The notes under the pieces: model-generated
The model's input: the letters and a program-made list of their open reading frames with translations, nothing else
Told to the model about the DNA's origin: nothing
Databases searched by the model: none
Program-made: the position numbers and the translations under genes
Shown: positions 1 through 64,000 of the stretch, piece by piece
How positions within the stretch are numbered: the stretch's first letter is position 1
Layout: every line of letters begins with the position of its first letter
Assembly (NCBI GenBank): GCA_034440075.1
Contig: JAWXBL010000005.1
Coordinates: 34,678 to 98,677 of the forward strand
Length of the DNA stretch: 64,000 nucleotides
Origin: Cytophagales bacterium
GTDB lineage: Bacteria; Bacteroidota; Bacteroidia; Cytophagales; Cyclobacteriaceae
Direction: 5' to 3'

Positions 1-6
1 AAAGAC

Positions 7-1623
7 ATGCAGGGAATCGTATCCGGAAGGGTGCACAACGCGCTGTACTATCCGCCGATGTTGAACCTCAACAAACTGATTCAACCGGATTTTTCCATCT
101 TCCGTGTGGCGGAAGTTTTTAAGGAACCGATCCTTCGCGAATACGGCGTAGCTTTTTTTAACGGCTACGGAACCGAGATCAACCAGTTTGCGCCGGGCCA
201 CCCTGAATGGGAAGCGGAGCAGTATCGGTTTCTGGGTAGGACGTCACGGATTCTGCGTGAGAACAGTCCGAATTTCCATGGCAAAAATTTCCATCCGCTG
301 GTTACAACACTCCGTGACAGCATCTGGGTCAATCAATGGCCAACGGAAAAAAAGATTATCTACACGATATGGAGTACGAAACCGGAGGGACTGCATGGTC
401 CGCTTTTTGAAATCACTCCGCGGGAAGGATTTCACTGGGTAGATCTTTGGAATCACCGGGAAGCAGAAGTGATTCAACGCGGGGGAAAGCACTTTGTGAA
501 AACGGACATGGATTCGTTCGATGCTGCATATCTCGGAACAAATAACGAAGGGACAGTCGGCTGCCTCGCCGAATTGCAATCCGTACTTACTGCGACGCTC
601 GCAGGGGATGTGCTGACCATGCAGTCGGCAGAAGGATCCATCCGGCTTTGGGCCGGCGATCCGGACTATGAAAAGACGCCGGTTATCCTTGGAACAGGAA
701 GCCATACCATATTTGTCGCACAAACCTTCGGCCGCTTTGAAGGGAAGCTGGTTGTTCAGGCATTTAGCGGTCGGAATCTATTGGACGAATTGGAACTCCA
801 GATAATTCCAGGGAACCCCAGGCTCATCAGCAAGGTATCCTCGGTGCCTGGTGCAGGCTCGGTACCAAAAGGTTTGGTGACAATTCCAGCCGGATCGTTT
901 CAGTTCGAGACAAGCCATGGGGACGCCTTCATTCCTTATCCAGAGGTGTTCGAAAAGGAGGTGGTTGCCTTTCCTTCGTTCTACATGGATCGCTTTCCAG
1001 TAACCAACGAACAGTTTAAGACATTCCTGACCGCGTCTGGCTATGTGCCAGGGGATATCAGTAACTTCCTGAAGCACTGGAGAAACGGGAAAATCATCCG
1101 TGGCCAGGAACGGTTTCCGGTGGTCTATGTATCATACGAAGATGCGGCGGCCTATGGCCGGTGGGCAGGTAAACGGCTTCCGACGGAACGGGAATGGCAA
1201 TACGCGGCACAAACCGAAAAACGTAACGAGTGGCCGTGGAAGCAGTCCAAACCGGTCCGACGCACGGAGCAGGTAGTTACCGAAACATTGACGGTGACGA
1301 CGCTGGAGGGAATCAACCCCAAAAACTGCAACCTGGGGGATGGGATGCCGTATGTTGTAGGAAAGTACCCGGCTGGGGCAAATCCCTTCGGACTGCACGA
1401 CCTTGTCGGCAGTGTCTGGCAGCTCACCAACGACATCTATGAAAGCGGCAGTTACCGGTACATCATGATGAAAGGGGGGAGCTACTTCAAACCGTCTTCC
1501 AGCTGGTGGTATGTTCAGGGAGGGCCACGGGAACTTCACTACCGGCAGTATTTACTGCGCGTATCCGAAGGCTTTGAGCGAAATGCAACGGTGGGGTTCC
1601 GGTGTGTGGTCGACAGAAAGTAG
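7..1623 (+). CDS. Formylglycine-generating enzyme (SUMF1/FGE-sulfatase) domain protein, probably N-terminally truncated by the window edge
   Basis: C-terminal motifs FYMDRFPVTNEQF, RLPTEREWQYAA, NPFGLHDLVGSVWQ and GFRCV. The frame is open to position 1. Confidence 0.8.
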   Translation: MQGIVSGRVHNALYYPPMLNLNKLIQPDFSIFRVAEVFKEPILREYGVAFFNGYGTEINQFAPGHPEWEAEQYRFLGRTSRILRENSPNFHGKNFHPLVTTLRDSIWVNQWPTEKKIIYTIWSTKPEGLHGPLFEITPREGFHWVDLWNHREAEVIQRGGKHFVKTDMDSFDAAYLGTNNEGTVGCLAELQSVLTATLAGDVLTMQSAEGSIRLWAGDPDYEKTPVILGTGSHTIFVAQTFGRFEGKLVVQAFSGRNLLDELELQIIPGNPRLISKVSSVPGAGSVPKGLVTIPAGSFQFETSHGDAFIPYPEVFEKEVVAFPSFYMDRFPVTNEQFKTFLTASGYVPGDISNFLKHWRNGKIIRGQERFPVVYVSYEDAAAYGRWAGKRLPTEREWQYAAQTEKRNEWPWKQSKPVRRTEQVVTETLTVTTLEGINPKNCNLGDGMPYVVGKYPAGANPFGLHDLVGSVWQLTNDIYESGSYRYIMMKGGSYFKPSSSWWYVQGGPRELHYRQYLLRVSEGFERNATVGFRCVVDRK

Positions 1624-1708
1624 CTGAATCAAGTTTGAAAAATCATTCATTATCAATAATTTAGCATCATAGACCTACTTCTTTACTCTAACTAGATTTT
1701 TTTTTGAT

Positions 1709-2563
1709 ATGAGAGCTATTTGGAAAGGCCATATTCGGTTTTCGTTGGTCACCATCCCCATCCGGGTGTATAATGCGATCGACAGCGGACAAACCATCAG
1801 TTTTAATCTGTTGTCGAAGGACGGTCACAACCCCGTCAGCTATGAGAAGAAGGACAAAGTAACGGGCAAGACGCTCAGGCAGGAAGACATTTGCAAGGGC
1901 TACCAGTACGAGCCTGGTCAATATGTCATCATCGATGATGATGACTTTTACAAAGTCAAACTGAAGAGTACCCGGGTGATTGATATCGAAGGATTCGTGA
2001 AGAGTGCGGAAGTACACCCCACGCTCTTTGATGCCCCATACTTTATCGGTCCCGACGGGGAAATCGCTGCGAAGACGTATGCACTCCTGTGTAAGACCCT
2101 GAAAGAATCAGGCAAGATGGGGGTAGGACGGGTGGTGCTTCGCGACCGGGAAACGGTGGTGCTGCTCACCCCGGAGGCGAACGGAATTCTTTTGTACAAA
2201 CTCCGGTATCCCAATGAAGTTAGAAGTATAGGTGAAGTGCCGCAACTTATTGAGAATGTAAAGGTTGACAAGGCTCAGATCAAGATGGCTAAGATGCTTG
2301 TTGACAGTATGTCGAAGCAGTTTGTAGACATTGAGATGAAGGACAACTACCAGGATGCCCTCCGTGGGATGATTCAGGCCAAGATCGAAGGCAAGGAGAT
2401 CGTTACGATTGCGGAAGAGGAAACGCCGGTGGTGGATATCATGACGGCGTTGAAGGCGAGCATTGAAAAGGCGAAGAAGCCGATGGAAAAGGCCAAGGGC
2501 AAGGTCGCCAAGGAAAAGAAGAAGGCGCAGAAGGAAACCAAGGGCCGACGCAAGGCCGGCTAA
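1709..2563 (+). CDS. ku: Ku DNA end-binding protein (NHEJ)
   Basis: MRAIWKGHIRFSLVTIP N-terminus, KGYQYEPGQYVII, PYFIGP, VVDIMTALKAS and a Lys-rich C-terminal tail. Confidence 0.95.
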   Translation: MRAIWKGHIRFSLVTIPIRVYNAIDSGQTISFNLLSKDGHNPVSYEKKDKVTGKTLRQEDICKGYQYEPGQYVIIDDDDFYKVKLKSTRVIDIEGFVKSAEVHPTLFDAPYFIGPDGEIAAKTYALLCKTLKESGKMGVGRVVLRDRETVVLLTPEANGILLYKLRYPNEVRSIGEVPQLIENVKVDKAQIKMAKMLVDSMSKQFVDIEMKDNYQDALRGMIQAKIEGKEIVTIAEEETPVVDIMTALKASIEKAKKPMEKAKGKVAKEKKKAQKETKGRRKAG

Positions 2564-2588
2564 AGTTGTACAGGGTTTTCGGATGCGG

Positions 2589-2596
2589 TATCTTTG
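2589..2596 (+). promoter_or_regulatory. Bacteroidota -7 promoter element for the TPR gene
   Basis: TATCTTTG matches TAnnTTTG; TTG at 2566-2568 lies 20 nt upstream; ATG at 2603. Confidence 0.6.
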
Positions 2597-2602
2597 TCCC
2601 GC

Positions 2603-3199
2603 ATGGCAAAGGTTGTCAAGTTTCCTATCCAGCCTCCCGAGAAATTCGGTTTCAGGCGTGTCCGCAAGAAGCGGGAAGCTCCTGCGAAGCGAAGCAGTCA
2701 GCTCAATTTGTTTACGGGTGGAAAGGTCATCAAGCTCCATCAGCTCAGTGCCTTTGATGAGGCCCTCTTACTGGATGAAAACAATGACAAATCCGCCAAA
2801 GAGCATTACCTAAAGGCCATTGAGGAGGGGGACAGCGTAGCCGACGCCTATTGCAACCTGGGAATCATCGAATCAAAACTCCGCAGCTATCCGAAAGCCA
2901 TTGACTGCTTTACGCTTTCGCTGAAAGAAGACCCCCGGCATTTCGAATCCCATTATAACCTGGCCAATCTGTATGCAGAAATCAATAACCTGCCGCTGGC
3001 CAAGGTGCATTATCAAACGTCTATCGTGTTGGAGCCTGATTTTCCGAACAGCTATTTCAACCTTGGCTTGACGCTGGCGATGAACCAGGAGGTAGATGCG
3101 GCTATCAACACGTTGTTGGAATACCGGCGCCTGGCCTCGGATGATGAGCACAAGCAGGTTGACGAGCTGATTGAATACCTTACCAGGGCCGTCCGGTAA
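2603..3199 (+). CDS. TPR protein with a basic N-terminus and a QLNLF motif
   Basis: TPR signatures AYCNLGII, SHYNLANLY and SYFNLGLTL. ATG start chosen at 2603 (ORF track starts at TTG 2594). Confidence 0.85.
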   Translation: MAKVVKFPIQPPEKFGFRRVRKKREAPAKRSSQLNLFTGGKVIKLHQLSAFDEALLLDENNDKSAKEHYLKAIEEGDSVADAYCNLGIIESKLRSYPKAIDCFTLSLKEDPRHFESHYNLANLYAEINNLPLAKVHYQTSIVLEPDFPNSYFNLGLTLAMNQEVDAAINTLLEYRRLASDDEHKQVDELIEYLTRAVR

Positions 3200-3247
3200 T
3201 ACGATTACCATCACAAATACTAAGGCCCGTTTGCATTCGGAATCTTT

Positions 3248-4057
3248 CTACAGCGCCCAGATCGTTACATAAAAGAGAATCGCCCGGTACAACTCCAGCG
3301 AAAGCCTCAACACTAGGATCATCAGCACTGAACGCACGATCAGTTTGATGCCCCGGTCCTGATAGAACGTGTACCCGGCACGCAGCAGAAAATACAGATT
3401 GGTCATCACCAGGATGGCTGTCAATCCCAACTCGCCCAGCTGCGAACCCCGCAGGAAAACGGAAAGTACGATGGCGTTGATGAACAGGTTGAAGCAAACG
3501 AGTTCTACAGCCAGTCCGGCATGGTCGGTAAAATAGCGGTTCCGTGTTCGGTAAATGAGATTCAAAGGCAAGGAAACGACAATGGCGAACAGAATGACGA
3601 GCATTTTCGCCAGGCCCGCCGTCTTCTGGTCATACAGCAGTTCAAAGGATCGGATATCGCCGATACCCAGGGTGTTCATTTTCCAGACGATGACGTCTAC
3701 GGTATACTCCCCGTGAATCGAATTCATCTGCGTCCGCAGGGATGCATTGAAGAGCTGAATGATGGGGAAAAGGAAATAGACCAGGTTGAGCAAAAAGAAG
3801 AGGGAGAGGGGCCGGAGATACTTCACTCTGCGTCCTTCGGCATGCTCAAGGGAAAGGAATCCCGGCCGGACGACGGTCAACCAGAGTGATTTGATGAACT
3901 TGGTATCTGAAAAGGTCAACGCGGCGAAGATTCCGCGGAGCAGCGTGCGGAAGGAGCGGTCCTTCGGCAGGATCACTTTCTCACCGCATTCATTGCAATA
4001 CAGTCCATGGAACTTGCTGCTGCAACTCTTACAAATGTGTTGAAATTCTTCCGCCAT
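3248..4057 (-). CDS. DUF3667 domain membrane protein
   Basis: N-terminal CxxC...YCNECGEK zinc ribbon, LRPLSLFFLLNLVYF, several TM segments. Confidence 0.8.
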   Translation of the reverse strand: MAEEFQHICKSCSSKFHGLYCNECGEKVILPKDRSFRTLLRGIFAALTFSDTKFIKSLWLTVVRPGFLSLEHAEGRRVKYLRPLSLFFLLNLVYFLFPIIQLFNASLRTQMNSIHGEYTVDVIVWKMNTLGIGDIRSFELLYDQKTAGLAKMLVILFAIVVSLPLNLIYRTRNRYFTDHAGLAVELVCFNLFINAIVLSVFLRGSQLGELGLTAILVMTNLYFLLRAGYTFYQDRGIKLIVRSVLMILVLRLSLELYRAILFYVTIWAL

Positions 4058-4072
4058 GCTATCGCTTCAAAG

Positions 4073-4609
4073 CTAACTGTTTCCGGCAACCGCAAGCTTT
4101 TTCAATTGCCGCAAGGTCTTTCCGGCCCGGCTTATGAACGCCGCGGAGCCGTACGGCACCTTGTCCTCGAGTACCAGAGTCAGTTCGGAGCGCAAGGCCG
4201 GTTGTTCATGGGCGATGTTGAAGAGGACCGTCATGGCAAAGACACGGATCGCTACCGGTTCATTCGCGTTCGTGAGTAATTCAAAACATCGTTCGGCCGC
4301 CTCCCCCTGGAGGGTTCTGGGTATGGCAACAAACTGGAGCAGGCGCAGGGTGTTTCGCCGAACAGCATCGTGGACCCCCTGCGTTCCCAGATTCCGAATA
4401 ACCTTCCGCAGGTGTGGCTTGATCAGGGACGGGTGCTGCTGCACACAATAACTCAGCGGCCAGGATGCCCGCTGCTGCACCACGTAGGAGCCGGTGAGGA
4501 AAAGGTCCATCAACTCAGCAAACCGGGAGGGATCCTCCCCGACATAACCCACAATTTTGCGGCGGATGGCTACGGAATGGTCCCGCAAAAGCGTTTGCAT
4601 CATATTCAT
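4073..4609 (-). CDS. Conserved alpha-helical (HEAT/ARM-like) hypothetical protein
   Basis: Helical repeat pattern (QRASWPLSYC, VRRNTLRLLQ, EPVAIRVFAMTVL). Function not supported. Confidence 0.55.
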   Translation of the reverse strand: MNMMQTLLRDHSVAIRRKIVGYVGEDPSRFAELMDLFLTGSYVVQQRASWPLSYCVQQHPSLIKPHLRKVIRNLGTQGVHDAVRRNTLRLLQFVAIPRTLQGEAAERCFELLTNANEPVAIRVFAMTVLFNIAHEQPALRSELTLVLEDKVPYGSAAFISRAGKTLRQLKKLAVAGNS

Positions 4610-4819
4610 AATCAACAATTTACTTTAAATAAACATCCATAATGAATTGACTGTTAGGATAGTATAATACTTTATATTAGCTTCACATTCCATTTTAAAC
4701 GATACGTTATGCTGGTATTTTTTGCGATCGTTGCCTTTCTGACCTTCCAATTAGGCCATTGTTTCCTGTGCTTCTATCTTATGGATGCACAAAGACACCG
4801 CCAATTGCTGACCAAGGGG

Positions 4820-5245
4820 CTACTGTCCTTTTTCTAACCGAAAGGCGTCAACAATCTCCTCCGAGATTCGTCTTGGCTTACCGGTTCCGGGATCGAGCAG
4901 GCACCACGTACTTTGTGCGCGGGCCAGTATCTTACCATCGGTACTGCGCTGGATAGAAACATGGCGCACCTGACGGGGTCCTTTGGGCGCATCTACCCAG
5001 GTGCTGGCTATCAGCTTGTCACCGGCGACTGCGGGAACCTGATAGTCTATTTCATGACGGAGAACCACCCACGCGCATGTCTTTCTCAGGGCCTCGGATG
5101 CTGCGTGCTGCCAATGGGCGGCAGCAACATCCTGGACCCATTGTAAATACACCACGTTGTTTACATGCTGGAGGTCGTCGATGTGTGCTTCTTGCACGAG
5201 GATTGGTATGCGGAATACGTCCCGATCGGGGGGCTGCGGTGTCAT
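4820..5245 (-). CDS. Acyl-CoA thioesterase (4HBT hot-dog fold)
   Basis: IDDLQHVNNVVYLQW motif and WVVLRHEIDY. Confidence 0.88.
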   Translation of the reverse strand: MTPQPPDRDVFRIPILVQEAHIDDLQHVNNVVYLQWVQDVAAAHWQHAASEALRKTCAWVVLRHEIDYQVPAVAGDKLIASTWVDAPKGPRQVRHVSIQRSTDGKILARAQSTWCLLDPGTGKPRRISEEIVDAFRLEKGQ

Positions 5246-5248
5246 GCG

Positions 5249-6079
5249 TCAGCGTACTTTGCCGGCGGCTTTTTTGAAACCGGATGTAACCATATCCCGG
5301 AAACGGGTGGGAGCAAGGCGCTTCCAGAACCAGGCTTTGCGCGCGATCTTCGGAAGGATAATATACAATTCCCCTGCACCCGCCCGGTGCAGAATCTCCT
5401 GCGCTACTTCCCGTGCTTCCAATCGGGAATGATCGATAAAGAACTGCGTGATCTTTTTGACCCCGTCGCCTCCGCGGACACTTTGAGCAATATTTGTCTT
5501 GAAATAGGAGGGCTGGATGCAGGAAACCTTTACGTTAAAGTCACCAAGCTCACCGTACAACGTTTCGCTGATTGCCACCACCGCAGCTTTGGTCATGTTG
5601 TAGGCACCCATCGTCGGAGCGCAAGTGATTGCCGCAAGGCTTGCCGTATTGAGGATGTGCCCGGATCGTTGCTTTTTGAATGCCGGAATGAAAAAGTGGC
5701 AGCCGTAAATCACGCTGAGCTGGTTTACCCGGATCATCCACTCCCAGTTGTCGAGGGAATATTCCTCAAACGCACCGCCGTCACCGACGCCGGCATTATT
5801 AAACAATAGGTCGATGCCACCGGCCTTTTGGAGGAAATCGCCGGCCACGGTTTGATAGGCGTCGCGGTCTGAGACATCGAGGTGGAAGGGGAAAACCGCA
5901 GCACCCTGGCTCGTGAATTCCGCGGCCGCTTCTTTCAGTTTTTCGGCATTCAGGTCAGCAATCCCCAACGTCCAGCCATCCGCGGCCAGTTCGGTGCATA
6001 GTGCTTTTCCAAGACCCGAAGCAGCGCCCGTTACAAAAGCACGGCGACGGGGATAGGTGGTTGAGAGTTTGTAGGTCAT
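5249..6079 (-). CDS. SDR family oxidoreductase
   Basis: TGAASGLG, NNAG and YNMTK (YxxxK). Confidence 0.9.
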   Translation of the reverse strand: MTYKLSTTYPRRRAFVTGAASGLGKALCTELAADGWTLGIADLNAEKLKEAAAEFTSQGAAVFPFHLDVSDRDAYQTVAGDFLQKAGGIDLLFNNAGVGDGGAFEEYSLDNWEWMIRVNQLSVIYGCHFFIPAFKKQRSGHILNTASLAAITCAPTMGAYNMTKAAVVAISETLYGELGDFNVKVSCIQPSYFKTNIAQSVRGGDGVKKITQFFIDHSRLEAREVAQEILHRAGAGELYIILPKIARKAWFWKRLAPTRFRDMVTSGFKKAAGKVR

Positions 6080-6120
6080 AATTCGTTTAACAAAGATAGC
6101 GACAGCCCGGACTCATTTTT

Positions 6121-7173
6121 TCAGATTGCGTTTTTATCGATGGCCTCGCTGCCTCTTCTGGCCAGGTCATGAATCACATGGATCAGCTGGCCGAAGCGGG
6201 CATCCGTGGAATGACCTTGTTTCCAGCGGCTATAAATCTGCTGGGCGATGACGGCATTTTTAAACAATCCGAAGACGTAATAGAAAACCGGACTGTCCAC
6301 TGCCCGCCCGCTTTTTTCCATGTAACGCTGCACCACCTCTGTCCGGGGCATATTGCCGGGAAGCCACGAGATGTTAAAGACCTTGGCGAGAGGCCCATCG
6401 CGTCCTTCTCCCCAGTAAGCCAGCGAGGCTCCCAGGTCCATCCACGGATCGCCGACAGTGGCCATTTCCCAATCCAGAACACCGATGATTTCGGAAAAAT
6501 CTTCCCTGAAGACGACGTTATCGTATTTATAGTCGTTGTGAAGCAGGGTGGGTGCTGTGTCTACCGGCTGATTGAACATCAACCACTCCCCGAGGGCGTC
6601 CATTTTTTCAATAATATCGGTTTGGGCTGTCTCATAGCGCCGCGTCCATCCTTCTACCTGTCTTTGGATATACCCTTCGGGTTTTCCAAGCTGATCCAAC
6701 CCTGTATCATAAATATTGATGGCATGCAGCGCAACCAGGTTGTCTACGAGAGCTTCCGAAAGTTTCTTCATTTCTGCCGGTGCAAGCCCGATTTTTTTCA
6801 CATCGCCCGGCCGGAGAATGATGCCGCGCAATCGCTCCATGATGTAAAACGGTGCCCCAATCGCATCGACCCCTTCGCAATAGTGCAGGGGTGTCGGAAT
6901 TTTCTGGTAGTGATCCTTCAACAAGGACAGCACCTTAAATTCACGGCCCATGTCGTGCGCAGATTTTATAGCCGCACCAAAAGGTGGGCGGCGCAGGATG
7001 AATTCACCGGTATCAGTCATCAGCAGGTAGGTCAGGTTGGAATACCCTCCTGGAAACTGCTTTTGTGCCACCACGACTCCAAGGTGGGGCGCATGACCTT
7101 GCAAGTATACGTTGAGTTTTACGAGATCAAGTTCTTCTCCCTTCCTGGAATCGACAGGCTCATCGGTTTGCAT
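6121..7173 (-). CDS. APH-like phosphotransferase (ACAD10/11 kinase-domain / LvaA-like)
   Basis: QFPGGYSNLTY, LRRPP, AHDMGREFKVL, HNDYKYDNV and LDWEMATVGDP. Confidence 0.88.
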   Translation of the reverse strand: MQTDEPVDSRKGEELDLVKLNVYLQGHAPHLGVVVAQKQFPGGYSNLTYLLMTDTGEFILRRPPFGAAIKSAHDMGREFKVLSLLKDHYQKIPTPLHYCEGVDAIGAPFYIMERLRGIILRPGDVKKIGLAPAEMKKLSEALVDNLVALHAINIYDTGLDQLGKPEGYIQRQVEGWTRRYETAQTDIIEKMDALGEWLMFNQPVDTAPTLLHNDYKYDNVVFREDFSEIIGVLDWEMATVGDPWMDLGASLAYWGEGRDGPLAKVFNISWLPGNMPRTEVVQRYMEKSGRAVDSPVFYYVFGLFKNAVIAQQIYSRWKQGHSTDARFGQLIHVIHDLARRGSEAIDKNAI

Positions 7174-7187
7174 AGTCGCTCGGCTTA

Positions 7188-8405
7188 CTATTTTTTTCGT
7201 TTCTTCTCCAGGCCGTAGCCTTTCAGAATGCTTTGCGCCAGACTTTGTTTGTGCACCTCATCGGCTCCGTCCCAGATGCGAGCGCCACGTTCATGCTGAT
7301 AAAGTGTTGCGAGCATCGTTCCGTCGGTAAGACCGAGTGCACCGTGAACCTGAATCGCCCGGTCAAGCACGCGAAGGACCATGTTGGCCGTGTAGAATTT
7401 GATTCCGGAAATTTCATAGCGTGCAGCAGCAGCACCGTCGGCGTCAATCGTTGTGGCTGTACGCAACACCAGTAATCGGGCTGCATCAATTTCCACGCGG
7501 CTTTCGGCGATGAATCCCTGAACAAACTGTTTTTCGCCCAGCATCACGCCATCTTCAATTTCGCGGGTGGCAGCGCGCTGACACATCATGTCCAGCGCCT
7601 TCTCTGCGATCCCGATCCAGCGCATGCAATGGTGGATCCTGCCAGGACCGAGGCGTTCCTGCGCAAGTTTGAAACCATGGCCCTCTTCGCCGATGCGATA
7701 CGCAACCGGCACTTCACAATTTTCGAAACGCACCTCGGAGTGGCTTGCCCATCCGGCACCGGTTTCACCGAAGACCGGAATCTTGCGTACATGAACATAT
7801 CCTTTGGTGTCTAGCGGTACGATGATCATGCTCGCGCGCTGGTGTGGCGAGGCCTCCGGATTGGTGACAGCCATGACGATGGTGAACGCTGCGCCTTCAG
7901 CACTCGATGTAAACCATTTATGCCCGTTGATTATGTAGGAATCTCCTTTTCGAACGGCCGTGGTACCCAGCCGCGTTGGGTTCGATCCGGCAAAGGCGGG
8001 CTCGGTCATGGAGAAACAGCTCCTGGCTTTTCCTTCCAGCAGCGGATGCAGAAATGAATCTTTTTGGGAGGCCGAGCCAAACTTGCTGAGCAGCTCCATA
8101 TTTCCGATGTCCGGAGCCTGGCAATTGAAGGCATAGTGTCCGTAAAACGGTGTGCGTGACAGGGCTTCACTGATCTGTCCAAATTCACATAGCGTAAGCC
8201 CCAGCCCTCCTTCATTTTTAGGAAGGTGTAGTCCCCAGAGTCCGGCTTTCTTGACCAGCCCGCGCTTTTCGTTCAGCAGTTTATAGGTAGCCTCAATGGT
8301 CCGCTGGTGATGCCCCGCTTCCAGCGGAAGCAATTCCGCTTCGACGAATGATTTTACTTTCGGAAGCAGTTGCCGGAGACGGTCGGTAGCAAAAATATTT
8401 TCCAC
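7188..8405 (-). CDS. Acyl-CoA dehydrogenase (ACAD10/11 / LvaC-like)
   Basis: FNCQAPDIGNMELL, SCFSMTEP, GHKWFTS, AQERLGPGRIHHCMR and RIWDGADEVH. Confidence 0.92.
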   Translation of the reverse strand: MENIFATDRLRQLLPKVKSFVEAELLPLEAGHHQRTIEATYKLLNEKRGLVKKAGLWGLHLPKNEGGLGLTLCEFGQISEALSRTPFYGHYAFNCQAPDIGNMELLSKFGSASQKDSFLHPLLEGKARSCFSMTEPAFAGSNPTRLGTTAVRKGDSYIINGHKWFTSSAEGAAFTIVMAVTNPEASPHQRASMIIVPLDTKGYVHVRKIPVFGETGAGWASHSEVRFENCEVPVAYRIGEEGHGFKLAQERLGPGRIHHCMRWIGIAEKALDMMCQRAATREIEDGVMLGEKQFVQGFIAESRVEIDAARLLVLRTATTIDADGAAAARYEISGIKFYTANMVLRVLDRAIQVHGALGLTDGTMLATLYQHERGARIWDGADEVHKQSLAQSILKGYGLEKKRKK

Positions 8406-8423
8406 GGATAGGGGGTTAAAGGT

Positions 8424-9176
8424 TTAAATGGTTGTGCCGCCATCGGCGGTAAACAGCGTGCCGGTACAGTATCCCGACACATCGGAGGACAGGAACAAGG
8501 CGAGCGCAGCGATTTCTTCCACGGTGCCCATTCTTCCCATCGGCACCATCTTCATAAAGCGTTTCAGCATGGCCTCATCCTGCCACAGCGCCTGCGAGAA
8601 TTTCGTTTTGATAAGACCGGGGCAGATGGCGTTGACGCGAATGTTATCAGGACCCCATTCTTTGGCAAGCACCCTGGTGAGCATATTGAGGGCAGCTTTG
8701 GAGACAGAATAGATCCCCAGGCCGGGATCGGGGGTATCGCCTGCTATGGAACTTAGGTTGATAACGGATCCGCCGCCGCGATTCTTCATGATGGGGTAGG
8801 CATGCTTGCACAACTCGAAAGGTGCTTTCACATTTACGTTCATGATTTTGTCATAGGCCCAGTCTTCGGTCTGAACCACAGGTCCGTAGGCGGGGTTGGC
8901 CGCTGCGTTGTTGACCAGGATATCGAGGCCCCCGAACTTCGCTGCTGTCGTTTCTACCAGCATGGCGCATGTAGCAACATCCCCGGCATTTCCTGCAATG
9001 GCAAGACAGGATCCGCCGGCCGACTGGATCATGCTCGCCACCTTGTCGATTTCTTCCTGCTTACGCGAATTGATGACAACGTGGGCCCCGTGTGCAGCAA
9101 GCGTTAGCGCGATCGCCTCCCCAATGCCTTTGCTAGCGCCCGTGACCAGCGCTACTTTGTTCTTCAGATCTTTCAT
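8424..9176 (-). CDS. SDR oxidoreductase (DHRS4/FabG-like)
   Basis: TGASKGIG, NNAAANP, YSVSK and NAICPGLIKT. Confidence 0.9.
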   Translation of the reverse strand: MKDLKNKVALVTGASKGIGEAIALTLAAHGAHVVINSRKQEEIDKVASMIQSAGGSCLAIAGNAGDVATCAMLVETTAAKFGGLDILVNNAAANPAYGPVVQTEDWAYDKIMNVNVKAPFELCKHAYPIMKNRGGGSVINLSSIAGDTPDPGLGIYSVSKAALNMLTRVLAKEWGPDNIRVNAICPGLIKTKFSQALWQDEAMLKRFMKMVPMGRMGTVEEIAALALFLSSDVSGYCTGTLFTADGGTTI

Positions 9177-9331
9177 GGTGTTTTGTTATTTGTGCGCCTG
9201 GCAGCAAGTAAAGGAAAGTTGTCTTCTTTTGGATGATGGAAATCAGGCGGGTCTAAAAATATCCAGAACCTTGTACAATTACTATACATTTTTTGATAAT
9301 GATTGTACCTTGTAAACCTGCTGAGAGCTTT

Positions 9332-10501
9332 ATGTCAAAACGCGTTATAATCTTGCTGGTGGTTGGCCTTGCGATATCGTCATGCACGAGCAAACTTACA
9401 TCTACCGAGGGGGTTCAGGAGCCATCGCTGAATTGGGAAGCCCTGGCTGGGAACATCATGGAACGATGCAATCTCCAGAAGGGAGAACGGGTAATACTCA
9501 TCGGGCTACCCGGACGCTTTGACCCGCTTGTTCCCCTGTTGGAAAACATGATATTCAAGAGGGGTGGCATCTACCTCGGAACACTCAGCGTAGACACGGT
9601 GAATGTACCTGAAAACTGGAAAACGGACTTCGTCCGTGCTACGGAAGGAAAATCTCGCGAAGATTTGGTGGATCACTTTGGAGACATCGATCTGGGCATC
9701 ATGCTCCCCGGCGCTACACCAGCTCATGTACCGTATGCCGCGATGCAAGAGGTGCTAACCATGGGAAAGGGCCGCACCATTCACTTTCACTGGAGCGGCG
9801 CCTATGACATGCAAGGGCTGCCGATTGAAATAGACCCGCGCGTGGACAAGGTTTACACGAAAGCACTCCTTGAAACAGACTATAATGCACTTGCTTCCAT
9901 CCAGCGCCAATTCGAAGAGGCCGCACGCAGTCAGGAGATTGTAGTAACTACTCCAGCGGGGACCAACATCCGGTTATCCATAGGAGATCGGGCGATGACC
10001 AGGCAGGATGGAAATGCTTCGCTAACCCGCACGCAGTATGCGCAGACACTCATTGATCGGGAGGTTGAATTGCCTGCCGGCGCCATCCGCGTCGCACCGA
10101 TAGAAGAGTCGGTAAACGGCACGATTGCTTTTCCCGACGGTGTCTGGAACGGTCAGCGTGTGCAAGGACTTGTCCTCACATTTATAAATGGAAAGGTTTC
10201 AGACATGAAAGCAACGGCTGGCCTTACCGCCGTCAAAGAGGAGTTAGGCAAGGCCGGCGAGGCGGGTCGATCGTTTCGCGAGATCGCTGTGGGCTTCAAC
10301 CCGCTGTTGGATATTCCCTCAGACAAGACATGGATTCCTTATTACGGCTACGGCGCTGGTGTGGTGCGCTTGTCGCTGGGTGATAATACGGAGTTAGGAG
10401 GGAACGTTTCCGGCGGATACGTGCGTTGGAATTTTTTCACCGATGCCACAGTCATAGTCGGTGGTGACACCTGGATCAAGGATGGAAAACAGATCAGGTA
10501 A
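9332..10501 (+). CDS. M29 aminopeptidase-fold lipoprotein
   Basis: Lipobox (AISSC), VTTPAGTNI, ELPAG, REIAVGFNP and LSLGDN. Start moved to MSKRV. Confidence 0.65.
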   Translation: MSKRVIILLVVGLAISSCTSKLTSTEGVQEPSLNWEALAGNIMERCNLQKGERVILIGLPGRFDPLVPLLENMIFKRGGIYLGTLSVDTVNVPENWKTDFVRATEGKSREDLVDHFGDIDLGIMLPGATPAHVPYAAMQEVLTMGKGRTIHFHWSGAYDMQGLPIEIDPRVDKVYTKALLETDYNALASIQRQFEEAARSQEIVVTTPAGTNIRLSIGDRAMTRQDGNASLTRTQYAQTLIDREVELPAGAIRVAPIEESVNGTIAFPDGVWNGQRVQGLVLTFINGKVSDMKATAGLTAVKEELGKAGEAGRSFREIAVGFNPLLDIPSDKTWIPYYGYGAGVVRLSLGDNTELGGNVSGGYVRWNFFTDATVIVGGDTWIKDGKQIR

Positions 10502-10545
10502 CAAAAGCTTAGAGCCAATCCCTGCAACCATTTATCCCTAAACGC

Positions 10546-11769
10546 ATGCGAATATTTTTTCTCATTTTCCTTTTCTCGTTTACCGTCGCAACGGCGCAAA
10601 AGCGAAAACCCGCTGAGGAAACGTATTATCCGGGCGTTGATGCGGAATGGAAAAAAAGGAATCCTGCGGAGATGGGCCTCCATGCTGAGAAGCTCAAAGA
10701 GGCCATTGCCTTTTGCATTGCCAGCGAGTCGCCGAATCCGCGCAGCATGGAGTTGTCGCACTACCAGAGCTTCGGCAAGGAGCCCTTCGGAACAGGCATT
10801 GGTCCGTTCAAGGATCGTGGGGATGTTTCGGGATTGATCGTGTACAAAGGCTACATCGTAGCCGAGTGGGGAGATCCGTACCGGGTGGACATGAGCCACA
10901 GTGTCACCAAGAGTTTCTTGTCGTCGGTGATTGGCCTTGCAGTCGACAGAGGACTTATCCGCAGTGTTCACGATACGGTGTGGAAATATGTGCCTCCGGT
11001 CTTACCCTATCAACCAAATCAAACGGGTGACAAGGCTGCCATGCTGGGCCAACCGCAATTGCTCACTCCGTTCGAGACGCCTCACAACCGGACGATCACC
11101 TGGGATCACTTGCTCCGCCAGGTGAGCGACTGGGAAGGTACGTTGTGGGGAAAACCGGAGTGGGCTGACCGTCCAGGCCCAAAGCCGGCAGAATGGATGA
11201 CACGGCCGCGCGTTGCGCCGGGCTCGGTGTATGAATACAATGACGTGCGTGTAAATGCACTTGCGCTGGCGGGCTTGTCTGTCTGGAGAAAACCGCTGCC
11301 CCAGGTCCTGAAAGAAAATATCATGGATCCGATCCAGGCGTCGAACACCTGGCGCTGGTACGGATATGAGAATTCCTTTGTCGTGATCGACGGACAGATC
11401 ATGCAGTCGGTGAGTGGAGGCGGACATTGGGGTGGTGGGATGTTTATCAACGCACGTGACATGGCACGCTTTGGATACCTCACCCTGCGTAAAGGGAAAT
11501 GGCGAGACAAGCAACTTCTTTCTGAAAACTGGGTGAGCATGGCAACGACACCAACCTCGGCAGAACGCACCTACGGGTTCATGAATTGGTTCCTGAACAC
11601 AGACAAAAAACTATTGCCCGATGCACCGGCTTCGGCGTTCTACCATCTCGGCAATGGAACCAACGTGGTCTATGTGGATCGCGAGAATGATCTGGTGGTC
11701 GTGGCCCGGTGGATAACATCGAATTCCATGAATGAATTTATTGCTAAAGTTTTAGCAGCCAGACAGTAG
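10546..11769 (+). CDS. Serine hydrolase, beta-lactamase class C family
   Basis: SVTK (SxxK), YEYND and the LARFG-like MARFGYL; signal peptide. Confidence 0.88.
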   Translation: MRIFFLIFLFSFTVATAQKRKPAEETYYPGVDAEWKKRNPAEMGLHAEKLKEAIAFCIASESPNPRSMELSHYQSFGKEPFGTGIGPFKDRGDVSGLIVYKGYIVAEWGDPYRVDMSHSVTKSFLSSVIGLAVDRGLIRSVHDTVWKYVPPVLPYQPNQTGDKAAMLGQPQLLTPFETPHNRTITWDHLLRQVSDWEGTLWGKPEWADRPGPKPAEWMTRPRVAPGSVYEYNDVRVNALALAGLSVWRKPLPQVLKENIMDPIQASNTWRWYGYENSFVVIDGQIMQSVSGGGHWGGGMFINARDMARFGYLTLRKGKWRDKQLLSENWVSMATTPTSAERTYGFMNWFLNTDKKLLPDAPASAFYHLGNGTNVVYVDRENDLVVVARWITSNSMNEFIAKVLAARQ

Positions 11770-11791
11770 GCAACGCATAACCAGTTTCTGA

Positions 11792-13216
11792 ATGGAAAAC
11801 ACCGAATTCCGCGCGCAGGCCCATCGCCTGGTGGACTGGATGGCCGACTACCTCGGGTCCATCAAGGAGTATCCTGTCAAGCCTTCGATACAACCGGGGG
11901 ATATCAAAAAACAACTGCCGACAGCGGCGCCATCTTCCGGGGAATCGTTCGACGATATCTTCAAGGATTTTAAGGATATCATCGTTCCCGGAATGACGCA
12001 CTGGCAGCATCCACAGTTTTATGCATACTTTCCTTCCGGGTCCAGCGAGCCGTCTATTCTGGCGGAAATGTTAGCTACCACACTGGGCGCCCAATGCATG
12101 ATCTGGCTGACCTCGCCGGCAGCCGAAGAGCTGGAGGAGCGGATGATGGAGTGGCTGCGCGAAGCGATTGGTTTGCCATCTGATTTTATCGGTGTCATTC
12201 AGGACAGCAGTTCTTCATCCAATCTTGTGGCGATGCTTACTGCCCGTGAATGGAAATCAAATTTTGAAATTAATAAAGCAGGATTTTCCGGAAAGGAAAA
12301 ATTCCGTGTTTACACGTCTGCTCAGGCTCACTCATCTGTTGATAAGGGTGTGCGCATTGCGGGATTTGGAATTGACAATCTTGTGAAGATTGACACCGAT
12401 GCTGACTATGCGTTGATTCCGGAATTGTTGGAGAACGCCATCCAGGAGGATATTAAGAATGGTTTTGTGCCACTTTGTGTTTTGTCTACAATCGGAACAA
12501 CCAGTTCCACTGCTAATGACCCCATAGAAGCCATAGCCATGATCTGCGGGAAGTATAGTTGCTGGCACCACATTGATGCGTCCTATTCCGGCAGCGCATT
12601 GTTGTTGCCGGAAATGCGTTGGATGAGCAAAGGGGTGGAGCTGGCTGACAGCTTCGTATTCAATCCGCACAAATGGATGTTCACCAATTTTGACTGTTCG
12701 GCATATTTTGTCAAGGATAAGCAGGCATTGGTAAATACGTTTAGCATTATGCCTGAATATCTTAAAACTCCCGAGGATAAGTTGGTCAACAATTATCGCG
12801 ACTGGGGAATACCGCTAGGTCGGAGATTCCGCGCTTTAAAACTATGGTTCGTGTTGAGGAGTTATGGAATAGCAGGATTGCAGCAGCGATTGCGTGATCA
12901 TATTTCGTATGGGCAATGGGTGAAGGATCAAGTGTTGAACGCATCTGGATATGAACTGATGGCGCCGGTGCCATTGAATCTGGTGTGCTTCCGGATTCAT
13001 CCGAAAGGTATCAGTGATGAAAGTGAGTTGGACAGGATCAATGCAGAATTGCTGCAGACTTTGAATGCAACCGGAAAGATTCTGCTTACACAAACCAGAT
13101 TGTCGGGTAAATTTGTAATTCGGTTTGTAGCGGGGCAAACACATGCTTCTATGGAGAGTGTTAAAGAGGGATGGACTATCGTAATGGAGTACGCAGATAG
13201 GTCTCTTCATGGTTGA
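11792..13216 (+). CDS. PLP-dependent aromatic-L-amino-acid decarboxylase (group II)
   Basis: PGMTHWQHP, HIDASY, SFVFNPHKW (PLP lysine) and LGRRFRALKLWFV. Confidence 0.9.
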   Translation: MENTEFRAQAHRLVDWMADYLGSIKEYPVKPSIQPGDIKKQLPTAAPSSGESFDDIFKDFKDIIVPGMTHWQHPQFYAYFPSGSSEPSILAEMLATTLGAQCMIWLTSPAAEELEERMMEWLREAIGLPSDFIGVIQDSSSSSNLVAMLTAREWKSNFEINKAGFSGKEKFRVYTSAQAHSSVDKGVRIAGFGIDNLVKIDTDADYALIPELLENAIQEDIKNGFVPLCVLSTIGTTSSTANDPIEAIAMICGKYSCWHHIDASYSGSALLLPEMRWMSKGVELADSFVFNPHKWMFTNFDCSAYFVKDKQALVNTFSIMPEYLKTPEDKLVNNYRDWGIPLGRRFRALKLWFVLRSYGIAGLQQRLRDHISYGQWVKDQVLNASGYELMAPVPLNLVCFRIHPKGISDESELDRINAELLQTLNATGKILLTQTRLSGKFVIRFVAGQTHASMESVKEGWTIVMEYADRSLHG

Positions 13217-13395
13217 TCCGCTCAATCATTTCAACGACTTTTTTATTTGATTAATATGCAATTTTGGGTAGCTTGAGCATCTGCTTTCTGAACAGAAGCA
13301 GTTTTGGATTGTTTAAAGCATTTTTTAAAGCATTTTTTGTTTTGTCCCACTCGACGAAACCGGTGAGTAATGTATTAACCTAACCCAAAATTACA

Positions 13396-15318
13396 ATGCA
13401 TTTACTTAAGCGAACACTTGGTATGGCGGCAGCCGTGTTGCTAGTCCCCATACTGGCTTTTTCCCAGCAGACACCGGGATCCGAAGCGTACCCCGCTATC
13501 TGTCTTGCGCCGATTCCATTTTTCGATGACTTTGATGACGGCTTCGTAGTTTTCCGTGACGGCACCCGGCTGGATGGAAAAATAAATATCAAGGACTATG
13601 AAAAAAGCGGAGAACGGATCAATCTCACTACCAAGGATGGCAAGAAGCACAAGCTAACCACAGATGCTTTGAAATATTTCGGCCTCAATATCAACATTCC
13701 GAGAAACCAGTCGCCACTCAATCTATATGAATGGAAGAACGAGAAACAAAAGGAGAATAAAGGTGCTGAGCGCGGATTTGTTGTGCTTGCATCAGGAGAT
13801 ACACTGGACGGCAAGATTCACATCGAAGGCCGCTCCTCAGACAGCCCAAGGGCTGAGGGTAATTTCTTTGCCATTGAAACGCTCACATTCACAGATAATA
13901 CCGGGAAAGAAACCGAGTACAAACGTGATCAGATCAAATCATTTGGAAGAATATTGCCCTGGGAATTATCTCCGAATGAAATGTGGGATTGGGGCCGCGG
14001 TGAACTGTTTGGCAAAAGGAAATCAAAGGCCCAGCCTGGATTTGCCATCATGTATGATGGAAGCCGTATAGAGGGAGAGATGCGCCTAGTGATCAAGAAT
14101 AAAATGCAGAGGACCAAAGTGGACAGTGATGGTATGCCTTCAGGATTCGGTGGCAGTGACCCGGCGCCTAAGTCCAAGATCTACAGCGACATGGTAGATG
14201 AAATCTGGGTAATAAAGGAGGGAAAGGACGAAAAGCTTTCCATGGATGATGTGTATGCCTTTGGCGTTTCGGGCATGACGATCAATACGTTGACGAACAA
14301 GGGAAACAGGCTGTACCAACTGGAGGAGATGAACTTCCATGTTGGTAGCGTCACAACGCGGGACGGAAAAAAGTTGGAAGGGTATGTTGCCTTGCGCCCT
14401 TATGATAAGAATTATTATGGAATATACTACGCCGCAAAACCCGACGACCCGATTCAGATTATTCCCATGAAGGATATCACCAATATCACACAGATTATTA
14501 GTATGATTGAAGCTTTTGGAGAAGAGACGGCTGCGCCAAAAAGGAATACCAACATCAATGGATACATCGTGCAGGCAGGAGGTGAAAGAGTTGACGGTAC
14601 GGTGAAACTGGTGGGTGACAACGAATGGTGGGCGAAGTCCATTGAGTTTACGGACAAGGAAGGATATAGTTTTAAGTTTGGCGATGCTGACCCGGGCATA
14701 TCTTATTTTGTTTCCAACAATAGTATGTATATCCAATACGAAGACCTTTTCGTAAGGACAGACCGTGTCGCAGCGCCTTATGCCACCTATCCCGATCCGT
14801 ATCCGGCGAAAGGCTCAAAATTTGGCCAGTTTGCTGCGGGTATGGCCATGCAGGCAGGTTCAATGATGATAGGGGAGATTGCGGGTCAGGCTATGGCCAG
14901 CGCCCAGCGGGGCGGGCTCGACATGTCTGGTGTGACAATCGGCGGTCAGGATGCGAGTGGGATGGGCTCTTCTATACCGATGTATAAGGAAGACGGTTCT
15001 GTCGGTGGATATATTCCAAGGACGAACGCGCAGAATATCATTGGAAGTTCCGTGTCCGGGATGCTGTTGAAAGAAATGCAAAAAGAACAAATCAAGAATG
15101 CGAGAAAGGAAGGACCCCAAAAGAGTAAGAACACGACTAACTGCATTTTTAATATTGAAACCGGAGAGAACGTGTATGCTTCAGCAGGTCTCCAATCTTT
15201 TCTCGAAGGATGTTACGATTACTATAGCCTCAGCAAGGATGAACAAAAGATTCTCCAGGGCAGTATGAAGGATGCCATTGACTTTCTTAACAAGTGCATG
15301 GCTAAAAATAAGAAGTAG
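13396..15318 (+). CDS. Secreted hypothetical protein with five beta-rich repeat modules
   Basis: Signal peptide, five Gx(V/I)xxxxGxxxxG modules and a Gly/Ala/Met-rich C-terminal segment. Confidence 0.7.
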   Translation: MHLLKRTLGMAAAVLLVPILAFSQQTPGSEAYPAICLAPIPFFDDFDDGFVVFRDGTRLDGKINIKDYEKSGERINLTTKDGKKHKLTTDALKYFGLNINIPRNQSPLNLYEWKNEKQKENKGAERGFVVLASGDTLDGKIHIEGRSSDSPRAEGNFFAIETLTFTDNTGKETEYKRDQIKSFGRILPWELSPNEMWDWGRGELFGKRKSKAQPGFAIMYDGSRIEGEMRLVIKNKMQRTKVDSDGMPSGFGGSDPAPKSKIYSDMVDEIWVIKEGKDEKLSMDDVYAFGVSGMTINTLTNKGNRLYQLEEMNFHVGSVTTRDGKKLEGYVALRPYDKNYYGIYYAAKPDDPIQIIPMKDITNITQIISMIEAFGEETAAPKRNTNINGYIVQAGGERVDGTVKLVGDNEWWAKSIEFTDKEGYSFKFGDADPGISYFVSNNSMYIQYEDLFVRTDRVAAPYATYPDPYPAKGSKFGQFAAGMAMQAGSMMIGEIAGQAMASAQRGGLDMSGVTIGGQDASGMGSSIPMYKEDGSVGGYIPRTNAQNIIGSSVSGMLLKEMQKEQIKNARKEGPQKSKNTTNCIFNIETGENVYASAGLQSFLEGCYDYYSLSKDEQKILQGSMKDAIDFLNKCMAKNKK

Positions 15319-15324
15319 TAAAAG

Positions 15325-18138
15325 ATGCACCAGCAAGGGTCAGTAGACCAAGATCAAGCAGCCGCCTGGAAAGGGTGGCTGCTTGTTGTTTTTTCTTTCA
15401 TGAGTTGCGTGTGCGTTGGGCAGCCAAGTTCCATATACAGCAACGACTATATCCCGTTCAAGTACAGCCTTATTTTTGGTGACCTTCCGCAGATGGCACA
15501 TGACGGATCTCCGCTTACCAAACGATTTGCTATGCCTCTGGCTGACTATGGCGATCTTCAATACTACCGGGCTCACTATTCGAATGCGGCAGGGGGGTAT
15601 TATAATGTCCTCGCGTCGCTGTCCAGCCAGGCAGGTGGGCCAGATCCAGAAAAAGACAAGTCGGGTTTAGCTGGCCTATCAACCCGCGCCCTTATTAGAA
15701 CTATCCAGGTGGCTGGCCTCGATGATAAATCCTTCAAGGCATTTACGAGTGTTGCCAACACTGCTGGCATGCTGTATCATACACGCGGCAAATTTTCCAA
15801 AGCTGAAGAAGTGTTTCAGCGGGTTCTTGAGATGCGGGGATCACGATTTGGGAAGACCGGTCGGGAATTTGTCAACAGCCTGCACAATATGGCCGTACTG
15901 AAGAAAGATCTCGGTCAGTACGAAGAGGCGGAAAACATGTTCAACTACCTGGTTCCCACCTTGCGTAAACTTTTCGGAGCAAATTCAATGCAGTATGCTG
16001 TTGTCCTCAATAACAAAGCTATGCTGCTTGCCGAGCTCGGGAGGACCAAAGAGGCGGTAGCACTGTTGGACGAATCTCTCCACGTGGGGAAATCGGTATT
16101 CACTCCTGAGTATATTGATTATGAACGGGTGCTGACGAACCGCGCGCTAATTGATCAGGAGGCAGGGAACCTCGAAAATTCGGAAGCGCTGTACAAGCAG
16201 GTGATGGCCAGCATGGAGAAAAAAGAATTTGAGGATCATCCGGATTACAACAACGTGCTGGTGAATTATGGATCGTTGCTGGTGCAGAAAGGTGATCGCG
16301 GCATGCTTGCTTTTGTTACGGAAATATCTTCCAAGGTGAAAATGCGGTACGGGGAGCAGCATCCGCTTTATGCGAAAGCGCTTGGAAACATCGGCGACTT
16401 CTACGTTGCTGGCAATGATTTTGCAAACGCCCTGCCAGTCTACCAGAAAATTGCAGATATCCAGCTTACGCTCCTTGGGGATAAACATAAGGATTACCTG
16501 AAAACGTTGATGAAGATTGGGATATGCCAGTGGCAACTAAATAATACAGCCGCTGCTGCCTCTCAATTCAAGAGTGCTATATCCCAGTATATGATTCTTG
16601 TTGATCAGCTATTTCCATCGCTTAGCGAATCGGAAAAGGCCAAGTTCTGGGCCTCCTTGCGGCCCAATATTGAAACGTACATCGCCTTTACGCTGGATAA
16701 AAACCAGACGCAAGGGTATAAAGACATCTACGAACTGCAGATGAGGACCAAAGGACTTCTTATCAATTCTACGAACCGTACAAAGGCCGCGATTCTCGAT
16801 TCCCAGGACAGTACGTTAGTATCCCTGTACAATGCGTGGATGGTCCGAAAGGCAACCCTAGCCACCTACTACAGTTCGTCGCTTGAAGACCTCGCAGAGG
16901 ATAAGGTAAATCTACGGAACGAAGAAGCGGAGGCTAACGCACTGGAAAAAAAACTATCTGCCAAGTCTCAAAAGTTCACCGAAGTGTATTCCCAAATCCC
17001 GATTGTTTTTTCCGACGTGGCAGGTGCCTTGCAGTCGAAGCAGGCGGCAGTAGAGATCATCCGGGTACCGTTTGCCTACGGACCGCGTAAGGGGACAGTG
17101 GAGTATGCAGCCTTCGTTGTCAAACCCGGCGCAGCCTTGCCGGAACTCGTGCGAATGCGGGAAGGTGAAAAGCTGGACAAGCAGTTTCTCGCGTTCTACA
17201 AGAATGCGATCAAGGGCAAGCTGGCGGATGTGATGTCATACGGCAATTTTTGGAAGCCGATAGCGGACATGACAGCAGGAGCTGAAACGATTTACGTTTC
17301 CGTTGATGGCGTCTATAACAGCGTCAACCTGAATACGCTCCGCCTAGCTGACCATTCCTACGTGATTGACCATGCGCGGATCGTTCTTGTCCCCAACACC
17401 AAGGTCGTCGCTGTACGAACAAGCACAAAGGATGAGACAACGGACAGACAGGAAGCATTGCTCGTTGGGTCTCCGGAGTTTGGGGATGCAAACGTAATTG
17501 CACCACTTCCGGGAACACGGGCTGAAGTAGAAGCTATCCGTGGAATGCTTGATGCGAATGCAGTTCCCGTTCAGATTCTGACAGGTGCGGATGCATCGGA
17601 AGAAAATTTGAGGGCTGTCAGCGGCCCTTCCGTTCTTCACATTGCTACGCACGGCTACTTTCTGGCAGACGCAGATTTGTCGGGGTCCATGACCATGGGC
17701 GTTCAGGTTTCACGGGCCAAAGACAATCCCCTGTTGCGATCCGGGTTGCTGCTTGCCGGTGCATCCGCTACGTTTTCAAATGAGCCTTCCATGGGAGGAA
17801 CAAATAACGGGTTGCTCAACGCCTATGAGGCGATGAACCTGGATCTGAGCAACACGCAGCTCGTTATTATGAGTGCCTGTGAGACAGGCGCCGGTGAGAT
17901 CGTAAACGGAGAAGGCGTTTATGGGTTGACGCGTGCCTTTCAGGTGGCCGGTGCCCGGCGAATCATCGTCAGCCTATGGAAAGTTGACGACGAAGCAACC
18001 CGGGAGCTCATGACACAATTTTACAAAGAATGGGTGTCCACCCGGGATGTTCAACAAGCGTTCGTGACCGCGCAATTGTCGGTGCGAAAAGGTTATCCGG
18101 ATCCGTACTATTGGGGCGGTTTTGTGCTGGTTAACTAA
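15325..18138 (+). CDS. TPR-CHAT (caspase-like) protease
   Basis: TPRs (NSLHNMAVL, VVLNNKAML) and an intact dyad: LHIATHGYF (His) and IMSACETG (Cys). Ends PYYWGGFVL. Confidence 0.92.
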   Translation: MHQQGSVDQDQAAAWKGWLLVVFSFMSCVCVGQPSSIYSNDYIPFKYSLIFGDLPQMAHDGSPLTKRFAMPLADYGDLQYYRAHYSNAAGGYYNVLASLSSQAGGPDPEKDKSGLAGLSTRALIRTIQVAGLDDKSFKAFTSVANTAGMLYHTRGKFSKAEEVFQRVLEMRGSRFGKTGREFVNSLHNMAVLKKDLGQYEEAENMFNYLVPTLRKLFGANSMQYAVVLNNKAMLLAELGRTKEAVALLDESLHVGKSVFTPEYIDYERVLTNRALIDQEAGNLENSEALYKQVMASMEKKEFEDHPDYNNVLVNYGSLLVQKGDRGMLAFVTEISSKVKMRYGEQHPLYAKALGNIGDFYVAGNDFANALPVYQKIADIQLTLLGDKHKDYLKTLMKIGICQWQLNNTAAAASQFKSAISQYMILVDQLFPSLSESEKAKFWASLRPNIETYIAFTLDKNQTQGYKDIYELQMRTKGLLINSTNRTKAAILDSQDSTLVSLYNAWMVRKATLATYYSSSLEDLAEDKVNLRNEEAEANALEKKLSAKSQKFTEVYSQIPIVFSDVAGALQSKQAAVEIIRVPFAYGPRKGTVEYAAFVVKPGAALPELVRMREGEKLDKQFLAFYKNAIKGKLADVMSYGNFWKPIADMTAGAETIYVSVDGVYNSVNLNTLRLADHSYVIDHARIVLVPNTKVVAVRTSTKDETTDRQEALLVGSPEFGDANVIAPLPGTRAEVEAIRGMLDANAVPVQILTGADASEENLRAVSGPSVLHIATHGYFLADADLSGSMTMGVQVSRAKDNPLLRSGLLLAGASATFSNEPSMGGTNNGLLNAYEAMNLDLSNTQLVIMSACETGAGEIVNGEGVYGLTRAFQVAGARRIIVSLWKVDDEATRELMTQFYKEWVSTRDVQQAFVTAQLSVRKGYPDPYYWGGFVLVN

Positions 18139-18387
18139 ATGGATAACGAAGCCTGCTCAACGTCTCCGTTTTTGACAGGTTTTCCAATTGATACGTTCTT
18201 TTCCTATCCACGGGATCCGGATTCTACGGACTTGCTGAAGAATTTCAATTCGTAAAACAAGGGCAAGTCGTCCAATACTCATGGACCCCAGCTGCAAGCT
18301 CACTGCCTTCAGGCTAATCGGTTCAGACGCGCGGTCAACGTATACTTCGGTCTTTATTCTCTAAATTTAGCTAAAACAGAAATCCGC

Positions 18388-19749
18388 ATGGAAAAGAGCA
18401 AACGCCCCTGGGAAGAACTGGAATCCCTCATGAAAGTAAACCAGCCCGATCAGGTGAAAGACTATCTCAAGTCGATGAAGGCGGAGGATATTGTCCTGAG
18501 CATGAGTCGTCTGCGACGGGAAAAGCAGCTGCGGCTGCTCACGCTGCTTGCGCCGGAGGATGCGGCCGATCTGCTGGAAGACATGCCTGAGTACCAGGCA
18601 GCCGACATCATGGAAGACATGGAGGTGGACAAGGCGGCCGCCATCTTCAATGAGGTGGACAGCGATGAGCAGGCCGATTTGCTCACGGAGATGGAAGAGG
18701 AAGAGGCCGAAGCGATCTTGTTGCAGATGGAACCGGAAGAGGCAGCCAGCGCCCGGAAACTGATCCAGTATGATTCGGATACAGCGGGAGGGATGATGAT
18801 CACCGAGTTCCTGGCGTTTGATGAAAGTCTGACAGTAGGCTACGTGGTGAATCAGCTTCGAGTAAACGCAGAAGAGTATGAAGACTACAACCTTCACTAC
18901 ATCTACGTCACTTCCCACGGCCGGCTGTTGGGTGTCCTTCAGATGCGCGACCTCCTGCTCGCCGCACCAGATACCTCACTTGAAAAGATCGTGCTCCGGG
19001 ATGTGAAATCCGTAGTGGACTCAGAAGAACTGAATGAGCTGATCAGCATTTTTAATCAGTACGACTTTTACGGCATGCCCGTGGTTGACAAAGCTGGGGC
19101 ACTGATGGGGGTTGTGCTTCGAAGGGATGTGTTTGATGCCAGGTCAGAGAAAAACAACATGGAACTGCTGGAAACACAGGGTATCGTAGGAGGAGAGGAG
19201 TTGAGGACAATGCCGGTGTTGTTGCGTTCCAGGCGAAGGCTTTCGTGGCTTACGGTAAACATCCTGCTGAATGTATTGGCTGCCAGTGTCATCGCTTTCC
19301 ATCAGGATGTGTTGAGCTCGGTGATTGCCCTGGCTGTTTTTCTGCCTATTATTTCCGACATGAGCGGCTGTTCCGGCAACCAGGCAGTGGCGGTGAGTTT
19401 GCGTGAATTGTCCCTGGGTGTTGTGCGTCCTTTTGAAGTGATGCGCGTTTGGCTTCAGGAGGTGTCGGTGGGGATGCTCAACGGCCTGGTGCTGGGAGTA
19501 CTTATTGGCGTGGTCGCTTTTCTGTGGAAGGGGAGCATGATTCTCAGCCTCATTGTAGGAGGAGCGCTGATGCTCAACACAATTGTAGCTGTCTCGATTG
19601 GAGGAACCGTTCCGCTGGTTCTCAGGCGGCTTGGTGCGGATCCGGCGCTGGCCTCGGGCCCCATTCTCACCACCATCACCGACATGTTTGGATTTTTTCT
19701 CACCCTTACGTTTGCGAGCATGGCACTTGCAAGATATGGCGCTATCTAG
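18388..19749 (+). CDS. mgtE: Magnesium transporter MgtE
   Basis: Acidic N-domain, CBS pair, DMSGCSGNQA and DPALASGPILTTITD. Confidence 0.95.
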   Translation: MEKSKRPWEELESLMKVNQPDQVKDYLKSMKAEDIVLSMSRLRREKQLRLLTLLAPEDAADLLEDMPEYQAADIMEDMEVDKAAAIFNEVDSDEQADLLTEMEEEEAEAILLQMEPEEAASARKLIQYDSDTAGGMMITEFLAFDESLTVGYVVNQLRVNAEEYEDYNLHYIYVTSHGRLLGVLQMRDLLLAAPDTSLEKIVLRDVKSVVDSEELNELISIFNQYDFYGMPVVDKAGALMGVVLRRDVFDARSEKNNMELLETQGIVGGEELRTMPVLLRSRRRLSWLTVNILLNVLAASVIAFHQDVLSSVIALAVFLPIISDMSGCSGNQAVAVSLRELSLGVVRPFEVMRVWLQEVSVGMLNGLVLGVLIGVVAFLWKGSMILSLIVGGALMLNTIVAVSIGGTVPLVLRRLGADPALASGPILTTITDMFGFFLTLTFASMALARYGAI

Positions 19750-19755
19750 AAATGA

Positions 19756-19782
19756 AAAGGCCGGGAATTTCTCCCGGCCTTT
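19756..19782. terminator. Probable bidirectional intrinsic terminator
   Basis: Perfect 11-bp stem aaaggccggga/tcccggccttt between convergent genes. Confidence 0.8.
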
Positions 19783-19802
19783 CTACGACGTTACCTTGGT
19801 AT

Positions 19803-20540
19803 TTACTTTCCGCCGTTGGCTTTCAAGTCGGCAATGCATTGACTGTCCAGGCCGGGAGCTTCGCTCAACCCGATGAGGTTGCTCACAATGTCCCCGGTTT
19901 CAGCTGCCCAGAACATCAGACAGGTATCTACATCACAGTGACGTCCGTGGACGACATCCTGGTGATTCGTTTGAGGGGTTGTGCCGGCATTCACCAGACC
20001 CATAATATGTCCGAACTCGTGGTTTAAAACCGTGGTCTCCAGGATCGCGCGGCTCGGTTGGCCTACGCCGCCAGAAATGGAATTGATCTTTTTCCCGAAG
20101 AGGGCTACCGAAGTGGTTTTGTATGCCACTCCCAACACGTTGCTGTTGTCGGCATAGTCGCCATCGGCCACAAAGGCAAAAACCGTCAATTCCGTTGCGG
20201 TATTAAACAAGGTGCGCTTGTCCGATTCCACTTGTTGAATATCAGCGACCGAATAGGGTGCCAGTCCCGGTGAGCTGATTTTGGTTTTTACCACCGTAAT
20301 ACCTCCCGGTTTGTTCAGACGCGCTTGCAGAAAGGCGGTCACGTTATTGATTGCGGTGGTGGTAGGTTCGAATCCGTCTACATAAACCAGGTCAATTCGG
20401 AGGGAGGTGAACTTCGTGCTCGCCAGCAGGTCGTTGGAGGAAGCGCCCACCTCTTTAGCTTGGTAAACCAACTCTTCCGTCTTGGTGCAGGAAAAGGTAA
20501 CCAGTACGACCACACATAAACTAACAAAGGCTTTCATCAT
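19803..20540 (-). CDS. Zinc metallopeptidase lipoprotein
   Basis: Lipobox (TFSC) and HEFGH (HExxH) followed by GL. Start moved to MMKAF. Confidence 0.75.
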   Translation of the reverse strand: MMKAFVSLCVVVLVTFSCTKTEELVYQAKEVGASSNDLLASTKFTSLRIDLVYVDGFEPTTTAINNVTAFLQARLNKPGGITVVKTKISSPGLAPYSVADIQQVESDKRTLFNTATELTVFAFVADGDYADNSNVLGVAYKTTSVALFGKKINSISGGVGQPSRAILETTVLNHEFGHIMGLVNAGTTPQTNHQDVVHGRHCDVDTCLMFWAAETGDIVSNLIGLSEAPGLDSQCIADLKANGGK

Positions 20541-20701
20541 ATGCTTAATATAACAATTTGGGTTAAAAGATTTAACTGTACTGTAGGTTAATACCACAAA
20601 CGGCTGAAAAGTAAATGGGTTGCACCGGCTCAGAATGGGGTTCCAACAACCCAGATCGAGCACGTCTTGTTAGGCGCCATTGATCAGAACAAGGTTAGCA
20701 G

Positions 20702-21664
20702 CTATTTCTTCAGAATGAAATCCCTGGTTATTGTGATTAGTATATCCGCGAGCGGAAGTGTAGGGTTTCCATACGTTGCGATGTTTGCCTGGCGATCCCC
20801 GGGCACATTCTTTAGAATATGATTCATTCCCTCGAGGAGCACAAGTTTGGCCGCGGGGTTTGCAGCTGATAGTCGTTCCGCATCGGCGGTTGATACCTGG
20901 ATATCGTTGGTGCCCTGGAGGATCAACACGGGAATGGAGAGTTTTTTGATCTCCACCTGCGGGTCGTAGCGGAACCAGGAGATCATATATGGCTGGACGC
21001 TGGGTCTGAAAATTGAATTCAGCATGGGATTCACCTTGTTTACCAGGTGGCCATTTGCCAGGCTGTCGAGGATGGGGAAGGCAATATCCTGAACCCCCTG
21101 GGGCTGGGCACTCAATTGCTCTTTAAGAATCTTGTCAGCAGACTGACCGGCTCCGGCAATGGAGATGAATTTGTCCGCGTTGCCTGCAGCGATCATGCCA
21201 ATGAGGGAACCTTCGCTATGACCGATGACAATTACTTTTGAAAACCGCTTGTCTTGTTTTAGTAGTTGGATCCAGTCTTTCGCGTCATTAACGTAATCAT
21301 TGAACCGCAGGTCTGCTTCACTCTTGGCTGCGGCCTTGCTCTCACCGATGCCCCGCTTGTCATACCGCAACGTAGCAATACCGTTCCGGCCCAATTCCAT
21401 CGCCAACATCTTCAGGGAATTGTTTTTCATCATCGGATTATTGCCGTCGCGGTCGGTGGGACCGGAACCGGCAATAATCAGGACGACTGGAATTTTCCTG
21501 AATTGAGCGGGGGTGAGCAAGGTGCCTGCGATGGTGCCCGTATTCGTTTGCAGCGCAAGCGGGGAGGACACGAGCGTCGTGTCGCTGCAGATAAATGCCT
21601 GGCAGCAGAGCGCCACTAGTATAAAACCTGATAGAAGGACTACTTTTTTTATGAATGAATTCAT
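20702..21664 (-). CDS. Secreted alpha/beta hydrolase
   Basis: IAGSGPTDRDGN, GHSEG nucleophile elbow, GTNDIQV and MNH. Confidence 0.88.
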   Translation of the reverse strand: MNSFIKKVVLLSGFILVALCCQAFICSDTTLVSSPLALQTNTGTIAGTLLTPAQFRKIPVVLIIAGSGPTDRDGNNPMMKNNSLKMLAMELGRNGIATLRYDKRGIGESKAAAKSEADLRFNDYVNDAKDWIQLLKQDKRFSKVIVIGHSEGSLIGMIAAGNADKFISIAGAGQSADKILKEQLSAQPQGVQDIAFPILDSLANGHLVNKVNPMLNSIFRPSVQPYMISWFRYDPQVEIKKLSIPVLILQGTNDIQVSTADAERLSAANPAAKLVLLEGMNHILKNVPGDRQANIATYGNPTLPLADILITITRDFILKK

Positions 21665-21751
21665 TGGTATGTACATGAGAATGCCTTCGGGGCACAAAAG
21701 TAGGCTAATCATCCCGCATTAATATCCTTCATTTTCTATTCTTTTAAGTTT

Positions 21752-21787
21752 GGTCCAACGAAAGTCGCGTAGCCCTTGCTAGCGGTA
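21752..21787 (-). repeat. Degenerate short attC-like site downstream of the isochorismatase gene
   Basis: Minus strand reads TACCGCTAGC...GTTGGACC shortly after the stop codon. Confidence 0.35.
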
Positions 21788-21807
21788 CACTTTTCTGTCC
21801 TGCATTG

Positions 21808-22677
21808 TTATTTGTTGCGCTTTTGTTCCCTCACAGTTGGGGTAAGTTGAACCGCCTGAATAAAATCAATTGAGTTTGACACCCATCCAAATAGAGTTTG
21901 AATAGTTAAAAGTGAAGCTTGGTGATTACTTCGTGGAAAATTATTTCCAATCGGCTCAGCTGTACAATCTTCCAGAACTATTGGCAAGTAGTCCCTGAAC
22001 ATAGCGTCCCTTACGGTTGATTCTACACATATACTCGTTGTACATCCAGTAATTATAAGATACTTTTTGTTTAGTTGTTTTAGTGTTGAATCTAGATTTG
22101 TTTTATAAAAACCACTAAAGCGGGTTTTATAAATTACGATATCTCCTGGTTGCGGCTTAAGTTCAGGAATGATTTCAGTACCCCATGAGTCACGGATCAG
22201 GATGCGGCTTTCCGAGCCATCGGGAGCATTAATTGTATCTCCTACATGCATAAAATCTAGATGCCTTACACGGTTTACAGATTCTATACTTCCAATATCA
22301 GAAAGGTTATCACGAAAAGCCATCCTAAGATAAATTATTTCAATACCCGCTTGTCGGGCTGCTGCTATAACATTTGCAGTTGGGGTGACTACTTTTTGTA
22401 TCATTGAAATGTCGATGCCAGCTCTGTCAAACATACCACCCTTGGCACCAAAGTCATTCTCCATGTCTACAACAATAACGGCTGTACTTGAGGCATCAAT
22501 AGAAATTGAGTCAGGCTTAGCTTTTAAATGAATATTCTTTGAAGCATTGTTTTTAACCGCTGATAGTTTGCTGAAAGCAGTTGAATCAGTAATACTATTT
22601 TCTCTTTTTTCAGCATTGTATTTACAAGATGCAAAGAGCAACACCGTAATCAAAGTCTTATAAATGTACTTTTTCAT
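21808..22677 (-). CDS. Cysteine hydrolase (isochorismatase/RutB-like) with lipoprotein signal; cassette-like
   Basis: VVDMENDF, KTRFSGFY and TGCTTSICVESTVRDA; AT-rich. Confidence 0.88.
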   Translation of the reverse strand: MKKYIYKTLITVLLFASCKYNAEKRENSITDSTAFSKLSAVKNNASKNIHLKAKPDSISIDASSTAVIVVDMENDFGAKGGMFDRAGIDISMIQKVVTPTANVIAAARQAGIEIIYLRMAFRDNLSDIGSIESVNRVRHLDFMHVGDTINAPDGSESRILIRDSWGTEIIPELKPQPGDIVIYKTRFSGFYKTNLDSTLKQLNKKYLIITGCTTSICVESTVRDAMFRDYLPIVLEDCTAEPIGNNFPRSNHQASLLTIQTLFGWVSNSIDFIQAVQLTPTVREQKRNK

Positions 22678-22726
22678 TTTGCCTTTTTTAATAACTATTA
22701 AAAAGAGAGAAGTTGTCTATTGGGGT

Positions 22727-22895
22727 TACCGCCAACGTCGGTGTGTGGGTAGTGGGAGGGCTTGCTAAATCCGCGAGGCGGATGGCAAGACCGACTATTC
22801 CGCAAGTTCCACGAACTTGCTTGCATTACGAAGATAACTATTTACTTTAACTGTCTATCACCAGCATGGCAGATATACTTGTGTGCTGGGCGGTT
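22727..22895 (-). repeat. attC-like long repeat, copy 1 (degenerate right arm)
   Basis: Begins taccgccaac. Shares the core gggagggcttgctaaatc...ggcaagaccgacta..c.gcaagttccacgaac...gaagataactattta with 38345-38514 and 40019-40195. Confidence 0.75.
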
Positions 22896-22960
22896 TCTGT
22901 CGACTAACTCACTCTTGTCACATCAAGAACACCATTTACTTTCAGGTGTTTGTACGATAT

Positions 22961-24241
22961 TCATTCATGTGTCAGCTTACCCCCTGAAGAATGAGGATCA
23001 CCTCTCCACCACAGCGGCGCTCCTGTCCACGTCAGGAGTACAAGTGTAAGCGTGTAAATAAAAAACGGTGAGTCCAGTATGTACATTTGGAGACTGTTGT
23101 TGCCTTCCGTGAGGGTAATCATTACCACAAGCCCGATCATGGCTGACTTGTTGCCTTGCCTGACAGGACCGTGCAAGAGCACCCAGGCTCCGATTCCAAC
23201 AGCCATTAATGTTGTGCCGAGTGCCCTCAGGAGTGCAAAATCCAGTCTCATCAAATTGCGGGATACCTCCTCTGCTCCCAGTTGCAAATACTTGATGTGA
23301 GCATTGGGCAGGGACGTGCTGCTGAATGTAAAAATCAAAAGCATCAGGCCGTCACAGAATACTGCAATTGCGACAATTTGCAATATCGTGTATCCCATTT
23401 TCCGGACAGGCATTCTCGCCACAATGGCCACGATCGCGATAAGGAATGCTGGCAATATTAGTTTGTGAATGGGGTATTGTTCCTGGTTCGAAAGATTGAT
23501 CATCTTCACAAAATTCGAGATGTAGTAACCGGCAATCAGCGCAAAGCCCACCACAAAAAAAATAAACTTGTAGTTGAGGCGGGAAAGAAAATTAGGCAAC
23601 TGTTCTGGGCGGGGAGTTGGTTTTGGGACTATGACCGGATTCTCAAAATTCTTCAGGCCCATCAGGATCTCCTTCACTCCATTGGCAACTTTATTGATCT
23701 GATCGCGATAGAAAGTCTTGTTGAGATTCTTCTCCGGATTATCGGATGGGGTGAGAGGGCGGTTTACTCCTGCCGTCCTGTAAATAAACTCGATTGACCG
23801 CAAGGCTCCCTCCAACTCATTTTCGAGAAGAACCAGATCTCCTGCATCCAGGTCATGAATCTTTATGGGTAAAATTCTACTCACCACATTTCCGCTATCC
23901 ACCCGTATGTCTCTGCCAAACTTATCTTCTTTTGACATTTTATTAAACATCAGAAATTCGTTTTCCCAGGCAAAACTCTTGCTATCACAATACGTCTGAG
24001 AGATGATGGGAATAAGGATAAGGCACTTTAATTTTCCCTCGAGGCTTTTGGCAACATGATGCGTTTCGAGCAAGCCATCGTGAGGATTCGTGTCGAAGTA
24101 AACAGAGACAGGTTCTTTGATAGTGGCTGCCAATTCCTCTTGTAAGGCTTTTACAAACTCCGTTACCCAGCCACTTCTATTATCGTTGTGACGGTAGGAG
24201 ATGAAGATGTCGCACTCGTATCCTTGAATTATTGAAGGCAT
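22961..24241 (-). CDS. TIR-domain protein fused to a multi-pass membrane domain
   Basis: DIFISYRH, LIPIISQTYC and AWENEF (candidate catalytic Glu); about five hydrophobic segments in the C-terminal half. Confidence 0.8.
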   Translation of the reverse strand: MPSIIQGYECDIFISYRHNDNRSGWVTEFVKALQEELAATIKEPVSVYFDTNPHDGLLETHHVAKSLEGKLKCLILIPIISQTYCDSKSFAWENEFLMFNKMSKEDKFGRDIRVDSGNVVSRILPIKIHDLDAGDLVLLENELEGALRSIEFIYRTAGVNRPLTPSDNPEKNLNKTFYRDQINKVANGVKEILMGLKNFENPVIVPKPTPRPEQLPNFLSRLNYKFIFFVVGFALIAGYYISNFVKMINLSNQEQYPIHKLILPAFLIAIVAIVARMPVRKMGYTILQIVAIAVFCDGLMLLIFTFSSTSLPNAHIKYLQLGAEEVSRNLMRLDFALLRALGTTLMAVGIGAWVLLHGPVRQGNKSAMIGLVVMITLTEGNNSLQMYILDSPFFIYTLTLVLLTWTGAPLWWRGDPHSSGGKLTHE

Positions 24242-24274
24242 TATTCAAAGATAGGAAATCACTGTCAAGAAAAG

Positions 24275-24289
24275 CATCCCGAAGGGATG
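24275..24289. repeat. Short REP-like palindrome next to the RAYT fragment
   Basis: catccc-gaa-gggatg hairpin. Confidence 0.35.
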
Positions 24290-24365
24290 GCACGTTTATA
24301 GAACCTCGTTGCTGTTGGTCGCCTGACCAACAACCCATCAATTCTCGTCCTCCATTCTCTTCTCA

Positions 24366-24635
24366 TTGCCATCCTCACCCGCTCACGCGTATTTTTTCTA
24401 TCCTTATCTTCATGAAGTGGAATATGCACGGCACCCGGTACAATTTTTCACGGCAGTCTGTTGTGACTGGCAAAATTTGCTGGCTGGCGATGATTATAAA
24501 CAACTCGTAATTGAGGCGCTAAAATTCAGAGTTAACCGAGGGGAGGTGAAAATTGGTGCGTATGTAATCATGCCAAATCACAGCCAATGTTTGATTGTGA
24601 ACGAGACTAACAGATTTGGCGACTCGTTTCGATGA
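24366..24635 (+). pseudogene. REP-associated tyrosine transposase (RAYT/Y1 HUH) fragment
   Basis: QFFTAVCCDWQNLL...AYVIMPNH; similarity ends at the first His of the HUH motif. Confidence 0.75.
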
Positions 24636-24886
24636 AGCCGTAACAATCCTAATGGATACTTCTTTTAAAAAATGGATAATATCTGTTCTTGGTGCCCTTG
24701 TAGTATTCTACATTAATAGTCAAATAGTAAGACCGAGAATCAACGTTTTATGGGACGATTTTGCAATTGGCCATTAGGGTATTTTCTACTTAAAGACATT
24801 TTTTTAATTCTGGAATAAGGTATTTTTAATACTGATGTGGGCATTTTTTAGTAAAGTATTGAGCCAACTTGCAAGAATTCTAATAA

Positions 24887-26068
24887 ATGACTGCTAATTA
24901 TTCTTTAGATAGTTTCATCGTAATCGGCACCAACTTTACGAAGGCCGATACCCAAATCAGAAGTTGCTTTGCCCTCGGTGCCCCAGCCATCAAAAAAGTA
25001 TATGCTAGTGCCAAATCCAAAGGGGTAGGAGATATTTTTGTATTGTCAACCTGCAATCGAACGGAATTCTATGCCTGTGCATCTGAGAGTACCTTACAGG
25101 AATTACTAATTCACCAGCTTAATTTGAACGAATCTGACTTTAATACCTACTTCTATACGCTTACAGGCGAAAATGCGCTTCGCCATTTTTTCCGTGTTAC
25201 CACGGGGTTAGACTCTCAGATTATCGGTGAATATGAAATTGTAGGTCAGGTAAAAAAAGCCATTCAACTGGCAAGAGAGAATAACGTGATTGGAACATTG
25301 ACCGACCGGATTTCCAGTGTCGCTTTCCAGGCTTCGAAGGAAGTAAAGTCAAAGACTAATCTCAGCAGTGGCAAATACTCGGTGAGCTACGCAGCTGCGG
25401 AATTAATTTCTGAAGAATCATTTGGCATCGATCCAAAACGAATTTTGATTGTTGGAACAGGTGAACTCGGCAAGGCGATTGCGCGAAACCTTAAAGAGTA
25501 TTTCCCTACCTGTGAATTAACTTTTACCAATCGCACGCGGACCCAGGCCGAAGAACTGGCCGCAGAAGTTGGCGCAGCAATCTTGCCGTTCGAAAGTTTC
25601 ACTGATCATCTTTCTTCCTTTGATGCCGTCATTGCCGCGGCTCAATCGGATCACTATGTTATTCAGCCGGTTCATACGGTTGCCATTCCTTCCGCTATAT
25701 TCTTAGACTTAAGCATTCCTCAGATTATTGATCCTAAGGTAAAGCATAAAACGGGAATCAAGCTTTTTTCGGTGGATGAGATTTCTGCTTTTCATAATGA
25801 ACTGATAAAGCAGCGCTACTTAGAAGTACCAAAAGCGCAAGCCATTCTGGAAGATCATATCCAAAAACTGATGGAGTGGCAGAGTATATTTGTCCATCGA
25901 AATATAATTCGTATTTATAAAGAAAGAGTGTCCGATTATGTTTCTACAGATGCGGTTCAAACCAAAAGTATTGACAAAGGTTTCTCTAGACTTATCCAGG
26001 AAATTAAATCCGAAGGATATCGAGGCTGCTCTGTCATTCAAACCATGAATGAAATAATTGCCGGTTAA
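24887..26068 (+). CDS. hemA: Glutamyl-tRNA reductase
   Basis: LSTCNRTE catalytic Cys, GLDSQIIGEYEIVGQVK and VGTGELG. Confidence 0.95.
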   Translation: MTANYSLDSFIVIGTNFTKADTQIRSCFALGAPAIKKVYASAKSKGVGDIFVLSTCNRTEFYACASESTLQELLIHQLNLNESDFNTYFYTLTGENALRHFFRVTTGLDSQIIGEYEIVGQVKKAIQLARENNVIGTLTDRISSVAFQASKEVKSKTNLSSGKYSVSYAAAELISEESFGIDPKRILIVGTGELGKAIARNLKEYFPTCELTFTNRTRTQAEELAAEVGAAILPFESFTDHLSSFDAVIAAAQSDHYVIQPVHTVAIPSAIFLDLSIPQIIDPKVKHKTGIKLFSVDEISAFHNELIKQRYLEVPKAQAILEDHIQKLMEWQSIFVHRNIIRIYKERVSDYVSTDAVQTKSIDKGFSRLIQEIKSEGYRGCSVIQTMNEIIAG

Positions 26069-26074
26069 GAAGTA

Positions 26075-26992
26075 ATGAGTCGCCAGCATCCCATTCGCAT
26101 CGGCACCCGCGAGAGTGCTTTAGCCTTGTATCAGGCACAGGAAGTACAGCAAGCGTTAGATGCCAAGGGGTTAGCTACAGAAATTGTTGAGATTACTTCC
26201 GATGGTGATCTAGACTTACATACTCCGTTATACGAAATGGGTATTCAAGGAATCTTCACGAAGTCACTCGATAGTGCGCTACTTCAAAATAGTATTGACA
26301 TCGCAGTTCATTCCGCAAAAGACATTCCTACCAAACTGGCAATAGGTTTGACGATCAGCGCCATGCTGAAGCGCGGTACGATTGAGGATTGTTTGGTGTT
26401 GCCTGCAGCAAAAGGAGATTTCAATCCGGCTATGGCTATTAAAATAGCTTCCAGTAGTTTACGAAGAAGATCGCAGTGGTTGCATCGATATCCGCATCAT
26501 ACGATGGAGAATTTGCGAGGCAACATTCAAACTCGACTAAAAAAATTAGATGGCTCCGATTGGGGTGGTGCCATTTTCGCGCAGACAGCATTAGAGCGAT
26601 TACAAATTTCTTTGCAGCATGTCATCACGCTCGATTGGATGCTACCGGCACCGGCACAAGGAGCGATGGCGATTGTATGCAGAGCCGATGATCAGCCGAT
26701 GTTGGAGGTTTGTGCCACCATTCATCATCTCGAAACTGGAATTTGCGTGAATGCCGAGCGGGATTTTTTAGCTGCTCTTCATGGAGGATGCGCTGTGCCC
26801 ATTGCAGCCAGCGCTAACATTCAAAAAGATCAACTTTTATTTAGGGGAAATATATTTAGCCTGGATGGCAAACAAAAGTGTGAGTTGGAAAGAAGCTTTT
26901 CATTAGAGCAAGCTTCACATGCGGGCACGATGGCAGCAAAAGAAATTCTGTGCAATGGAGGCCAATCGATTCTCAAAACATTTAGAAGCTAA
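26075..26992 (+). CDS. hemC: Hydroxymethylbilane synthase
   Basis: IGTRESALAL, DIAVHSAKD, SSSLRR, RGNIQTRL and GGCAVPI. Confidence 0.96.
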   Translation: MSRQHPIRIGTRESALALYQAQEVQQALDAKGLATEIVEITSDGDLDLHTPLYEMGIQGIFTKSLDSALLQNSIDIAVHSAKDIPTKLAIGLTISAMLKRGTIEDCLVLPAAKGDFNPAMAIKIASSSLRRRSQWLHRYPHHTMENLRGNIQTRLKKLDGSDWGGAIFAQTALERLQISLQHVITLDWMLPAPAQGAMAIVCRADDQPMLEVCATIHHLETGICVNAERDFLAALHGGCAVPIAASANIQKDQLLFRGNIFSLDGKQKCELERSFSLEQASHAGTMAAKEILCNGGQSILKTFRS

Positions 26993-27690
26993 TGGAAGGG
27001 CAAACTCATCTGGTATCTACAAAAATACTGGCACCTGAATTAGTAGAGCAAGTCAAAAAAGCAGGCCTTTCCATTTCATTGCACAATTTTATTCAATCCA
27101 TTATTCGAATTCCAGCCCAGCTGGCAATGAATCAACTTCACAAACATATTGTGCTCACCAGTAAATCAGCCGTAAAGTCATGGTTGGCAATAGCCCAACA
27201 ACATAGTGTCCCTCTAACCGATCATCTTATTTTTTGTACCGATCAGGGCACCCGGCAAGAAGCTTTGGCGAACGATTTGACGATTGTGGGCACGGCTCGT
27301 GACGCCTCCACGTTGGCAGATGTTATTGAATCGAACGGCCAGATAAAGGCAGTAACATTTGTTTGTAGTAATGTTCGCAGAGATGATTTACCATCAAAAC
27401 TTACCGCGAAGGGGATTTCTGTAATTGAATTAATAGGCTACGATACAGAACCAACTCCCACAAAGATAAACGAACCTTACCACGGTGTTTTGTTTTTTAG
27501 CCCGAGTGGTGTTGATAGTTTTCTTTCATCAAATCAAATAGCTCCGGTATGCTTTTGCATTGGCACTACCACAGCAGTACATGCTGCACAAAAAGGATTT
27601 AGTGAAATTCAAATTGCTGAATTAGCAACTACTGAATCTATGATTAAAAAAGTTGTTTGTTATTATACAAAAGATGCCGTTTATGATTAA
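26992..27690 (+). CDS. hemD: Uroporphyrinogen-III synthase
   Basis: LTSKSAV, FFSPSGV and CIGTTTA; position in the operon. Confidence 0.88.
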
Positions 27691-28708
27691 AAACGATTTG
27701 CTTTTCAAAGCACTGCGAAAAGAAAAAGTAACGCGTCCACCCGTGTGGATGATGCGTCAGGCAGGTCGATATTTGCCGCAATATATTGAGCTTCGTAAGA
27801 AGTATGATTTTTTCACCCGTGTGCAAACACCCGAGCTGGCTTGTGAAATCACGCTGCAGCCGGTAAACATTATTGGTGTGGATGCGGCCATTATTTTTTC
27901 AGATATTCTGGTTATTCCACAGGCAATGGGTATGGAAGTATTGATGGAAGAAGGAAAAGGCCCATTATTACCAAAAGTGATTGCGTCTAAACGTGATATT
28001 GAGCAACTTAATATAGAGGTAGAAAGCGAGCTGCAATATATGTTTGATTCACTGGCCTTGACAAAAAAAGAATTGAATGGTCGGGTTCCTTTGATTGGTT
28101 TTGCAGGAGCACCCTTCACATTGCTTTGTTACATGGTGGAAGGTAAGGGTGTCAAAGGGTTTGAAAAAGCAAAAGCATTTTGTTTTACACAACCAGCATT
28201 GGCCCATCGCCTACTGAGCAAGATTACAGAAGCAACTATTGTTTATCTGAAAGCTCAACTTAGAGCCGGAGCCGATGTTGTTCAGGTGTTTGATAGCTGG
28301 AGTGGTATGCTAAGCCCGGATGATTTCGATCGGTTTGCCGGAAAATATTTACTCCAAATTGCGGAGGCGGTGGCTCCGCATGGCCCAGTCATTTTATTTC
28401 CAAAAGGAAGTGCCTATGCATTAGAATCTATTTCTAAAAATCAGTCTGTGTCGGCTGTTGGAATTGATTGGAACATACGACCAGAGAAGGCGAGGCAAGA
28501 ATCTGGCGGGCGGATGACACTGCAGGGAAATTTTGATCCCATCCGTTTGCTCATTCCAATTCCGGAATTGAAAAAAGAAGTTCATACTATGATTAAAGCT
28601 TTTGGTACCCAGGCTTACATCGCGAACCTGGGTCATGGTATTGTGCCACACATTCCGGTTGATCATGCCAAAGCATTTGTGGATGCCGTTAAAGAATATC
28701 AGGAATGA
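27683..28708 (+). CDS. hemE: Uroporphyrinogen decarboxylase
   Basis: [19 protein letters not shown] and NLGHG. Start moved to MIKND. Confidence 0.96.
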
Positions 28709-29622
28709 ACACGGTTATCCGCGATCAATTTGTAAAGCACATCAAGTCGTTACAGTCTGATATTTGTACTGCACTCGAAAATGTTGATGGCAAAGCAAAA
28801 TTCATTATGGATGAATGGGAAAGACCCGGTGGTGGAGGAGGAACAAGCCGTATGATTAGCAATGGAGCTGTTTTTGAAAAGGGAGGTGTTAATATTTCTA
28901 TTGTTCAGGGTATGCTACCACCATTAGTAGCCCAACAATTGAAAGTTGACGGCAGTTTATTTTTTGCTGCTGGTTTATCGTTAGTCATCCATCCCATCAA
29001 TCCTAAAGTGCCTACGGTGCATGCCAACTGGCGCTACTTCGAAGTGTATGATGACCAAGGCAATGTAAAGGATTCGTGGTTCGGTGGAGGAACGGATCTT
29101 ACTCCATATTATCTTGTAGAAGATGATGCCATACATTTTCATGCTGTTCAAAAGAAAAGCTGCGATGCGTTTGATGAGAAGCTATATTCTCAGTTCAAAC
29201 GCCAATGCGACAATTACTTTGTCAATCATCATCGTGACGGTGAGCGCAGAGGTGTGGGCGGGATTTTCTTTGACCACTGCCGTGGAAATGAAGAGCATTC
29301 GAGTGAATTCTGGAAAAAGTTTACACAGGAGAATGGCAAAATGTTTTTGGAGGGCTATTTACCAATTGTGAAAAGGCGGATGAATGATTCTTTCAGCGAA
29401 GAGAATAAATACTGGCAGGAGATCCGCAGAGGTCGTTATGTTGAATTCAATTTGCTACACGATCGCGGCACTTTATTTGGTATTAAAACAAATGGACGCA
29501 CGGAAAGCATTTTAATGAGTCTTCCTCCGACCGTAAGATTTGAGTATAACTATCAACCTCAAGCTGGAAGTAAAGAGGAGAAATTATTGAGTGTCCTTAA
29601 AAATCCAGTCAACTGGATATAA
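28705..29622 (+). CDS. hemF: Oxygen-dependent coproporphyrinogen III oxidase
   Basis: [33 protein letters not shown] and [10 protein letters not shown]. Confidence 0.96.
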
Positions 29623-29656
29623 TCAAACAATTATTAAATGTCACCCCACAACTAAA

Positions 29657-30628
29657 ATGAAGAGACGTAACCGAATATTGCGACAGAATGTGGCCATTAG
29701 AAGTATGGTGCAAGAAACGGTGTTGAAACCATCGGATTTTATTGTGCCAGTTTTTATCACGGAAGGTGAAAAAGTGAAAGATGAAATTTCATCGCTGTCC
29801 GGATATTACCGCTTTTCGATTGACATGGCGGTGGAGGAGTTAAAGGAATGTTGGGCATTAGGAATCAAGAGTGCTTTGATTTTTGTGAAAGTGCCTGATG
29901 AATTGAAAGACAACGCCGGTAAAGAAGCGCTGAATGATGATGGATTGATGCAACGGAGTGTCCGTGCGATAAAGAAAGCATTGCCAGAAATGATAGTGAT
30001 GACCGATGTTGCGCTTGATCCATTCTCAAGCTACGGCCATGATGGAATTGTGGAAGGTCACGAGATTGTCAATGACCGAACAGTGGAGATATTGGCTAAG
30101 ATGAGCATTAGCCATGCCAAGGCTGGTGCCGATTTTGTTGCACCGAGTGACATGATGGATGGCCGCATTGGTGCGATCCGTCAGGCATTGGAGCACGCTG
30201 GATTTCATAACACGGGAATCATGAGCTATGCGGCAAAGTATGCTTCGTCTTTTTATGGTCCCTTTCGCGATGCGTTGGGTAGCGCTCCAGGTTTTGGAGA
30301 TAAGAGTACATATCAAATGAATCCTGCGAACAGACTTGAAGCGATCAAAGAAGTGCTTATGGATGTGGAAGAAGGAGCTGACATTATAATGGTAAAACCA
30401 GCGCATGCCTATTTGGATATTATTCGTGAAGTAAAAAACGAAGTGCAGCTTCCCGTCAGTGCTTATCACGTGAGTGGTGAATACGCTATGATCAAAGCTG
30501 CAGCTAAGGCCGGTTATTTAAATGAAGATCGGGCAATTATCGAAGTGCTTACAGGAATCAAAAGAGCCGGTGCCGATTTGATTGCGACATATTTTGCCAA
30601 GCAAGCAACTAAATTAATTACGAAGTAA
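29657..30628 (+). CDS. hemB: Porphobilinogen synthase
   Basis: DVALDPFSSYGHDG, APSDMMDGR and MVKPA. Start moved to MKRRNR. Confidence 0.96.
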   Translation: MKRRNRILRQNVAIRSMVQETVLKPSDFIVPVFITEGEKVKDEISSLSGYYRFSIDMAVEELKECWALGIKSALIFVKVPDELKDNAGKEALNDDGLMQRSVRAIKKALPEMIVMTDVALDPFSSYGHDGIVEGHEIVNDRTVEILAKMSISHAKAGADFVAPSDMMDGRIGAIRQALEHAGFHNTGIMSYAAKYASSFYGPFRDALGSAPGFGDKSTYQMNPANRLEAIKEVLMDVEEGADIIMVKPAHAYLDIIREVKNEVQLPVSAYHVSGEYAMIKAAAKAGYLNEDRAIIEVLTGIKRAGADLIATYFAKQATKLITK

Positions 30629-31909
30629 ATGAGCTATTCCATTACCAAAAGCAAATCTCTTTTCGATCGCGCCCAACAACACATCCCCGGTGGCGTTAAT
30701 TCTCCTGTGCGTGCGTTTAAAAGTGTGGGTGGCACACCGTTGTTCATACAGAAAGCAAAAGGCGCTTATCTCTATGATGAAGATGGAAACCAATACATTG
30801 ACTACATCAACTCCTGGGGTCCGATGATTTTAGGTCATGCCTATCAACCTGTGGTAGATGCTATCATTGCAAAAGCGGCTGACTCTACTTCGTTCGGGGC
30901 ACCAACAGAATTGGAAATTGACATGGCGGAGCTCATCAAGCAGATGGCACCCGCTATTGATTTGGTTCGCATGGTGAACAGCGGAACCGAAGCATGCATG
31001 AGTGCCGTGCGATTGGCACGAGGGTATACCGGAAGAAATAAGATTATCAAGTTTGAGGGTTGTTACCACGGACATGCCGATGCTTTTTTAGTTAAAGCAG
31101 GAAGTGGGGTAGCAACATTAAATATTCAGTCTGTTCCTGGTGTGCAAGCACACGTAGCCGAAGATACCCTGACGGCACCCTATAATGACATGGATTCGGT
31201 CATGAATCTGATTTCGCAGCATCCCAACGAAATTGCCGCTATTATCATTGAGCCAGTGGCCGGAAACATGGGTTGTATCTTACCAGCGGAAGGATACTTA
31301 AAATCACTTCGTGAAGTATGTACACAACAGGGTATCATTTTGATTTTTGACGAAGTTATGACCGGTTTCCGCTTAGCGCGCGGTGGAGCGCAGGAAGTAT
31401 TTGGTATCGAGGCAGACCTTGTCACCTTCGGAAAAATAATTGGAGGTGGTTTACCCGTAGGTGCTTTTGGTGGAAAGAAGGCCATCATGGAAAAAATTGC
31501 ACCCCTTGGTGCTGTTTATCAGGCAGGAACGTTGAGCGGCAATCCCATTGCCATGACCGCTGGCTATACATTGCTAAAGCAATTGAATGATAATCCTTCC
31601 ATCTATGCTAAACTGGACGCTAAAGCAAAATTGCTTTGTGAAGGTATTCATCAGGCGTTGGAAAAGAAGGGAATAGATCATCGCATCAATCAACTCGGCA
31701 GCATGATGAGTGTGCATTTTTGTTCACACGAGGTGAAACATTTTGAGGATGCGAAAGCGTGTGATAATAGTCTCTTCAACAAATTCTTTCATCACATGTT
31801 AACTAAAGGCATATACCTTCCACCATCAGCTTTTGAAAGCTGGTTTATATGTACAGCATTGTCAGATTCCGATATTCAAAAAACGGTGGACGCGGTATTG
31901 GAATTTTGA
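30629..31909 (+). CDS. hemL: Glutamate-1-semialdehyde 2,1-aminomutase
   Basis: [26 protein letters not shown] and GKIIGGG. Confidence 0.97.
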
Positions 31910-31942
31910 TTGTCATTAAGAAAACTTAAACCGCAAAACAAC

Positions 31943-32977
31943 ATGGCAACAACAGCCGTATTATTGGCAAATCTTGGCTCGCCAGATTCTTATCAGGTTA
32001 AAGATTTGAGAAAGTATTTGAACGAATTTTTGATGGATGAACGCGTAATTGACATCCCTTATTTTTTTCGCGCTTTGTTAGTGAAGGGAATCATCGTTCC
32101 ATTTCGTTCTCCTAAAAGTGCTCATAAATATAAAACTGTTTGGACAGAGAATGGCTCGCCACTCATTCACATTTCAAAACAAGTACAAAAAGCGTTAAAT
32201 CAGAAAATCGATCTTCCTGTAGAGTTAAGCATGCGCTATGGTAATCCTACCCCGGATGTCGCATTCGAAAATCTTTTGAAACAAAATCCTGACTTGAAGG
32301 AAGTCGTGCTAGTTCCGCTATATCCGCATTATGCCATGAGCAGTTATGAGACAGCAATGGTGCAGGTACAAAGCGTTCATGATAAAATGAGGTATTCTTT
32401 TTCATTGCGAGTAGTGCCTCCCTTTTACAATCATTCAAAGTATATTCAAGCGCTGGCCAATAGCATCAAACCGTATCTGGAAAAGCCATTCGATCGATTG
32501 CTATTCAGCTACCATGGTATTCCCGAACGGCATGTACGAAAATCTGATCCTACCAAAGTGCATTGTTTGATGAAGGAAAACTGCTGTACGGTAGCGTCAG
32601 AGGCTCATAGCACTTGCTATCGTCATCAGGTGCTGACGACCACAGAATTGGTTGCCAAGGCGTTGGGCTCACCTCCTGATAAATTTAGTTCTTCATTTCA
32701 ATCGCGCCTCGGTGCAGATGCATGGTTGAAACCTAATAGTGCTGATCACTTTATGCAATTCCCGAAGCAGGGAATCAAGAAATTAGTAGTAGCATGCCCT
32801 GCTTTTGTGAGCGACTGCCTGGAAACATTGGAGGAGATTCAAATGGAAGGCAAGGAAACCTTTATGGAAAATGGTGGAGATGAATATACGGTCATTCCTT
32901 GTTTAAATCAACGAAGTGAATGGATTGAAACACTCGCAGAATTAGTAAGGGAAAATATCAGCAAACCCCAAGCTTAG
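31943..32977 (+). CDS. hemH: Ferrochelatase
   Basis: NLGSP, MRYGNP, LYPHYA, FSYHGIP and DCLETLEE. Confidence 0.95.
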   Translation: MATTAVLLANLGSPDSYQVKDLRKYLNEFLMDERVIDIPYFFRALLVKGIIVPFRSPKSAHKYKTVWTENGSPLIHISKQVQKALNQKIDLPVELSMRYGNPTPDVAFENLLKQNPDLKEVVLVPLYPHYAMSSYETAMVQVQSVHDKMRYSFSLRVVPPFYNHSKYIQALANSIKPYLEKPFDRLLFSYHGIPERHVRKSDPTKVHCLMKENCCTVASEAHSTCYRHQVLTTTELVAKALGSPPDKFSSSFQSRLGADAWLKPNSADHFMQFPKQGIKKLVVACPAFVSDCLETLEEIQMEGKETFMENGGDEYTVIPCLNQRSEWIETLAELVRENISKPQA

Positions 32978-32988
32978 ATTACCTAGCT

Positions 32989-33519
32989 ATGTATTTATAT
33001 GTAAAAGCACTGCACATCATTTTTGTTGTCACCTGGTTTGCAGGACTTTTCTACATGGTGCGTCTCTTTATTTATAATCGCGAAGCCCAAGATAAACCAG
33101 AGAAGGAAAGAATAATCCTTCAGCAACAATTTTCGGTTATGATAATGCGATTGTGGTTTGGTATCACCTGGCCATCGTGCATCCTAACAATTATTTTCGG
33201 AATTTGGATGCTGATTCTTTATGGTAGCATACCTACGTGGTTGTGGATCAAAATTGGCTTTGTTGCCGGTTTGGTGGCCTACCACTTTTCCCTACACATT
33301 ATCTATCTGCAACATTCCAATCAAGTCTTTCGATATTCCTCCACTCAACTGCGCATTTGGAATGAGGTGGCCACCGTCTTTTTGTTTGCCATTGTCATGC
33401 TGGTGGTAGTGAAAGATGCCCTTAGTCTGGTGTGGTCTATTGGCGGGTTAGTGTCGTTTGCCGTGGTGCTATTGATCGTCGTCCAGTGGTATAAAAAAAT
33501 CACAAAGGGGTATAAATAA
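32989..33519 (+). CDS. hemJ: Protoporphyrinogen oxidase HemJ
   Basis: KALHIIFVVTWFAGLFYMVRLF and RIWNEVAT. Confidence 0.92.
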   Translation: MYLYVKALHIIFVVTWFAGLFYMVRLFIYNREAQDKPEKERIILQQQFSVMIMRLWFGITWPSCILTIIFGIWMLILYGSIPTWLWIKIGFVAGLVAYHFSLHIIYLQHSNQVFRYSSTQLRIWNEVATVFLFAIVMLVVVKDALSLVWSIGGLVSFAVVLLIVVQWYKKITKGYK

Positions 33520-33526
33520 GTTATTC

Positions 33527-33549
33527 TTATTTAGAATAAGTCTAAACAA
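33527..33549. promoter_or_regulatory. Putative Fur-type operator upstream of the TonB receptor
   Basis: Palindrome TTATTTAGA-ATAAG-TCTAAACAA (8/9). A weaker second copy lies near 33567-33589. Confidence 0.55.
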
Positions 33550-33554
33550 GGCTT

Positions 33555-33562
33555 TACATTTG
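33555..33562 (+). promoter_or_regulatory. Bacteroidota -7 promoter element
   Basis: TACATTTG matches TAnnTTTG. Confidence 0.6.
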
Positions 33563-33592
33563 AGCCTTGTTTAAATTAATTCTAATAATTTT

Positions 33593-35857
33593 ATCATCCG
33601 TACCCGACATATCCCCCTTTTTCTTGCTTTAATGGGCTCAAGCATTGTTTTGAAAGCTCAGTCAACTTTTACAACAAATGGCACCGAAACCGATACGGTA
33701 GTCACCAAGGTACTTTCCGAAATCACTATTGTTGGCCGTGGTAGCAAGTCCGACATCCATCAACTTCCTCAAATTGTGGGTACAAATATTTATGCTACTA
33801 AGAAAAGTGCATTAATTATGATGGACAACGTGCGCGGTAATGTTGTCAGCAACACCATGCGTCAAGTAATGGCAAAAGTTCCGGGCATTTTTGTATGGGA
33901 AAGTGAAGGCAGCGGAATTCAGATTGGAATTGCCGCACGGGGGTTAAGTCCGAATCGATCCTGGGAATTTAATGTTAGGCAAAATGGATATGACATTGCA
34001 GCTGATCCTTACGGCTATCCCGAAGCCTATTACAATCCTCAACTCCAATCTGTGCAGCGAATAGAAATTGTGCGCGGTCACGGAGCATTGCAATACGGCC
34101 CTCAGATTGGGGGGATGGTGAATTATATTTTAAAAAATGGCAGTGAGTTTTCGAAGCCATTTCAATTCGAAATATTTCAGACGGGTGGCAGCAATGGACT
34201 TTTTAATTCATATAATGCCGTAGGTGGTAAGACGAAGAACATGAATTACTATGCCTTCTTTGACCATCGCAGTGGCGATGGATGGCGTGATAATAATTCA
34301 TTTCGCAGCAACTCTGCATCAGCCACGTTAACCTATAAAATTTCCGATCGACTAGTCCTCACAACAGAAGTTACCCGCTGGGAAACCGTGAGCCAGCAGC
34401 CCGGAGGATTAACCGATGTACAATTCGAGCAAGATGCCAGGCAAAGTTTCCGCAGTCGCAACTGGTTTAATTTAACGTGGTTGACCTCCGCAATGACGGC
34501 TGCTTATACCATCAGTGATCAGCAGCGATTGAATGTAAAAGTGTTTGGCATTCGTGCCGATCGCAATAGCGTTGGCTTCAATCCTGCCGGTGGCATTTTA
34601 GTGTTGGATAATGTGAATGCGGCTGGTGAGTATAATTTCCGCACGGTGGATGTTGATCAGTATCGTAATTATGGAATGGAGGCGCGCTATTTATTGAGTT
34701 ATCCGTTGGGTAATCAGCGGAGTAATCTGAGTGCAGGGGTGCGATTGTATCGTGGTAATACCGACCGCTTCCGCGGAGGTGTTGGCTCGCGTGATACAGA
34801 ATACTCTATTGTTCGCGAAGCAGGAACCACCTGGACAGGAGACATTGATTATAAAAGTGGTAATGCTGCGGTGTTTGCAGAAAACCTTTTTCAAGTGACC
34901 GACAAGTTGATGATCGTTCCCGGAGTGCGGTATGAATATTTAACCGCAGAGGCCGGTGGATATAGCAGCATTGTGAATGGCAACCCGGTTTATTTACAGA
35001 ATCAATCGCGCAGCAGAAGCTTTATGATTGGAGGTTTGGGTTTAGAATATGCGCTCACAAGTTCTACTTCGCTCTATGCGAATGCTACTCAATCCTATCG
35101 CCCGGTTCAATTTGCAGACCTCACCACTCCACCTACTACCGATGTGATCGATCCGAATCTTACCGATGCCAAAGGCGTGAATGTGGATGTTGGATATCGC
35201 GGCAGCGTGAAAGATTTTTTAAAATTTGATGTCAGTGGCTTCTTGTTGGATTATAGCAGTCGTGTGGGCACTATCCGTCAGCAGCGGCAAGACGGATCAT
35301 TTTATAATCTCCGCACCAATGTAGGCAGCAGTCGCTCACAAGGAGTAGAGCTTTTTATTGAGTATAATCTTTCGAAGTCAATATTAATGGATAAACGATT
35401 TGGAGAACTGGAGCTTTTTACTTCGTATGCTTATAACGATGCGCGTTATAATAATTTGAAAGTAGTTACGGTGGTGAACAATGCCTTGCAAGAGACTAAC
35501 TACAAGGATAAGAAAGTGGAGTACGCACCGGAGAATATTTTCCGGGCGGGGGTAACCTATTCGTTAAAGAATTTTTCAGCTACGCTTCAACAGAGTTATA
35601 CCGATGAAGTATATGCCGATGCCAACAATACCACATCTGCCACCGTCAACGGCCAAAATGGATTGATACCCTCTTATAAGATCTATGATTTCACGTTAGG
35701 ATATAAAACTAAAAAGGGATTTAGTCTGAAGGCAGGCATTAATAATCTTTCGGATGAAAAATATTTTACGCGAAGAGCGGGTGGCTATCCTGGCCCAGGT
35801 ATTCTTCCGGGTGATGGAAGAACACTCTTCCTGACGGTGGGTTATATTCTCCCATAA
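33593..35857 (+). CDS. TonB-dependent receptor (FecA-like iron uptake)
   Basis: Plug motifs (VPGIFV, RGLSP, IEIVRGHGALQYGP), C-terminal NLSDEKY and a terminal aromatic strand. First ATG is at 33632, but the signal peptide extends upstream to ATC 33593. Confidence 0.88.
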   Translation: MIRTRHIPLFLALMGSSIVLKAQSTFTTNGTETDTVVTKVLSEITIVGRGSKSDIHQLPQIVGTNIYATKKSALIMMDNVRGNVVSNTMRQVMAKVPGIFVWESEGSGIQIGIAARGLSPNRSWEFNVRQNGYDIAADPYGYPEAYYNPQLQSVQRIEIVRGHGALQYGPQIGGMVNYILKNGSEFSKPFQFEIFQTGGSNGLFNSYNAVGGKTKNMNYYAFFDHRSGDGWRDNNSFRSNSASATLTYKISDRLVLTTEVTRWETVSQQPGGLTDVQFEQDARQSFRSRNWFNLTWLTSAMTAAYTISDQQRLNVKVFGIRADRNSVGFNPAGGILVLDNVNAAGEYNFRTVDVDQYRNYGMEARYLLSYPLGNQRSNLSAGVRLYRGNTDRFRGGVGSRDTEYSIVREAGTTWTGDIDYKSGNAAVFAENLFQVTDKLMIVPGVRYEYLTAEAGGYSSIVNGNPVYLQNQSRSRSFMIGGLGLEYALTSSTSLYANATQSYRPVQFADLTTPPTTDVIDPNLTDAKGVNVDVGYRGSVKDFLKFDVSGFLLDYSSRVGTIRQQRQDGSFYNLRTNVGSSRSQGVELFIEYNLSKSILMDKRFGELELFTSYAYNDARYNNLKVVTVVNNALQETNYKDKKVEYAPENIFRAGVTYSLKNFSATLQQSYTDEVYADANNTTSATVNGQNGLIPSYKIYDFTLGYKTKKGFSLKAGINNLSDEKYFTRRAGGYPGPGILPGDGRTLFLTVGYILP

Positions 35858-35879
35858 GGCAAAAAAAGGCCAGCTCATT

Positions 35880-35969
35880 TCAGAGTCGGCCGGCTTTCAA
35901 CTTATTCATAATCCTCTTTCCGGTCTTGGCTTCAATCTGCTTTCTCGCATTTCCCGCAATCGTTCCGTC
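35880..35969 (-). pseudogene. C-terminal fragment resembling BRO-family proteins
   Basis: GTIAGNARKQIEAKTGK resembles the C-terminal motif I recall from Bro-N domain proteins. The upstream sequence is unrelated. Confidence 0.4.
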
Positions 35970-36151
35970 AAGGCAGGGTGGGATTTGGCTCTTGCCATAG
36001 CTTTCGTGTTGCGGTGGGTTTGCGCGGCAATGGCATGTGGCAAAAGCGAGGGCGAGACATGCATGTGTGGCCAGGCAATGTGTGTGCGCCTTAGGTGCTG
36101 TCATTTCACAAGGTCTTACAACAATTTCGGTCTCTTATAAGAAACTTATTT

Positions 36152-36860
36152 CTAAGTTCAAGTAATAAGTGCAACGCAAAAGGTTAAAGGAAAGGAGGTT
36201 TCCCCCCTTTCAATTGACCAAGGTTTTGAAAACTTTGTGTTGCTTATGACGACAAACTATTCTCACCTTAGCCAAGAGCAAAGGTATCAAATTGAAGCCT
36301 TATTAAGGACAGGTAAGACCCAAGTTCAAATAGCTTCTTTAGTAGGCTGCCACAAGTCAACGGTGAGTCGAGAGTTGAGACGAAATGTTCCTCAACGGGG
36401 AATAGGAGCAAAGGAATACAAAGCTGTTAAGGCTCAATTAAAGACCTAGCTACGCCATCACCTCAAGGCCAAACATGAAAGGTTCACCCAGGATATGCGG
36501 AAGCAAATTGTTGAGTGGCTTACCGTGGAGAAGCTCAGTCCTGAGTTGATCTCTGTATTGGGGCGAGCACAAGACAATGATTTTGTCAGTCATGAAACCA
36601 TTTACACCTGGATATGGAGTATGAAGCATTCCCATCGAAAAGAAAATCGACCTTTTCAAGACCTGTATCAAGAACTCAGGCATGGAAGAAGACGCAGAAA
36701 ACGAGGCAATCGTCGCGATAATAGGGGTTGTATCCCCAACCGAATCTCTATTGAGAACCGACCGGCACTCGTTGAAAAGCGAGACCGTTTGGGGGACGTT
36801 GAAGTAAATTTAATGCTGGGTAAAAACCACCAGCCAGGATTACTGGTCATTATCGAGCCT
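36152..36860 (+). mobile_element. Decayed IS30-family element (left IR plus truncated transposase)
   Basis: HTH YSHLSQEQRYQIEAL...HKSTVSRELRRN, in-frame TAG at 36447-36449, VSHETIYTWI and ISIENRP. The first DDE Asp position reads N (GDVEVNL) and similarity ends near 36860. Candidate IR ctaagttcaagtaataagtgcaac at 36152-36175. Confidence 0.88.
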
Positions 36861-36871
36861 GTGCTATTAAA

Positions 36872-37708
36872 CTATTTCTTTGGGCTCCATTTCCCCATTA
36901 AGAATTCGGTCGAATGTTTTAAAAAGTCTGAATAGTTATTAGGGTCTAAATGTGGAACATGTCCGCCATTTGGAAAAATCCAGAGTCTGCTATTCGGTAT
37001 ATATTTTTTCATTTCTATTGCTTGGTCTAATGGAATAAAGTCATTGTCCCCCTGAACGATAAGCCACTGTGCTTTAATTGAATTCAACATGTCAGGCGAA
37101 AATGAAGGATCACCGTAGAAATTTCTAAAACGCCAAAACTGTCTTGCCTGTAACATCGCTTTCTCTTGGCCATGAATTTTAGATTGCTTGGATATGATAT
37201 CAGTCTTGGCACTGTCAGGTCCGTCTGAAGTAATCCAATCTCTCACCCGTTGGTCATAATAGATTTGCGCTCCAATTGTTATTACATTTTTAAATTTGTC
37301 AGGTTGCATGAAATTGGCGTAGAAAAGCGTAATTCCTCCGGAACTTGCCCCCATTGCATTCACTTGATTAATTTTTAAATAGTCCAGTAACGCAAGAATT
37401 ATTTTCGCATAGTCACTGTGTCTAAATTCCACGTCTCCCTTTTTATAGATGTCTGAACGTCCGTGGCCAATCATGTCAACGGAGATTACTCTAAATATTT
37501 TTGAGTAATCCTCAAAGTATGCTTTCCATTGGTCAGCTGTCCCATTGAATGTATGTAAAAGTAAGAGAGGCTCTCCTTGTCCAATGTCCTCATAATATAT
37601 TTTTGTTCCATTGTAATTAAAAAACTTTCCGGTTGAGGAAATTGGCAATTGTCCATTTGACCCAAAATAAATTAGGTAGAGTAGGACGAAGGTTATTATT
37701 TTTTTCAT
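36872..37708 (-). CDS. Secreted alpha/beta hydrolase; cassette-like
   Basis: LLLLHTF, DMIGHGRS, GASSGG, QGDND and GGHVPH; AT-rich. Confidence 0.85.
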   Translation of the reverse strand: MKKIITFVLLYLIYFGSNGQLPISSTGKFFNYNGTKIYYEDIGQGEPLLLLHTFNGTADQWKAYFEDYSKIFRVISVDMIGHGRSDIYKKGDVEFRHSDYAKIILALLDYLKINQVNAMGASSGGITLFYANFMQPDKFKNVITIGAQIYYDQRVRDWITSDGPDSAKTDIISKQSKIHGQEKAMLQARQFWRFRNFYGDPSFSPDMLNSIKAQWLIVQGDNDFIPLDQAIEMKKYIPNSRLWIFPNGGHVPHLDPNNYSDFLKHSTEFLMGKWSPKK

Positions 37709-37736
37709 ATCATTTAGGTTGGTTGTCGGTGGCATT

Positions 37737-37745
37737 GGCGCTAAC
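37737..37745 (-). repeat. Isolated R'-like core site (GTTAGCGCC) at the cassette start
   Basis: ggcgctaac on the + strand, 29 nt upstream of the ATG. Confidence 0.55.
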
Positions 37746-37886
37746 AAGCATTTCGACCTGACTCGTGATCCTTGATTGCCTTGACAATCTGGGTCTCTAT
37801 GAATTTTGTCTTTCTCATTGTTTATCCATTTAAAGTTGATAAATTTATTCCAACTATTAAATGGCCGAACTTCAGGGGAGCTTACA
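37746..37886 (-). mobile_element. IS3-family remnant (terminal IR plus OrfA N-terminus)
   Basis: Minus strand TGTAAGCTCCCCTGAAGTTCGGCC, then ATG at 37818 encoding MRKTKFIETQIVKAIKDHESGRN, cut at the GTT core site. Confidence 0.7.
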
Positions 37887-37903
37887 GCAGCTTCTTCACT
37901 CTT

Positions 37904-38290
37904 TTAACCCCTTGCTGAGCCGTCCGACTGCATGGCACAAACAAGATTACCTTCCGTATCCAAAAACTTTGTGATCCAGCCAACATATGGGATTGCAGTC
38001 TTCGGCATAAGTATTTGGCCGCCGTTGTTTTGGACTTTCTTAATTATGTCGTCAACGCTTTCAACTGTCACGGTGCATTCTAATCCTATTAACCTTTCTT
38101 TCACTGGAGAGTATGTCCTTGCTTGTAAAGCGCCGATTAGCTCTCCGTTTTCGGTTTGGTCAGCCTTTATTTGTAAAAAGTCAGTTGGTCCGTAGGATGT
38201 AAAGCCCCAATCAAATACTTGTCCGTAAAACTTCTTTGCCCTTTCAATATTGTCAATGTGAATTGCAAAGTGGGTCATTTTATTTTTCAT
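37904..38290 (-). CDS. VOC/glyoxalase family protein; cassette-like
   Basis: HFAIHIDNIERAKKFYGQVFDW, GGQILMPKTAIPYVG and DTEGN. Confidence 0.9.
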   Translation of the reverse strand: MKNKMTHFAIHIDNIERAKKFYGQVFDWGFTSYGPTDFLQIKADQTENGELIGALQARTYSPVKERLIGLECTVTVESVDDIIKKVQNNGGQILMPKTAIPYVGWITKFLDTEGNLVCAMQSDGSARG

Positions 38291-38344
38291 ATTGTCAGTT
38301 TTATTATTCAGACCGAAGCTGTCCGACGGTTTTGGCCACATTAC

Positions 38345-38514
38345 CCCCAACGTCGGTATAAATGTCCGTGGTGGGGGGAGAGGGAGGGCTTTCTAAATCT
38401 GCCAGCTGGCAAGACCGACTACTCTGCAAGTTCCACGAACAATTTCCGCAACCGAAGATAACTATTTATTTTGAGTGCGATCCCCACCATGATCCATAAT
38501 ACGTTGTTGTGTGC
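38345..38514 (-). repeat. attC-like long repeat, copy 2 (170 bp)
   Basis: ccccaac...gttgtgtgc, internal ggtgggg/ccccacc stem and the shared core. Confidence 0.82.
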
Positions 38515-38606
38515 TGTTGGCTTGTTGTTCAAAATACTAACCACCTTATCATGTAAAGGCTTGATTTTTAATTGCTAAGTGCTAGTTTTCCCTGTGGAAT
38601 TATACC

Positions 38607-39227
38607 TTAAGAATAACTTTCACTTGCATCAGCACGATCCATAAAGGTTAGGTCAATGCTAACCACGGCTGATACGAGTAACCAGAGAGTCGCTAAATCA
38701 GTATTCATGTCAACTGTTGTTGTCAGGAGATAGATCGAGCGCAAGGAGCCACTTCTAGTGACAATCTCTTTCTGTTTCTTTCTAGTCTCCTCTGAATCTC
38801 TAAGTACCTTTGCAAACACCTTATCAGCTTCATTCTTGAATTTGTAGTTAAATGTTCCCGACTCAATGATTATTTTTAAGATTAGTTTGTCATTGTCAGT
38901 CTTGAGATTGTATTTGTCTCCATCCACTCCAAGTAAATTTCTATGTAGAATACCTATGACATTGGCGTTTGCGTCCATAATATTTGTTCTAGATGCAAAC
39001 CAGGTAAATCCCTTACGGATTGTAAACAACTTAGTCCCAGCTTTTGAGATAAAGTCAAAAGAAAAGGAAGTTCCAGAAATATCTAAAAATCTGAATATCT
39101 TTTGACTAATCGTTGAGTTTTTTTCAACAGCGGTCATTATCACATCGTTTGAATCTCCATCCAGAATCTCAAACTCTCTATGAAATTTAAGCAAGTTTAA
39201 TTTTCTCGTAATTACATATGACCCCAT
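38607..39227 (-). CDS. LURP-one/scramblase-like protein; cassette-like
   Basis: LKFHREFEILD, LFTIRKGFTWFASR and LLVSAVVSID resemble the tubby C-like LURP1 fold. Confidence 0.6.
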   Translation of the reverse strand: MGSYVITRKLNLLKFHREFEILDGDSNDVIMTAVEKNSTISQKIFRFLDISGTSFSFDFISKAGTKLFTIRKGFTWFASRTNIMDANANVIGILHRNLLGVDGDKYNLKTDNDKLILKIIIESGTFNYKFKNEADKVFAKVLRDSEETRKKQKEIVTRSGSLRSIYLLTTTVDMNTDLATLWLLVSAVVSIDLTFMDRADASESYS

Positions 39228-39322
39228 ATTGTGTATCCGTTACAAATGAGTGATTTTCGAAAACTGTACAGTGCACATTGATGCTGTTCACTAGTTGATC
39301 AGGTCAATTAAAATCTCACTGG

Positions 39323-39331
39323 GCACTCAAC
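39323..39331 (-). repeat. Isolated R'-like core site (GTTGAGTGC)
   Basis: gcactcaac on +, 7 nt from the P460 stop. 8/9 match to the cassette's own end site GCACACAAC (38506-38514, minus strand). Confidence 0.5.
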
Positions 39332-39338
39332 CGGGTCT

Positions 39339-39845
39339 TCAGTGCAGATCAAACGTGCGCACCAGGTCGCGGTTGGGGGAGGTGCTGTGGCAGCTCACGC
39401 ATCCCGAGCCCTTCGACTTGACCGAAACCACCACCCCGCCGGATGGATTGTATTCTGCCCAAAGCCAGCCGCTCCCCGCATTGGAATTTGCCGGGTCTTT
39501 TTTCATGACCGCATACAGCGTAATCCCCGATCCGCCTTGTATGTCTTTTACCAGGACGGACCCCGTGGGGAACGAATTTCCGGGTGGAAGTTCACCCGTG
39601 CCGTCAAGCACAGCCGCTGCCGTGGCATTGAAACGAAGTTTGAAATTACCATGAGGACCCATGCCCGTCAGCGTGTTGCCGCCCTGGTAAAACGTGTAGC
39701 CCGACGCCGTCGTTTCTGCAAACAGCGCGGCATCCGGATCCGGCGCGGACGACATGCTGGTCTCCCTGGAACATGAGTAGATCAGAATGACCAGCGCGCC
39801 GATGGCGCTCAGCCTGCCTATTTCTCTTGCCGCATCGATCTTCAT
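39339..39845 (-). CDS. Cytochrome P460 family lipoprotein
   Basis: Lipobox (IYSC), FPTGSVLVKD, AVMKK, GWLWAEY and the C-terminal heme motif CVSCH. Confidence 0.8.
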   Translation of the reverse strand: MKIDAAREIGRLSAIGALVILIYSCSRETSMSSAPDPDAALFAETTASGYTFYQGGNTLTGMGPHGNFKLRFNATAAAVLDGTGELPPGNSFPTGSVLVKDIQGGSGITLYAVMKKDPANSNAGSGWLWAEYNPSGGVVVSVKSKGSGCVSCHSTSPNRDLVRTFDLH

Positions 39846-40018
39846 AAGAAACGTTTACTCAATGATAATCAAAAAATGCCAATGCAGCAGCAAGGCACGA
39901 CAACATCAACTTCAATCAGTGTTGGTTGTTGTGGTTCATTAGTCAACGAGTCCAGCATTTTTGGCCGTCTCTTTGAACTCAACTCCTAATTTGTCCAACT
40001 CTTCGGAGTCGAGGCATT

Positions 40019-40195
40019 GCGCACAACGTCAGTGTATTTGTCCGAAGTGGGAAGTAGGAGGGCTTGCTAAATCCGCCAGTTGGCGGATGGCAAGGCCGAC
40101 TACTCTGCAAGTTCCACGAACTTGGTTGCATTACGAAGATAACTATTTACTTCAACTGTGAATCCCCAGCATGGCATATACACTTTGTTGTGTGC
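40019..40195 (-). repeat. attC-like long repeat, copy 3 (177 bp)
   Basis: gcgcacaac-gtca-gtgtat ... atacac-ttt-gttgtgtgc; the HepT stop codon is 7 nt away. Confidence 0.88.
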
Positions 40196-40202
40196 AGTGC
40201 CC

Positions 40203-40535
40203 TTAGCTGAGTAGAGATTTAATCTCTTTTTCGAGGTCAGGTAAATTTTTGATTATTATCCCCCAAAGAATATCCGCTGACACTGAGTCATAGCCGTGTA
40301 TGATCCTGTTTCTTGTGTCAACTATTTTTCTTGTGTGGCTAATCTTTATTTTAGGATCAATTGCCAAAATGCGACTCATTGCCTCTCCAATGATTTCTAC
40401 ATTGCGTTCAACAGCTCTACGAGTTTTCAGATCCTTTTGAAATTCTTTGAAGTCCTTGATTTCAGGAATGAATGATTTTATTTCAGCAATGGCTTGATCA
40501 ATGTCCTTAAGCCAGGTCTTGATATTATTGTCCAT
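40203..40535 (-). CDS. HepT-like HEPN RNase toxin (DUF86)
   Basis: AVERNVEIIGEA and RNRIIHGYD (RxxxxH plus Tyr). Confidence 0.92.
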   Translation of the reverse strand: MDNNIKTWLKDIDQAIAEIKSFIPEIKDFKEFQKDLKTRRAVERNVEIIGEAMSRILAIDPKIKISHTRKIVDTRNRIIHGYDSVSADILWGIIIKNLPDLEKEIKSLLS

Positions 40536-40827
40536 AGATTAGGACTTTTGACTTGTCTATACTCTGCCTGAGGAAGGGATTTTTGATTGCCCTATTCTCC
40601 AGGAGGTCAATAGATCGGTCCAATATCTTTTCAAGTGCAAATTTGAGCTGGAAATAATTATCAGAGTACTCAAAAGGGTCGCTTGTTTGAAAATCAACCA
40701 TCAGGTCCACGTCACTAGTCTTTGTAAATTGTGTCGTATTAACCGAGCCAAAAGAGTAGAGACTCTTTACCTTGTGATTCTCGCAAAGCCTTAGAATTTG
40801 CTCTTTATAAGTTTCAATTATTCCCAT
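40525..40827 (-). CDS. MntA-like minimal nucleotidyltransferase antitoxin
   Basis: FGSVNTTQFTKTSDVDL (GSx10DxD); overlaps the toxin start. Confidence 0.92.
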   Translation of the reverse strand: MGIIETYKEQILRLCENHKVKSLYSFGSVNTTQFTKTSDVDLMVDFQTSDPFEYSDNYFQLKFALEKILDRSIDLLENRAIKNPFLRQSIDKSKVLIYGQ

Positions 40828-40871
40828 GATGCAAATTTAGCTAATTTTTACTCTAATCTTTGCCGGGCATT

Positions 40872-40959
40872 GCACACAACGTTTGTGTATAAGGCGTTTG
40901 CCTTACCAAAATAGAAATAAACAAAGGAAGGCAAATGACTTATACACTTTGTTGTGCGC
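40872..40959 (-). repeat. attC-like site (88 bp hairpin)
   Basis: gcacacaac / gttgtgcgc ends, with perfect inner pairs gtgtataag/cttatacac and tttgcctt/aaggcaaa. Confidence 0.88.
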
Positions 40960-40973
40960 TGGTTGATTAGTCC

Positions 40974-41462
40974 TCACTTTTTAGTCAGTTGTTTTAAAAT
41001 TCTTTTTGTCAAGTCGTCAGTCAATGGAGAAATCGCATCTTCTTCCTTGTCAACTGATATGTTTAAAGTCGTGTCAATTCTTTTGTCCGTCTTTGGCTCA
41101 ATTTGCTGAAATGTCACTCGATTACAAAGCGGTATTTTTGCACCAAGGGTTTCTAGTTTGACGTATGCGGGCGTTAATAATGACAATTTTATCTTTAAGG
41201 TTTTCTTATCGCTACTGGTTGACGTAATGTCCGTTACAACACACTCAAGGCCATTTGAATTGAGTTGACCAGATAATTGAGAGGCAATTTTGTCAAGAAA
41301 CTCTTTTCCTTCTTTTGATTTAACTGTGTCAATAGTCAAAATGATTTTGTCAGCCTGGATACTGAAATGTTTCCACGGTTTATAATAATAGTATTTCTGT
41401 CCGAAAGAATTGATGGAGAGTCCAAATAGTAAAACTGTAATTAATATTCTTGTCACTCTCAT
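40974..41462 (-). CDS. Secreted hypothetical protein; cassette-like
   Basis: Signal peptide MRVTRILITVLLFGLSINSFGQ; AT-rich; bounded by att-like sites. Confidence 0.7.
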   Translation of the reverse strand: MRVTRILITVLLFGLSINSFGQKYYYYKPWKHFSIQADKIILTIDTVKSKEGKEFLDKIASQLSGQLNSNGLECVVTDITSTSSDKKTLKIKLSLLTPAYVKLETLGAKIPLCNRVTFQQIEPKTDKRIDTTLNISVDKEEDAISPLTDDLTKRILKQLTKK

Positions 41463-41491
41463 TGTCTTGTGTTGTCTCGTCTTATCAACTT

Positions 41492-41500
41492 GCGCACAAC
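41492..41500 (-). repeat. R'-like core site (GTTGTGCGC) marking the first cassette start
   Basis: gcgcacaac on +. A weak partner cttgtgcgg at 41571-41579 gives the same 88-bp span as the previous site. Confidence 0.65.
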
Positions 41501-41619
41501 AACCGTGCATACGCTAAATTGCGTCTACACATCTGCAGCAGACGAATATACGGAATTGCATATATAGGCTCTTGTGCGGATGTTGCCTCCACGGCACCAT
41601 TCCGCGCCGCGCAAAGGAC

Positions 41620-43104
41620 CTAGTACTTTGCTGGCTCGCCCTTCTTTGGCGTTGTCTTTAAGATAAACTGGCGTATATCTTCGTTGGCGGTAACCAAATC
41701 CTCCGCACGCAAATACATCATGTGCCCGCTGCGGTAGCCTTTGAAACTAAAGCGATCTTTCATCTTGCCGCTCGGATCAATCTGCCACATGGTGTATTTT
41801 GCATTGAAGTATTGCGTGGCTCCGTCGTAGTAGCCCGACTGGAACATCACGTTCAGGTACGGGTTTTCTGCCATCGCCAGGCGGAGATTTTTTCCGGTGT
41901 TGTCTCCATCGCGGTTCCAGGGATTGACGGGGCCAAACATGTTGTACTTGATGTCTGTTTTGTACTTCAGCACTTCACGCAGGTAGTAGTTGATGGCCGG
42001 CGTAAAGGAGTGGAGCCACGAGGTGAGCTCTGAATTGTAATCGGGAGACACGCCTGCTTCCTTGGCGTCGATGCCCTTGTACCGGGAATCCAGACGGCCG
42101 ATGGTGTAGCCGCCTTTTTCCCGCAGCAGCTCTTTCCAGAAAAACTGTGCAGGAACATCCAGGTTGTGCTGCAAAATGATTTTCTCTGACATACCGGAGT
42201 ACCGGGCCATCTTAGCCGCAAGTTCTTTGCGCTTCTGATCCGTGATGAACCCGCCGCGGGAAAGTCCGGGGATCAATTCATTCAATGTAAATTCTTCGAC
42301 TTCGGGCAACAAATCCGTAAGGTCCTTAGCCTGTAGATCCGGAGGAAGCATCTTATGATACCATGCTGCAGCAGCAAAATATGGAACGTTCAGCGCTGCA
42401 TCCACCGGGCCGCCGCGCTCAATACCCAGATCGGTTGGCGATACCAAAATCACGCCGTTGAGATACATCCAGTGGGAATTTTGAAGCTCAAGGGCCAGAC
42501 CCGATACGCGCGTGGTGCCGTAGCTTTCGCCGATGAGGTACTTGGCCGACGTCCACCGGTTCTTGCGTGTAACAAAATTGTTGAGCCACTCGGCGAGGTA
42601 CTTGATGTCGGCATTCACACCGAAGAACTTTTCTTTGGGAGTGTCCTTGATCAGGATCCTCGAATAGCCGGTATTTACCGGATTAACATAAACAATATCG
42701 GCAACATCCAGGATGGAATACGGATTCTCCTTGATGCCGTAAGGCTGAACCGGATATCCCTCAGGGTCGATTTCAAGAATGCGTGGACCCGTATAGGCGA
42801 TGTGCATCCATACGGAGGCGGAACCAGGACCTCCATTGAATGAGATCACCAGCGGCCGCGCGGAGCGATTGGTAACATCGGTCCGCTCATAGTACGTATA
42901 CTCAAGCGCTGCAATGGCCTTTCCGTCCTCATCCCAAACGGGCTGCGTGCCGGTGACTACCGAGTAAGGAAACTTTTTGCCTTTTACGGTCACTTCTCCT
43001 GTAGTCGTGATGGTGGAGTCGGCGGCAAGCTTACGGGTTTTCTGGGCGACGGCGGGAGCGATTCCCAGCGCGAGGCAAAGGAGGAGGGAAAGGAGTGTTT
43101 TCAT
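41620..43104 (-). CDS. S10 family serine carboxypeptidase
   Basis: FNGGPGSAS, IGESYG, GYYDGAT and SGHMMY. Confidence 0.9.
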   Translation of the reverse strand: MKTLLSLLLCLALGIAPAVAQKTRKLAADSTITTTGEVTVKGKKFPYSVVTGTQPVWDEDGKAIAALEYTYYERTDVTNRSARPLVISFNGGPGSASVWMHIAYTGPRILEIDPEGYPVQPYGIKENPYSILDVADIVYVNPVNTGYSRILIKDTPKEKFFGVNADIKYLAEWLNNFVTRKNRWTSAKYLIGESYGTTRVSGLALELQNSHWMYLNGVILVSPTDLGIERGGPVDAALNVPYFAAAAWYHKMLPPDLQAKDLTDLLPEVEEFTLNELIPGLSRGGFITDQKRKELAAKMARYSGMSEKIILQHNLDVPAQFFWKELLREKGGYTIGRLDSRYKGIDAKEAGVSPDYNSELTSWLHSFTPAINYYLREVLKYKTDIKYNMFGPVNPWNRDGDNTGKNLRLAMAENPYLNVMFQSGYYDGATQYFNAKYTMWQIDPSGKMKDRFSFKGYRSGHMMYLRAEDLVTANEDIRQFILKTTPKKGEPAKY

Positions 43105-43110
43105 GGATTA

Positions 43111-43148
43111 GAATGTAAAATGTAAAATGATGAATGTAAAATGTAAAA
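43111..43148. repeat. Intergenic 7-nt periodic tandem repeat
   Basis: gaatgtaaaatgtaaaatgatgaatgtaaaatgtaaaa. Confidence 0.7.
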
Positions 43149-43202
43149 GTTAAAGGTTGCAGTATCTAATCTTGCTACTTACTACTTGCATCTTGTGTAT
43201 TG

Positions 43203-44480
43203 CTATGCGAAAGGCTGGTCAATGGCCGGGCTGGGTTCTGAAAACCATTTCACGCCTTCCGTTGTCATGTAAGCACAATCTTCAAGGCGGATGCCGAACT
43301 CCCCGTAAATTGAAATGGTCGGTTCGATGCTGAAGCACATGCCCGGCTGGAAGGGTGTTTTGTTCCCAAGCACCATGTTGCCCCACTCATGGCCGTCCAT
43401 GCCGATGCCGTGGCCCGTACGGTGGGGAAGGCCGGGGACATTGTATCCTGGACCAAAGCCGGCGTCTATAATAACCTTGCGGGAAGCGATGTCAACGTTT
43501 TCACAGGGGTCGCCAAGCCTGGCCGCAGCAAATCCCGCTGCCTGCGATGCTTTTTCCAAATTCCATATTTCACGTTGCCGTTCGGTAGGTTCTCCAAACA
43601 CCACGGTGCGGGTGATATCAGACGCATACCCGCCAACGTTGCAGCCGCCGTCCATCAGCACCACATCGCCCACCTGTAATTTTTGTGGGGTACTGCTTCC
43701 ATGTGGAAAGGCTGAGGCGGCACCAAAGGATGCAAACGCACCGCCGCGGGCGCCGAGTTTGGAATGGGCGCTTGAAATAATTCCGGAGAATTCTCCGGGT
43801 GACATCCCTTCCTTGAGCAAGGGAATGGCGGCGCGGTATGCTTCAATGGTAATGTCGTTGGCTTTCTGCATGAGAGTAAGCTCGGCCGGGCTTTTGAACA
43901 TGCGGCAATTGATGGTTACCGGATCGGCGCTCACGTACTCCAGGGAAGAGGCTTCCTTGCGGATGCCGTCAAAGAGAAAGAACCGGACCCGTTCTTCCAT
44001 TCCGACCTTCCCGCCCCGTATACCGAGATCTGCAAAAATGCCCGCTACCACCTTGTACGGACTCTCGTGTTCTTCCCACACCCGCACCTCATCGCCGATG
44101 GTCATCAGTTCGCGTACACGCGCCTCTTCGAAATGCGGGCTCACGTATTTTATATCGCCTTTAGCCGGAATGATGGCTGCCATCATGCGTTCGCTGGTAC
44201 CCCATTTGATACCGGTAAAGTATTCCATGCTGGTGCCTCCATCGAGGTATATGGCTCCGACCTTGTTCTCCGTCATCAGGCGCTGGGCCTTGGCAATACG
44301 CCCTTTCCGTTCGTCCACCGTGATCGGCTTCACATCTCCTGACATGGACTTCAGCGCATCAAGCGGCGATGAGGCAGCTTCTGCAGGCGAGGTAGGAGTG
44401 GCGCAGCCGGCCATCCCAGAAAGTAACGTGACGGTTCCCGCCGTTACAGCGGATTTCGTGATAAAGTCTCTGCGTCGCAT
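43203..44480 (-). CDS. M24 Xaa-Pro peptidase with Tat/lipoprotein signal
   Basis: MRRRDF Tat motif, DGG..SDITRT, HRTGHGIG, EP and RLED. Confidence 0.92.
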   Translation of the reverse strand: MRRRDFITKSAVTAGTVTLLSGMAGCATPTSPAEAASSPLDALKSMSGDVKPITVDERKGRIAKAQRLMTENKVGAIYLDGGTSMEYFTGIKWGTSERMMAAIIPAKGDIKYVSPHFEEARVRELMTIGDEVRVWEEHESPYKVVAGIFADLGIRGGKVGMEERVRFFLFDGIRKEASSLEYVSADPVTINCRMFKSPAELTLMQKANDITIEAYRAAIPLLKEGMSPGEFSGIISSAHSKLGARGGAFASFGAASAFPHGSSTPQKLQVGDVVLMDGGCNVGGYASDITRTVVFGEPTERQREIWNLEKASQAAGFAAARLGDPCENVDIASRKVIIDAGFGPGYNVPGLPHRTGHGIGMDGHEWGNMVLGNKTPFQPGMCFSIEPTISIYGEFGIRLEDCAYMTTEGVKWFSEPSPAIDQPFA

Positions 44481-44670
44481 AAAGCGTGGGTTATGATTTC
44501 AGTTCGTAAAATACACTTTTGCGCAAGGCTTCAAAGAGTCATTTTTATGGAAGGCGGCTTGGCGGAATCTGGAAGGGGCCACCCAACCTGTCAAAACATT
44601 TTCCCTTCACAAAAGCCGTTCAGGATTCATGTTTTTCGCCTACATTATGAGACCTAAAACTCTATCCAAC

Positions 44671-46782
44671 ATGATGAAATTATTATCCGTTGTTCTGGTC
44701 GCATGCTTTTCCCTCCCAGCCTGGTCGCAGGGATATACGTTCAGCGACATCAAATCAAGTCCGTTTCCAAATGAACTTACAGCTTCCGCATCCGGGTCCC
44801 GCATTGCCTGGGCCTTCAACGAGGAGGGCAGGCGCAACGTCTATGTTGCCGAAGGCCCGGATTTCAAGCCGCGGAAGCTGACCAACTATTCTGTAGACGA
44901 CGGGCAGGAGATATCCAGCCTTGCCATTTCCGATGACGGAAAGTGGGTCGTCTATGTAAAGGGAGGCGATTTCGGTTCCAATTATGACGATGACTTGCCG
45001 GTGAACCCGGGCTTCAGTCCCATGCCGGTCAAGGTGCAGATTTACAGCGTTCCATTTGCTGGCGGAGAGGTAAAGTCGCTGGCAGAAGGCGATGGGCCGG
45101 TCATTTCACCCAAAAGCGATGTTGTCGCATTCATTAAGAACCGGCAGGTGTGGACCAGTCCGATTGATGGATCTACTGCAGCCAAAAACCTTTTCACCAC
45201 CCGCGGAAATGTGGGATCCCAGCAATGGTCACCGGATGGTTCGAAATTGGCCTTTGTCACCAACCGGAGTGATCATTCGTTCATCGGCATTTATACCGAC
45301 GCCACGACGCCGATCCAGTGGGTATCGGCATCGTTCTCTTTTGATTCTTCTCCGCGCTGGTCTCCCGACGGAGGTAAGATGGCCTTCGTCCGTACACCCG
45401 GCAGCGGCGGTGCACCCGACTCCATTCTGGCACGGCGCCATCAGCCCTGGTCTATCTGGACGGCGGACCTGAAAACCCGGCAGGCCGCACAATTGTGGAA
45501 AGCGCCTACAACGTTAGCCGGATCTGTTCCCAGCACGCACGGGTCCACGAACCTGCATTGGGCCGCCGGCGACCGCATCGCGTTCCTTTCTTATCAGGAC
45601 GGATGGCCACACCTGTATTCCATCTCGGCGCTGGGGGGAGCACCCTTGCTGTTAACTCCTGGTTCGTTCATGGCAGAACATATCAAGTTGAGCCCCGACA
45701 GGAAGTGGTTGTACTTCAGCGCCAATGCAGGGCCGGACAAATTGGATCTTGACAGGAGGCATGTGGCCCGCGTTCCCGTTGACAAGGCGGCGATGGAAGT
45801 GATTACGCCGGGGTCGGGATTGGAGTGGACTCCCGCCGTCACCGGAGATGGACTGACATTGGCTTGCATTAGTGCTACGGCCCAGCGCCCCCCACTGCCG
45901 ACGGTATGGAAACTGAATTCCAAAGAGCCCATGCGGTTGATTGCTGACCAAATGATTACTTCTACATTCCCTTTGAGGTCGCTGGTCACACCAAAGAAAG
46001 TGACGTTCACTGCAGTCGACGGGGTGACGGTGCATGCCGACTTGTTTGAGCCTGCGGCTGGGGCCGCCAAAAAACCTGCGATCGTGTACATTCACGGTGG
46101 CCCGCCACGCCAAATGTTGTTGGGCTGGCATTATTCGGACTACTACTCCAACGCCTACGCATCCAATCAATACCTTGCCAGCCTGGGCTTCGTCGTTCTC
46201 TCCGTAAACTACCGGCTGGGGATCGGCTATGGTTATGAATTTCATCAGGCGCCCAACAGCGGACTCCGAGGGGCCGCTGAATACCAGGACATCAAAGCAG
46301 CCGGCGAGTGGCTTGCAAAACAGACGAATGTGGATGCTGCGCGGATAGGAGTGTACGGAGGCTCGTACGGTGGCTACCTCACAGCCCTGGCGCTTGGACG
46401 GGATTCAAAACTGTTCGCCGCCGGTGTCGACATCCACGGCGTGCACGACTGGACCACGGAACGATTCCGTGGATTCAATAATGCAGACAGGCTGGAGAAA
46501 GCACCGGATATTGACAGGGCGCAACATGTTGCCTGGCAGTCTTCGCCCGTTTCATCCATTGCCACCTGGACTTCTCCTGTGCTTATCATCCACGGCGATG
46601 ACGACCGCAATGTGCGTTTCAATCAGAGCACTGACCTGGTACGCCGTCTTGACAAGAAGGGAGTAGTGATGGAAACGCTTGTGGTCGTTGACGACACGCA
46701 CCATTGGATGAAACACACCAATGCCGTGCTGGTTTATTCTGCCACCGCAGATTATTTTATAAAGAAGTTGATGAAGAAGTAA
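44671..46782 (+). CDS. S9 prolyl oligopeptidase with WD40-like (PD40) propeller
   Basis: WSPDG repeats, GGSYGG, HGDDD and DDTHH. Start moved to MMKLL. Confidence 0.92.
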   Translation: MMKLLSVVLVACFSLPAWSQGYTFSDIKSSPFPNELTASASGSRIAWAFNEEGRRNVYVAEGPDFKPRKLTNYSVDDGQEISSLAISDDGKWVVYVKGGDFGSNYDDDLPVNPGFSPMPVKVQIYSVPFAGGEVKSLAEGDGPVISPKSDVVAFIKNRQVWTSPIDGSTAAKNLFTTRGNVGSQQWSPDGSKLAFVTNRSDHSFIGIYTDATTPIQWVSASFSFDSSPRWSPDGGKMAFVRTPGSGGAPDSILARRHQPWSIWTADLKTRQAAQLWKAPTTLAGSVPSTHGSTNLHWAAGDRIAFLSYQDGWPHLYSISALGGAPLLLTPGSFMAEHIKLSPDRKWLYFSANAGPDKLDLDRRHVARVPVDKAAMEVITPGSGLEWTPAVTGDGLTLACISATAQRPPLPTVWKLNSKEPMRLIADQMITSTFPLRSLVTPKKVTFTAVDGVTVHADLFEPAAGAAKKPAIVYIHGGPPRQMLLGWHYSDYYSNAYASNQYLASLGFVVLSVNYRLGIGYGYEFHQAPNSGLRGAAEYQDIKAAGEWLAKQTNVDAARIGVYGGSYGGYLTALALGRDSKLFAAGVDIHGVHDWTTERFRGFNNADRLEKAPDIDRAQHVAWQSSPVSSIATWTSPVLIIHGDDDRNVRFNQSTDLVRRLDKKGVVMETLVVVDDTHHWMKHTNAVLVYSATADYFIKKLMKK

Positions 46783-47435
46783 TGCCTGAGAAAAAGGTTT
46801 CCATTCTTGTTTCGAAAGCGATCGGGAAGGTCTCGGCAAAAGTTATAGCTGCAAAGAAAGCGAAGGGTGTGCTGATGCTGGCGCATGGTGCCGGCGCCGG
46901 CATGGATCATCCGTTCATGAAAGCATTGGCGGAGGAGCTGGAAAAACTCTCCGTGACAACCATTCGCTATAATTTCCCATACATGGAAAACAAAAAGGGA
47001 CGGCCGGATATGCCTGCGGTAGCCACGGCGACGGTGGGTGCTGTTGCGAAGGAAGCGAAGAAGCTTTTTCCAAAATTTCCTTTGTTCGTCAGCGGAAAGT
47101 CGTTTGGGGGACGGATGACTTCCCATTGGGTTTCAAAAGAAAATCCCGTAGGTGTTCAGGGCCTGGTGTTTTATGGCTTTCCGTTGCACGCACCGGGAGC
47201 ACCTTCAAAGGAACGTGCTGAGCACCTTTATACCATCGTGAAGCCGTTACTTTTTCTCCAGGGAACGCGAGACACGCTCGCTGATCTGACATTACTAAAG
47301 AAGGTCTGCAAAAAATTGGCCGCCTCGACGCTGGTGACCTTTGAAAAAGCCGACCATAGTTTCAAAGCCGGGAAGGATAATCTGATTCCGAAACTGGCGG
47401 CGGTGACAGTGGAGTGGATGGGAGGAATAGTTTAA
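46782..47435 (+). CDS. Alpha/beta hydrolase (KANL3/Tex30-like)
   Basis: LAHGAGAGMDH, GKSFGGR, QGTRD and ADHSF. Confidence 0.85.
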   Translation: MPEKKVSILVSKAIGKVSAKVIAAKKAKGVLMLAHGAGAGMDHPFMKALAEELEKLSVTTIRYNFPYMENKKGRPDMPAVATATVGAVAKEAKKLFPKFPLFVSGKSFGGRMTSHWVSKENPVGVQGLVFYGFPLHAPGAPSKERAEHLYTIVKPLLFLQGTRDTLADLTLLKKVCKKLAASTLVTFEKADHSFKAGKDNLIPKLAAVTVEWMGGIV

Positions 47436-47447
47436 GGTTTATGGTTC

Positions 47448-47523
47448 AAGGTTCCCCTCCTCCACGGGACGCTTACGCTTGCGCCGAAGCTTCAGCGTAG
47501 GAGCACGGCGGGCAGGAAGGTTC
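47448..47523. repeat. 62-bp GC-rich palindromic insert flanked by AAGGTTC direct repeats
   Basis: AAGGTTC at 47448-47454 and 47517-47523; imperfect palindrome CGCCGAAGCTTCAGCG at 47482-47497. Confidence 0.55.
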
Positions 47524-47547
47524 AAGGTAGGGTCTAATGTCCAAGTT

Positions 47548-48045
47548 ATGTCATACGTAAAATTAATTACAGTTGTTGGGGTTGTCGTGATCGTATCCAT
47601 CCGATGCACGACGGAAGCAACTCCATCGAACGATGAAAGGGAAATACGTGAAACCCGGTCCATGTCGAACAAGGCCATTGCCGAACACGATACGGCGGCG
47701 CTGGTCCAATCATGGACCCCAGACTATCACCTGGTTTCGTCCCGGAATCTTCAAGTCGCGGGCAGGACGGAAAATACGCGGAACATACAGACCAATTTTG
47801 ACGCGATTCCGGATGTTATCTACATACGAACGCCCGGGTCCATCGATATTTACAGTGACTGGAAAATGGCGGGAGAAACCGGGACATGGGTGGGCCGGTG
47901 GACGGATCGGGGAGATCAGATTGAGCTGCGCGGTACCTACTTTGCCAAGTGGCACCAAGTAGATGGTCGCTGGCTGATCCGCGCTGAAATATTTGTGCCA
48001 CTATCCTGTTCCGGGGGGGCATATTGTGATAAAGGACCCATCTAA
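47548..48045 (+). CDS. NTF2-like (DUF4440) lipoprotein
   Basis: Lipobox-like SIRC and GTYFAKWHQVDGRWLIRAE. Confidence 0.8.
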   Translation: MSYVKLITVVGVVVIVSIRCTTEATPSNDEREIRETRSMSNKAIAEHDTAALVQSWTPDYHLVSSRNLQVAGRTENTRNIQTNFDAIPDVIYIRTPGSIDIYSDWKMAGETGTWVGRWTDRGDQIELRGTYFAKWHQVDGRWLIRAEIFVPLSCSGGAYCDKGPI

Positions 48046-48184
48046 CTCGCAAATCAAGTTTTTGATCAGCAGTGTGCACCATGGCGACAGTTCCGAGGGG
48101 GAGCAATGAAATGACCCGGTGACCCTGTCGGCAAATCCGGAATTAACAACTTAATTTTGTCGCACTACAAAAATCAACGCTGAG

Positions 48185-49084
48185 ATGGTATCGACCCTAA
48201 AAGAGAAAAAGGAATCAGGATACGAATGGATTGACATCACCAATCCCACGAAAACCGAATTGAGCGATGTAGCGTCCCGGTACGGCCTGCACCCAGCGCT
48301 GGTGGAAGACTCGCTTCAGCCGGAGCACTTGCCGAAGTTCGAGATGGTAGGGGATATCCAGTTTGTAATTCTCCGCTTGTTCAGCAGCAAAGCCACACCG
48401 GAGGCGGATACAATCCAGGAGGTTACAGACAAGATCGCGGTCTTCATTGGCAATGAGTTTATCATTACCATTCACCGGCAGTCCTACGACTTCCTTCCGG
48501 AAATTAAATCGAAATACGTAGATACCGGGAAGTGCACGACACCCCATCACCTCCTTTTCAGAATCATCTCAAAGTCGATGGCAACCTTTGAGGTTCCGTT
48601 GGCTGAATTGGTCAAGGAGCTGGATTACTACGAGCCAAAAATTTTCTTGCAAAAGAAGACTCCGTCGCTGCTAAAGAACCTCTATTACATCAAGCGGAGG
48701 GCGGCGGTGATGGATCATATTTTCGAATTGTCGAAAGTCATCCTGGAAAATTTAAAGGGAAAGATCGGCGCGATTCATTCCAACCAGCTAAAAGATGAAT
48801 TCCTGCGCTTCCAGACAAGTGCCCGCCAGGCCATCGACAACGTCGCCAACTTACTTAACATCTACATTTCCCTATCCTCGCAGCGCACCAACGAAGTGGT
48901 GAGGGTACTCACGGTGTTCTCCGTGTTCTTTATGCCGCTAACCTTTATCGCCGGCGTCTATGGGATGAACTTCGACATCATGCCCGAGTTGCGGTGGGAG
49001 TACGGGTACCTGTTCGCCATGCTTTTCATGGTAGCCGTCACCGCCATCATTTACTTCTGGTTCAGAAGAAAGGGGTGGATGTAG
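48185..49084 (+). CDS. CorA family divalent cation transporter
   Basis: HLPKFE, TNEVVRVLT and YGMNF signature. Confidence 0.92.
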   Translation: MVSTLKEKKESGYEWIDITNPTKTELSDVASRYGLHPALVEDSLQPEHLPKFEMVGDIQFVILRLFSSKATPEADTIQEVTDKIAVFIGNEFIITIHRQSYDFLPEIKSKYVDTGKCTTPHHLLFRIISKSMATFEVPLAELVKELDYYEPKIFLQKKTPSLLKNLYYIKRRAAVMDHIFELSKVILENLKGKIGAIHSNQLKDEFLRFQTSARQAIDNVANLLNIYISLSSQRTNEVVRVLTVFSVFFMPLTFIAGVYGMNFDIMPELRWEYGYLFAMLFMVAVTAIIYFWFRRKGWM

Positions 49085-49299
49085 CTCGTTGCGGTGGCTG
49101 CCATATGTCAGTTGTAGATTAAAAGCACACCGAGGACAGCTATTGATAAAGCAGTTCCGGCTAAAAGACACCAACCTGCAATTTTGTTCAGCGTTGAATT
49201 TTGGGACCGGCCTTTCCACCAAAGCCAAAATCCAACGAAGGCAAATGGGAAGGCAATGATAATGTTTATGTAGTAGACCCATATCCATCCGGGCAGCAG

Positions 49300-50150
49300 A
49301 AACCAAACGGCAAAGACCAGTCAGGTATTGCGGCCATCAACTACGAGATTGCCGTATTTTGCCATAAAACCGGCAATCTCGATAATGCCTTCCGCTGCCT
49401 CGATGTGGCAGAAAAAAATGCCAGGGCGGTTAACGACTTGGAAAACCTGGGTACGAACTTTGGGCATCGGGGCGTCTTTCTGTCACGCAGCGGTCTATTC
49501 AAAGAAGCGGAGCCGTTCTACCGCGAGGTCTATGAAATTCGTAAAAAGACCAACGATAGTGTACTTGGGTACGTGCTGGACCTTGCCGACCTGGCACTTC
49601 GCAACGGAGCCCCGGCGTTGTCATTCCGCTATATCGAGCAGTCCACCGTGATCCGCCAAAAGATAGGCGATCAGCAGGGCGTAGCCATCAATCAGACGGC
49701 CCGGGGTGAAAACTATTTCGACCTGAAGCAGTATCGGGAAGCCATCCGCTCGTTCCGTTCTTCCCTCGCCCTGTCCCAGGCCCTCGGCTATACCGACCTC
49801 GTGCGGGACAACTACGCCAACCTAAGCAAGGCATACCTTGCGTTGAAAGACTATAAACAGGCCTATGTACTGCAGGAGCAGGCCAATTCCTACAAGGATA
49901 GTTTGTTCAACATGAACCGCACGCGGGTTATTCAGGAAATGCAGGCGAAGTACGATGCGGCGCAGAAAGATTTTCAGATTTCCGAATTGAGTAAAGAAAA
50001 TGAATTGAAGACCGCGGCCATTGAGCGGAATTCGTTGTCCATCGGTGCGTTGGCTGTCACCCTGACTTTGTTTATCGCGGTGGGATATTTGTGGAGGCAC
50101 CGAAGCAGGCAAGAGCAGCAGATCATTGCCCAGCAGCAAAAAATGCCGCG
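49300..50150 (+). pseudogene. Internal fragment of a TPR-type sensor histidine kinase
   Basis: TPRs, the RVIQEMQAKYD motif and one TM helix. No signal peptide and no kinase domain; the ORF (49201-50187) ends inside the crp promoter. Confidence 0.65.
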
Positions 50151-50176
50151 CCCCTTGCAACCCGTATCCGAACGAC

Positions 50177-50184
50177 TACTTTTG
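50177..50184 (+). promoter_or_regulatory. Bacteroidota -7 promoter element of the crp gene
   Basis: TACTTTTG with TTG at 50155-50157; ATG at 50188. Confidence 0.65.
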
Positions 50185-50187
50185 TGA

Positions 50188-50811
50188 ATGGATTCATTAG
50201 GAGCCATCGTCGAGTTTAAGTCGTCTCCGGAGGTTCGGAAGAAGCTGTTGGAATACGGGACCCCGAGACTTTTTTCGGAAGGGGCGGTCATCCTCGATGA
50301 AAACGTGTACATCAAAGCCATACCCATTGTCATACGGGGAAGTGTGCGTGTTATTCGCCGCGACGACGAGGGCAGAGAGATCCTCCTGTATTACATCCGG
50401 TCGGGAGAAAGCTGCATCATGTCGTTCCTTGGAGGGATGCACCACGATACCAGCAAAGTGATCGCCGTTGCGGAAGAGGAAACAGAAATACTGTTTATAC
50501 CCATCGATAAAGTCAGCACGCTCATCAAGGAAAACCCGGAATGGCTTGACTATATTTTCCGATTATACCACAAGCGGTTTGAAGAGCTCCTGGAAATGGT
50601 CAACGCGGTAGCGTTCAGGAAGATGGATGAACGCCTGCTGACCTTCCTGCGCAAGCGGTGTGAGATGACGAAAAGCAACACGCTCCTCCTTACACATGAG
50701 CAGGTGGCCAATGAACTGGGTACGGCGCGGGTGGTGGTTTCCCGCCTCCTGAAGCAGATGGAGGAGAAAGGACTCGTCAAATTGGGTCGAAATAAAATTT
50801 CCCTTGTGTAA
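50188..50811 (+). CDS. Crp/Fnr family transcriptional regulator
   Basis: cNMP-binding fold (EILLYYIRSGESC) and HTH THEQVANELGTARVVVSRLLK. Confidence 0.93.
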   Translation: MDSLGAIVEFKSSPEVRKKLLEYGTPRLFSEGAVILDENVYIKAIPIVIRGSVRVIRRDDEGREILLYYIRSGESCIMSFLGGMHHDTSKVIAVAEEETEILFIPIDKVSTLIKENPEWLDYIFRLYHKRFEELLEMVNAVAFRKMDERLLTFLRKRCEMTKSNTLLLTHEQVANELGTARVVVSRLLKQMEEKGLVKLGRNKISLV

Positions 50812-50822
50812 CAAAAGTCACT
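50807..50822. promoter_or_regulatory. CRP-like operator
   Basis: TGTAA-N6-TCACT, centred about 30 nt upstream of the -7 element. Confidence 0.5.
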
Positions 50823-50843
50823 GCCTGCGCAGATCGTAAGCCG

Positions 50844-50851
50844 TACTTTTG
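50844..50851 (+). promoter_or_regulatory. Bacteroidota -7 promoter element of the MBL-rhodanese operon
   Basis: TACTTTTG matches TAnnTTTG. Confidence 0.65.
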
Positions 50852-50856
50852 TGGCT

Positions 50857-52212
50857 ATGGAATCAAACCGAGACTTTACGATCCGCCAATTTGAAGACAA
50901 AAACCTCGCGCACTATTCGTACGCGATTCTAAGCAGGGGAGAAGTTGCCTTGATTGACCCGGCGCGCGATCCGCGCCCCTATTACGAATTTGCAAAGGCA
51001 AACCAGGCCAAAATCACCGCGGTCATTGAAACCCACCCACATGCCGATTTTGTCAGCAGCCATCTGGAAGTACACAACGATACCGGTGCCACGATTTATG
51101 TCAGCAAACTCCTTGGAGCGGAATATCCGCATAAACCGTTCGATGAAGGTCAAACGTTCGCGCTTGGAGAGATCACGCTCCAGGCGCTGAACACACCGGG
51201 CCATTCCCCCGACAGCATCAGCGTGGTGGCCCGTGATAAGCACGACAAACCCCACGCCGTCTTTACCGGCGACACGCTGTTCATCGGTGACTGCGGGCGT
51301 CCGGATCTGCGTGAAAGTGCAGGTGCCTTGACGGCCGCCCGGGAGGACCTGGCCCGCCAGATGTACCATTCCCTGCAGACGAAAATGATGCCCCTGCCCG
51401 ACGATGTGATCGTGTACCCTGCTCACGGTGCGGGAAGCTTGTGCGGGAAGGGTTTGAGTCAGCAGAATACAAGCACCATGGGTGCTGAGAAATTGGGTAA
51501 CTGGAGCCTGCAGAAGACGACAGAGAAAGAATTTGTGCGCGAACTGCTTGCCGATCAGCCGTTCGTTCCAAAATATTTTCCGTTTGCCGTTGCGGTAAAC
51601 AAGCGGGGAGCGGAGGGGTTTGTGAAAAGTATTTCCCGGGTGATATCCGATGCGGAAGGACAGCCGCTTGATCCTGCGTTGCCCCTCATCGACGCCCGGC
51701 CGCAGGAGGCTTTCAAAAAGGGACACCACCCGGGGGCTATCAACCTGATGCACGACACCAAGTTTGAAACCTGGCTCGGCAGCATTATCAACCCGGGTGA
51801 GCGCTTCCAGCTTGTTGCAGGGAGTGAACCGGTGCTTCAGGAACTGATCGGGCGGATCGCCCGCATCGGGTACGAGGGGCAAATCACCGCCGCGTTGGTG
51901 GATCACAGCGGTAAGGAAACTACGGCTGTTTTTGATGCCGACCTGCTACGCAAAAAGGTGGAGGCCTACACGGTGGTAGATATCAGAAATCCGTCGGAGG
52001 TGAAGGCGCTACCGTTGTTCAAAGATGCCGTCCACATTCCGCTCTATGAATTGCGTGAGCGCTTGGGCGAAATTCCAACAAGCAAGCCTGTCGTTGTCCA
52101 TTGTGCGGGCGGATATCGCAGTGCTGCCGGAAGCAGCATGCTCCAGGCAAAAGCGGGAAAAGGGTTGGAAGTATATGATTTGAGTGAGTCGGTAAAAACA
52201 TTTATTCCATGA
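50857..52212 (+). CDS. MBL-fold persulfide dioxygenase fused to two rhodanese domains
   Basis: ETHPHADFVS, TPGHS, GDCGRPDL, PAHGAGSLCG and VHCAGGYRS. Confidence 0.88.
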   Translation: MESNRDFTIRQFEDKNLAHYSYAILSRGEVALIDPARDPRPYYEFAKANQAKITAVIETHPHADFVSSHLEVHNDTGATIYVSKLLGAEYPHKPFDEGQTFALGEITLQALNTPGHSPDSISVVARDKHDKPHAVFTGDTLFIGDCGRPDLRESAGALTAAREDLARQMYHSLQTKMMPLPDDVIVYPAHGAGSLCGKGLSQQNTSTMGAEKLGNWSLQKTTEKEFVRELLADQPFVPKYFPFAVAVNKRGAEGFVKSISRVISDAEGQPLDPALPLIDARPQEAFKKGHHPGAINLMHDTKFETWLGSIINPGERFQLVAGSEPVLQELIGRIARIGYEGQITAALVDHSGKETTAVFDADLLRKKVEAYTVVDIRNPSEVKALPLFKDAVHIPLYELRERLGEIPTSKPVVVHCAGGYRSAAGSSMLQAKAGKGLEVYDLSESVKTFIP

Positions 52213-52418
52213 ATCTGATCATACGCAACAGATTTACGATCCTAGGCCTGGTGCTGGGCGCTGCCGCAGGTTTCCTGTACTACTATTATATTGGATGTAC
52301 CAGCGGCTCATGCCCCATCACGTCACGACCCATAAACAGCACCTTGTACGGCGCGGTCATGGGAGGACTGTTTTTCAGCACGTTTAAAAAAGAAAAGTCA
52401 AGCGAAAAAAATCAATAG
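52209..52418 (+). CDS. Small membrane protein (DUF6132-like)
   Basis: YYYIGCTSGSCPITS motif between two TM helices. Confidence 0.75.
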   Translation: MNLIIRNRFTILGLVLGAAAGFLYYYYIGCTSGSCPITSRPINSTLYGAVMGGLFFSTFKKEKSSEKNQ

Positions 52419-52420
52419 AA

Positions 52421-52675
52421 ATGAATACAACTTCAAGAACCATTATCGATGTCCGGTCACCAGGGGAATTCCAGGGAGGCCACGTCACCGGCAGCATCAA
52501 CATCCCGTTACAGGAGATTCGGGAACGCCTCCACGAGGTGAAGCAGCTGGCTCAACCGATGGTGCTTTGCTGCGCCAGCGGCAACCGCAGCGGACAGGCT
52601 GCCGCCTTTCTGCAAAGCGAGGGCATCGTGTGTGAAAACGGTGGAAGCTGGATGGATGTTGACGAAACCATTTAA
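52421..52675 (+). CDS. Rhodanese-like protein
   Basis: IIDVRSPGEF and CCASGNRS. Confidence 0.9.
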   Translation: MNTTSRTIIDVRSPGEFQGGHVTGSINIPLQEIRERLHEVKQLAQPMVLCCASGNRSGQAAAFLQSEGIVCENGGSWMDVDETI

Positions 52676-52687
52676 AGAAAAAGAATC

Positions 52688-53002
52688 ATGTTAGAACTTC
52701 TCAAAAGTCTGTTCGGCATAGGCCCCCGTGTTAATTTCAAAGAACTCGTGCAAAACGGTGCGGCCATCGTAGACGTCCGAACGAAAGGCGAATACAGTCA
52801 AGGGCATATCAAGGGCTCGGTAAACATCCCCCTGGGGAGTCCCGTCAGCCAATATGCACGGTTTCCCAAAAACAAGGTCCTCATTACCTGCTGCGCATCG
52901 GGCATGCGAAGCGGCCAGGCAAAGAGCACGCTGAAGTCAAGCGGATATACCGACGTGCACAACGGCGGCGGATGGGGGAGCCTGGAGTACAAACTCCGGT
53001 AA
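52688..53002 (+). CDS. Rhodanese-like protein
   Basis: IVDVRTKGEY and CCASGMRS. Confidence 0.9.
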   Translation: MLELLKSLFGIGPRVNFKELVQNGAAIVDVRTKGEYSQGHIKGSVNIPLGSPVSQYARFPKNKVLITCCASGMRSGQAKSTLKSSGYTDVHNGGGWGSLEYKLR

Positions 53003-53029
53003 GGGCCGTTTTGTACCTTGCGGACTACG

Positions 53030-54115
53030 ATGCGTTCCGTTGTCCTGCCATTTGCGTGCGCTGTTTTCCTTGCCGGCGGTTGTTCGAAAGCAATCAACTC
53101 CCGCACGTTTCCTTCCTATGACATCATCCCGGATTCTTCGGGTGTCACGCTGAATGTCCACGACCGAGAGCGTCCGGTACGGATGCTGTACATGGGATGC
53201 GGGCACCTGCTCTTCGAATACAACGGGGAAATAATTGTCACCGATCCCTGGTTTTCAGTGCAGCCTTTCGGCCCGGGCAAAATACAATCCAGCGATGCGG
53301 ACTACCAGAAGTACAAAGGTGCTGTGGATGCCGCCGGGATGAACCTTGGGCTGACGAAGAGCGTGTGGATCGCGCACACCCATTACGACCACATGATGGA
53401 CATTCCGATGCTTCTGGAAAAATCATGGCCGGCCGATGTTCCCATTTATGGCAATGAATTCGGCGATAATATTCTCCAACATTTTGTCAACGCTGGCCAA
53501 TACCGTCCGATCATGGATGCCGCCGATCCGGTTTCCAAAAGTCCGGCTTCCTGGCGTACCGGCGGATCGTCTATCCGCGTCCTTCCGATACTGTCTGATC
53601 ATGCGCCGCATGTGAAGTGGGGTCCACTAACAGTTCATCTTATGCGCGGGAAAATCAGAGATGATTATTTCCGTGAAAAATTCATACAAGCAGCTGCCCG
53701 CACCAAGTCAAAGGAATGGCGGGAGGGAGATGTCTTTTCATTCCTCTTCGATTTTATGGACGGAGGCCGGATCGTGTACCGCATATTCATACAAACCTCA
53801 GCAAGTCATTTTCCGCTGGGCCGACCTCCGGAAGATGTGATCAGGGATCATCCGGTCGATGTGGCTATCCTTTGCCTGGCCTCATCGAATACGGTAAAGC
53901 CTTATCCTGTGGATATCCTGAATGCATTGAAACCGGCAAAAACGGTATTCATTCACTGGGAAGATTTCTTCCGGCGGGCAGCTTTTAATGAACACCGGCT
54001 GGTACGGCTCACCAATTTCCGAAAGATAGCACGACGTATGAGCGACAGTGGCCTGCCCATGAACAAGCAGGACTATGTGATGCCCCGGCCTGGGACGGTG
54101 ATAACAATCCGGTAG
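53030..54115 (+). CDS. MBL-fold metallo-hydrolase lipoprotein
   Basis: Lipobox LAGGC, AHTHYDHMMD and IHWEDFF. Confidence 0.8.
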   Translation: MRSVVLPFACAVFLAGGCSKAINSRTFPSYDIIPDSSGVTLNVHDRERPVRMLYMGCGHLLFEYNGEIIVTDPWFSVQPFGPGKIQSSDADYQKYKGAVDAAGMNLGLTKSVWIAHTHYDHMMDIPMLLEKSWPADVPIYGNEFGDNILQHFVNAGQYRPIMDAADPVSKSPASWRTGGSSIRVLPILSDHAPHVKWGPLTVHLMRGKIRDDYFREKFIQAAARTKSKEWREGDVFSFLFDFMDGGRIVYRIFIQTSASHFPLGRPPEDVIRDHPVDVAILCLASSNTVKPYPVDILNALKPAKTVFIHWEDFFRRAAFNEHRLVRLTNFRKIARRMSDSGLPMNKQDYVMPRPGTVITIR

Positions 54116-54127
54116 GTTGGAATGGAG

Positions 54128-55381
54128 CTACTTCGCGGGTGCGGCTGTCATTTCCGACAACGTGGCGCTGCCTCCTCTGAAAAAATACCATACCCACGCA
54201 GAAGACAGGATGGCAAGGACTACCAACGCCAGGCTTAACGGGTCAGCGATCGGCAGGCCGCTTACATAAATCAGTATGATACAAGTTAATACCAACCGGA
54301 GAAGTTCGGAACCGGCAAGCCATGATTTCGATTCCATTACTCCGCTCCAGTTGATGATCATATGCCATAGTAAAAAGCTTCCGACCCACCGCTCCGCTGT
54401 ACTCCACGGTGAACGCGGGTCAATGATGAACATCATGAGTGCGATTCCCAGCATCACGTGCATGATAAGATATGGCTTGGCTCCCCGGAACATTGCTGTC
54501 TGAAAGCGAACCTGGTTTTGTTGGGTGACCTCCTGGAGGGGAGGCTTTGGCGGGAGTCCTTCCGGTGTCCAACCCAGGGGCATAAACCAAATCCGGATCT
54601 TGTCAAGCCACCGCGGCGCAGCCACCGCATCGTTCCAGAGTACGCGGTAGTAATGAAAATTAATCGTGATGGGGTTCCAGGTGTTGGGAGGATTGTACAT
54701 GCCGTACACTACCTTTTCACGCTCTTCGGCGAAGGACCCGAACAAGCGGTCCCAGATAATGAGAAACTCCCCGAAATTCTTGTCCAGATACCGGAAGTTG
54801 ATTCCGTGGTGAACGCGGTGGTGGGAGGGTGTGGTGAAGAAGAACTCAATCCAGCGCCACAGTTTGGGGATTAATTCTGTATGATGGAGGAACGCCACGA
54901 AGAGGTGTATCCCTGTCATGGCGTAGATATCAATGGGGCGGAATCCAATGAGTGTGAGCGGCCAGAAGAACAAAAACGAGGTTAACCGTTGCGTGACGCT
55001 GGCACGCAACGCGACGAAGAAATTCATTTCCTCAGCCGAATGGTGCGGCGAGTGTGCCGCCCACATGATGTTGACGTGATGTCCCCACCGGTGCACCCAG
55101 TAGAAAATGAAATCGATTCCCAGCAGGAGCAGGATGAAGGTCACCACGTTCATCTCGAGGTTGTCGATCAACCTGTAGTTGGTCCACAGCCATCCGTAAA
55201 CGATATATACCCCCGCGGCCACCAGCACATTCATAGTCTGGTTTCCAAGTGCTGTTCCAAAATTGGCTACGGCCTCCTGAAAGCTGATATACTTCTTCTT
55301 GTAGTACCAGCACAGCCCCATTTCAATCAGGATAAACCCGATTGCGAGGGGCGTCAGCAGGGTGTATATGTTGGTGGTCAT
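54128..55381 (-). CDS. Sterol desaturase/fatty acid hydroxylase family protein, alkylglycerol monooxygenase-like
   Basis: His boxes YWVHRWGH, HSPHHS and TPSHHRVHH; LDKNFG; extended membrane C-terminus. Confidence 0.85.
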   Translation of the reverse strand: MTTNIYTLLTPLAIGFILIEMGLCWYYKKKYISFQEAVANFGTALGNQTMNVLVAAGVYIVYGWLWTNYRLIDNLEMNVVTFILLLLGIDFIFYWVHRWGHHVNIMWAAHSPHHSAEEMNFFVALRASVTQRLTSFLFFWPLTLIGFRPIDIYAMTGIHLFVAFLHHTELIPKLWRWIEFFFTTPSHHRVHHGINFRYLDKNFGEFLIIWDRLFGSFAEEREKVVYGMYNPPNTWNPITINFHYYRVLWNDAVAAPRWLDKIRIWFMPLGWTPEGLPPKPPLQEVTQQNQVRFQTAMFRGAKPYLIMHVMLGIALMMFIIDPRSPWSTAERWVGSFLLWHMIINWSGVMESKSWLAGSELLRLVLTCIILIYVSGLPIADPLSLALVVLAILSSAWVWYFFRGGSATLSEMTAAPAK

Positions 55382-55421
55382 CTCTGGCTGGTTTCTATAT
55401 ACAAGGTAGTGAGAACCTTAT

Positions 55422-58400
55422 TTATTGCCCTCGATTTATTTCACCATTCGTTTTAAAAATCTGCTCCGACGCCTTCTTTAATTCCTCGTGCCGGTCATAA
55501 ACATCCTTCCCAAGCCGCTGGTCGGCCTGGTCCAGAAGTTGACGCAGGTAGTTCAGTTGGTCGATGAGCATGGGTGTTTCATAGGCGCCTTCTTTCGTTA
55601 CCAGCTTCCCTTCGACCTTGGATAAGGCAACATCCAGCGTCTTCTGTGCGTCGGTTGCCTTGCCTTCTTTCACAAGCCCGGCGATTACCTTGCGCTCCGC
55701 TTTCAGTTGTTCGGCAATGCGCTTGCTGCTGTCCAGGAGAGAAATCACCTGGTGTGACAGCACCTCTTGCGCCCGCATGTCCTCGATAGTGACCCTGCCG
55801 CTGACCCGTGGATCGGGCATGATCCTTAATTTCTGTGTGAAAATTTGCTTGTCCACGCTAAGGCGAACTTCGTATTCACCGGGGCTCATGCGTGGACCAT
55901 TCCGCTTGCTCCGGGAAGCGTCGGCATCCCAGGGACCTTCGTGCAGCATGTCCCAACGGAACCGCTGGGAACCAACACCCTTCTGTAATTCAGCTTTGGC
56001 GGTGGATGTGACGAAGTTGGTGGCCATGTCCCTGCTGGCGGCGCGGGTAGTGTCCTTGCGCGGCACGACGCTCGTAAAGGTGCGTACGACAATGTTGTCG
56101 GAAAGGATTTCAAGTTTGATGTCCCCGGTAGGTTTCGACGCAAGGTAGTAGTCGATGATTACGGCGGGGGCTGGGAAGTAAGGAACGTCCGTCTTCGAAT
56201 TGCCCTGGTAGCGGTACCGATACGTGTCCACAGGCTTGTATAAATACGCCGCCGCACTCTTGGCCCGGGCCAGCTGATGCAGCGGTGTGATGTTGTCGAG
56301 AATCCAGAAGGATCTCCCCATGGTTGACAAGGCCAGATCATTCCTAAAAACCTTGATATCCGTGACGGGCGTGACGGGCAGGTTCTGCTGAAAGGGCTGC
56401 CAGTTCGCGCCGTCATCCAGTGAAACAAACATTCCATATTCTGTTCCTGCATAAAGGATACCTTCCACAGTGGGATCTTCGCGCACCACGCGCACGGGAT
56501 AATCGGAAGGGATCCCCTTCGTAATCAGCGACCATGTTTTTCCGTAATCAAATGTCTTAAAGATATACGGCTTCCAGTCCCCGAGTTGATAGCGCAGCGA
56601 CACCACATAGGCTTTACCTTCCTTATGAGGTGAAGGCTCCACGGTGTCGATGCGTCCCCCTGGCGGCAGCTCTTTGGGTGTCACATTGTTCCACGTTTTC
56701 CCACCGTCCAGCGTCACATGCACCGGGCCGTCATTGGCGCCGACCCAAATCAGCCCCGACTTCAACGACGACTCCCGGATGTCGTAGATCGTGGAATAGA
56801 ATTCCTCTCCGGTTATGTCGCGGGTAATGGGGCTTCCGGAGATCACTTGCTTGCCGGGTTCACGGGCCGTGAGGTCGGGAGAAATCTTCTCCCACGTAAG
56901 ACCTTCGTTCATGGTCTTGTGTACAAACTGCGACGTGTGATAAATTATGTTCGGGTTGTGCGGCGATACATGGATGGGGGAGACGCGCTGAAAGCGAAAC
57001 GTCAAATCATCCGGATCTTGGCCATACATGTTGGCGGCGCCGACGACGAAAATTTTCTCCTGGCCGGTTCGCTTGTCATAAATGCTGAACCTGCCTTTGC
57101 AGTTGGCATACACTGTGTTTGGATCTCCGGGCTTGGGAACGGCAGGCCCGGTTTCGCATCCGCCGGTGGCCATGAGAAAACTCGCCGGTCCTCCTGCGGG
57201 ATCATACGGGGGCAGGCTCGGTACCGATACCGTCGTATTGTTGTCCTGCTGGCCAGCGTACAGCCAGTACGGGAATTGATCGTCGAGGTCTACCTGGTAC
57301 AGTTCAGATGTAGGCTGATTCATTTGGGTAGACCACGTCTTGCCGCCGTTGGTGGATACGTTGGCACCTCCGTCATTGGCTTGAATCATCATAGAGGTAT
57401 CCCGGGGATTGATCCACAAGTCGTGGTTGTCGCCGTGCGGTGTCGAAATAGTTTTCCATGTCTTGCCGGCATCCGCAGATTTCCAGAAACTGGTGGTCAT
57501 GGAGAACAGCACATCTGCGTTGAGGGGATTCGCTTCGATATTGCAATAGTAAAAGGGACGGTCGAGGAGTTCCTTCTTGTCGCCTACAAACTTGAAATTC
57601 TCTCCGAGGTCCTCCGACCTGTACAGGCCGCGCTCGCCCTTGGGTGCTTCGATAAGTGCGTACACACGCTTTGGGTCGGCAGCGGAAACAGCGAGATCGA
57701 TCTTGCCGATCAGTCCTTGCGGCAGGCCCTGGGTCAGCTTCTTCCAGGTGGTGCCGCCGTCGGAAGACTTATAAATTCCGCCTGCCTGCTTGCCGCCGCT
57801 GATAATCGTCCACGGCTTGCGCTCCACACGCCACATGGTTGCGAAGATGATGTTGGGATTTCCCGGAGCAATTTCCAGGTCTGCGGCCCCGATGGTATCG
57901 GATAAATACAATACCTGCTCCCATGTTTTTCCGCCGTTGCGGGTGCGGTACACGCCACGCTCCTTGTTGGGCTGGAAGGGTTGGCCGATGGCAGCAACAA
58001 ATACGGTGTCGGATCGCGTAGGATGGATTTCCACAGCGCCGATCTGCCCTACCTTTTCCAGGCCAAGGTGTTTCCACGTCTTGCCGGCATCGGCTGATTT
58101 ATAGACTCCTTTGCCAAGGATCACATTGGATCGTATGCCGTCGGTTCCTGTTCCGACGTAAACAATTTTCGGATTGGGCTGAAAGACCTGGATGTCGCCA
58201 ATAGAGGGTGTGGAAAAAAAGCCGTCGGAGACGTTCTTCCAGCTGACGCCGTAGTCCTCTGTTTTCCATACGCCGCCGCCGGTAGATCCGAGGTAGTACG
58301 TGGAAGGCTGGCTGTCAATGCCGGCCACCGTAGTTACCCGTCCGCCCTGGGTAGGGCCAACATTGCGGTATTGCAGCGCTCTGAAAAAGGCCGTGTCAAG

Positions 58401-58499
58401 GGATACAAGGGGTGTTGCGGGGGCTTTGGATTGCCGCTGCCCGATAGAAGGGGTGATGGTGAACAGTATGACGACAGAAAGGGCCAGCAGAAATCGCAT
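55422..58499 (-). CDS. BNR/Asp-box (VPS10/sortilin-like) glycosyl hydrolase family protein
   Basis: Repeated S/TxDxGxTW Asp-boxes and a signal peptide. Confidence 0.85.
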   Translation of the reverse strand: MRFLLALSVVILFTITPSIGQRQSKAPATPLVSLDTAFFRALQYRNVGPTQGGRVTTVAGIDSQPSTYYLGSTGGGVWKTEDYGVSWKNVSDGFFSTPSIGDIQVFQPNPKIVYVGTGTDGIRSNVILGKGVYKSADAGKTWKHLGLEKVGQIGAVEIHPTRSDTVFVAAIGQPFQPNKERGVYRTRNGGKTWEQVLYLSDTIGAADLEIAPGNPNIIFATMWRVERKPWTIISGGKQAGGIYKSSDGGTTWKKLTQGLPQGLIGKIDLAVSAADPKRVYALIEAPKGERGLYRSEDLGENFKFVGDKKELLDRPFYYCNIEANPLNADVLFSMTTSFWKSADAGKTWKTISTPHGDNHDLWINPRDTSMMIQANDGGANVSTNGGKTWSTQMNQPTSELYQVDLDDQFPYWLYAGQQDNNTTVSVPSLPPYDPAGGPASFLMATGGCETGPAVPKPGDPNTVYANCKGRFSIYDKRTGQEKIFVVGAANMYGQDPDDLTFRFQRVSPIHVSPHNPNIIYHTSQFVHKTMNEGLTWEKISPDLTAREPGKQVISGSPITRDITGEEFYSTIYDIRESSLKSGLIWVGANDGPVHVTLDGGKTWNNVTPKELPPGGRIDTVEPSPHKEGKAYVVSLRYQLGDWKPYIFKTFDYGKTWSLITKGIPSDYPVRVVREDPTVEGILYAGTEYGMFVSLDDGANWQPFQQNLPVTPVTDIKVFRNDLALSTMGRSFWILDNITPLHQLARAKSAAAYLYKPVDTYRYRYQGNSKTDVPYFPAPAVIIDYYLASKPTGDIKLEILSDNIVVRTFTSVVPRKDTTRAASRDMATNFVTSTAKAELQKGVGSQRFRWDMLHEGPWDADASRSKRNGPRMSPGEYEVRLSVDKQIFTQKLRIMPDPRVSGRVTIEDMRAQEVLSHQVISLLDSSKRIAEQLKAERKVIAGLVKEGKATDAQKTLDVALSKVEGKLVTKEGAYETPMLIDQLNYLRQLLDQADQRLGKDVYDRHEELKKASEQIFKTNGEINRGQ

Positions 58500-58615
58500 G
58501 AGTATGGGGTATTTGGTGAAACGCTTAGTTAATCAAAAGTCGTGGCAAAGGTCAAATTAAAAACACGATTGACTCACTTCTATTTATCTTTGCCGTTCAT
58601 TTTTAAGAAAATACC

Positions 58616-60475
58616 GTGAATTATCTCTCTGCCGAGCTTATTTCAAAAGCATTTAATGATAAGTGGTTGTTTAAGGACATCTCTTTGGGCATTTCGCAAG
58701 GAGAGAAGTTTGCCATGGTGGGGAACAACGGCGTGGGCAAATCCACGCTTCTGAAGATCCTGACGGGTGAACTGGCTTCCGACACGGGTAAAGTGGTGGT
58801 CCGTGACGGTGTTCGGGTGGGTATTCTCACCCAGCAGCGGGAAGTGGATGGCAGCGTCATGGTCAAGGACATCCTCTTTGATGACTCCAACGCTATGGCG
58901 GCCGCGGTTAAAGAATACGAGGATTGCCTCCACCACCCTGAAGTTGCGGCCGAACGCATGCAGGCCGCACTGGAGAAGATGGAAGAATTCAACGCCTGGG
59001 ACTACGACGCCAAGGTGCAGGAAGTAACTACCCGGCTCGATGTTCCCGACCTAGACAAGAAATTCGGCGAGCTATCGGGTGGACAGAAGAAACGGATTTT
59101 TCTCGCCCAGTTGCTTCTGGCCAACCCGGACCTCATCATCATGGATGAACCTACCAATCACCTGGACCTTTCGGCGATTGAGTGGCTTGAAAATTATTTG
59201 GCAGGACCTACCATCACGCTCATAATGGTCACTCACGACCGGTATTTTCTTGACAACGTTGCCAATGAGATCCTCGAACTCGACCGGGGGAAGTTGTTTC
59301 GGTACAAGGGCAACTACGCCTACTTCCTGGAGAAGAAATCGGAGCGGGAAGTGATGCTGAAGACAGAAGTGACGAAAGCCAGGAACCTGCTTAAGAAAGA
59401 GCTGGATTGGATGCGTCGCCAGCCCAGGGCCAGGGGAACCAAGGCCAAATACCGCATCGACGCGTATTACGAATTGAAAGAAAAGGCAGGCCAGGATTTA
59501 AGGCGGGATCGCATCGAACTGGACATAAAGGAATCTCGGCAGGGTGGAAAGATTCTTGAAGTAGAAAAGATTTCGAAGAAGTATGGCGACCAGGTGATCA
59601 TCGATAATTTCTCCCATGTATTCAAGAAGTTCGACCGCATCGGCGTTGTGGGCAAGAACGGCATCGGTAAGTCCACGTTTCTGGATATCCTCACCCGCCG
59701 GTCGAAACCGGATACTGGGGAGGTGATACCGGGGGTAACCACCAAGTTTGGCTACTTCCGGCAAGATGCCATGAGCCTGAACCCGAATCACCGCATCATT
59801 GAGGAAGTGAAAGAGATTGCGGAGTTTATAACGCTATCAGACGGGAGCCAGGTGTCGGCATCCAAGTTCCTGGATAACTTCCTGTTTCCTCCGGAACAGC
59901 AGTACACCTATGTGGAAAAGCTCAGCGGCGGTGAGAAGAAGCGACTGCACCTGTTGAAGATGCTCGTGACGAGCCCGAATTTCCTGGTCCTCGATGAGCC
60001 GACCAATGATTTTGATATCGACACGCTGAACGTGCTGGAGGATTTTCTCGACAATTTCACCGGATGTCTGCTGCTCGTTTCCCACGACCGGTATTTCATG
60101 GACCACCTGGTCGATCAGCTGTTTGTCTTTGAGGGGGACGGAAAAATCCGGCTGTTCAACGGAAATTATACCGACTACCGTGACTCGCTGGAAGGGACAA
60201 CGGCTGAAGCGGAGGAAGTGAAACCGGAAGCGGCACCGCGTCCGCAGCGTACTTCCGACGGCAAGAAGCTGTCGATCAAAGAGAAGAAGGAGTACGAGGA
60301 ATTGGAAAAAGAAATTGCGCGCCTCGAGTCGGAGAAAAACACGTTGGTGGAAAAGATGAACCGCGGCACCGCCGATCACGAAGAGCTGATGACATGGTCA
60401 ACCGGCGTGAAGCGTGTCACGGATCAAATCGAAGCGAAAACGGCACGCTGGCTGGAGCTGGGGGAGCTGGTATAA
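58616..60475 (+). CDS. ABC-F family ATPase (Uup-like)
   Basis: Two ABC domains (GNNGVGKS/LSGGQ/DEPTNH and GKNGIGKS/LSGGE/DEPTND), no TM segments, C-terminal coiled coil. Confidence 0.93.
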   Translation: MNYLSAELISKAFNDKWLFKDISLGISQGEKFAMVGNNGVGKSTLLKILTGELASDTGKVVVRDGVRVGILTQQREVDGSVMVKDILFDDSNAMAAAVKEYEDCLHHPEVAAERMQAALEKMEEFNAWDYDAKVQEVTTRLDVPDLDKKFGELSGGQKKRIFLAQLLLANPDLIIMDEPTNHLDLSAIEWLENYLAGPTITLIMVTHDRYFLDNVANEILELDRGKLFRYKGNYAYFLEKKSEREVMLKTEVTKARNLLKKELDWMRRQPRARGTKAKYRIDAYYELKEKAGQDLRRDRIELDIKESRQGGKILEVEKISKKYGDQVIIDNFSHVFKKFDRIGVVGKNGIGKSTFLDILTRRSKPDTGEVIPGVTTKFGYFRQDAMSLNPNHRIIEEVKEIAEFITLSDGSQVSASKFLDNFLFPPEQQYTYVEKLSGGEKKRLHLLKMLVTSPNFLVLDEPTNDFDIDTLNVLEDFLDNFTGCLLLVSHDRYFMDHLVDQLFVFEGDGKIRLFNGNYTDYRDSLEGTTAEAEEVKPEAAPRPQRTSDGKKLSIKEKKEYEELEKEIARLESEKNTLVEKMNRGTADHEELMTWSTGVKRVTDQIEAKTARWLELGELV

Positions 60476-60486
60476 AGTAGCAGAAT

Positions 60487-61539
60487 ATGCTGAAAAGTTT
60501 TGGAACATTGCCTGGTGGAAAGCGGCTGGAGCGCATCGCTGAGTCAGCACAGTACCACGATGGTATTTTCTGGAACATGACGGATACTCCGCTGATGGCG
60601 CCGGATGCTTCCTATCCGAAAATGCTGAGAGACTTTTTTTTTGGAAAGATACCTGGTCAGGTACCTGACCGCGTGCTGCCTTCCGTGCGTCGCGACCTGA
60701 AATCGCTGGACCCGGAAGTACCCTCCATTACCTGGTTCGGACACTCGTCTTACCTGTTGACGCTGAACGGCAAATTCATTTTGGTCGATCCGGTCTTCAG
60801 CGACCGCGCGTCGCCCTTTTCTTTTGTGGGCACCCGGGCGTTTGCGGGTTCCAATCCCTACACGATCGACGATTTACCCAACCCCGATGTGGTAATCCTG
60901 ACGCACGATCACTACGATCATCTCGACTACACATCGATCATGAAACTCCGTTCGAGGGCAGGACTATTTTGTACTTCCCTCGGTGTGGGCGCCCACCTTG
61001 AGTTCTGGGGCGTTGAATCGTCACGGATTCGGGAATTCGACTGGTGGGAGCATGCGACTGTATTCCCGGGCCTCGAGCTGACAGCAGCACCGGCGCGACA
61101 CTTTTCAGGACGTGCCTTTGCAAGGAATAAAACGCTCTGGTCCTCCTTCCTCCTGAAATCCGGAGGAAAGACATTATTCCTCGGTGGAGATTCCGGCTAT
61201 GATTCGGCTTTTAAACTCATTGGAGAGCATGCGGGTCCAATTGATTTAGCAATTCTGGAATGCGGTCAGTATGACCGGCAGTGGCCAAACATTCATATGA
61301 TGCCGGAACAAACCGCCCAGGCAGGCATCGACCTGAAAGCAAAGGCAATGATGGCGGTACATTGGGGCAAGTTCAAACTAGCCAATCATCCATGGACCGA
61401 CCCGGCAGAGCGCGTCAGCAAGGCCGCTGAATCCAATGGTATTTTGTTGGCTGGTCCGATTATCGGCGAACCGATGCCGCTCGACTCCGTGATAAGAAAT
61501 AACTACTGGTGGCGCAACGTTGAACCACAGGTTGTATGA
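60487..61539 (+). CDS. MBL-fold hydrolase (RomA/NAPE-PLD-like)
   Basis: TWFGHSS, THDHYDHLD, PARHFSGR and GGDSGY. Confidence 0.88.
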   Translation: MLKSFGTLPGGKRLERIAESAQYHDGIFWNMTDTPLMAPDASYPKMLRDFFFGKIPGQVPDRVLPSVRRDLKSLDPEVPSITWFGHSSYLLTLNGKFILVDPVFSDRASPFSFVGTRAFAGSNPYTIDDLPNPDVVILTHDHYDHLDYTSIMKLRSRAGLFCTSLGVGAHLEFWGVESSRIREFDWWEHATVFPGLELTAAPARHFSGRAFARNKTLWSSFLLKSGGKTLFLGGDSGYDSAFKLIGEHAGPIDLAILECGQYDRQWPNIHMMPEQTAQAGIDLKAKAMMAVHWGKFKLANHPWTDPAERVSKAAESNGILLAGPIIGEPMPLDSVIRNNYWWRNVEPQVV

Positions 61540-62003
61540 AGTCGGCAAGCTTGAGTGAGATCAAAAAAGCATTGGAGCCGCTCGGTGCGGAACAGGTGGC
61601 TGCGCTTTGCCTTCGGTTGGCAAAGTATAAAGTCGAAAACAAGGAGATGCTCACGTACCTGCTGTTTGAAGCAGGCGATGAGCAATCCTACCTAGCCGCC
61701 GTCAAACAGGATATCATAGACCAGTTTGCAAGCATTCCTAACCCTAACCTTTATTTCGTAAAGAAATCACTTCGGAAAATTCTCCGGATGGTGAACAAGC
61801 AGGTACGCTTCTCCGGAACGCCCACCACCGAGTTGGAGCTGCGGCTCCAGTTCTGCATTAGCCTGAAAGAATCAGGGATACCCTGGGAGAAGAACACGGT
61901 GATTAAAAACCTGTATGCACAGCAGGTGGCCAAGATCAGAACGGTGCTGGAAACCCTTCCGGAAGACCTGCAGTTTGATTACCAAAGCGTCCTACATCTC
62001 TAG
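61536..62003 (+). CDS. Conserved hypothetical protein
   Basis: 155-aa ORF overlapping the previous stop (LRLAKYKVENKEMLTYLLF). Confidence 0.7.
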   Translation: MKSASLSEIKKALEPLGAEQVAALCLRLAKYKVENKEMLTYLLFEAGDEQSYLAAVKQDIIDQFASIPNPNLYFVKKSLRKILRMVNKQVRFSGTPTTELELRLQFCISLKESGIPWEKNTVIKNLYAQQVAKIRTVLETLPEDLQFDYQSVLHL

Positions 62004-64000
62004 GTGTAGGACACTTTGCGTGCAATCGGCGCTGACAGGCAGCTTTCCGGAATTCCAAAAGCATTCACCAGCGGAACAGCTTCCTGCCGTATATCCCAGC
62101 ACAACTGATTTACCAGTTTGCGGATGGCCTTTGTTTTTGCGGGCTCCATGTAACCGGTCTCCAGAAACCACGCCCTGTTTTTCTCCAGGTGCGTGAGCGC
62201 AAACAGTTGGCATAATTTGGTGAGCACAGCCTTGCATCCGGAATCTTGCGTCTTCTCGACTTGCCTGATGAATTGCTCCAGAATTACCCGTTCAATATGC
62301 GCAGCGCCTACATCAATCAGGTGACGCTGGCTCACATTGAACGCGTCGAAGGAGTCCATGCCGTCGCTGATCAGTCGCTTCAATCGTTTCGCTGAAGACA
62401 TAAGGATTTCTTTCTCCCGGTATTCAAACGCATTCATATGAAACTCACGATCCAGCAAGTGCTCCTCGTCAGTGCTCCGTGTAATGAATGGATTTTTCTC
62501 TGACAGGGAGGTGGCCGCCTTGTCCGCGACGTAATTCAGTACACCGAACAGGTTCATGTTGCTGAACTCCTGCTTGAACTCACCGAGTCGGCCCTTCGCG
62601 GTGAGTTGCATGAGCACGGTGTTATCTCCTTCAAATGTGGTATAGATATCCGTGTCGTTTTTGAGGCGGTCGATCCGGTTTTCCGACAGGTAACCCTTTC
62701 CGCCACAGCATTCCCGGCACTCTTGAAGCGTCGCTGTTGCGTTCCAGGTAGCAAACGACTTGATCCCCGCAGCAAGGGCTTCAATCTCCTGCATGTCTTT
62801 TTCCGACCGGTCGATAAACCGCTGCGTGAGATACTTCAGCGAAAAGTGCAGGGCGTAGGCATTCGCCAACAGCGGGATCAACCGCCGCTGATGCATGCGG
62901 TAATTCAGGATGGGCACTTCGTCACCGCCCTCCGGACCAAATTGGGTACGTGTGTCGCCGTAGCGGATGGCGATGGTCAAGCCGGATTTGGACGCGCTGA
63001 GGCCGGAGCGGGGGATACCAATACGTCCGCCCACCAGCGTTCCAAGCATGGTGAAGAACCGTCGGTTGTCGCTGGCGATGGGACTGGCAAATTTTCCTTC
63101 AGCTGTAATGGAAGAAAAGCGATCGAGCAGGTTGTCATAGGGCACAATCACTTTGTCGAAATGAATCTTCCCGTTGTCCACTCCGTTGAGTCCCATCTTT
63201 CTTCCACAGTCTTCGATGGTAACACCGGAGACGGTTTTTCCGCTCTTATCGCGGAGCGGCACGACGAGGGCGCTCACGCCGTAATCTTTTCCTTCAACGA
63301 TCAGTTTTGCAAATACGGTAGCCATCTGCCCATGGACCGCCGCGTTTCCGATGTACTCTTTTTTGGCTTGCTCGTGCGGGGTATGGATCACGAAGGACCG
63401 GGTACTGTGCTGGTAGGTGGCCGTAGTTTCAAGGCCTTTAACGTTGGAGCCGTGTCCTGTCTCCGTCATCGCAAAGCATCCCGGTAGCTCCAGCGTGCCG
63501 ATGTCTTTCATATACTTCTTGTGGTGCTTTTCTGTACCCAGGAAATAAACACTCATTCCCCACAACCCAAACTGCACACCAAACTTGATCACCATGCTCA
63601 GATCGTGATAACTCAACGTTTCCATGATGGCGAAATATGCCGCCATGTCGCCGCTGCCTCCATACTCCTTCGGATAGGCCATAGCCCCAAAACCCTGCTG
63701 GGCGAGCAGTTTGCACCACGCCAAAACCTTTTCACGGTATTCCGGCAGGTTGTCGGTGTCGAGGTAGGCAAACTCCTTGTCGGAAATAATCTTCTTGACC
63801 TTTTGGATGATTGCGGCCTGGTCTCCGTCGAGAAGCTTCGCCATGGCGTTCACATCGAAGGTGACCTGTGTACCCTGAACCTGGGTGACCGTCTTGCGCT
63901 TTTCCGGATAGAAACTGTACAAGGCCTCGCCGCCAATCAGTCCGAGCATCTCTTCTACCTGCGACAGCGATATGCGGGCGTCTCCTTTGATTTCCGCGGA
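62000..64000 (-). CDS. Acyl-CoA oxidase/dehydrogenase; start lies outside the window
   Basis: GCFAMTETGHGS, KMGLNGVDNG, CRECCGGKGY and TTFEGDNTVL. The frame is open to the window end. Confidence 0.9.
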   Translation of the reverse strand, partial: SAEIKGDARISLSQVEEMLGLIGGEALYSFYPEKRKTVTQVQGTQVTFDVNAMAKLLDGDQAAIIQKVKKIISDKEFAYLDTDNLPEYREKVLAWCKLLAQQGFGAMAYPKEYGGSGDMAAYFAIMETLSYHDLSMVIKFGVQFGLWGMSVYFLGTEKHHKKYMKDIGTLELPGCFAMTETGHGSNVKGLETTATYQHSTRSFVIHTPHEQAKKEYIGNAAVHGQMATVFAKLIVEGKDYGVSALVVPLRDKSGKTVSGVTIEDCGRKMGLNGVDNGKIHFDKVIVPYDNLLDRFSSITAEGKFASPIASDNRRFFTMLGTLVGGRIGIPRSGLSASKSGLTIAIRYGDTRTQFGPEGGDEVPILNYRMHQRRLIPLLANAYALHFSLKYLTQRFIDRSEKDMQEIEALAAGIKSFATWNATATLQECRECCGGKGYLSENRIDRLKNDTDIYTTFEGDNTVLMQLTAKGRLGEFKQEFSNMNLFGVLNYVADKAATSLSEKNPFITRSTDEEHLLDREFHMNAFEYREKEILMSSAKRLKRLISDGMDSFDAFNVSQRHLIDVGAAHIERVILEQFIRQVEKTQDSGCKAVLTKLCQLFALTHLEKNRAWFLETGYMEPAKTKAIRKLVNQLCWDIRQEAVPLVNAFGIPESCLSAPIARKVSYT

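Follow-up and report, generated by a model that had tools for sequence, protein, structure and literature searches.

At the locus described here, a gene for Ku is followed on the same strand by a gene for a small tetratricopeptide repeat (TPR) protein, which we call the Ku-associated TPR protein. Both genes lie in the window, by which we mean the whole stretch of DNA that was analysed, 64,000 nucleotides from a bacterium of the order Cytophagales, and they are flanked upstream by a gene with an FGE-sulfatase domain and downstream by a DUF3667 gene that converges on the TPR gene. The ku stop codon ends at position 2563 and the ATG of the TPR gene begins at 2603, leaving a gap of 39 nt. This layout had been described in full by a first-pass annotation made from the letters alone, and each of its elements is present; so too, in the translated open reading frame, are the two features that it had picked out in the second protein, a basic N-terminus containing RRVRKKR and the pentapeptide QLNLF. 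The features on which the argument turns are as follows.

7-1623, plus strand: FGE-sulfatase-domain gene, upstream of ku
1709-2563, plus strand: ku, 284 aa (Pfam Ku, 1.7e-44; TIGR02772, 274 bits against a cut-off of 150)
2477-2500, plus strand: K-P-M-E-K-A-K-G, residues 257-264 of Ku, a motif in its basic C-terminal tail that is specific to TPR-linked Ku
2589-2596, plus strand: TATCTTTG, promoter box of the Bacteroidota -7 type (TAnnTTTG), ending 6 nt before the start codon
2603-3199, plus strand: open reading frame of the Ku-associated TPR protein, 198 aa, with matches to TPR families, more than 400 homologues and adjacency to ku
2603-2746, plus strand: basic arm at the N-terminus (residues 1-48; net charge +11), without confident structure in the AlphaFold2 model
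2699-2713, plus strand: QLNLF, residues 33-37, candidate beta-clamp-binding motif
2750-3193, plus strand: acidic TPR domain (residues 50-197) of nine helices, with a net charge of -13
3248-4057, minus strand: DUF3667 gene, downstream of the TPR gene and converging on it

A genome-wide search of the 3.46-Mb assembly (52 contigs) finds one Ku and one LigD. The latter is a protein of 774 aa with the POL-PE-LIG domain order, encoded on contig C2, apart from the contig that carries ku, and the flanks of the ku-TPR locus in the window contain no ligD. On C2 the gene is surrounded by an MFS transporter, an ABC-2 permease, a porin-like protein and an unrelated TPR protein of 419 aa; the idea that further genes of non-homologous end joining (NHEJ) sit beside the detached ligD is rejected, these neighbours being unrelated and mostly concerned with transport. 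The earlier remark that no ligD lies nearby is accurate for the flanks, and the sole copy is indeed on another contig, but it describes only a derived and local state of affairs, because in deeper relatives of this genome's group ligD is retained either next to ku or 1.4-4.5 kb upstream of it.

The Ku-associated TPR protein matches TPR_1, TPR_2, TPR_17 and TPR_11 above the Pfam cut-offs, and its family has no dedicated Pfam or NCBIfam model, its members being annotated only as 'tetratricopeptide repeat protein'. An AlphaFold2 model built with an alignment of 87 sequences has a mean pLDDT of 84.5, and it divides the protein into an N-terminal arm with a pLDDT of 43-53 over residues 1-40, a short stretch at about 67 over residues 41-50, and nine helices at 93-98 over residues 50-197. 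The best Foldseek matches are consensus TPR designs and the TPR domain of OGT, with E values of about 1e-7; these are generic TPR matches, and no specific structural relative emerged among them. The two parts of the protein carry opposite charges, and they do so across the family: the median net charge of the arm is +9 and that of the TPR domain -11, close to the values of the window protein. Per-column entropy resolves three conserved islands in the arm, namely F7-P8, then K14-F-G-F17 followed by basic residues, and finally Q33-F37. The TPR domain for its part holds an invariant asparagine ladder (N85/N119/N153), a second series at exact 34-residue spacing (D81/E115/N149, in which D81 and N149 are invariant and E115 nearly so) and the further invariant residues C84, H113, H117 and H136. 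In the two variants P0202 and P0243, a MerR_1 helix-turn-helix is inserted between the N-terminal motif and QLNLF or QRNLF, which still precedes the TPR domain; such sequences suggest one broader group in which a constant TPR module is joined to a variable N-terminal module. Neither the TPR protein nor Ku matches any of the PADLOC models for anti-phage defence, and membership in a defence system is rejected on that basis.

Conservation within the arm is concentrated on QLNLF. The pattern Q-[LMFA]-x-[LIMV]-F is found in 400 of the 413 non-redundant family sequences, and the remaining 13 are mostly near variants or have truncated N-termini. Among the 400, Q and F are present without exception, the second position is L or M in 397 and the fourth is L in 393, while the third varies among N, D, H, S and P. 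In the alignment of 87 sequences, which reaches down to 39% identity, Q33 and F37 are invariant; four of the five motif positions have an entropy of 0-0.4 bits, as against at least 2.8 bits at the residues just before the motif and at residue 38, and indels fall directly after it. The motif is thus an island in variable surroundings, and with pLDDT values of about 45-55 around it the segment is predicted by AlphaFold2 to be disordered and accessible. The consensus for binding to the bacterial sliding clamp is Q-aliphatic-x-[L/M]-[F/L], of which QLxLF is the highest-affinity form, and in Hda the clamp motif is likewise carried in a disordered N-terminus (PMC11139829). The pentapeptide of the TPR protein is identical to the clamp motif of UmuC, 357-QLNLF-361, which has been crystallised on the clamp (PMC3716654). 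Judged as a sequence, QLNLF has every property expected of a clamp-binding motif and is a candidate ligand of the beta clamp, DnaN.

The motif is also rare in this genome. Across the 3.46 Mb, Q[LM][SDN]LF occurs in just three open reading frames of at least 120 aa: the TPR protein itself, an MFS transporter, where it is probably there by chance, and a hydrolase of the MBL fold, which carries QLSLFG at its extreme C-terminus. With three such frames in the genome and retention in 400 of 413 homologues, a chance occurrence of QLNLF in the TPR protein is rejected. DinB of the same genome carries QISLF near its C-terminus, and Ku and LigD of this genome have no clamp-type motif of their own. A relationship between the MBL hydrolase and the MBL gene that lies beside ligD at another locus of the family, L103, was considered as well and is rejected (BLASTP, 24 bits).

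If the protein does act with Ku, its gene might be expected to travel with ku, and the surveys of gene neighbourhoods bear directly on this point. Among close relatives, species-representative genomes of Cyclobacteriaceae, Ohtaekwangia, Chryseolinea and Pseudochryseolinea provided 80 loci, and ku is found immediately upstream, in the same orientation, in about 74; of the six loci that depart from this, five are cut by a contig edge. The DUF3667 gene and an open reading frame of 181 aa are likewise syntenic across these 80 loci, so that at this range the linkage to ku, taken alone, could be a matter of inertia. At greater distances the picture is more telling. In a sample of 401 Bacteroidota genomes, ku adjoins the TPR gene in 15 of the 16 carriers, and these carriers include four families of other classes, in which the remaining neighbours are not conserved. 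The order is ku-TPR in a KSB1 genome and ligD-ku-TPR both in one 5.8-Mb assembly and on a Krumholzibacteria contig, where the gap is 2 nt. A wider set was pooled from 80 metagenome loci and four loci of other assemblies, 84 in all, of which 70 are informative: ku is directly upstream in 65 of these and about 0.8 kb away in one, while four, all of one subclade, show no ku; the complete order ligD-ku-TPR is found in about 30 of the 70. The gap between ku and the TPR gene has a median of about 45 nt. Adjacency persists down to some 55-60% identity in Ku and 45-50% in the TPR protein, among flanks that are otherwise unrelated and across phyla. Simple inertia within one family is rejected as an account of the synteny, since other classes and phyla keep ku-TPR despite their different flanks. 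There are exceptions: the subclade formed by L102 and L104-L106 keeps QLNLF and has no adjacent ku, and in one genome of the same genus as ours ku and the TPR gene are on separate contigs. A tblastn search at 1e-8 for homologues on plasmids, such as rhizobial Ku loci, returned none.

The distribution of the family points the same way. Of the 401 sampled genomes, 49 encode Ku and 16 a member of the TPR family, and every one of the 16 is Ku-positive (related genomes in this count are not independent of one another); the family was seen in none of the Ku-negative genomes of that sample. The window's own family is represented by 11 genomes, of which four have Ku together with the TPR gene and seven have neither. 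Members are plentiful in bacteria of soil, sediment and wastewater, amounting to hundreds of distinct sequences. The first-pass annotation had named two observations that would count against its reading, homologues without linkage to ku or ligD and a motif that is not conserved. What the survey returned is linkage to ku, and often to ligD-ku, across the classes of Bacteroidota, in KSB1, in Krumholzibacteria and on unassigned metagenome contigs, together with a motif present in all but a few per cent of the family and anchored by its two invariant residues.

The Ku that accompanies the TPR protein is distinctive in its own right. The window Ku (N-terminus MRAIWKGHIRFS) is a bacterial Ku by its TIGR02772 score and its PF02735 match, both listed above, and it matches the solved Ku structures 9vnq and 8v53. 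We placed it in a maximum-likelihood tree of 47 proteins, of which 34 were TPR-linked Ku drawn from every source and 13 were Bacteroidota Ku without this linkage; seven further unlinked Ku loci were left out, no sequence having been recovered from them by the ORF pattern. The tree splits into two clades, both supported at 100/100: one of 35 proteins, 34 linked and one unlinked, and one made up of the 12 other unlinked proteins. The window Ku is a member of the TPR-linked clade, and from this split it follows that Ku proteins from other classes and phyla are nearer to it than those encoded by other families of its class.

The linked clade is marked by the motif K-P-M-E-K-A-x-G in the C-terminal tail. 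Residues P258, M259, A262 and G264 do not vary among 61 linked Ku that range down to 53% identity, and a regular-expression count finds the motif in 134 of 134 Ku from TPR-bearing loci as against none of 13 unlinked Ku. Ten of the 134 had been flagged as non-adjacent by a gap heuristic, and in all ten tblastn places ku upstream of the TPR gene, either directly or at about 0.8 kb. The motif is absent from the mycobacterial Ku in the PDB. The lone unlinked member of the clade, L201, lacks both the tail motif and the TPR partner, a single case that weakly supports a link between the two. The tail is basic, with a median net charge of +8, and in a monomer model of moderate overall confidence (pLDDT 64) it stays below a pLDDT of 50, with no confident structure. 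We infer that K-P-M-E-K-A-x-G may be the peptide on which the TPR domain docks. At the same time, tail motif and TPR partner are both traits of one clade, and for this reason their co-occurrence does not amount to independent evidence of contact.

The two genes may be expressed from separate start sites. TAnnTTTG, the Bacteroidota -7 box, is matched by TATCTTTG in the short interval between ku and the TPR gene; this is the only match in positions 1500-3300, out of 41 in the 64 kb on both strands. In Bacteroidota, 75 of 77 loci have a box of this type 9-16 nt ahead of the start codon, with a spacer that is otherwise variable, compared with four of 68 loci of other lineages that have it at the same position. 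Because the position of the box is conserved though the spacer around it varies, the TPR gene very probably has its own promoter and an mRNA that is leaderless or nearly so. The caution attached to the earlier description, that a separate promoter left co-transcription unassured, was well placed. Given such a promoter, co-transcription with ku is not required, and in Bacteroidota the level of the TPR protein can be set independently of that of ku. No terminator-like site was found on the plus strand between the two genes, so read-through from ku may occur as well.

Overall, we are highly confident that the TPR protein is a functional partner of a specific clade of Ku and part of an NHEJ gene module, a conclusion that draws on linkage, phyletic pattern and conservation. 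Bacterial end joining in these organisms would then probably have a third, candidate partner beyond the two-protein system. The accessory role that the first-pass annotation had put forward is therefore largely upheld by the comparative evidence, above all by the linkage to ku and the conserved motif, with the adjustments that the absence of ligD is a derived, local state and that binding to the clamp is a prediction. On balance, we also lean towards a more specific proposal, namely that the TPR protein is a third, lineage-specific component of bacterial NHEJ, a small adaptor of this Ku clade that would couple ends bound by Ku and LigD to DnaN.

The general course of such a reaction can be sketched. 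Consider a broken end to which Ku and LigD are bound. The acidic groove of the TPR domain would hold a basic peptide of the repair complex, most plausibly K-P-M-E-K-A-x-G in the C-terminal tail of Ku, a motif found only in TPR-linked Ku. The QLxLF peptide in the flexible arm would occupy the hydrophobic cleft of DnaN, and through it the ends bound by Ku and LigD would be linked to a sliding clamp sitting on the same DNA. Tethering of this kind might, for example, support fill-in and sealing by LigD, or it might position Ku or limit it. The fullest form of this model, in which NHEJ in this Ku clade is a three-component and clamp-coupled process, with the TPR protein bridging the Ku tail to the clamp as a counterpart of the Ku-centred scaffolds of eukaryotes, we offer only tentatively, as a possibility. 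In the literature searched we found no report of a role for the beta clamp in bacterial NHEJ, and neither this family nor any bacterial NHEJ accessory with TPRs or a link to the clamp is described there.

The leading alternative retains the partnership with Ku and gives up the clamp. The acidic TPR domain would mask or chaperone the lysine-rich tail of Ku, the targets of the QLxLF and KFGF peptides would be Ku or LigD, and the protein would serve as a regulator or assembly factor of Ku. Such a role would account for the same linkage to ku and ligD as the adaptor does, it sits well with the acidity of the TPR domain, the basic Ku tail and a tail motif that is specific to the linked clade, and it has a precedent of sorts in other bacteria, in which the C-terminus of Ku controls DNA bridging, threading and LigD recruitment, as two published reports state (PMC4889933, PMC9638933). 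Indeed, the QLxLF peptide could dock elsewhere than on DnaN, for example in a hydrophobic pocket on Ku or LigD. What tells against this alternative is the form of the motif, which tracks the clamp consensus position by position, with Q and F invariant, position 2 aliphatic and position 3 free, whereas a peptide that binds Ku or LigD need not do so; moreover, no bacterial Ku-binding peptide of such a form was found in the literature searched. We regard masking or chaperoning of the Ku tail as an unlikely but credible explanation.

Two other accounts are less likely than this one. In the first, the protein would not be a repair factor at all, and would instead regulate the DNA-damage or stationary-phase response by controlling the expression or stability of ku and ligD. 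The MerR_1 helix-turn-helix of P0202 and P0243 invites this thought, but DNA-binding domains are absent from the window protein and from the large majority of family members, AlphaFold2 models the basic arm without confident structure, and it is not obvious what an invariant QLxLF would do in a transcription factor, all of which makes a regulator improbable. Least probable of all, and hardly to be credited, is hitch-hiking, in which an unrelated TPR protein, sharing no function with this Ku clade, would have accompanied it by inheritance or transfer, and QLNLF would serve an unrelated clamp-linked or other role: a few lineages do have the two genes apart (L089, L055, L102, L104-L106) and the TPR gene does have its own promoter in Bacteroidota, but adjacency survives deep divergence, unrelated flanks and the borders of phyla, the intergenic gaps are short, and the family is never found in Ku-negative genomes of the 401-genome sample.

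The adaptor reading, which we prefer, can be set beside several known systems. Bacterial NHEJ is the textbook example of a minimal repair system, consisting of Ku and LigD. The system described here resembles the two-component form known from Mycobacterium tuberculosis, Bacillus subtilis and Pseudomonas aeruginosa, in which a homodimer of Ku acts with LigD: the window Ku is a bona fide TIGR02772 Ku, the LigD of the genome has the three domains POL, PE and LIG, and in most other lineages of the TPR family the TPR gene closes a ligD-ku operon. The two-component form differs in that, as described, it lacks a conserved third protein and has not been reported to be connected with the sliding clamp. 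The Ku proteins differ as well, that of the window falling in a separate clade and bearing an extra tail motif that the mycobacterial structures lack. A second comparison is with proteins that dock on the clamp, such as UmuC, Hda, Pol II (QLGLF) and Pol IV. The TPR protein shares their QLxLF consensus, its pentapeptide is that of UmuC, and like Hda it presents the motif in a disordered N-terminal segment; unlike them, it has no polymerase, AAA+ or other catalytic domain, only a TPR domain of four repeats, and its clamp binding is predicted from sequence.

A third comparison is with eukaryotes, in which the NHEJ scaffolds APLF, XLF, PAXX and CYREN/MRI reach Ku70/80 through short Ku-binding motifs. 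The logic is analogous, since in both cases small non-enzymatic factors would use short linear motifs in disordered arms to organise a complex centred on Ku. The resemblance ends there: we found no relationship in sequence or fold, Foldseek returning generic TPR matches only, and the motif of the TPR protein is proposed to target the clamp rather than Ku.

A conserved third protein would change how bacterial NHEJ is reconstituted and interpreted, especially if that protein ties end joining to the replication clamp. Named strains, Chryseolinea serpens DSM 24574 and Pseudochryseolinea flava SDU1-6, carry the family, so experiments are feasible. If the proposal is true, it raises the question of how Ku rings and sliding clamps share a broken end, and it would provide a simple, testable model of scaffold-mediated NHEJ.

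Two genes lie downstream of the TPR gene, both on the minus strand:
3248-4057, minus strand, DUF3667 membrane protein
4073-4618, minus strand, 181-aa ORF without any Pfam match
In the family to which the window organism belongs, they are kept together 3' of the TPR gene at most loci; both are missing from TPR loci in other classes, so the synteny is family-level only, and we see no sign of a functional tie of either gene to ku. A different neighbouring gene is found beside the detached ligD of the window's own genome, G000:
L206:3024-4283 (contig C2), 419-aa multi-TPR protein, unrelated to the TPR family
This gene is convergent with ligD, pointing toward its 3' end, and the protein is without an N-terminal clamp-type motif region; the adjacency is probably coincidental.

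Within the TPR family, one Cys and three His (residues 84, 113, 117 and 136 of the window protein) are invariant family-wide and lie inside the TPR domain, where, judging from sequence, a metal site is conceivable. One family member carries an additional domain:
L103:5001-5894, P0307, with a DUF433 domain appended C-terminal to the TPR domain
Its motif is QFNLF in place of QLNLF, and its gene is part of a ligD-ku-TPR operon.

The clamp-type motif Q[LM][SDN]LF occurs in only three ORFs of at least 120 aa in G000, among them this one outside the window:
Contig C50:30823-31659 (locus L205), 279-aa MBL-fold hydrolase
The extreme C-terminus of this protein is QLSLFG, which contains a consensus clamp-binding pentapeptide; the hydrolase may be another unrecognised clamp client.

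Four loci (L102 and L104-L106) form one subclade of the TPR family, with an N-terminus of the NVIPF type and QLNLF kept; here ku was not found within several kb of the TPR gene. Two genomes carry both genes in separated positions. In one Cyclobacteriaceae MAG, an ORF lies between them:
L033:5346-5927, 193-aa ORF
From its N-terminal sequence we would guess a REP-associated tyrosine transposase; if so, the locus shows that mobile DNA can split the ku/TPR pair while both genes are retained. In G311, a genome of the same genus as the window organism, the two genes are again both kept, on separate contigs:
L089 (G311, contig C13)
G311, contig C3:8446-9195
G311 is thus a natural case of unlinked ku/TPR partners.

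Follow-up and report, generated by a model that had tools for sequence, protein, structure and literature searches.

Small minus-strand genes in a 64-kb window (the whole stretch of Cyclobacteriaceae DNA analyzed here) are bounded by imperfect inverted repeats. The question raised by this locus is whether these repeats are recombination sites of a gene-capture system and, if so, which enzyme serves them. A sequence-only reading had proposed an integron-like cassette system that has non-canonical cores, has been split into pieces, and depends on a recombinase encoded elsewhere in the genome. In the explanation that we favor, to which we assign a probability of about 0.85 as a whole, the repeats are attC-like recombination hairpins of an integron-like cassette system of Cyclobacteriaceae and other Bacteroidota. 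The platform of this system lies on another contig of the same genome (C12), and the window holds a detached piece of it.

Repeat family and the cluster in the window

All four repeats picked out from the sequence alone (e1 to e4, Table 1) are present as described. The e1, e2, and e3 repeats belong to one family with 75–90% identity and a length of 170–177 nt, which is also copied on contigs C11, C39, C45, and C12 of the same genome; e4 is an 88-nt hairpin. The element termini have the form CACAAC-4 nt-GTGTAT ... ATACAC-3 nt-GTTGTGYGC. The offset of the two arms by one base, which had also been pointed out, is real and conserved: the 5' spacer (3–5 nt) is longer than the 3' spacer (2–4 nt) in 26 of 28 elements from eight genomes, the excess base being in the AAC-side arm. 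Most sites have a length of 157–199 nt, with a full range of 76–199 nt.

Table 1. Features of the cassette cluster and of the solitary site e1 (window coordinates; z, folding compared with shuffled sequences)
Feature	Position	Strand	Remarks
Orphan attI-like site	41489..41576	+	left type only, no hairpin partner; adjoins S10 peptidase stop
attI-like core	41492-41510	+	GCGCACAAC AACC GTGCAT
Cassette 1 gene, 162 aa, N-terminal signal-like segment	40974..41462	-	GC 0.35; between attI-like site and e4
e4, short attC-like hairpin (76-88 nt)	40872..40959	+	closes cassette 1; z = -7.0
Cassette 2, toxin-antitoxin: MntA (40525-40827), HepT (40203-40535)	40203..40827	-	Pfam Polbeta/NTP_transf_2, HepT-like
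e3, 177-nt attC-like site	40019..40195	+	closes cassette 2; z = -6.5; HepT stop 7 nt away
Cassette 3 gene, cytochrome P460-like secreted protein	39339..39845	-	Pfam PF16694
206-aa gene	38607..39227	-	no family match (Pfam, NCBIfam)
e2, 170-nt attC-like site	38345..38514	+	most diverged copy, 75-77% identity to e1/e3
VOC/glyoxalase cassette gene	37904..38290	-	Pfam PF00903
IS3-family element-end remnant	37747..37886		occupies place of the site expected after VOC
Plausible left-type box	37724..37741	+	GGCATTGGCGCTAAC; ~20 nt upstream of hydrolase start
Alpha/beta hydrolase gene	36872..37710	-	Pfam Abhydrolase_1
IS30 transposase fragment	36495-36935	+	NCBIfam IS30, 79.6 bits, profile positions 45-155 of 267; overlaps hydrolase 3' end
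e1, solitary degenerate site	22727..22895	+	between ORF426 (22961-24241) and isochorismatase (21808-22677)

The fold is supported by covariation across 24 related elements. In their alignment, 93% of the paired cells can pair, compared with 74% after shuffling, and compensatory changes occur in 21 of 25 pairs, a result matched by none of 500 shuffles; in control alignments slid out of register, pairing is just 35–51%. The first 12 base pairs of the stem are free of bulges. All 24 elements share one invariant G.T pair, and G.T pairs outnumber A.C pairs (38 vs 7). The + strand is the one with the more stable fold at six of six sites. Thus, the repeats have the imperfect hairpin, the R and L boxes, and the conserved AAC ... 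GTT of attC sites. In known attC sites, moreover, the bottom strand has two or three extrahelical bases near L'', and each arm has an unpaired central spacer of 5–6 nt (PMC5027507); these are missing here, and the invariant G.T pair is found instead. The element center (TAGGAGGGCTTG...CGAAGATAACTATTT) is strongly conserved between genera, beyond the needs of a hairpin alone.

The cluster spans 37.9–41.6 kb of the window and comprises five or six cassettes, with the attI-like site followed by e4, e3, and e2. The GC content varies between the cassettes from 0.35 to 0.59, and the cassette 3 gene has 0.586 against 0.35–0.42 in its neighbors. The cargo of the system is typical of cassettes (toxin–antitoxin pairs, VOC, SRPBCC, DUF1801, and DUF4440). 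Most of the earlier gene calls were borne out by family searches (isochorismatase, alpha/beta hydrolase, VOC, and HepT/MntA), while the LURP-like call finds no support in Pfam or NCBIfam, and the "secreted hypothetical" protein can be named more precisely as P460-like. The cassette 1 protein has no Pfam or NCBIfam match. The proposed distance of 7–14 nt between the stop codons and the inner core holds only for HepT and e3 (7 nt) and for ORF178 and e4 (14 nt); it is 92 nt at e2 and 65 nt at e1. The e2 site retains the stem and the invariant G.T pair (alignment A4).

The three proposed half-sites fared differently. That at 41492 is real; however, it is an orphan attI-like site and not half of an attC. 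No significant fold or box was found at 39323, nor at the lower edge of the region near 21752; no site can be recognized between the 206-aa gene and cassette 3, and the sequence at 39228–39338 folds no better than chance. The half-site at 37737 falls in a stretch that could plausibly be a left-type box: it resembles the left boxes of e3, e4, and C39a, and its reverse complement coincides over 10 nt with the right box of the site at C39:2325-2445. The alpha/beta hydrolase gene next to it is possibly a former cassette.

As had been supposed, the array is broken into pieces, which are separated and cut at the distal end of the cluster by the IS3 and IS30 remnants. Over its 140 nt, the IS3 remnant is 97.9% identical to the terminal part of an IS with HTH_Tnp_1 + rve in L087, and it is also copied at the starts of contigs C16 and C39 of the same genome. 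The e1 site lies about 15 kb from the cluster and is 88% identical to e3. Its right end reads ATATAC-TTGTGTGC, about 7 nt being missing, including part of the L box and GTT, and no partner box was found for it among the genome-wide matches listed; e1 is probably a dead site. The cluster, e1, and an accessory heme operon are contained in a 28-kb variable insert. The heme operon is not itself a cassette; it is part of this insert.

Complementarity between adjacent sites

The left box of a site, which precedes ...AAC, is complementary to the GTT... box of its neighbor and not to its own. The reverse complement of the left box matches the adjacent right box at 9.6 of 12 nt on average, with at least nine matches in 23 of 26 pairs, whereas the mean is 5.5 of 12 for boxes of the same site and 4.8 ± 1.6 for 737 other pairs. 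The pairs come from the window (e3–e4 and e4–attI-like), from contigs C39, C11, and C12 of the same genome, and from the metagenome-assembled genomes (MAGs) G022, G241, and G242; an array of 121-nt sites in Chryseolinea also obeys this rule. It fails for e2–e3 in the window and for one adjacent pair each in G022 and G241.

Within the window, the e3 right box GTTGTGTGCAGTGCC equals the reverse complement of the e4 left box at 14 of 15 positions, and the reverse complement of the attI-like core equals the e4 right box at 10 of the 12 nt after GTT. With its left box exchanged for that of the attI-like site, e4 folds at -32.6 kcal/mol, compared with -22.0 kcal/mol in situ. The sites are therefore chimeric, as in integrons, with the core at the start of a cassette complementing the inverse core of the cassette's own site. 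Complementarity between adjacent sites is the footprint of insertion of cassettes one by one; cassettes have entered singly, each unit with a single site, and the junction is the AAC/GTT triplet. The view of a cassette system with non-canonical cores is thus upheld by the integron neighbor rule.

The same property contradicts the reading of the repeats as MITE/REP-like selfish elements, or as structured RNA or terminator modules, unrelated to the movement of cassettes. Terminal inverted repeats in multiple copies are indeed what such elements would have, and the conservation of the center across genera exceeds what a hairpin alone requires. However, the ends complement the neighboring copy, and complementarity within a site remains near background. 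Moreover, no target-site duplications were seen by eye, every copy has the orientation of its flanking genes and directly follows a stop codon, and no Rfam family reaches the gathering score. We consider this reading scarcely credible.

The recombinase and its platform

The window contains no integrase, as had been stated; a tblastn search of the 64 kb revealed no recombinase remnant. The expectation of a recombinase elsewhere in the genome was correct, although the enzyme is not IntI. The start region of contig C12 carries a gene for a Xer-like recombinase of 382 aa that lacks the IntI patch. About 50 nt beyond its stop codon is an attI-like half-site (C12:655-690), followed by the first cassette, the attC of which is cut by the contig end. 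Local alignment of the attI-like site of the window with this region scores 44, compared with 19.1 ± 3.9 (max 38) for 300 shuffles.

The array recombinases have about 380 aa, of which about 105 form an additional domain at the N terminus, and the C12 protein is 61.5% identical to its G241 counterpart. The patch region comprises 25 aa, against 68 in IntI (VchIntIA, 2a3v). The catalytic core fits best the archaeal XerA model NF040815 (218 bits, cut-off 220) and the 5hxy structure. The highest TIGR02249 scores in the genome are 204.6 and 194.2 bits (cut-off 265), each in two pieces; a canonical IntI above the cut-off was found neither in this genome, which is 100% complete, nor in five other element-bearing genomes. 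A second recombinase paralogue, on C15, has its own attI-like box.

The same platform is present in three Cyclobacteriaceae MAGs (G022, G241, and G242) and in a Chryseolinea MAG, with arrays of up to about 11 sites. The arrays examined in these four genomes are downstream of the recombinase gene and co-oriented with it. In G241 and G022, they contain 9 to 11 sites and end 240–300 nt from the gene; the layout is the same in G242 and Chryseolinea. In C12, G022, G241, and G242, the stop codon of the recombinase gene is followed at 50–90 nt by a one-armed attI-like site. Thus, a cassette entry site adjoins the recombinase gene, in a 3' and co-oriented position, unlike in classical integrons. At least 7,863 protein clusters match this recombinase (E <= 1e-30).

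Metagenome contigs 99.94–99.99% identical to C12 diverge right after ...AAGGTTGTT, and at least four different first cassettes are joined exactly at the GTT of the C12 attI-like site in near-identical strains. Such divergence on a near-identical backbone shows that the platform has been active recently in the natural population. The proposed comparison of cassette order between strains gave a different result for the window: in the same samples, the cluster is invariant, with an identical gene order in six of the six places recovered. The piece in the window looks static and is apparently frozen. The window indicates that an attI-like site can occur without a recombinase and that IS elements fragment and scatter arrays.

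Because of its adjacency to the arrays in five genomes and the polymorphic junction beside its gene, the Xer-like recombinase appears to run the cassette system. A cassette comprises a single minus-strand gene or two such genes, with a hairpin site behind. In the hairpin, an R box surrounds the conserved AAC/GTT triplet; the spacer is small and asymmetric, the stem covaries over about 17 bp, and the center is branched. In the mechanism that we propose, the patch-less recombinase would catalyze recombination, presumably on the folded non-coding (+) strand. The window has an orphan attI-like head with the cassettes of e4, e3, and e2, its distal end cut by IS remnants.

Two explanations assign the movement of cassettes to another enzyme. 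The repeats could be ordinary integron debris, i.e., true attC sites moved by a canonical IntI that was lost or acts from other cells or plasmids, the Xer-like gene being incidental. The cores, boxes, neighbor rule, and cargo all fit an integron, and a true IntI scores above the TIGR02249 cut-off in 4 of the 201 genomes of the family. However, both full-length IntI loci examined there (G160 and G078) lack such repeats, no IntI above the cut-off accompanies the elements in the six genomes mentioned, the arrays of five genomes lie directly beside the patch-less recombinase, which is accompanied by a matching attI-like box, and the polymorphism of the first cassette sits exactly beside its gene. 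This makes integron debris improbable. We regard as still more improbable that another enzyme, such as housekeeping XerC/XerD (C11:70441-71244 and C17:85325-86125), moves the cassettes as in dif modules or IMEX and that the array recombinase has some other role. A dif site has 28 bp, with two 11-bp arms and a 6-bp spacer, while the present sites are 76–199-nt hairpins in arrays and not dif-like duplexes, and we do not assign them to Xer/dif modules. The array recombinase is itself nearest to the Xer/XerA models, and XerC/D can act on folded single-stranded DNA (PMC5027507); against this, the gene–site–array geometry is kept across genera, and the C15 paralogue has a box of its own. We therefore retain the array-linked recombinase as the probable enzyme of the system.

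Comparison with known systems

The system is most readily compared with sedentary chromosomal integrons, such as the Vibrio cholerae superintegron with its VCR sites. The two share arrays in which the cassettes have a common orientation, mostly contain a single gene, and are each terminated by an imperfect hairpin with conserved AAC/GTT; toxin–antitoxin pairs and small enzymes make up the cargo. In both, the sites are highly similar within a genome, have long branched centers, and are chimeric between neighbors, and the insertion site is beside a tyrosine recombinase of the Xer/IntI branch. Unlike in sedentary integrons, the IntI-specific insertion is absent from the recombinase, which carries an additional domain at its N terminus, and the attI-like site is downstream and co-oriented rather than upstream and divergent. 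In addition, the spacers have fewer nucleotides, the opposite arm bears the extra base, and in place of the extrahelical bases there is an invariant G.T pair. Cassettes and recombinase gene share one orientation, as here, in the "inverted" integrons of the Treponema denticola type; however, the integrases of that type carry the IntI patch and are detected by IntI models. Most of the sites described here (157–199 nt) exceed the known attC range of 57–141 bp (PMC5027507).

The window cluster resembles a CALIN, a cluster of attC sites lacking an integron-integrase (Cury 2016, PMC4889954; Neron 2022, PMC9024848), defined by two or more attC called by the IntegronFinder covariance model with no integrase nearby. 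Its three sites lie within 2.6 kb of a 64-kb stretch without a recombinase, and it shows signs of decay; unlike a CALIN, it keeps an attI-like site at its head. According to IntegronFinder 2.0, integrons are nearly absent from Bacteroidetes, which have only In0 elements and one complete integron, in Salinibacter (PMC9024848). We found no published description of the present system. We lean, with some reserve, towards a widespread class of Bacteroidota integrons missed by standard searches. Its patch-less Xer-like recombinase with a new N-terminal domain would capture cassettes just 3' of its own gene, the strand of the long hairpins being marked by the invariant G.T wobble and the one-base spacer asymmetry in place of extrahelical bases, and detached attI-like sites with cassettes may seed secondary loci.

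In its catalytic core, the array recombinase is like XerA, XerC, and XerD; its gene, however, is associated with an array instead of chromosome dimer resolution. What defines an integron is IntI with its extra domain, and this domain is considered indispensable for the binding of folded attC. Here, a patch-less relative is linked to arrays that bear all the sequence marks of cassette capture of the integron type, among them a recent exchange of first cassettes between genomes whose flanking C12 backbone is 99.9–99.99% identical. Confirmation of the enzyme would broaden the definition of the integron and give integron finders a new target; it would also provide a natural test of hairpin recognition without extrahelical-base contacts and open a large unexplored pool of cassettes in environmental Bacteroidota.

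Repeat elements and gene cassettes of the window

The inverted repeats that the sequence-only reading had placed beside small minus-strand genes were recovered by a repeat finder and by direct reading. Three of them (e1–e3) are copies of an element of 170–177 nt, and e4 is an 88-nt hairpin that has only its ends in common with e1–e3. The offset geometry described for the ends was also seen, with the ends reading ..GCRCACAAC-4 nt-GTGTAT ... ATACAC-3 nt-GTTGTGYGC. The gene calls largely hold for the isochorismatase, hydrolase, VOC, and HepT/MntA genes, whereas the protein called a secreted hypothetical is cytochrome P460-like. The GC content varies from 0.35 to 0.59 from cassette to cassette.

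Features of the cassette cluster, in the order of the minus-strand reading, followed by the outlying copy e1 and the isochorismatase gene
Feature	Window position
S10 peptidase gene	41620-43104
Orphan attI-like site	41489-41576
ORF178 (cassette 1 gene)	
e4, 88-nt hairpin	40872-40959
MntA-HepT genes	40203-40827
e3, repeat-family copy	40019-40195
Cytochrome P460-like protein gene	39339-39845
206-aa ORF	
e2, repeat-family copy	38345-38514
VOC gene	37904-38290
IS3-family remnant	37747-37886
Plausible left-type box	37724-37741
Alpha/beta hydrolase gene	36872-37747
IS30 transposase fragment	36495-36935
e1, repeat-family copy	22727-22895	
Isochorismatase gene	21808-22677	

A genome-wide BLAST search with the elements (3.46 Mb, 52 contigs) revealed extra copies at C11:389-517, C11:1108-1252, C39:3373-3541, and C39:6652-6755, as well as a fragment on contig C45. 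The Rfam scan of the whole window gave no family at the gathering score, and e3 had no matches in a plasmid collection. Genome-wide scans for generic AAC...GTT hairpins performed no better than the reversed-sequence control (6 vs. 6, then 68 vs. 114), and fuzzy searches with the end motif and boxes were too noisy. Scoring with a right-end position matrix retrieved the known sites; the remaining candidates of the matrix lie within coding DNA.

The proposed attC half-site at 41492 turned out to be of the attI type, a one-armed left-type insertion site. It aligns with the attI-like region beside a recombinase gene on contig C12, and both contain CACAACAACC and further collinear blocks; the local alignment score is 44, compared with 19.1 ± 3.9 (maximum 38) for 300 shuffles. 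No recombinase remnant or pseudogene was found within the window. The half-site proposed at 39323 was not upheld, as the region 39228-39338 folds no better than chance; no site could be demonstrated that separates the P460-like gene from the 206-aa ORF, and the fold of 21713-21807 is not above chance. The e1 copy, located 15 kb off, has lost approximately 7 nt, including GTT, and no partner box for it was found among the genome-wide matches listed. The IS3-family remnant and the IS30 fragment mark the distal end of the cluster. The former is 98% identical to an IS end of which copies are also present at the starts of contigs C16 and C39 of the same genome, with another cassette array alongside.

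Complementarity of neighbouring sites and hairpin structure

All elements were oriented as the window + strand, and the 12 nt before AAC and the 12 nt after GTT were taken as boxes. In the cassette arrays, the left box of a site complements the right box of the adjacent lower-coordinate site and not the flank of its own GTT. Adjacent sites match on average at 9.6 of 12 positions (n = 26 pairs, 23 of them with at least 9 matches), the two boxes of one site at 5.5 (n = 20), and the remaining combinations at 4.8 ± 1.6 (n = 737, 0.4% with at least 10). Within the window, the e4 left box has GTTGTGTGCAATGCC as its reverse complement, to be compared with GTTGTGTGCAGTGCC in the right box of e3; the half-site 41492-41510, likewise reverse-complemented, gives GTTGTGCGCAAGTTG, to be compared with GTTGTGCGCTGGTTG in the right box of e4. 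Such complementarity (the neighbour rule) is a classical hallmark of integron cassettes. It excludes an origin of the repeats as MITE- or REP-type elements, since the boxes pair with the neighbouring site and not with their own. Each cassette was inserted as a unit that brought a single site, and this site was split at the conserved triplet upon insertion. When the sites are rebuilt as in the free cassette, they fold better: the energy changes from −22.0 to −32.6 kcal/mol for ORF178 and from −45.1 to −48.5 kcal/mol for MntA/HepT.

Folding of the single-stranded DNA was far more stable than that of shuffles, with z = −6.5 for e3 and z = −7.0 for e4. The consensus structure, determined by RNAalifold from an alignment (A4) of 24 elements from eight genomes, consists of a terminal stem of approximately 17 bp and an inner hairpin. 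The share of paired cells is 93%, compared with 74% in column shuffles and 35–51% with slid partners. Compensatory double changes occur in 21 of the 25 pairs, and none of the 500 shuffles reached any of the five measures. The pairing is kept across the L-box variants GTGTAT/ATACAC, GCTATT/AATAGC, AGTTTA/TAAACT, GTGCAT/ATGCAC, and GTACAT/ATGTAC.

The hairpins are asymmetric. The spacer on the AAC side is 1–2 nt longer than that on the GTT side in 26 of 28 elements, and the + strand has 38 G.T pairs vs. 7 A.C pairs, one G.T pair being invariant in all 24 aligned elements. Owing to these asymmetries, the + strand, on which the cassette genes are not encoded, is folded more stably than the − strand at all six sites tested. 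This makes the bottom strand the probable substrate, as in integrons.

The element centre, TAGGAGGGCTTG...AAGNCCGAC...CGAAGATAACTATTT (alignment A4, columns 31-47, 102-110, and 150-170), is conserved across MAGs labelled Cyclobacteriaceae and Chitinophagaceae. This conservation exceeds the need of the hairpin alone; the centre could be a protein-binding module. The same centre is present even in a MAG labelled Thermoanaerobaculia (L051), which could be a binning artefact.

Recombinase-headed arrays and cassette turnover

The sequence-only reading had assumed a recombinase elsewhere in the genome. Such a protein is indeed encoded beside the attI-like site of C12, but the integron-integrase-specific insertion (IntI patch) is absent from it. 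The integron integrase profile TIGR02249 found nothing above its cut-off in the genome; the top-scoring matches, C12:737-1885 (382 aa) and C15:836-1876 (346 aa), stay below it and each consist of two pieces that flank the region of the IntI insertion. Residues 13-179 and 247-319 of VchIntIA (2a3v) align with the C12 protein, which has only 25 residues of its own between them. Its top family score belongs to the archaeal XerA model. The Pfam domains Phage_int_SAM_4 and Phage_integrase leave approximately 105 N-terminal residues outside, for which Pfam gave no match even at E ≤ 10. In the AlphaFold model (pLDDT 81.7), this N-terminal domain has a beta-beta-alpha-beta-beta-alpha-beta fold, and the full-length model resembles XerA and VchIntIA to a similar degree. 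Modelled alone (a weak model, pLDDT 60), the domain had no significant match in the PDB (best E 0.56). The recombinase family is very large, with at least 7,863 clusters matching at E ≤ 1e-30; among the best matches listed, most are annotated as XerD or 'site-specific tyrosine recombinase/integron integrase' and are located on short contigs.

The 346-aa protein of C15, 43% identical to the C12 recombinase, likewise has no patch and is also encoded at a contig start (G000:C15:730-1876, L039), with a left-type box, GCTTGCCTATAAC TTCC GTATTT, approximately 80 nt beyond its stop codon. This locus may be a second platform.

Other genomes with arrays were reached via a pattern search on the conserved element centre. 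The exact pattern had no matches in the genome contig collection, and a looser one gave mostly chance matches plus six real loci. G241, a Cyclobacteriaceae MAG, contains nine or ten co-oriented elements with one or two small minus-strand ORFs between them (contig JBGAPO010000019.1), and 292 nt separate the array end from a 381-aa recombinase, 61.5% identical to the C12 protein. Eleven elements were found in a MAG from the same genus, G022, where the array ends 240 nt from its own recombinase; a short contig of G242 has the same arrangement. In the Chryseolinea MAG GCA_037720155.1, nine sites of 121 nt, which conform to the neighbour rule, follow a 64%-identical recombinase. Canonical IntI was found in none of G241, G242, G022, and two more element-bearing MAGs. 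G241, G022, and G242 each have a one-armed site of the left type 50–90 nt beyond the recombinase stop codon, with a box complementary to the right box of the final attC. Elements f and i of G241 (L070:10283-10470 and 16139-16342), together with approximately 30 nt beyond them, are near-duplicates, which hints at a duplication of the attI-proximal segment inside this array.

The layout of C12 is the same. Its region 655-690 reads GGCGGCATTACCCACAAC AACC TTATAT, and the attI-like site is followed by a gene encoding a 221-aa secreted protein. Positions C12:1-80 hold the right-hand portion of an element with a box, GTTGTGGGTAGTGCCGCC, that matches at 17 of 18 positions. The contig thus begins inside a repeat, and the platform is present in this genome and broken by assembly. 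A further array is located at C39:2325-6760 (L036); it has four sites of 121, 179, 126, and ~110 nt, obeys the neighbour rule at all three junctions, and includes one five-gene cassette (HxlR, two SRPBCC, TfoX_N, and VOC).

The exact C12 recombinase protein is encoded by ten metagenome contigs, which are 99.94–99.99% identical to C12 DNA over 8–11 kb, as far as the attI-like core. Directly after ...ATATAAGGTTGTT they diverge into at least four unrelated continuations: GTT is followed by GTGGGTAATGCC in the genome itself, ACCAACAATTTGC in L087, GTAGGCCATGCG in L088 and L091, and GTAGGCAAGGCG in L090. Beyond the junction, L087 carries a different 10-kb array, in which a Vsr/methylase/EcoRII system is accompanied by six same-family elements whose boxes also follow the neighbour rule. 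Divergence immediately 3' of GTT places the crossover at or adjoining this triplet and shows cassette turnover among near-identical strains, a sign that the platform was recently active.

The first cassettes of C12 thus differ between strains, whereas gene order at the window locus is constant in the same metagenomes. The window locus is 99.98–100% identical in six places; several of its metagenome contigs end at e3, as expected for a repeat, which leaves some room for hidden variation. Since C12 varies while this order is identical, the window cluster is a detached satellite and apparently frozen.

Genomic setting and comparison with integrons

In G256 and G022, the two relatives with a readable junction, the S10 peptidase gene directly adjoins orthologues of window genes at 10546-13216. 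Window 13200-41620 (~28 kb) therefore forms a variable insert. Besides the cassettes and a heme operon, its cargo includes a CHAT-TPR protein (15325-18138) and MgtE (18388-19749). In a third relative, G258, other DNA occupies this spot. The heme operon (24887-33519) is complete, with hemA, C, D, E, F, B, L, and H and a UPF0093/HemJ-like gene; a TonB-dependent receptor is encoded in this region on the opposite strand. The GC content of the operon is 0.43 vs. 0.52 in the flanks. Homologues of its HemA (55–57% identical) were found in only 3 of the 40 other genomes of the genus, and the operon thus looks horizontally acquired.

Canonical IntI scores above the TIGR02249 cut-off in 4 of 201 genomes of the family. 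Around two full-length canonical IntI loci, L021 and L022 (G160:C1:365627-366592 and G078:C13:43538-44470), no attC-like repeat family was found. For Bacteroidetes, IntegronFinder 2.0 reports nothing beyond In0 elements and one complete integron, that of Salinibacter (PMC9024848), and a full-text literature search found no description of arrays with a patch-less recombinase in Bacteroidota. Known attC sites are 57–141 bp long, with spacers of 5–6 nt and with extrahelical bases close to L'' (PMC5027507). In the system considered here, site geometry and length differ from those of integrons, the attI-like site is placed and oriented differently, and the patch-less recombinase, which scores below all IntI models, falls outside the integron integrases. 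Nevertheless, in its mode of action, as deduced from sequence comparison, it is like a sedentary chromosomal integron.

Follow-up and report, generated by a model that had tools for sequence, protein, structure and literature searches.

The long repeats of this region are most probably recombination sites that close mobile gene cassettes at the 3' end, within an integron-like system of gene capture that occurs widely in Bacteroidota and is served by a Xer-like recombinase. The case for cassette recombination is entirely comparative, and it is carried by the anatomy of the sites, the covariation of their paired bases, the unequal stability of their two strands, a signature at the cassette ends and the adjacency of a recombinase to the arrays.

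Long and short sites in the host genome

In the window, that is, the whole stretch of 64,000 nt that was analysed, three long copies carry a common core that is missing from an 88-nt site whose outer arms they match, just as the initial annotation had described. Their length is indeed unusual, as it exceeds that of any canonical attC site (57-141 bp, PMC5371416). The sites, and the interior elements of the best-preserved example, are as follows.

22729-22889, + strand, long site copy 1 (161 nt), degenerate
38344-38515, + strand, long site copy 2 (172 nt), 145 bits; AAC 38349-38351, GTT 38506-38508
40020-40196, + strand (the folding, "bottom-like" strand), long site copy 3 (177 nt), 187 bits with the covariance model
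40025-40027 and 40187-40189, + strand, core triplets AAC and GTT of copy 3
40060-40097, + strand, hairpin A in copy 3 (gggcttgc...gcaaggcc, with a palindromic tip); compensatory changes in 7/9 pairs
40108-40124, + strand, stem B in copy 3 (caagttc-cac-gaacttg), confined to the host-genome subfamily and unconserved elsewhere
40134-40149, + strand, conserved interior core of copy 3, cgaagataactattta
40873-40960, + strand, 88-nt site, arms of the same R/L type around a short interior, 57.6 bits

Copy 2 has a shortened hairpin A and a broken stem B, and copy 1 has suffered an 11-nt deletion in its left arm and has lost the right-hand GTT. The count does not stop at the three copies first named; the host genome (G000) holds five more, one complete and four truncated or fragmentary.

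C39:3367-3545, complete extra copy (179 nt)
C11:1095-1262, truncated extra copy
C11:380-522, truncated extra copy
C39:6648-6790, truncated extra copy
C45:107979-108043, core fragment of the long repeat

Relatives of the long site, 121 and 127 nt in length, are also found in this genome, and arms bounded by AAC...GTT are common to its sites of 88, 121, 127 and 161-179 nt. All eight long copies, as well as the short sites, lie directly 3' of a gene and in a single relative orientation. Five of the eight, copy 1 among them, are degenerate or truncated, and the system in the host genome may therefore be in decay.

Covariation supports an outer stem and one added hairpin

Copy 3 folds with an energy of -36.4 kcal/mol (z = -5.3), and none of 200 shuffles does equally well. 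Among 27 long and 8 mixed sites the left-hand AAC(G) is invariant and the right-hand (T)GTT nearly so; the RRRY of GTTRRRY is not kept, the sites typically reading GTTGTG. In the long-class consensus the L stem is a continuous 9 bp with zero bulged bases, and the sole irregularities of the consensus stem are a 1x1 mismatch and the spacer between the R and L boxes, an asymmetric internal loop of 3x2 nt versus about 5-6 nt in attC. Covariation backs a 23-bp outer stem and an inner hairpin in this class: 92.6% of cells are paired, compared with 39-48% once the partners are slid, and double changes occur in 22 of the 32 pairs of the structure, values that 0/500 shuffles reached. Two near-invariant G.T wobbles of the long class are confined to the folding strand, and the folding strand is the more stable one in 73 of 105 sites (mean -1.5 kcal/mol, p = 8e-8).

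The ~180-nt class equals the ~140-nt class plus one inserted conserved hairpin, hairpin A, the stem of which holds a fixed position in sites of nine genomes (eight genera); its tips differ among genomes. Of the nested stems read earlier from the sequence, the outer arms, ggtgggg/ccccacc and cttgc...gcaag are upheld by covariation across genera, whereas gcaagttc-cac-gaacttgc (stem B) is unconserved, being broken in copy 2 and in the complete copy on C39 and having no counterpart in other genomes. RNAalifold, applied to the site interior, finds no conserved structure except hairpin A. The interior is thus enlarged and partly structured, as the initial annotation proposed, but the full multibranch fold that it drew is lineage-specific and unsupported past the one added hairpin. 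On the coding strand the interior core reads TATCTTCG, which fits TAnnTTTG with one mismatch. A tRNA-like reading of the three-armed core was rejected, as ARAGORN calls none of the complete copies.

The site family extends across the bacterial family

A BLAST search of copy 3 against 150 genomes of the family returns only a 34-nt palindrome match, and an exact-pattern scan for the core in about 185,000 species genomes returns no match, so that by sequence search the site family appeared genome-specific. A covariance model of the arms overturned this, placing the family in 42 of 150 Cyclobacteriaceae genomes and in 37 of 132 genera; two other scans, one with a fuzzy arm motif and one on AAC...GTT duplex energy, gave too much noise in GC-rich DNA. 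The sites often line up on one strand, 10 to more than 40 to an array, and their sizes cluster around ~140 and ~180 nt, the long class measuring about 173-195 nt. Since at least 14 further genomes of the family have the ~180-nt class, the term "host-specific" applied to these repeats at the outset has to be given up: the exact sequence is confined to the host genome, yet it is a local variant of that class.

A signature at the cassette ends

The genes and half-sites that accompany the sites in the window are the following.

22961-24241, - strand, 426-aa ORF, its stop about 70 nt upstream of copy 1
37904-38290, - strand, glyoxalase/bleomycin-resistance-like protein, cargo downstream of copy 2
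38607-39227, - strand, 206-aa ORF, cargo upstream of copy 2
39321-39331, half-site gggcactcAAC near the 206-aa cassette
39339-39845, - strand, GC-rich cytochrome P460-like gene, flanked by copy 3 and the 206-aa cassette and lacking its own site
40203-40827, - strand, HepT-like RNase (40203-40535) and MNT nucleotidyltransferase (40525-40827), cargo between the 88-nt site and copy 3
40974-41510, - strand, 178-aa ORF, cargo, ending 14 nt before the 88-nt site
41490-41500, + strand, left-arm-like half-site (ttgcgcacAAC) heading the window's small array

The window cassettes have a GC content of 36-42% against 50% for the genome. The cargo sampled from the system is heterogeneous, comprising a toxin-antitoxin pair, a glyoxalase, a sulfotransferase, HTH proteins and DUFs. 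A site begins 3-15 nt past the end of its ORF, and the next ORF follows about 10-55 nt beyond the site (mostly 13-25 nt). The flanks outside AAC/GTT are complementary to the other end of their own cassette (0.62-0.73) and not to the other flank of the same site (0.27-0.54, which equals background); inside the site the relation reverses. Because the outer flanks match the cassette's other end rather than the same site, the comparison argues that cassettes are cut and rejoined at the AAC/GTT core, the mobile unit being the gene together with its site.

A Xer-like recombinase heads the arrays

At 13 loci a Xer-like tyrosine recombinase, co-oriented with the cassettes, stands at the array head. 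It heads the array in G024, G055, G107, G000-C12, G080 and G050, and in seven named Bacteroidota genomes 15 of 15 matches fall on the predicted side and strand. The array-head recombinases have conserved catalytic residues, lack the insertion specific to IntI and carry an extra N-terminal domain, for which a fold search gives nothing significant, its best, weak matches being YciH and the DNA-recognition domains of XPB and MutS (all E >= 0.05). In the host genome the recombinase is found on contig C12 with an attI-like junction, in which two AATGCGTATAT repeats stand ahead of GTT, and a first cassette whose ends match at 14 of 15 positions; this one cassette precedes the contig end. No recombinase is found beside the half-site at 41490-41500 or beside any of the window's clusters.

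Site-positive genomes show no enrichment of the recombinase family, with sites in 8 of 28 close-homologue genomes and in 41 of 149 overall, and the array-rich genomes G036, G057, G064 and G146, several of them fragmented assemblies, have no close homologue at E <= 1e-50. The excessive breadth of the enzyme family makes co-occurrence per genome uninformative, and the case rests on physical adjacency.

Xer enzymes act on short duplex dif targets and have no N-terminal extension, and the insertion of IntI4 reads extrahelical bases; the recombinase described here has neither the IntI4 insertion nor the short dif-like target of Xer. Its core-binding and catalytic domains are about equally near archaeal XerA (PDB 5hxy) and Vibrio IntI4 (PDB 2a3v), with 128 and 126 bits by sequence, respectively, and about equal by fold.

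Are the sites attC sites, selfish palindromes or RNA elements?

A question arises, could the repeats be a canonical, genome-specific attC family comparable to the Vibrio VCRs, worked by a true IntI, with the clusters being CALINs that outlasted their integrase? We hold this to be very improbable, and the membership suggested by the initial annotation is not sustained. To our knowledge, Bacteroidota are regarded as nearly integron-free. IntegronFinder surveys find essentially zero arrays in Bacteroidetes, and true IntI genes above the curated cut-off occur in 3 of 151 genomes of the family. attC hairpins are read via their extrahelical bases by an insertion unique to IntI, whereas the consensus structure here has zero extrahelical bases and only the short 3x2 spacer. 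The host genome is 100% complete and has no TIGR02249 match over the cut-off, hence no IntI. At the IntI loci of G120 and G038, the two covered by the array inspection (the partial IntI of G128 was left out), no arrays adjoin the gene; arrays begin instead beside the Xer-like enzyme at the 13 loci.

What speaks for attC is a general likeness that includes the AAC...GTT ends, the cassette layout, the stability of the bottom strand and the hybrid end signature. Like attC sites and VCRs, the sites are imperfect AAC/GTT hairpins with a variable, possibly branched interior and a more stable bottom strand (PMC5371416). As in integrons, gene-plus-site cassettes form one-strand arrays, exchange their ends at the core and adjoin, beside the recombinase, a junction with two direct repeats (PMC5371416). 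On the other hand, the sites measure about 140-195 nt, running beyond 141 bp, with no extrahelical bases and a 3x2 spacer rather than one of 5-6 nt, and their interior is sequence-conserved across genera and often contains a promoter-like motif. Unlike IntI, the recombinase is without the insertion, carries the additional domain at its N-terminus and points the same way as the cassettes. The window clusters, with three sites at 38.3-41.0 kb and one isolated site at 22.7 kb, do resemble CALINs in having no adjoining recombinase and some degenerate sites, but CALINs are defined by IntegronFinder's attC model, and here a recombinase platform is present elsewhere in the host genome.

Still more doubtful is that a small selfish palindromic element of the MITE/REP type invaded a short attC-like site, the added core being parasitic. 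The long class does equal the ~140-nt class plus an inserted hairpin, the hairpin tips do vary between genomes, and the tip palindrome of G000 and G047 is found in tRNA-cluster spacers and at contig ends as well, which could mean that it is a separate small element. However, it is only the tip that matches elsewhere in the genome, never the stem, and the stem sits at the same position in nine genomes (eight genera), 7 of its 9 pairs showing compensatory changes. The sites show no target-site duplication, the copies always lie behind a gene in one orientation, and their flanks co-vary with the gene's other end.

Least probable of all is that the repeats are mainly a structured RNA, be it a 3' UTR element, a terminator or insulator, an antisense RNA or a promoter carrier for the next cassette. 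The conserved, covarying structure and its G.U-compatible wobbles would suit an RNA, TAnnTTTG is found on the coding strand of 35 of 106 sites versus 1 of 106 on the other strand, and the gap between site and next ORF leaves little room for a promoter; yet the wobble-bearing strand is antisense to the genes, a terminator-like tail is absent, the sites of G000 itself have the promoter motif only with one mismatch, and the cassette-end signature requires DNA exchange. The window has no match to an Rfam family at the gathering score, and at E <= 1 only a chance miRNA match (27.7 bits against a threshold of 111); attC sites are not among the families in Rfam. Both alternatives raised by the initial annotation, structured RNA and MITE, thus give way to a mobile unit of gene plus site, with no Rfam match and no terminator features. 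A site could nevertheless serve as a promoter as well as in recombination.

A model for cassette capture

According to the model that we favour, recombination at 3'-terminal cassette sites, each site is an imperfect hairpin of one DNA strand, the one complementary to the cassette coding strand, with a 5-bp AAC(G)/(T)GTT core stem, the 3x2 loop, the 9-bp L-type stem, a further 8-9-bp stem and a variable interior. The Xer-like recombinase from the array head would exchange strands at the AAC/GTT core, so that gene and site travel as one unit; that the exchange takes place on single strands, and that this enzyme carries it out, we infer from sequence comparison. In the host genome, C12 holds the platform (recombinase, attI-like junction and first cassette) and the window holds recombinase-less cassette clusters. 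The added hairpin may, as a guess, stabilise the folded form, or dock the recombinase or a host factor.

We would lean only slightly against a wider reading, in which these elements form a second lineage of folded-ssDNA cassette capture, parallel to integrons, that needs neither extrahelical bases nor an IntI-specific domain. The new N-terminal domain may then read the AATGCGTATAT repeats or the added hairpin, the sites may carry promoters of their own, and the same mechanism would explain how rAID-1 arrays are built in gut Bacteroidales. Long sequence-conserved hairpins without extrahelical bases, paired with a recombinase without the IntI insertion, would contrast with the integron rule. If the sites carry promoters, expression of cassettes deep inside long arrays becomes possible. 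In Bacteroidota of the environment and the gut, a large reservoir of mobile accessory genes is probably overlooked by the integron finders now in use.

Relation to rAID-1 arrays

The closest published relatives come from gut Bacteroidales and are the rAID-1 arrays, named for recombinase-associated acquired interbacterial defence (Ross et al., bioRxiv 10.1101/471110; PMC12247911). They have been described only in Bacteroidales, as orphan-immunity arrays, and are defined by a tyrosine recombinase, XerD-like and located 5', that is at least 44% identical to B. fragilis BF9343_RS08045; their repeats were addressed by motif enrichment analysis only, and their biogenesis is stated to be unknown (bioRxiv 10.1101/471110; PMC12247911). 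The arrays in G024, G055, G107 and G000-C12 share the layout with a Xer-like recombinase at the head, and those of G024, G055 and G107 also have two or more co-directional low-GC downstream genes and repetitive intergenic sequences. They differ in that they reside in other Bacteroidota, the cargo sampled is heterogeneous and the sites are folded hairpins with a mapped exchange core. With the site anatomy made explicit, the exchange core mapped and an attI-like junction described, the assembly of rAID arrays becomes directly testable. Among named relatives, those nearest to the recombinase come mostly from Flavobacteriaceae, Cryomorphaceae and Cyclobacteriaceae, with some from Bacteroidales MAGs, whose homologues share 43-53% identity with it.

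Long repeats in the window and in the genome

We propose, on the strength of sequence and predicted fold, that the long repeats of the window are genuine and structured, and serve as recombination sites in an integron-like cassette system resembling rAID-1, the recombinase-headed arrays of Bacteroidales. Their unusual length represents a family-wide class made by one conserved extra hairpin. The sequence coordinates agree with the initial annotation, which had described three long copies sharing a central core that is absent from the 88-nt site at 40873-40960. The outer arms of the three are those of the 88-nt site (gcacaacgt.gtgtat ... atacactttgttgtg). As single-stranded DNA, copy 3 has a folding energy of -36.4 kcal/mol (z = -5.3), a stability reached by no shuffle; copy 1 is degenerate, its left arm being short of 11 nt and its right-hand GTT gone. 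The genome-wide count that the initial annotation had suggested yields five additional long copies in this genome, G000 (3.46 Mb, 52 contigs, 50% GC): one complete, three truncated on one side and one core fragment. A structure-based scan together with a covariance model added two shorter sites and half a site, and the covariance-model search of G000 detected none besides those given here.

Sites in G000 (contig C numbers; the first three lines are window positions)
22729-22889, copy 1, 161 nt
38344-38515, copy 2, 172 nt
40020-40196, copy 3, 177 nt
C39:3367-3545, complete long copy, 179 nt
C11:1095-1262, long copy truncated on one side
C11:380-522, long copy truncated on one side
C39:6648-6790, long copy truncated on one side
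C45:107979-108043, core fragment of a long copy
C39:2325-2445, 121-nt site with both arms and the cgaagataa core in common with the long copies
C39:5970-6095, 127-nt site
Start of C12, half a site

A family-wide class of long sites

By BLAST and exact-pattern scanning alone, the repeat seemed restricted to G000. The sole BLAST match outside it, in a different genus (G047), is a site of ~170 nt. It combines 127-nt-type arms with the same inner hairpin, there perfectly paired over 19 bp, and follows an ORF at a distance of 15 nt. A covariance model specifying the arm pairs alone (alignment A2, model R1) was run on 150 sampled genomes of the bacterial family and detects the sites in 42 of them, belonging to 37 of 132 genera; the proposal of a host-specific family is therefore not borne out. 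Many of the matches are arranged as one-strand arrays.

Examples of one-strand arrays
G024, more than 40 sites, about 57 kb
G055, about 20 sites, 10 kb
G036, about 15 sites

Among 106 sites from the retrieved arrays, 9 measure 89-109 nt, 67 measure 120-149 nt and 30 measure 170-195 nt, and sites of at least 170 nt occur in at least 14 genomes apart from G000. Given these size classes and their spread, sites exceeding any canonical attC are common in the system, and within the long class the copies of G000 represent one local variation in sequence.

Folded structure of the sites

Alignment A4 comprises 27 long-class sites from nine genomes. Its consensus begins with a stem of 5 bp, AAC(G)/(T)GTT, followed by an internal loop of 3x2 nt and a stem of 9 bp; a 1x1 mismatch and a single pair then lead to a stem of 8 bp. 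Once hairpin A, the inner hairpin that marks the ~180-nt class off from the ~140-nt class, is added to this consensus by hand, 92.6% of cells are paired, versus 39-48% after shifting the partners by one to three columns, and none of 500 shuffles matches any observed pairing measure. Covariation, a check that the initial annotation had put forward, supports the fold: changes on both sides occur in 22 of 32 pairs, and hairpin A by itself has compensatory changes in seven of nine. Outside hairpin A the interior is conserved in sequence and not in structure, the long class being the ~140-nt backbone with hairpin A inserted. The multibranch fold proposed earlier retains one well-supported extra hairpin, A, and is otherwise reduced to lineage-specific pairings, because the gcaagttc-cac-gaacttgc hairpin occurs in only some members of the G000 subfamily and is broken in copy 2 and in C39a.

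Two G.T pairs are near-invariant (26/27 and 27/27 sites). Given that these become C.A mismatches on the opposite strand, the strand carrying them is the one that folds. It also has the greater folding stability in each of the seven complete G000 sites and, over the whole set, in 73 of 105 (mean -1.5 kcal/mol, p = 8e-8); for attC bottom strands a difference of like sign and size is reported (PMC5371416).

Hairpin A ends in a palindrome, ATCCGCCAGCTGGCGGAT, that is also found in G000 in the spacers of a tRNA-gene cluster, where several contigs break (C3:73-90, C31:159-176, C31:329-346, the ends of C33 and C49 and the start of C5). The hairpin tip in G055 is another palindrome, CCCGATAGCTATCGGG, similar to hairpins in the tandem repeats of G000 C31. 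Hairpin tips may be small independent palindromic units.

The -7 promoter consensus of Bacteroidota is TAnnTTTG. Of the 106 sites of alignment A3, 35 have this motif on the coding strand, pointing at the next cassette, versus 1 of 106 on the opposite strand (shuffles: mean 5, maximum 12). G000 sites carry a version with one mismatch, TATCTTCG, located in the window at 40134-40149. Sites may carry cassette promoters.

Cassette context and exchange signature

All long copies lie directly 3' of a gene, their window + strand form being the non-coding strand. The window genes concerned are small, have 36-42% GC versus 50% in the genome, and are of the kinds usually carried by cassettes: a HepT/MNT toxin-antitoxin pair, a glyoxalase/bleomycin-resistance-like protein, an alpha/beta hydrolase, and ORFs without a Pfam match. 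No Rfam family, a match to which would have spoken against the initial reading, was matched by the repeats, nor does any site resemble an intrinsic terminator. In G024, whose cargo is heterogeneous, ORFs end 3-15 nt ahead of a site and the next ORF begins about 10-55 nt (mostly 13-25 nt) beyond it.

In nine arrays, we compared the flank past the right core triplet, GTT, with the flank past the left one, AAC, of the same site, of the next site across the gene and of non-neighbours. Over six positions, complementarity to the neighbour, that is, to the cassette's own other end, is 0.62-0.73 per position, versus 0.27-0.54 within the same site, the level of the non-neighbour background. Between the triplets the order is reversed, with 0.73-0.74 for the same site versus 0.49-0.51 for the neighbour (informative positions). 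This pattern is the hybrid-site signature of integron cassettes, which locates strand exchange at the AAC/GTT core, and it indicates that the cassettes moved as units. Likewise, the end signature that a companion note had described for one window cassette, the MNT/HepT unit, was seen again on reading (15/16).

Other features of the window around the cassettes
21600-41500, low-GC stretch (38-47% vs 50% genome)
24887-35857, + strand, gene block within that stretch
36237-36935, + strand, transposase-like ORF fragments abutting the alpha/beta-hydrolase cassette
39321-39331, half-site gggcactcAAC, 7 nt past the stop of the cytochrome P460-like gene
39339-39845, cytochrome P460-like gene, GC-rich (54%), within the low-GC cassette cluster and without its own site

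The low-GC stretch may be a genomic island with cassette clusters embedded, and the transposase-like fragments are possibly a decayed insertion sequence at the cluster tail. The half-site looks as if a cassette had inserted beside a resident gene.

Recombinase and attI-like junction

The predicted head of the G024 array is occupied by a tyrosine recombinase of 378 aa that points the same way as the cassettes. The enzyme encoded in G000 at C12:740-1897 (386 aa) is 64% identical to it, and homologues of 41-46% identity stand at the heads of arrays in G107 (C7) and G055 (C20); in G080 and G050, judged by coordinates, two more recombinases lie 1-7 kb upstream of sites in the expected orientation. 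An enzyme-alignment scan of about 185,000 species genomes recovered Bacteroidota relatives, among them Winogradskyella, Algibacter, Polaribacter, Gilvibacter, Jejudonia and Cyclobacteriaceae. Searching 80 oriented recombinase loci with R1 gave 17 matches at E <= 1; 15, from seven Bacteroidota genomes, follow the recombinase and have the strand predicted for them, and the two exceptions are weak matches in a Calditrichales genome. In that MAG (L131), the matches at 749-889 and 5048-5185 lie upstream of a related recombinase and point away from it, the classical integron orientation. Presence of the enzyme family says little by itself: 99 of 150 genomes have a member, and site-positive genomes show no enrichment of close homologues.

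The recombinase keeps the catalytic residues and is about equally like archaeal XerA and Vibrio IntI4, by sequence and by fold. It lacks the insertions of the G120 IntI; integrons cannot function without the insertion of IntI (PMC8138268), and its absence from the present enzyme goes together with the absence of extrahelical bases from the sites. The Xer-like enzyme would recombine the sites on a folded single strand. Its N-terminal extension of ~110 residues has no Pfam match and is confidently modelled as a small beta-beta-alpha-beta-beta-alpha-beta domain. This domain (residues 10-76 of the C12 enzyme) has no significant structural neighbours; its weak top matches (all E >= 0.05), the XPB damage-recognition domain, the MutS mismatch-binding domain and SMARCAL1 HARP, are nucleic-acid-recognition modules.

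On C12 the order is recombinase, one cassette, then the half-site at the contig start. Beside the recombinase is an attI-like junction, with two repeats ahead of a GTT.

attI-like junction stretches
G000 C12:640-740 (locus L021)
L088:6870-6960

Related arrangements or motifs occur at Winogradskyella, Flavobacteriaceae S0862 and Polaribacter loci. On C12, the 15 nt past the junction GTT agree in all but one position (14 of 15) with the flank past the GTT of the half-site at the contig start, which is the end signature of the first cassette. G000 thus has the whole platform, split by assembly. The window clusters are without a recombinase, their head being only the half-site at 41490-41500.

A second Xer-like recombinase of G000 (C15:839-1921, L020; 361 aa, 43% identical to the C12 enzyme) lies at a contig start, with CACAACAA-type boxes downstream. 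The locus may be another platform, one that uses sites of its own type.

Relation to known systems

Canonical attC sites span 57-141 bp, with interiors from 3 nt up to the branched structures of VCRs. G000-type sites would work alike, but they have no extrahelical bases and no IntI, and their length is outside the range. Hence the earlier assignment to an attC family holds as to cassette recombination sites and fails as to canonical attC membership. The architecture is already published (rAID-1). A 2025 paper from the rAID field still treats the way rAID arrays arise as an open question and mentions neither hairpins nor attC, and the literature, as far as searched, holds no account of how the sites are built or of arrays of this kind beyond Bacteroidales. 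Relative to these publications, what appears new is the anatomy of the sites, their exchange core, the attI-like junction and the breadth of the distribution.

IntegronFinder surveys list for Bacteroidetes no more than In0 elements and a single complete integron, in Salinibacter. An integron integrase is absent from G000, whose best TIGR02249 matches are split and under the cut-off. Three of 151 family genomes have true IntI genes that pass the curated cut-off (G120 L032, G038 L033 and G128 L034, the last partial); the two loci inspected for arrays, those of G120 and G038, have none beside them and are In0-like. True IntI and the Xer-like system are both present within the same bacterial family.

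Follow-up and report, generated by a model that had tools for sequence, protein, structure and literature searches.

Within the window, the whole 64-kb stretch of DNA analysed here, all genes between 36.9 and 41.5 kb lie on the minus strand, and we read the region in that direction. It holds three complete hairpin sites between genes, one short (40959 to 40872, 84 nt) and two long (40195 to 40019, ~173 nt, and 38514 to 38343, ~168 nt), together with two isolated GTT starts. The parts of each hairpin site follow the same order: an R'' box ending in CAAC comes first and is separated by 3-5 unpaired bases from the L'' arm; after the loop and the L' arm, a further 4-6 unpaired bases lead to an R' box (GTTG...). 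We treat the region as an array of cassettes, each of which would begin with the TT of one GTT and finish with the G of the following one.

The array opens with an attI-like head (41501-41566), in which two copies of a GCAAT..CGTAT motif are followed by cggtt and by the G (41500) of the first G|TT. Cassette 1 (40880-41499, 620 nt) encodes a secreted hypothetical protein (ORF 40974-41462) and ends in its own short attC, with R'' at 40951-40959, an outer arm reaching 40970, the L hairpin and a G at 40880. Cassette 2 (40027-40879, 853 nt) encodes an MntA antitoxin (40525-40827) and a HepT toxin (40203-40535), named from Pfam and NCBIfam matches; the R'' of its long attC (~173 nt) lies at 40187-40195, with an outer arm to 40202 and the G at 40027. 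Cassette 3 (38351-40026) is an irregular unit that carries a cytochrome P460-like gene (39339-39845, Pfam match) and a 206-aa ORF (38607-39227), and its terminal long attC (38351-38514) belongs to the long repeat family described below. A VOC/glyoxalase cassette follows (37745-38350, ORF 37904-38350), with an IS3 OrfA remnant (~37750-37830) in place of its attC. The remnant breaks off at the next GTT (G at 37745), a break at GTTAGCGCC that was read directly from the sequence. The last unit is an alpha/beta-hydrolase cassette (36872-37744), which is interrupted on its 3' side by the remnant of an IS30-type transposase on the plus strand (~36230-36860). All cassettes and attC sites above lie on the minus strand.

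The array has a G+C content of 40.9%, compared with 50.2% for the genome. The P460-like gene stands out at ~60% G+C, against 40% for the rest of the array. Remnants of IS30-type transposases lie against attC sites or interrupt them in two separate arrays, the one in the window (36230-36860) and one on contig C11 (1-330), and an IS110-family gene precedes a cassette on contig L107; insertion sequences seem to target attC sites.

An outlying long attC of the same family lies on the minus strand at 22728-22886, between a TIR-membrane gene (22961-24241) and an isochorismatase unit (21808-22677). With the attC at 40019-40195 it shares 88% identity; the R' reads GTTGGCGGT, with the G at 22736, and the R'' is degenerate (CACAAG). 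The long attC (~175 nt) forms a repeat family of eight copies in this genome, at 75-93% identity, which include copies at the start of contig C11 and on contig C39. A search for this DNA did not find it in the two same-genus genomes sampled and found it in only 2 of 150 other genomes of the family. Searching the genome by regular expression for R''/R' pairs returned only two known sites. Half-site profiles run with nhmmer were more useful, but they are weak on such short motifs.

A decarboxylase gene (11792-13216) and an S10 peptidase gene (41620-43104) flank a larger segment of the window. In three relatives (G306, G175 and G262) these two genes are convergent neighbours ~100-200 nt apart, whereas here ~28.4 kb (13217-41619) separates them, containing a CHAT/TPR pair, the isochorismatase and TIR units, a heme operon and the cassette array. 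From this comparison the segment is a variable island, and the array therefore lies at one end of an island of ~28 kb.

No recombinase gene is present within the 64-kb window. A CALIN consists of at least two attC sites in a row with no integrase nearby, and this is what the window array contains.

Complementarity of cassette ends

The initial annotation had held that the start and end of each cassette match each other better than do the two arms that face each other at a junction, and had taken this for the signature of circular excision. The strings on which it relied are all present where it placed them. The start of the hypothetical unit (cassette 1) matches the reverse complement of its own end at 17/20, and its junction arms match at 8/20. 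For the MntA/HepT unit the corresponding figures are 15/16 and 13/16, and 15 compared with 14 when 20 nt are counted. This unit is barely discriminating alone, since the cassette that follows also has, by coincidence, a start of the GCAATGCC type; taken singly, it is weak evidence that would not carry the claim.

The isochorismatase unit had been described as following the same pattern (8/10). The match itself is real, but it is marginal and the site is decayed: its R'' has GCT instead of GTT, no hairpin follows, and the chance of such a match in the ~100 nt searched is ~0.04 by our estimate. An unprompted inverted-repeat search recovered the arms of the other two units, at 40949-40970/41481-41502 (22 nt, 86% complementary) and at 40187-40202/40865-40880 (16 nt, 94% complementary).

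Both ends can be seen in six cassettes of this genome, of which the window has two, C11 one and C39 three. Over the first 20 nt from the G, we scored each start against the reverse complement of its own R''. Own ends scored 15-17/20 and all non-own combinations 5-12/20, and the true pairing was the unique best of the 720 permutations, which gives the smallest p value possible in this test. Own and junction scores were 15 and 7 for the first cassette on C39, and 17 and 8 for the second. When the sites were folded with RNA parameters, the hairpin of the circle form was more stable than that of the array form in 9/9 cassettes, by 4-25 kcal/mol (12.6 kcal/mol for cassette 1). The circle junctions proposed in the initial annotation, 40027 to 40879 and 40880 to 41499, coincide exactly with the G|TT prediction.

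Two rival readings bear on these matches. The sites could be MITE-like or REP-like elements, inserted between genes with terminal inverted repeats of their own, so that matching cassette ends would reflect only a shared consensus. That the ~175-nt element is an eight-copy repeat family fits this reading, as does the MntA/HepT unit, whose junction arms match almost as well as its own ends. However, the arms of a MITE should match each other, and here the junction arms match at 7-8/20 in four of five junctions, whereas own arms lying 550-2400 nt apart across a gene match at 15-17/20. Identical cassettes, including the whole hairpin, also move as one unit (see below), and Rfam returned no family match to the sites, only spurious miRNA matches. 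We regard MITE-like or REP-like elements as very improbable. The end matches could also be products of chance or of biased hand-picking; the arms were first chosen by eye, and the ~4% chance expectation of the isochorismatase match (an estimate) points the same way. The permutation, shuffle and shift controls contradict this reading, and we give it next to no credence.

We then extended the comparison to 28 cassettes, 23 of them independent, from this genome, its relatives and metagenomes. The 23 independent cassettes had a summed own-end score of 270/391, and the maximum reached in 200,000 random pairings was 196. A register shift of only 1-3 nt reduced identity from 0.78 to 0.24-0.30. In this larger sample R'' was located by its best match to the start, which inflates the agreement at positions 1-14 reported next and leaves the position-11 rule, the register-shift control and the shuffle tests unaffected. 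Comparison of each start with the reverse complement of its R'' showed agreement in 28/28 cassettes at positions 1-8, in 27/28 at position 9 and in 23/28 at position 10. Positions 12-14 agreed in 23-25 of the 28, and agreement faded past positions 15-17.

All four bases occur at positions 4-9, where start and end are almost perfectly concordant, and the 23 independent cassettes contain 21 different 10-mers. The agreement is therefore covariation and not a shared consensus. Across positions 4-10, own ends paired at 6.8 of 7 positions compared with 3.5 of 7 at array junctions (n = 17). Position 11 behaved differently from its neighbours and never agreed: the start was always A, and the end was G in 25 cassettes and T in 3 (n = 28). 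At this position the bottom strand has a G.T wobble where the top strand has an A.C mismatch, a strand asymmetry that, as we read it, would fit single-strand recombination.

Predicted folds contain an outer stem, the R box, an unpaired spacer of 2-3 nt and an L stem with an internal mismatch. Judged on this anatomy, an imperfect palindrome of the form R''-L''...L'-R' with unpaired spacers at the 3' end of a cassette, the sites can be classed as attC sites. The short attC that follows HepT on L089 differs from that on L084 by paired changes in both L-stem arms (cttcATg...cATgaag and cttcGCg...cGTgaag); such changes are compensatory evidence for the hairpin.

Cassette 3 is an exception to the own-end rule. 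Its start (it spans 40026-38351) matches its R'' arm at 8/9 in the core, with no match beyond when compared by eye, and it is probably a fusion of two cassettes. A possible start of a LURP cassette within it, at 39323-39331, was rejected: it matches the R'' at 38506 in the core only (8/9) and lacks the position-11 A, and the unit was treated as a fusion.

Breakpoints at G|TT in other contexts

The initial annotation had proposed that these units were assembled by site-specific recombination at G|TT, and had suggested looking for the same units in other genomes. They were found there in differing neighbourhoods, and the comparison supports the proposal: orthologues occur in different surroundings, and sequence similarity ends at G|TT. 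Relatives of MntA, with 71-81% identity, are present in ~18 MAGs, most of them named as Cyclobacteriaceae or related Cytophagales groups. Had the units always occurred together and in the same order, the idea of independent movement would have failed. Instead, the two units never occurred together in 68 MntA loci and 8 hypothetical-gene loci, nor did any of these loci contain a further gene belonging to the window array.

Among MntA/HepT orthologues with both ends visible, the R box differs and the cassette's own R'' changes along with it in a compensatory manner. The R box/R'' pairs are GTTGTGTGC with GCACACAAC in the window, GTTGTGCAC with GTGCACAAC in L030 and GTTATGCAC with GTGCATAAC in L034. 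Contigs encoding one identical HepT protein, 88% identical to that of the window, have three upstream contexts, which diverge at G|TT.

The orthologue of cassette 1 gives a closely bounded case. It has 80% protein identity and forms a 659-nt unit, TT to G, that is at least 99.4% identical on five metagenome contigs. These contigs provide three upstream and three downstream contexts in four combinations, and immediately outside G|TT, on either side, their identity is 17-30 of 60 positions (28-50%). One attC 3' end, taken from an upstream context, leads after its G into six different cassette starts, five of them on further contigs found by a 31-nt exact match to it. These breakpoints place the crossover between the G and TT of R', so that the mobile units run TT...G, as is required of integron cassettes. 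When metagenome contigs were searched for an exact copy of the circle junction expected for the 659-nt cassette, none was found; such contigs are assemblies, which drop rare forms.

Hairpin interiors follow a different rule from R arms. On contig L088, which encodes the same HepT protein, the attC interior is a different one from the end of R'' onwards, something that a pure G|TT model would not predict. Orthologous cassettes generally keep the R'' arm and not the hairpin interior, and this combination of a kept arm with a changed interior is likewise unexplained by such a model. The interiors of orthologous cassettes can be unrelated, with lengths of 58, 84, 130 and ~170 nt (L084-L089 compared with L088; window 40872-40959 compared with L102:645-775), and unrelated cassettes within one genome share one interior. 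The pattern suggests that attC interiors are homogenised or exchanged separately from the R arms.

A Xer-type recombinase and attI-like sites

No IntI was found in this genome, which has a completeness score of 100% in 52 contigs. The best scores against the integron integrase model TIGR02249 were 194 and 205 bits, below the cut-off of 265, and both matches are split in two stretches that skip model positions 180-237, the part containing the IntI-specific insertion. A strict integron encodes an IntI with the IntI-specific additional domain, and this genome does not. It encodes two Xer-like proteins, at C15:836-1876 and C12:737-1885, that are 43% identical to each other and contain only Phage_integrase and SAM-like domains; the C12 protein is classed as Xer-like by NCBIfam and Pfam. 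Aligned with the true IntIs of two relatives, both proteins show two gaps that together amount to ~43 residues, and they have ~105 additional residues at the N terminus.

The intact C12 recombinase gene is followed by an arrangement resembling the head of an array, with an attI-like region at C12:655-735. About 60 nt past its stop codon lies a small repeat or palindrome (gcgtatat...), and then G|TTGTGGGTAATGCCGCC, where TTGTGGGTAATGCCGCC is the start of a lipoprotein-like cassette that matches its own R'' at 17/18. Contig C12 ends inside the attC of this first cassette, and no other contig of the assembly continues it. Of 200 genomes sampled from the family, ~45 have full-length homologues of the C12 recombinase (46-66% identity), which frequently lie at the end of a contig. 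Around 24 of the 29 homologue loci that were fetched from other genomes have a short hairpin within 40-90 nt of the stop codon and then GTT followed by variable sequence. At 14 homologue loci an R'' of the first cassette, with the first 9-10 bases repeated, lies 300-1050 nt downstream. The second Xer-type recombinase, on C15 (1-1876), lies beside a fragment, at the start of the contig, that represents the PLD-like N-terminal part of a larger gene; no clear G|TT site comes after the recombinase.

The window head (41501-41566) aligns with the region after the stop codon of the Xer-type recombinase, both on C12 and in two relatives, and the block common to all is GCAAT.CGTATATT. The genome has just five copies of the attI-like motif, among them those of the C12 attI-like site and the window head. 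Further copies of the motif, GCAATGCGTATAT, are found on contigs C7 (85675) and C49 (9974); six nucleotides past the C7 copy, GTTACCGGCAACCC looks like another cassette start without a recombinase. Upstream of the window head there is no recombinase gene; the S10 peptidase gene has its stop at 41620. By this alignment, the window array has kept an attI-like head, with the S10 peptidase gene standing where a recombinase would be expected.

These observations bear on the possibility that the array is an ordinary CALIN, in which classical integron cassettes have outlived an IntI that was lost or left unassembled and the Xer-type recombinase is an unrelated neighbour. The site architecture (R''-spacer-L''...L'-spacer-R', with a G|TT crossover) is indeed that of attC, the assembly is in 52 contigs, and true IntI genes scoring over the TIGR02249 cut-off are present in 3 of 150 sampled genomes of the same family. 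Against this, the genome that scores as 100% complete contains no IntI, and the succession of Xer-type recombinase, hairpin, G|TT and a cassette with the own-end signature is found both here and at most homologous loci. The resemblance of the window head to the attI-like region after the Xer-type recombinase also argues against an unrelated neighbour. Near the three true IntI genes, half-site profiles (within 19 kb) and a crude hairpin scan found no such arrays; the scan is insensitive, having missed 2/3 sites in a control on the window, and this negative result is weak. Overall, we consider an ordinary CALIN improbable.

One genome with a true intI, G120, also has a Xer-type recombinase, on another contig, and its IntI gene is immediately followed by a hairpin whose ends are AAC and GTT (L025 13738-13849). 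The IntI and Xer-type systems may coexist in one genome.

A probable integron-like system with split sites

We conclude that the minus-strand region at 36.9-41.5 kb is very probably an array of mobile gene cassettes belonging to a Bacteroidota integron-like system that uses a Xer-type tyrosine recombinase, with sites that are whole only in the circle. This conclusion builds on the observed own-end complementarity, on covariation, and on the G|TT breakpoints of identical cassettes in different contexts. We further infer a circular intermediate, a C12-type recombinase as the enzyme and the folded bottom strand as its substrate. The proposal in the initial annotation of assembly by recombination at G|TT holds in that the cassettes are bounded there; the system is not a strict integron, as there is no IntI and the Xer-type enzyme lacks the IntI insertion.

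Under the proposed arrangement, each cassette would carry its own hairpin site at its 3' end (R'', unpaired spacer, L''...L', spacer and G). Insertion at G|TT would have split this site, leaving the 3' half of its outer stem at the 5' end of the cassette: TT, ~7 variable bases, the A that is invariant at position 11, and some further bases. The complete stem would thus re-form only when the cassette ends are joined in a circle, and every array junction would be a composite of two unrelated site halves. Composite junctions, with the site complete only in the circle, would explain why own ends match and junction arms do not. No recombinase gene is left at the window array, so it would either depend on the C12 copy in trans or now be static.

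More tentatively, these sites may be built differently from classical attC, in that the R box spans 10 bp and is specific to the cassette, the pair at position 11 is obligatory and the outer stem is short, all of which would be complete only in the circle; they may act as a ratchet in which position 11 selects the strand. Circles would be good substrates for capture at attI, half-mismatched array sites would be poor substrates for excision, and accumulation of cassettes would be favoured. The position-11 asymmetry would then take the strand-selection role played in integrons by extrahelical bases together with the IntI-specific domain.

Much of this logic is familiar from integrons, where a cassette begins at the first T of R' and ends at the G of the following R', and attC is whole only in the circle (PMC2674596). 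The split-attC rule is already known there, and as a statement about integrons our observation is ordinary. As in integrons, the cassettes here consist of short genes without promoters, in many cases toxin-antitoxin pairs, and behind each lies an imperfect palindrome that has R and L boxes and an unpaired spacer; the crossover point is G|TT in R', and the cassette's attC is whole only in the circle. The attC sites are also homogeneous within one genome, like the VCRs of Vibrio. Integrons have been reported in Bacteroidota, though seldom as complete elements.

The differences concern both enzyme and site. IntI is absent, and the associated recombinase lacks the ~43-residue IntI insertion and has a ~105-residue N-terminal extension. 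The IntI-specific domain is regarded as enabling integron integrases to recombine folded attC hairpins. The Xer-type recombinase is co-oriented with the cassettes, and the attI-like site comes after its stop codon. Integrons of the Treponema denticola type, which have an inverted integrase gene, likewise transcribe the recombinase towards the attachment site and the array, but theirs is a true IntI with the additional domain, whereas the system here lacks one. Unlike the R box of integron attC, that of the present sites has 10 bp rather than 7; beyond it come position 11, where an invariant A faces C (or A), and 3-6 more pairs. The R box is also so variable between cassettes that array junctions are only about half paired.

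The closest published description, by layout and with the C12 protein known as Xer-like from NCBIfam and Pfam, is rAID-1 (recombinase-associated acquired interbacterial defence), the arrays of orphan immunity genes of gut Bacteroidales (Ross et al. 2019, bioRxiv 10.1101/471110). There, a 5' XerD-family tyrosine recombinase precedes co-directional short low-GC genes with intergenic repeats "reminiscent of integrons" (bioRxiv 10.1101/471110). Assignment to rAID-1 calls for a XerD-like recombinase with >44% identity to BF9343_RS08045 and at least two co-directional downstream genes with a G+C content of at most 41% and repetitive intergenic sequences. The window array has a G+C content of 40.9%, co-directional genes and repeats, but no recombinase adjacent; C12 has the recombinase, but there the contig stops within the attC of the first cassette. 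The closest relatives of this genome are of Cytophagales type, and its cassettes contain a toxin-antitoxin pair, VOC, hydrolase and unknown genes. The rAID-1 descriptions considered here contain nothing on the crossover point, on hairpin structure or on circles.

The same cassette logic, of G|TT crossover, split site and shuffled neighbours, is thus tied here to a Xer-type recombinase without the IntI domain. Own-end covariation gives a rAID-1-like system a defined crossover, exact cassette boundaries and a testable site model, comprising a 10-bp R box and the position-11 asymmetry. This model would allow such cassettes to be annotated in Bacteroidota.
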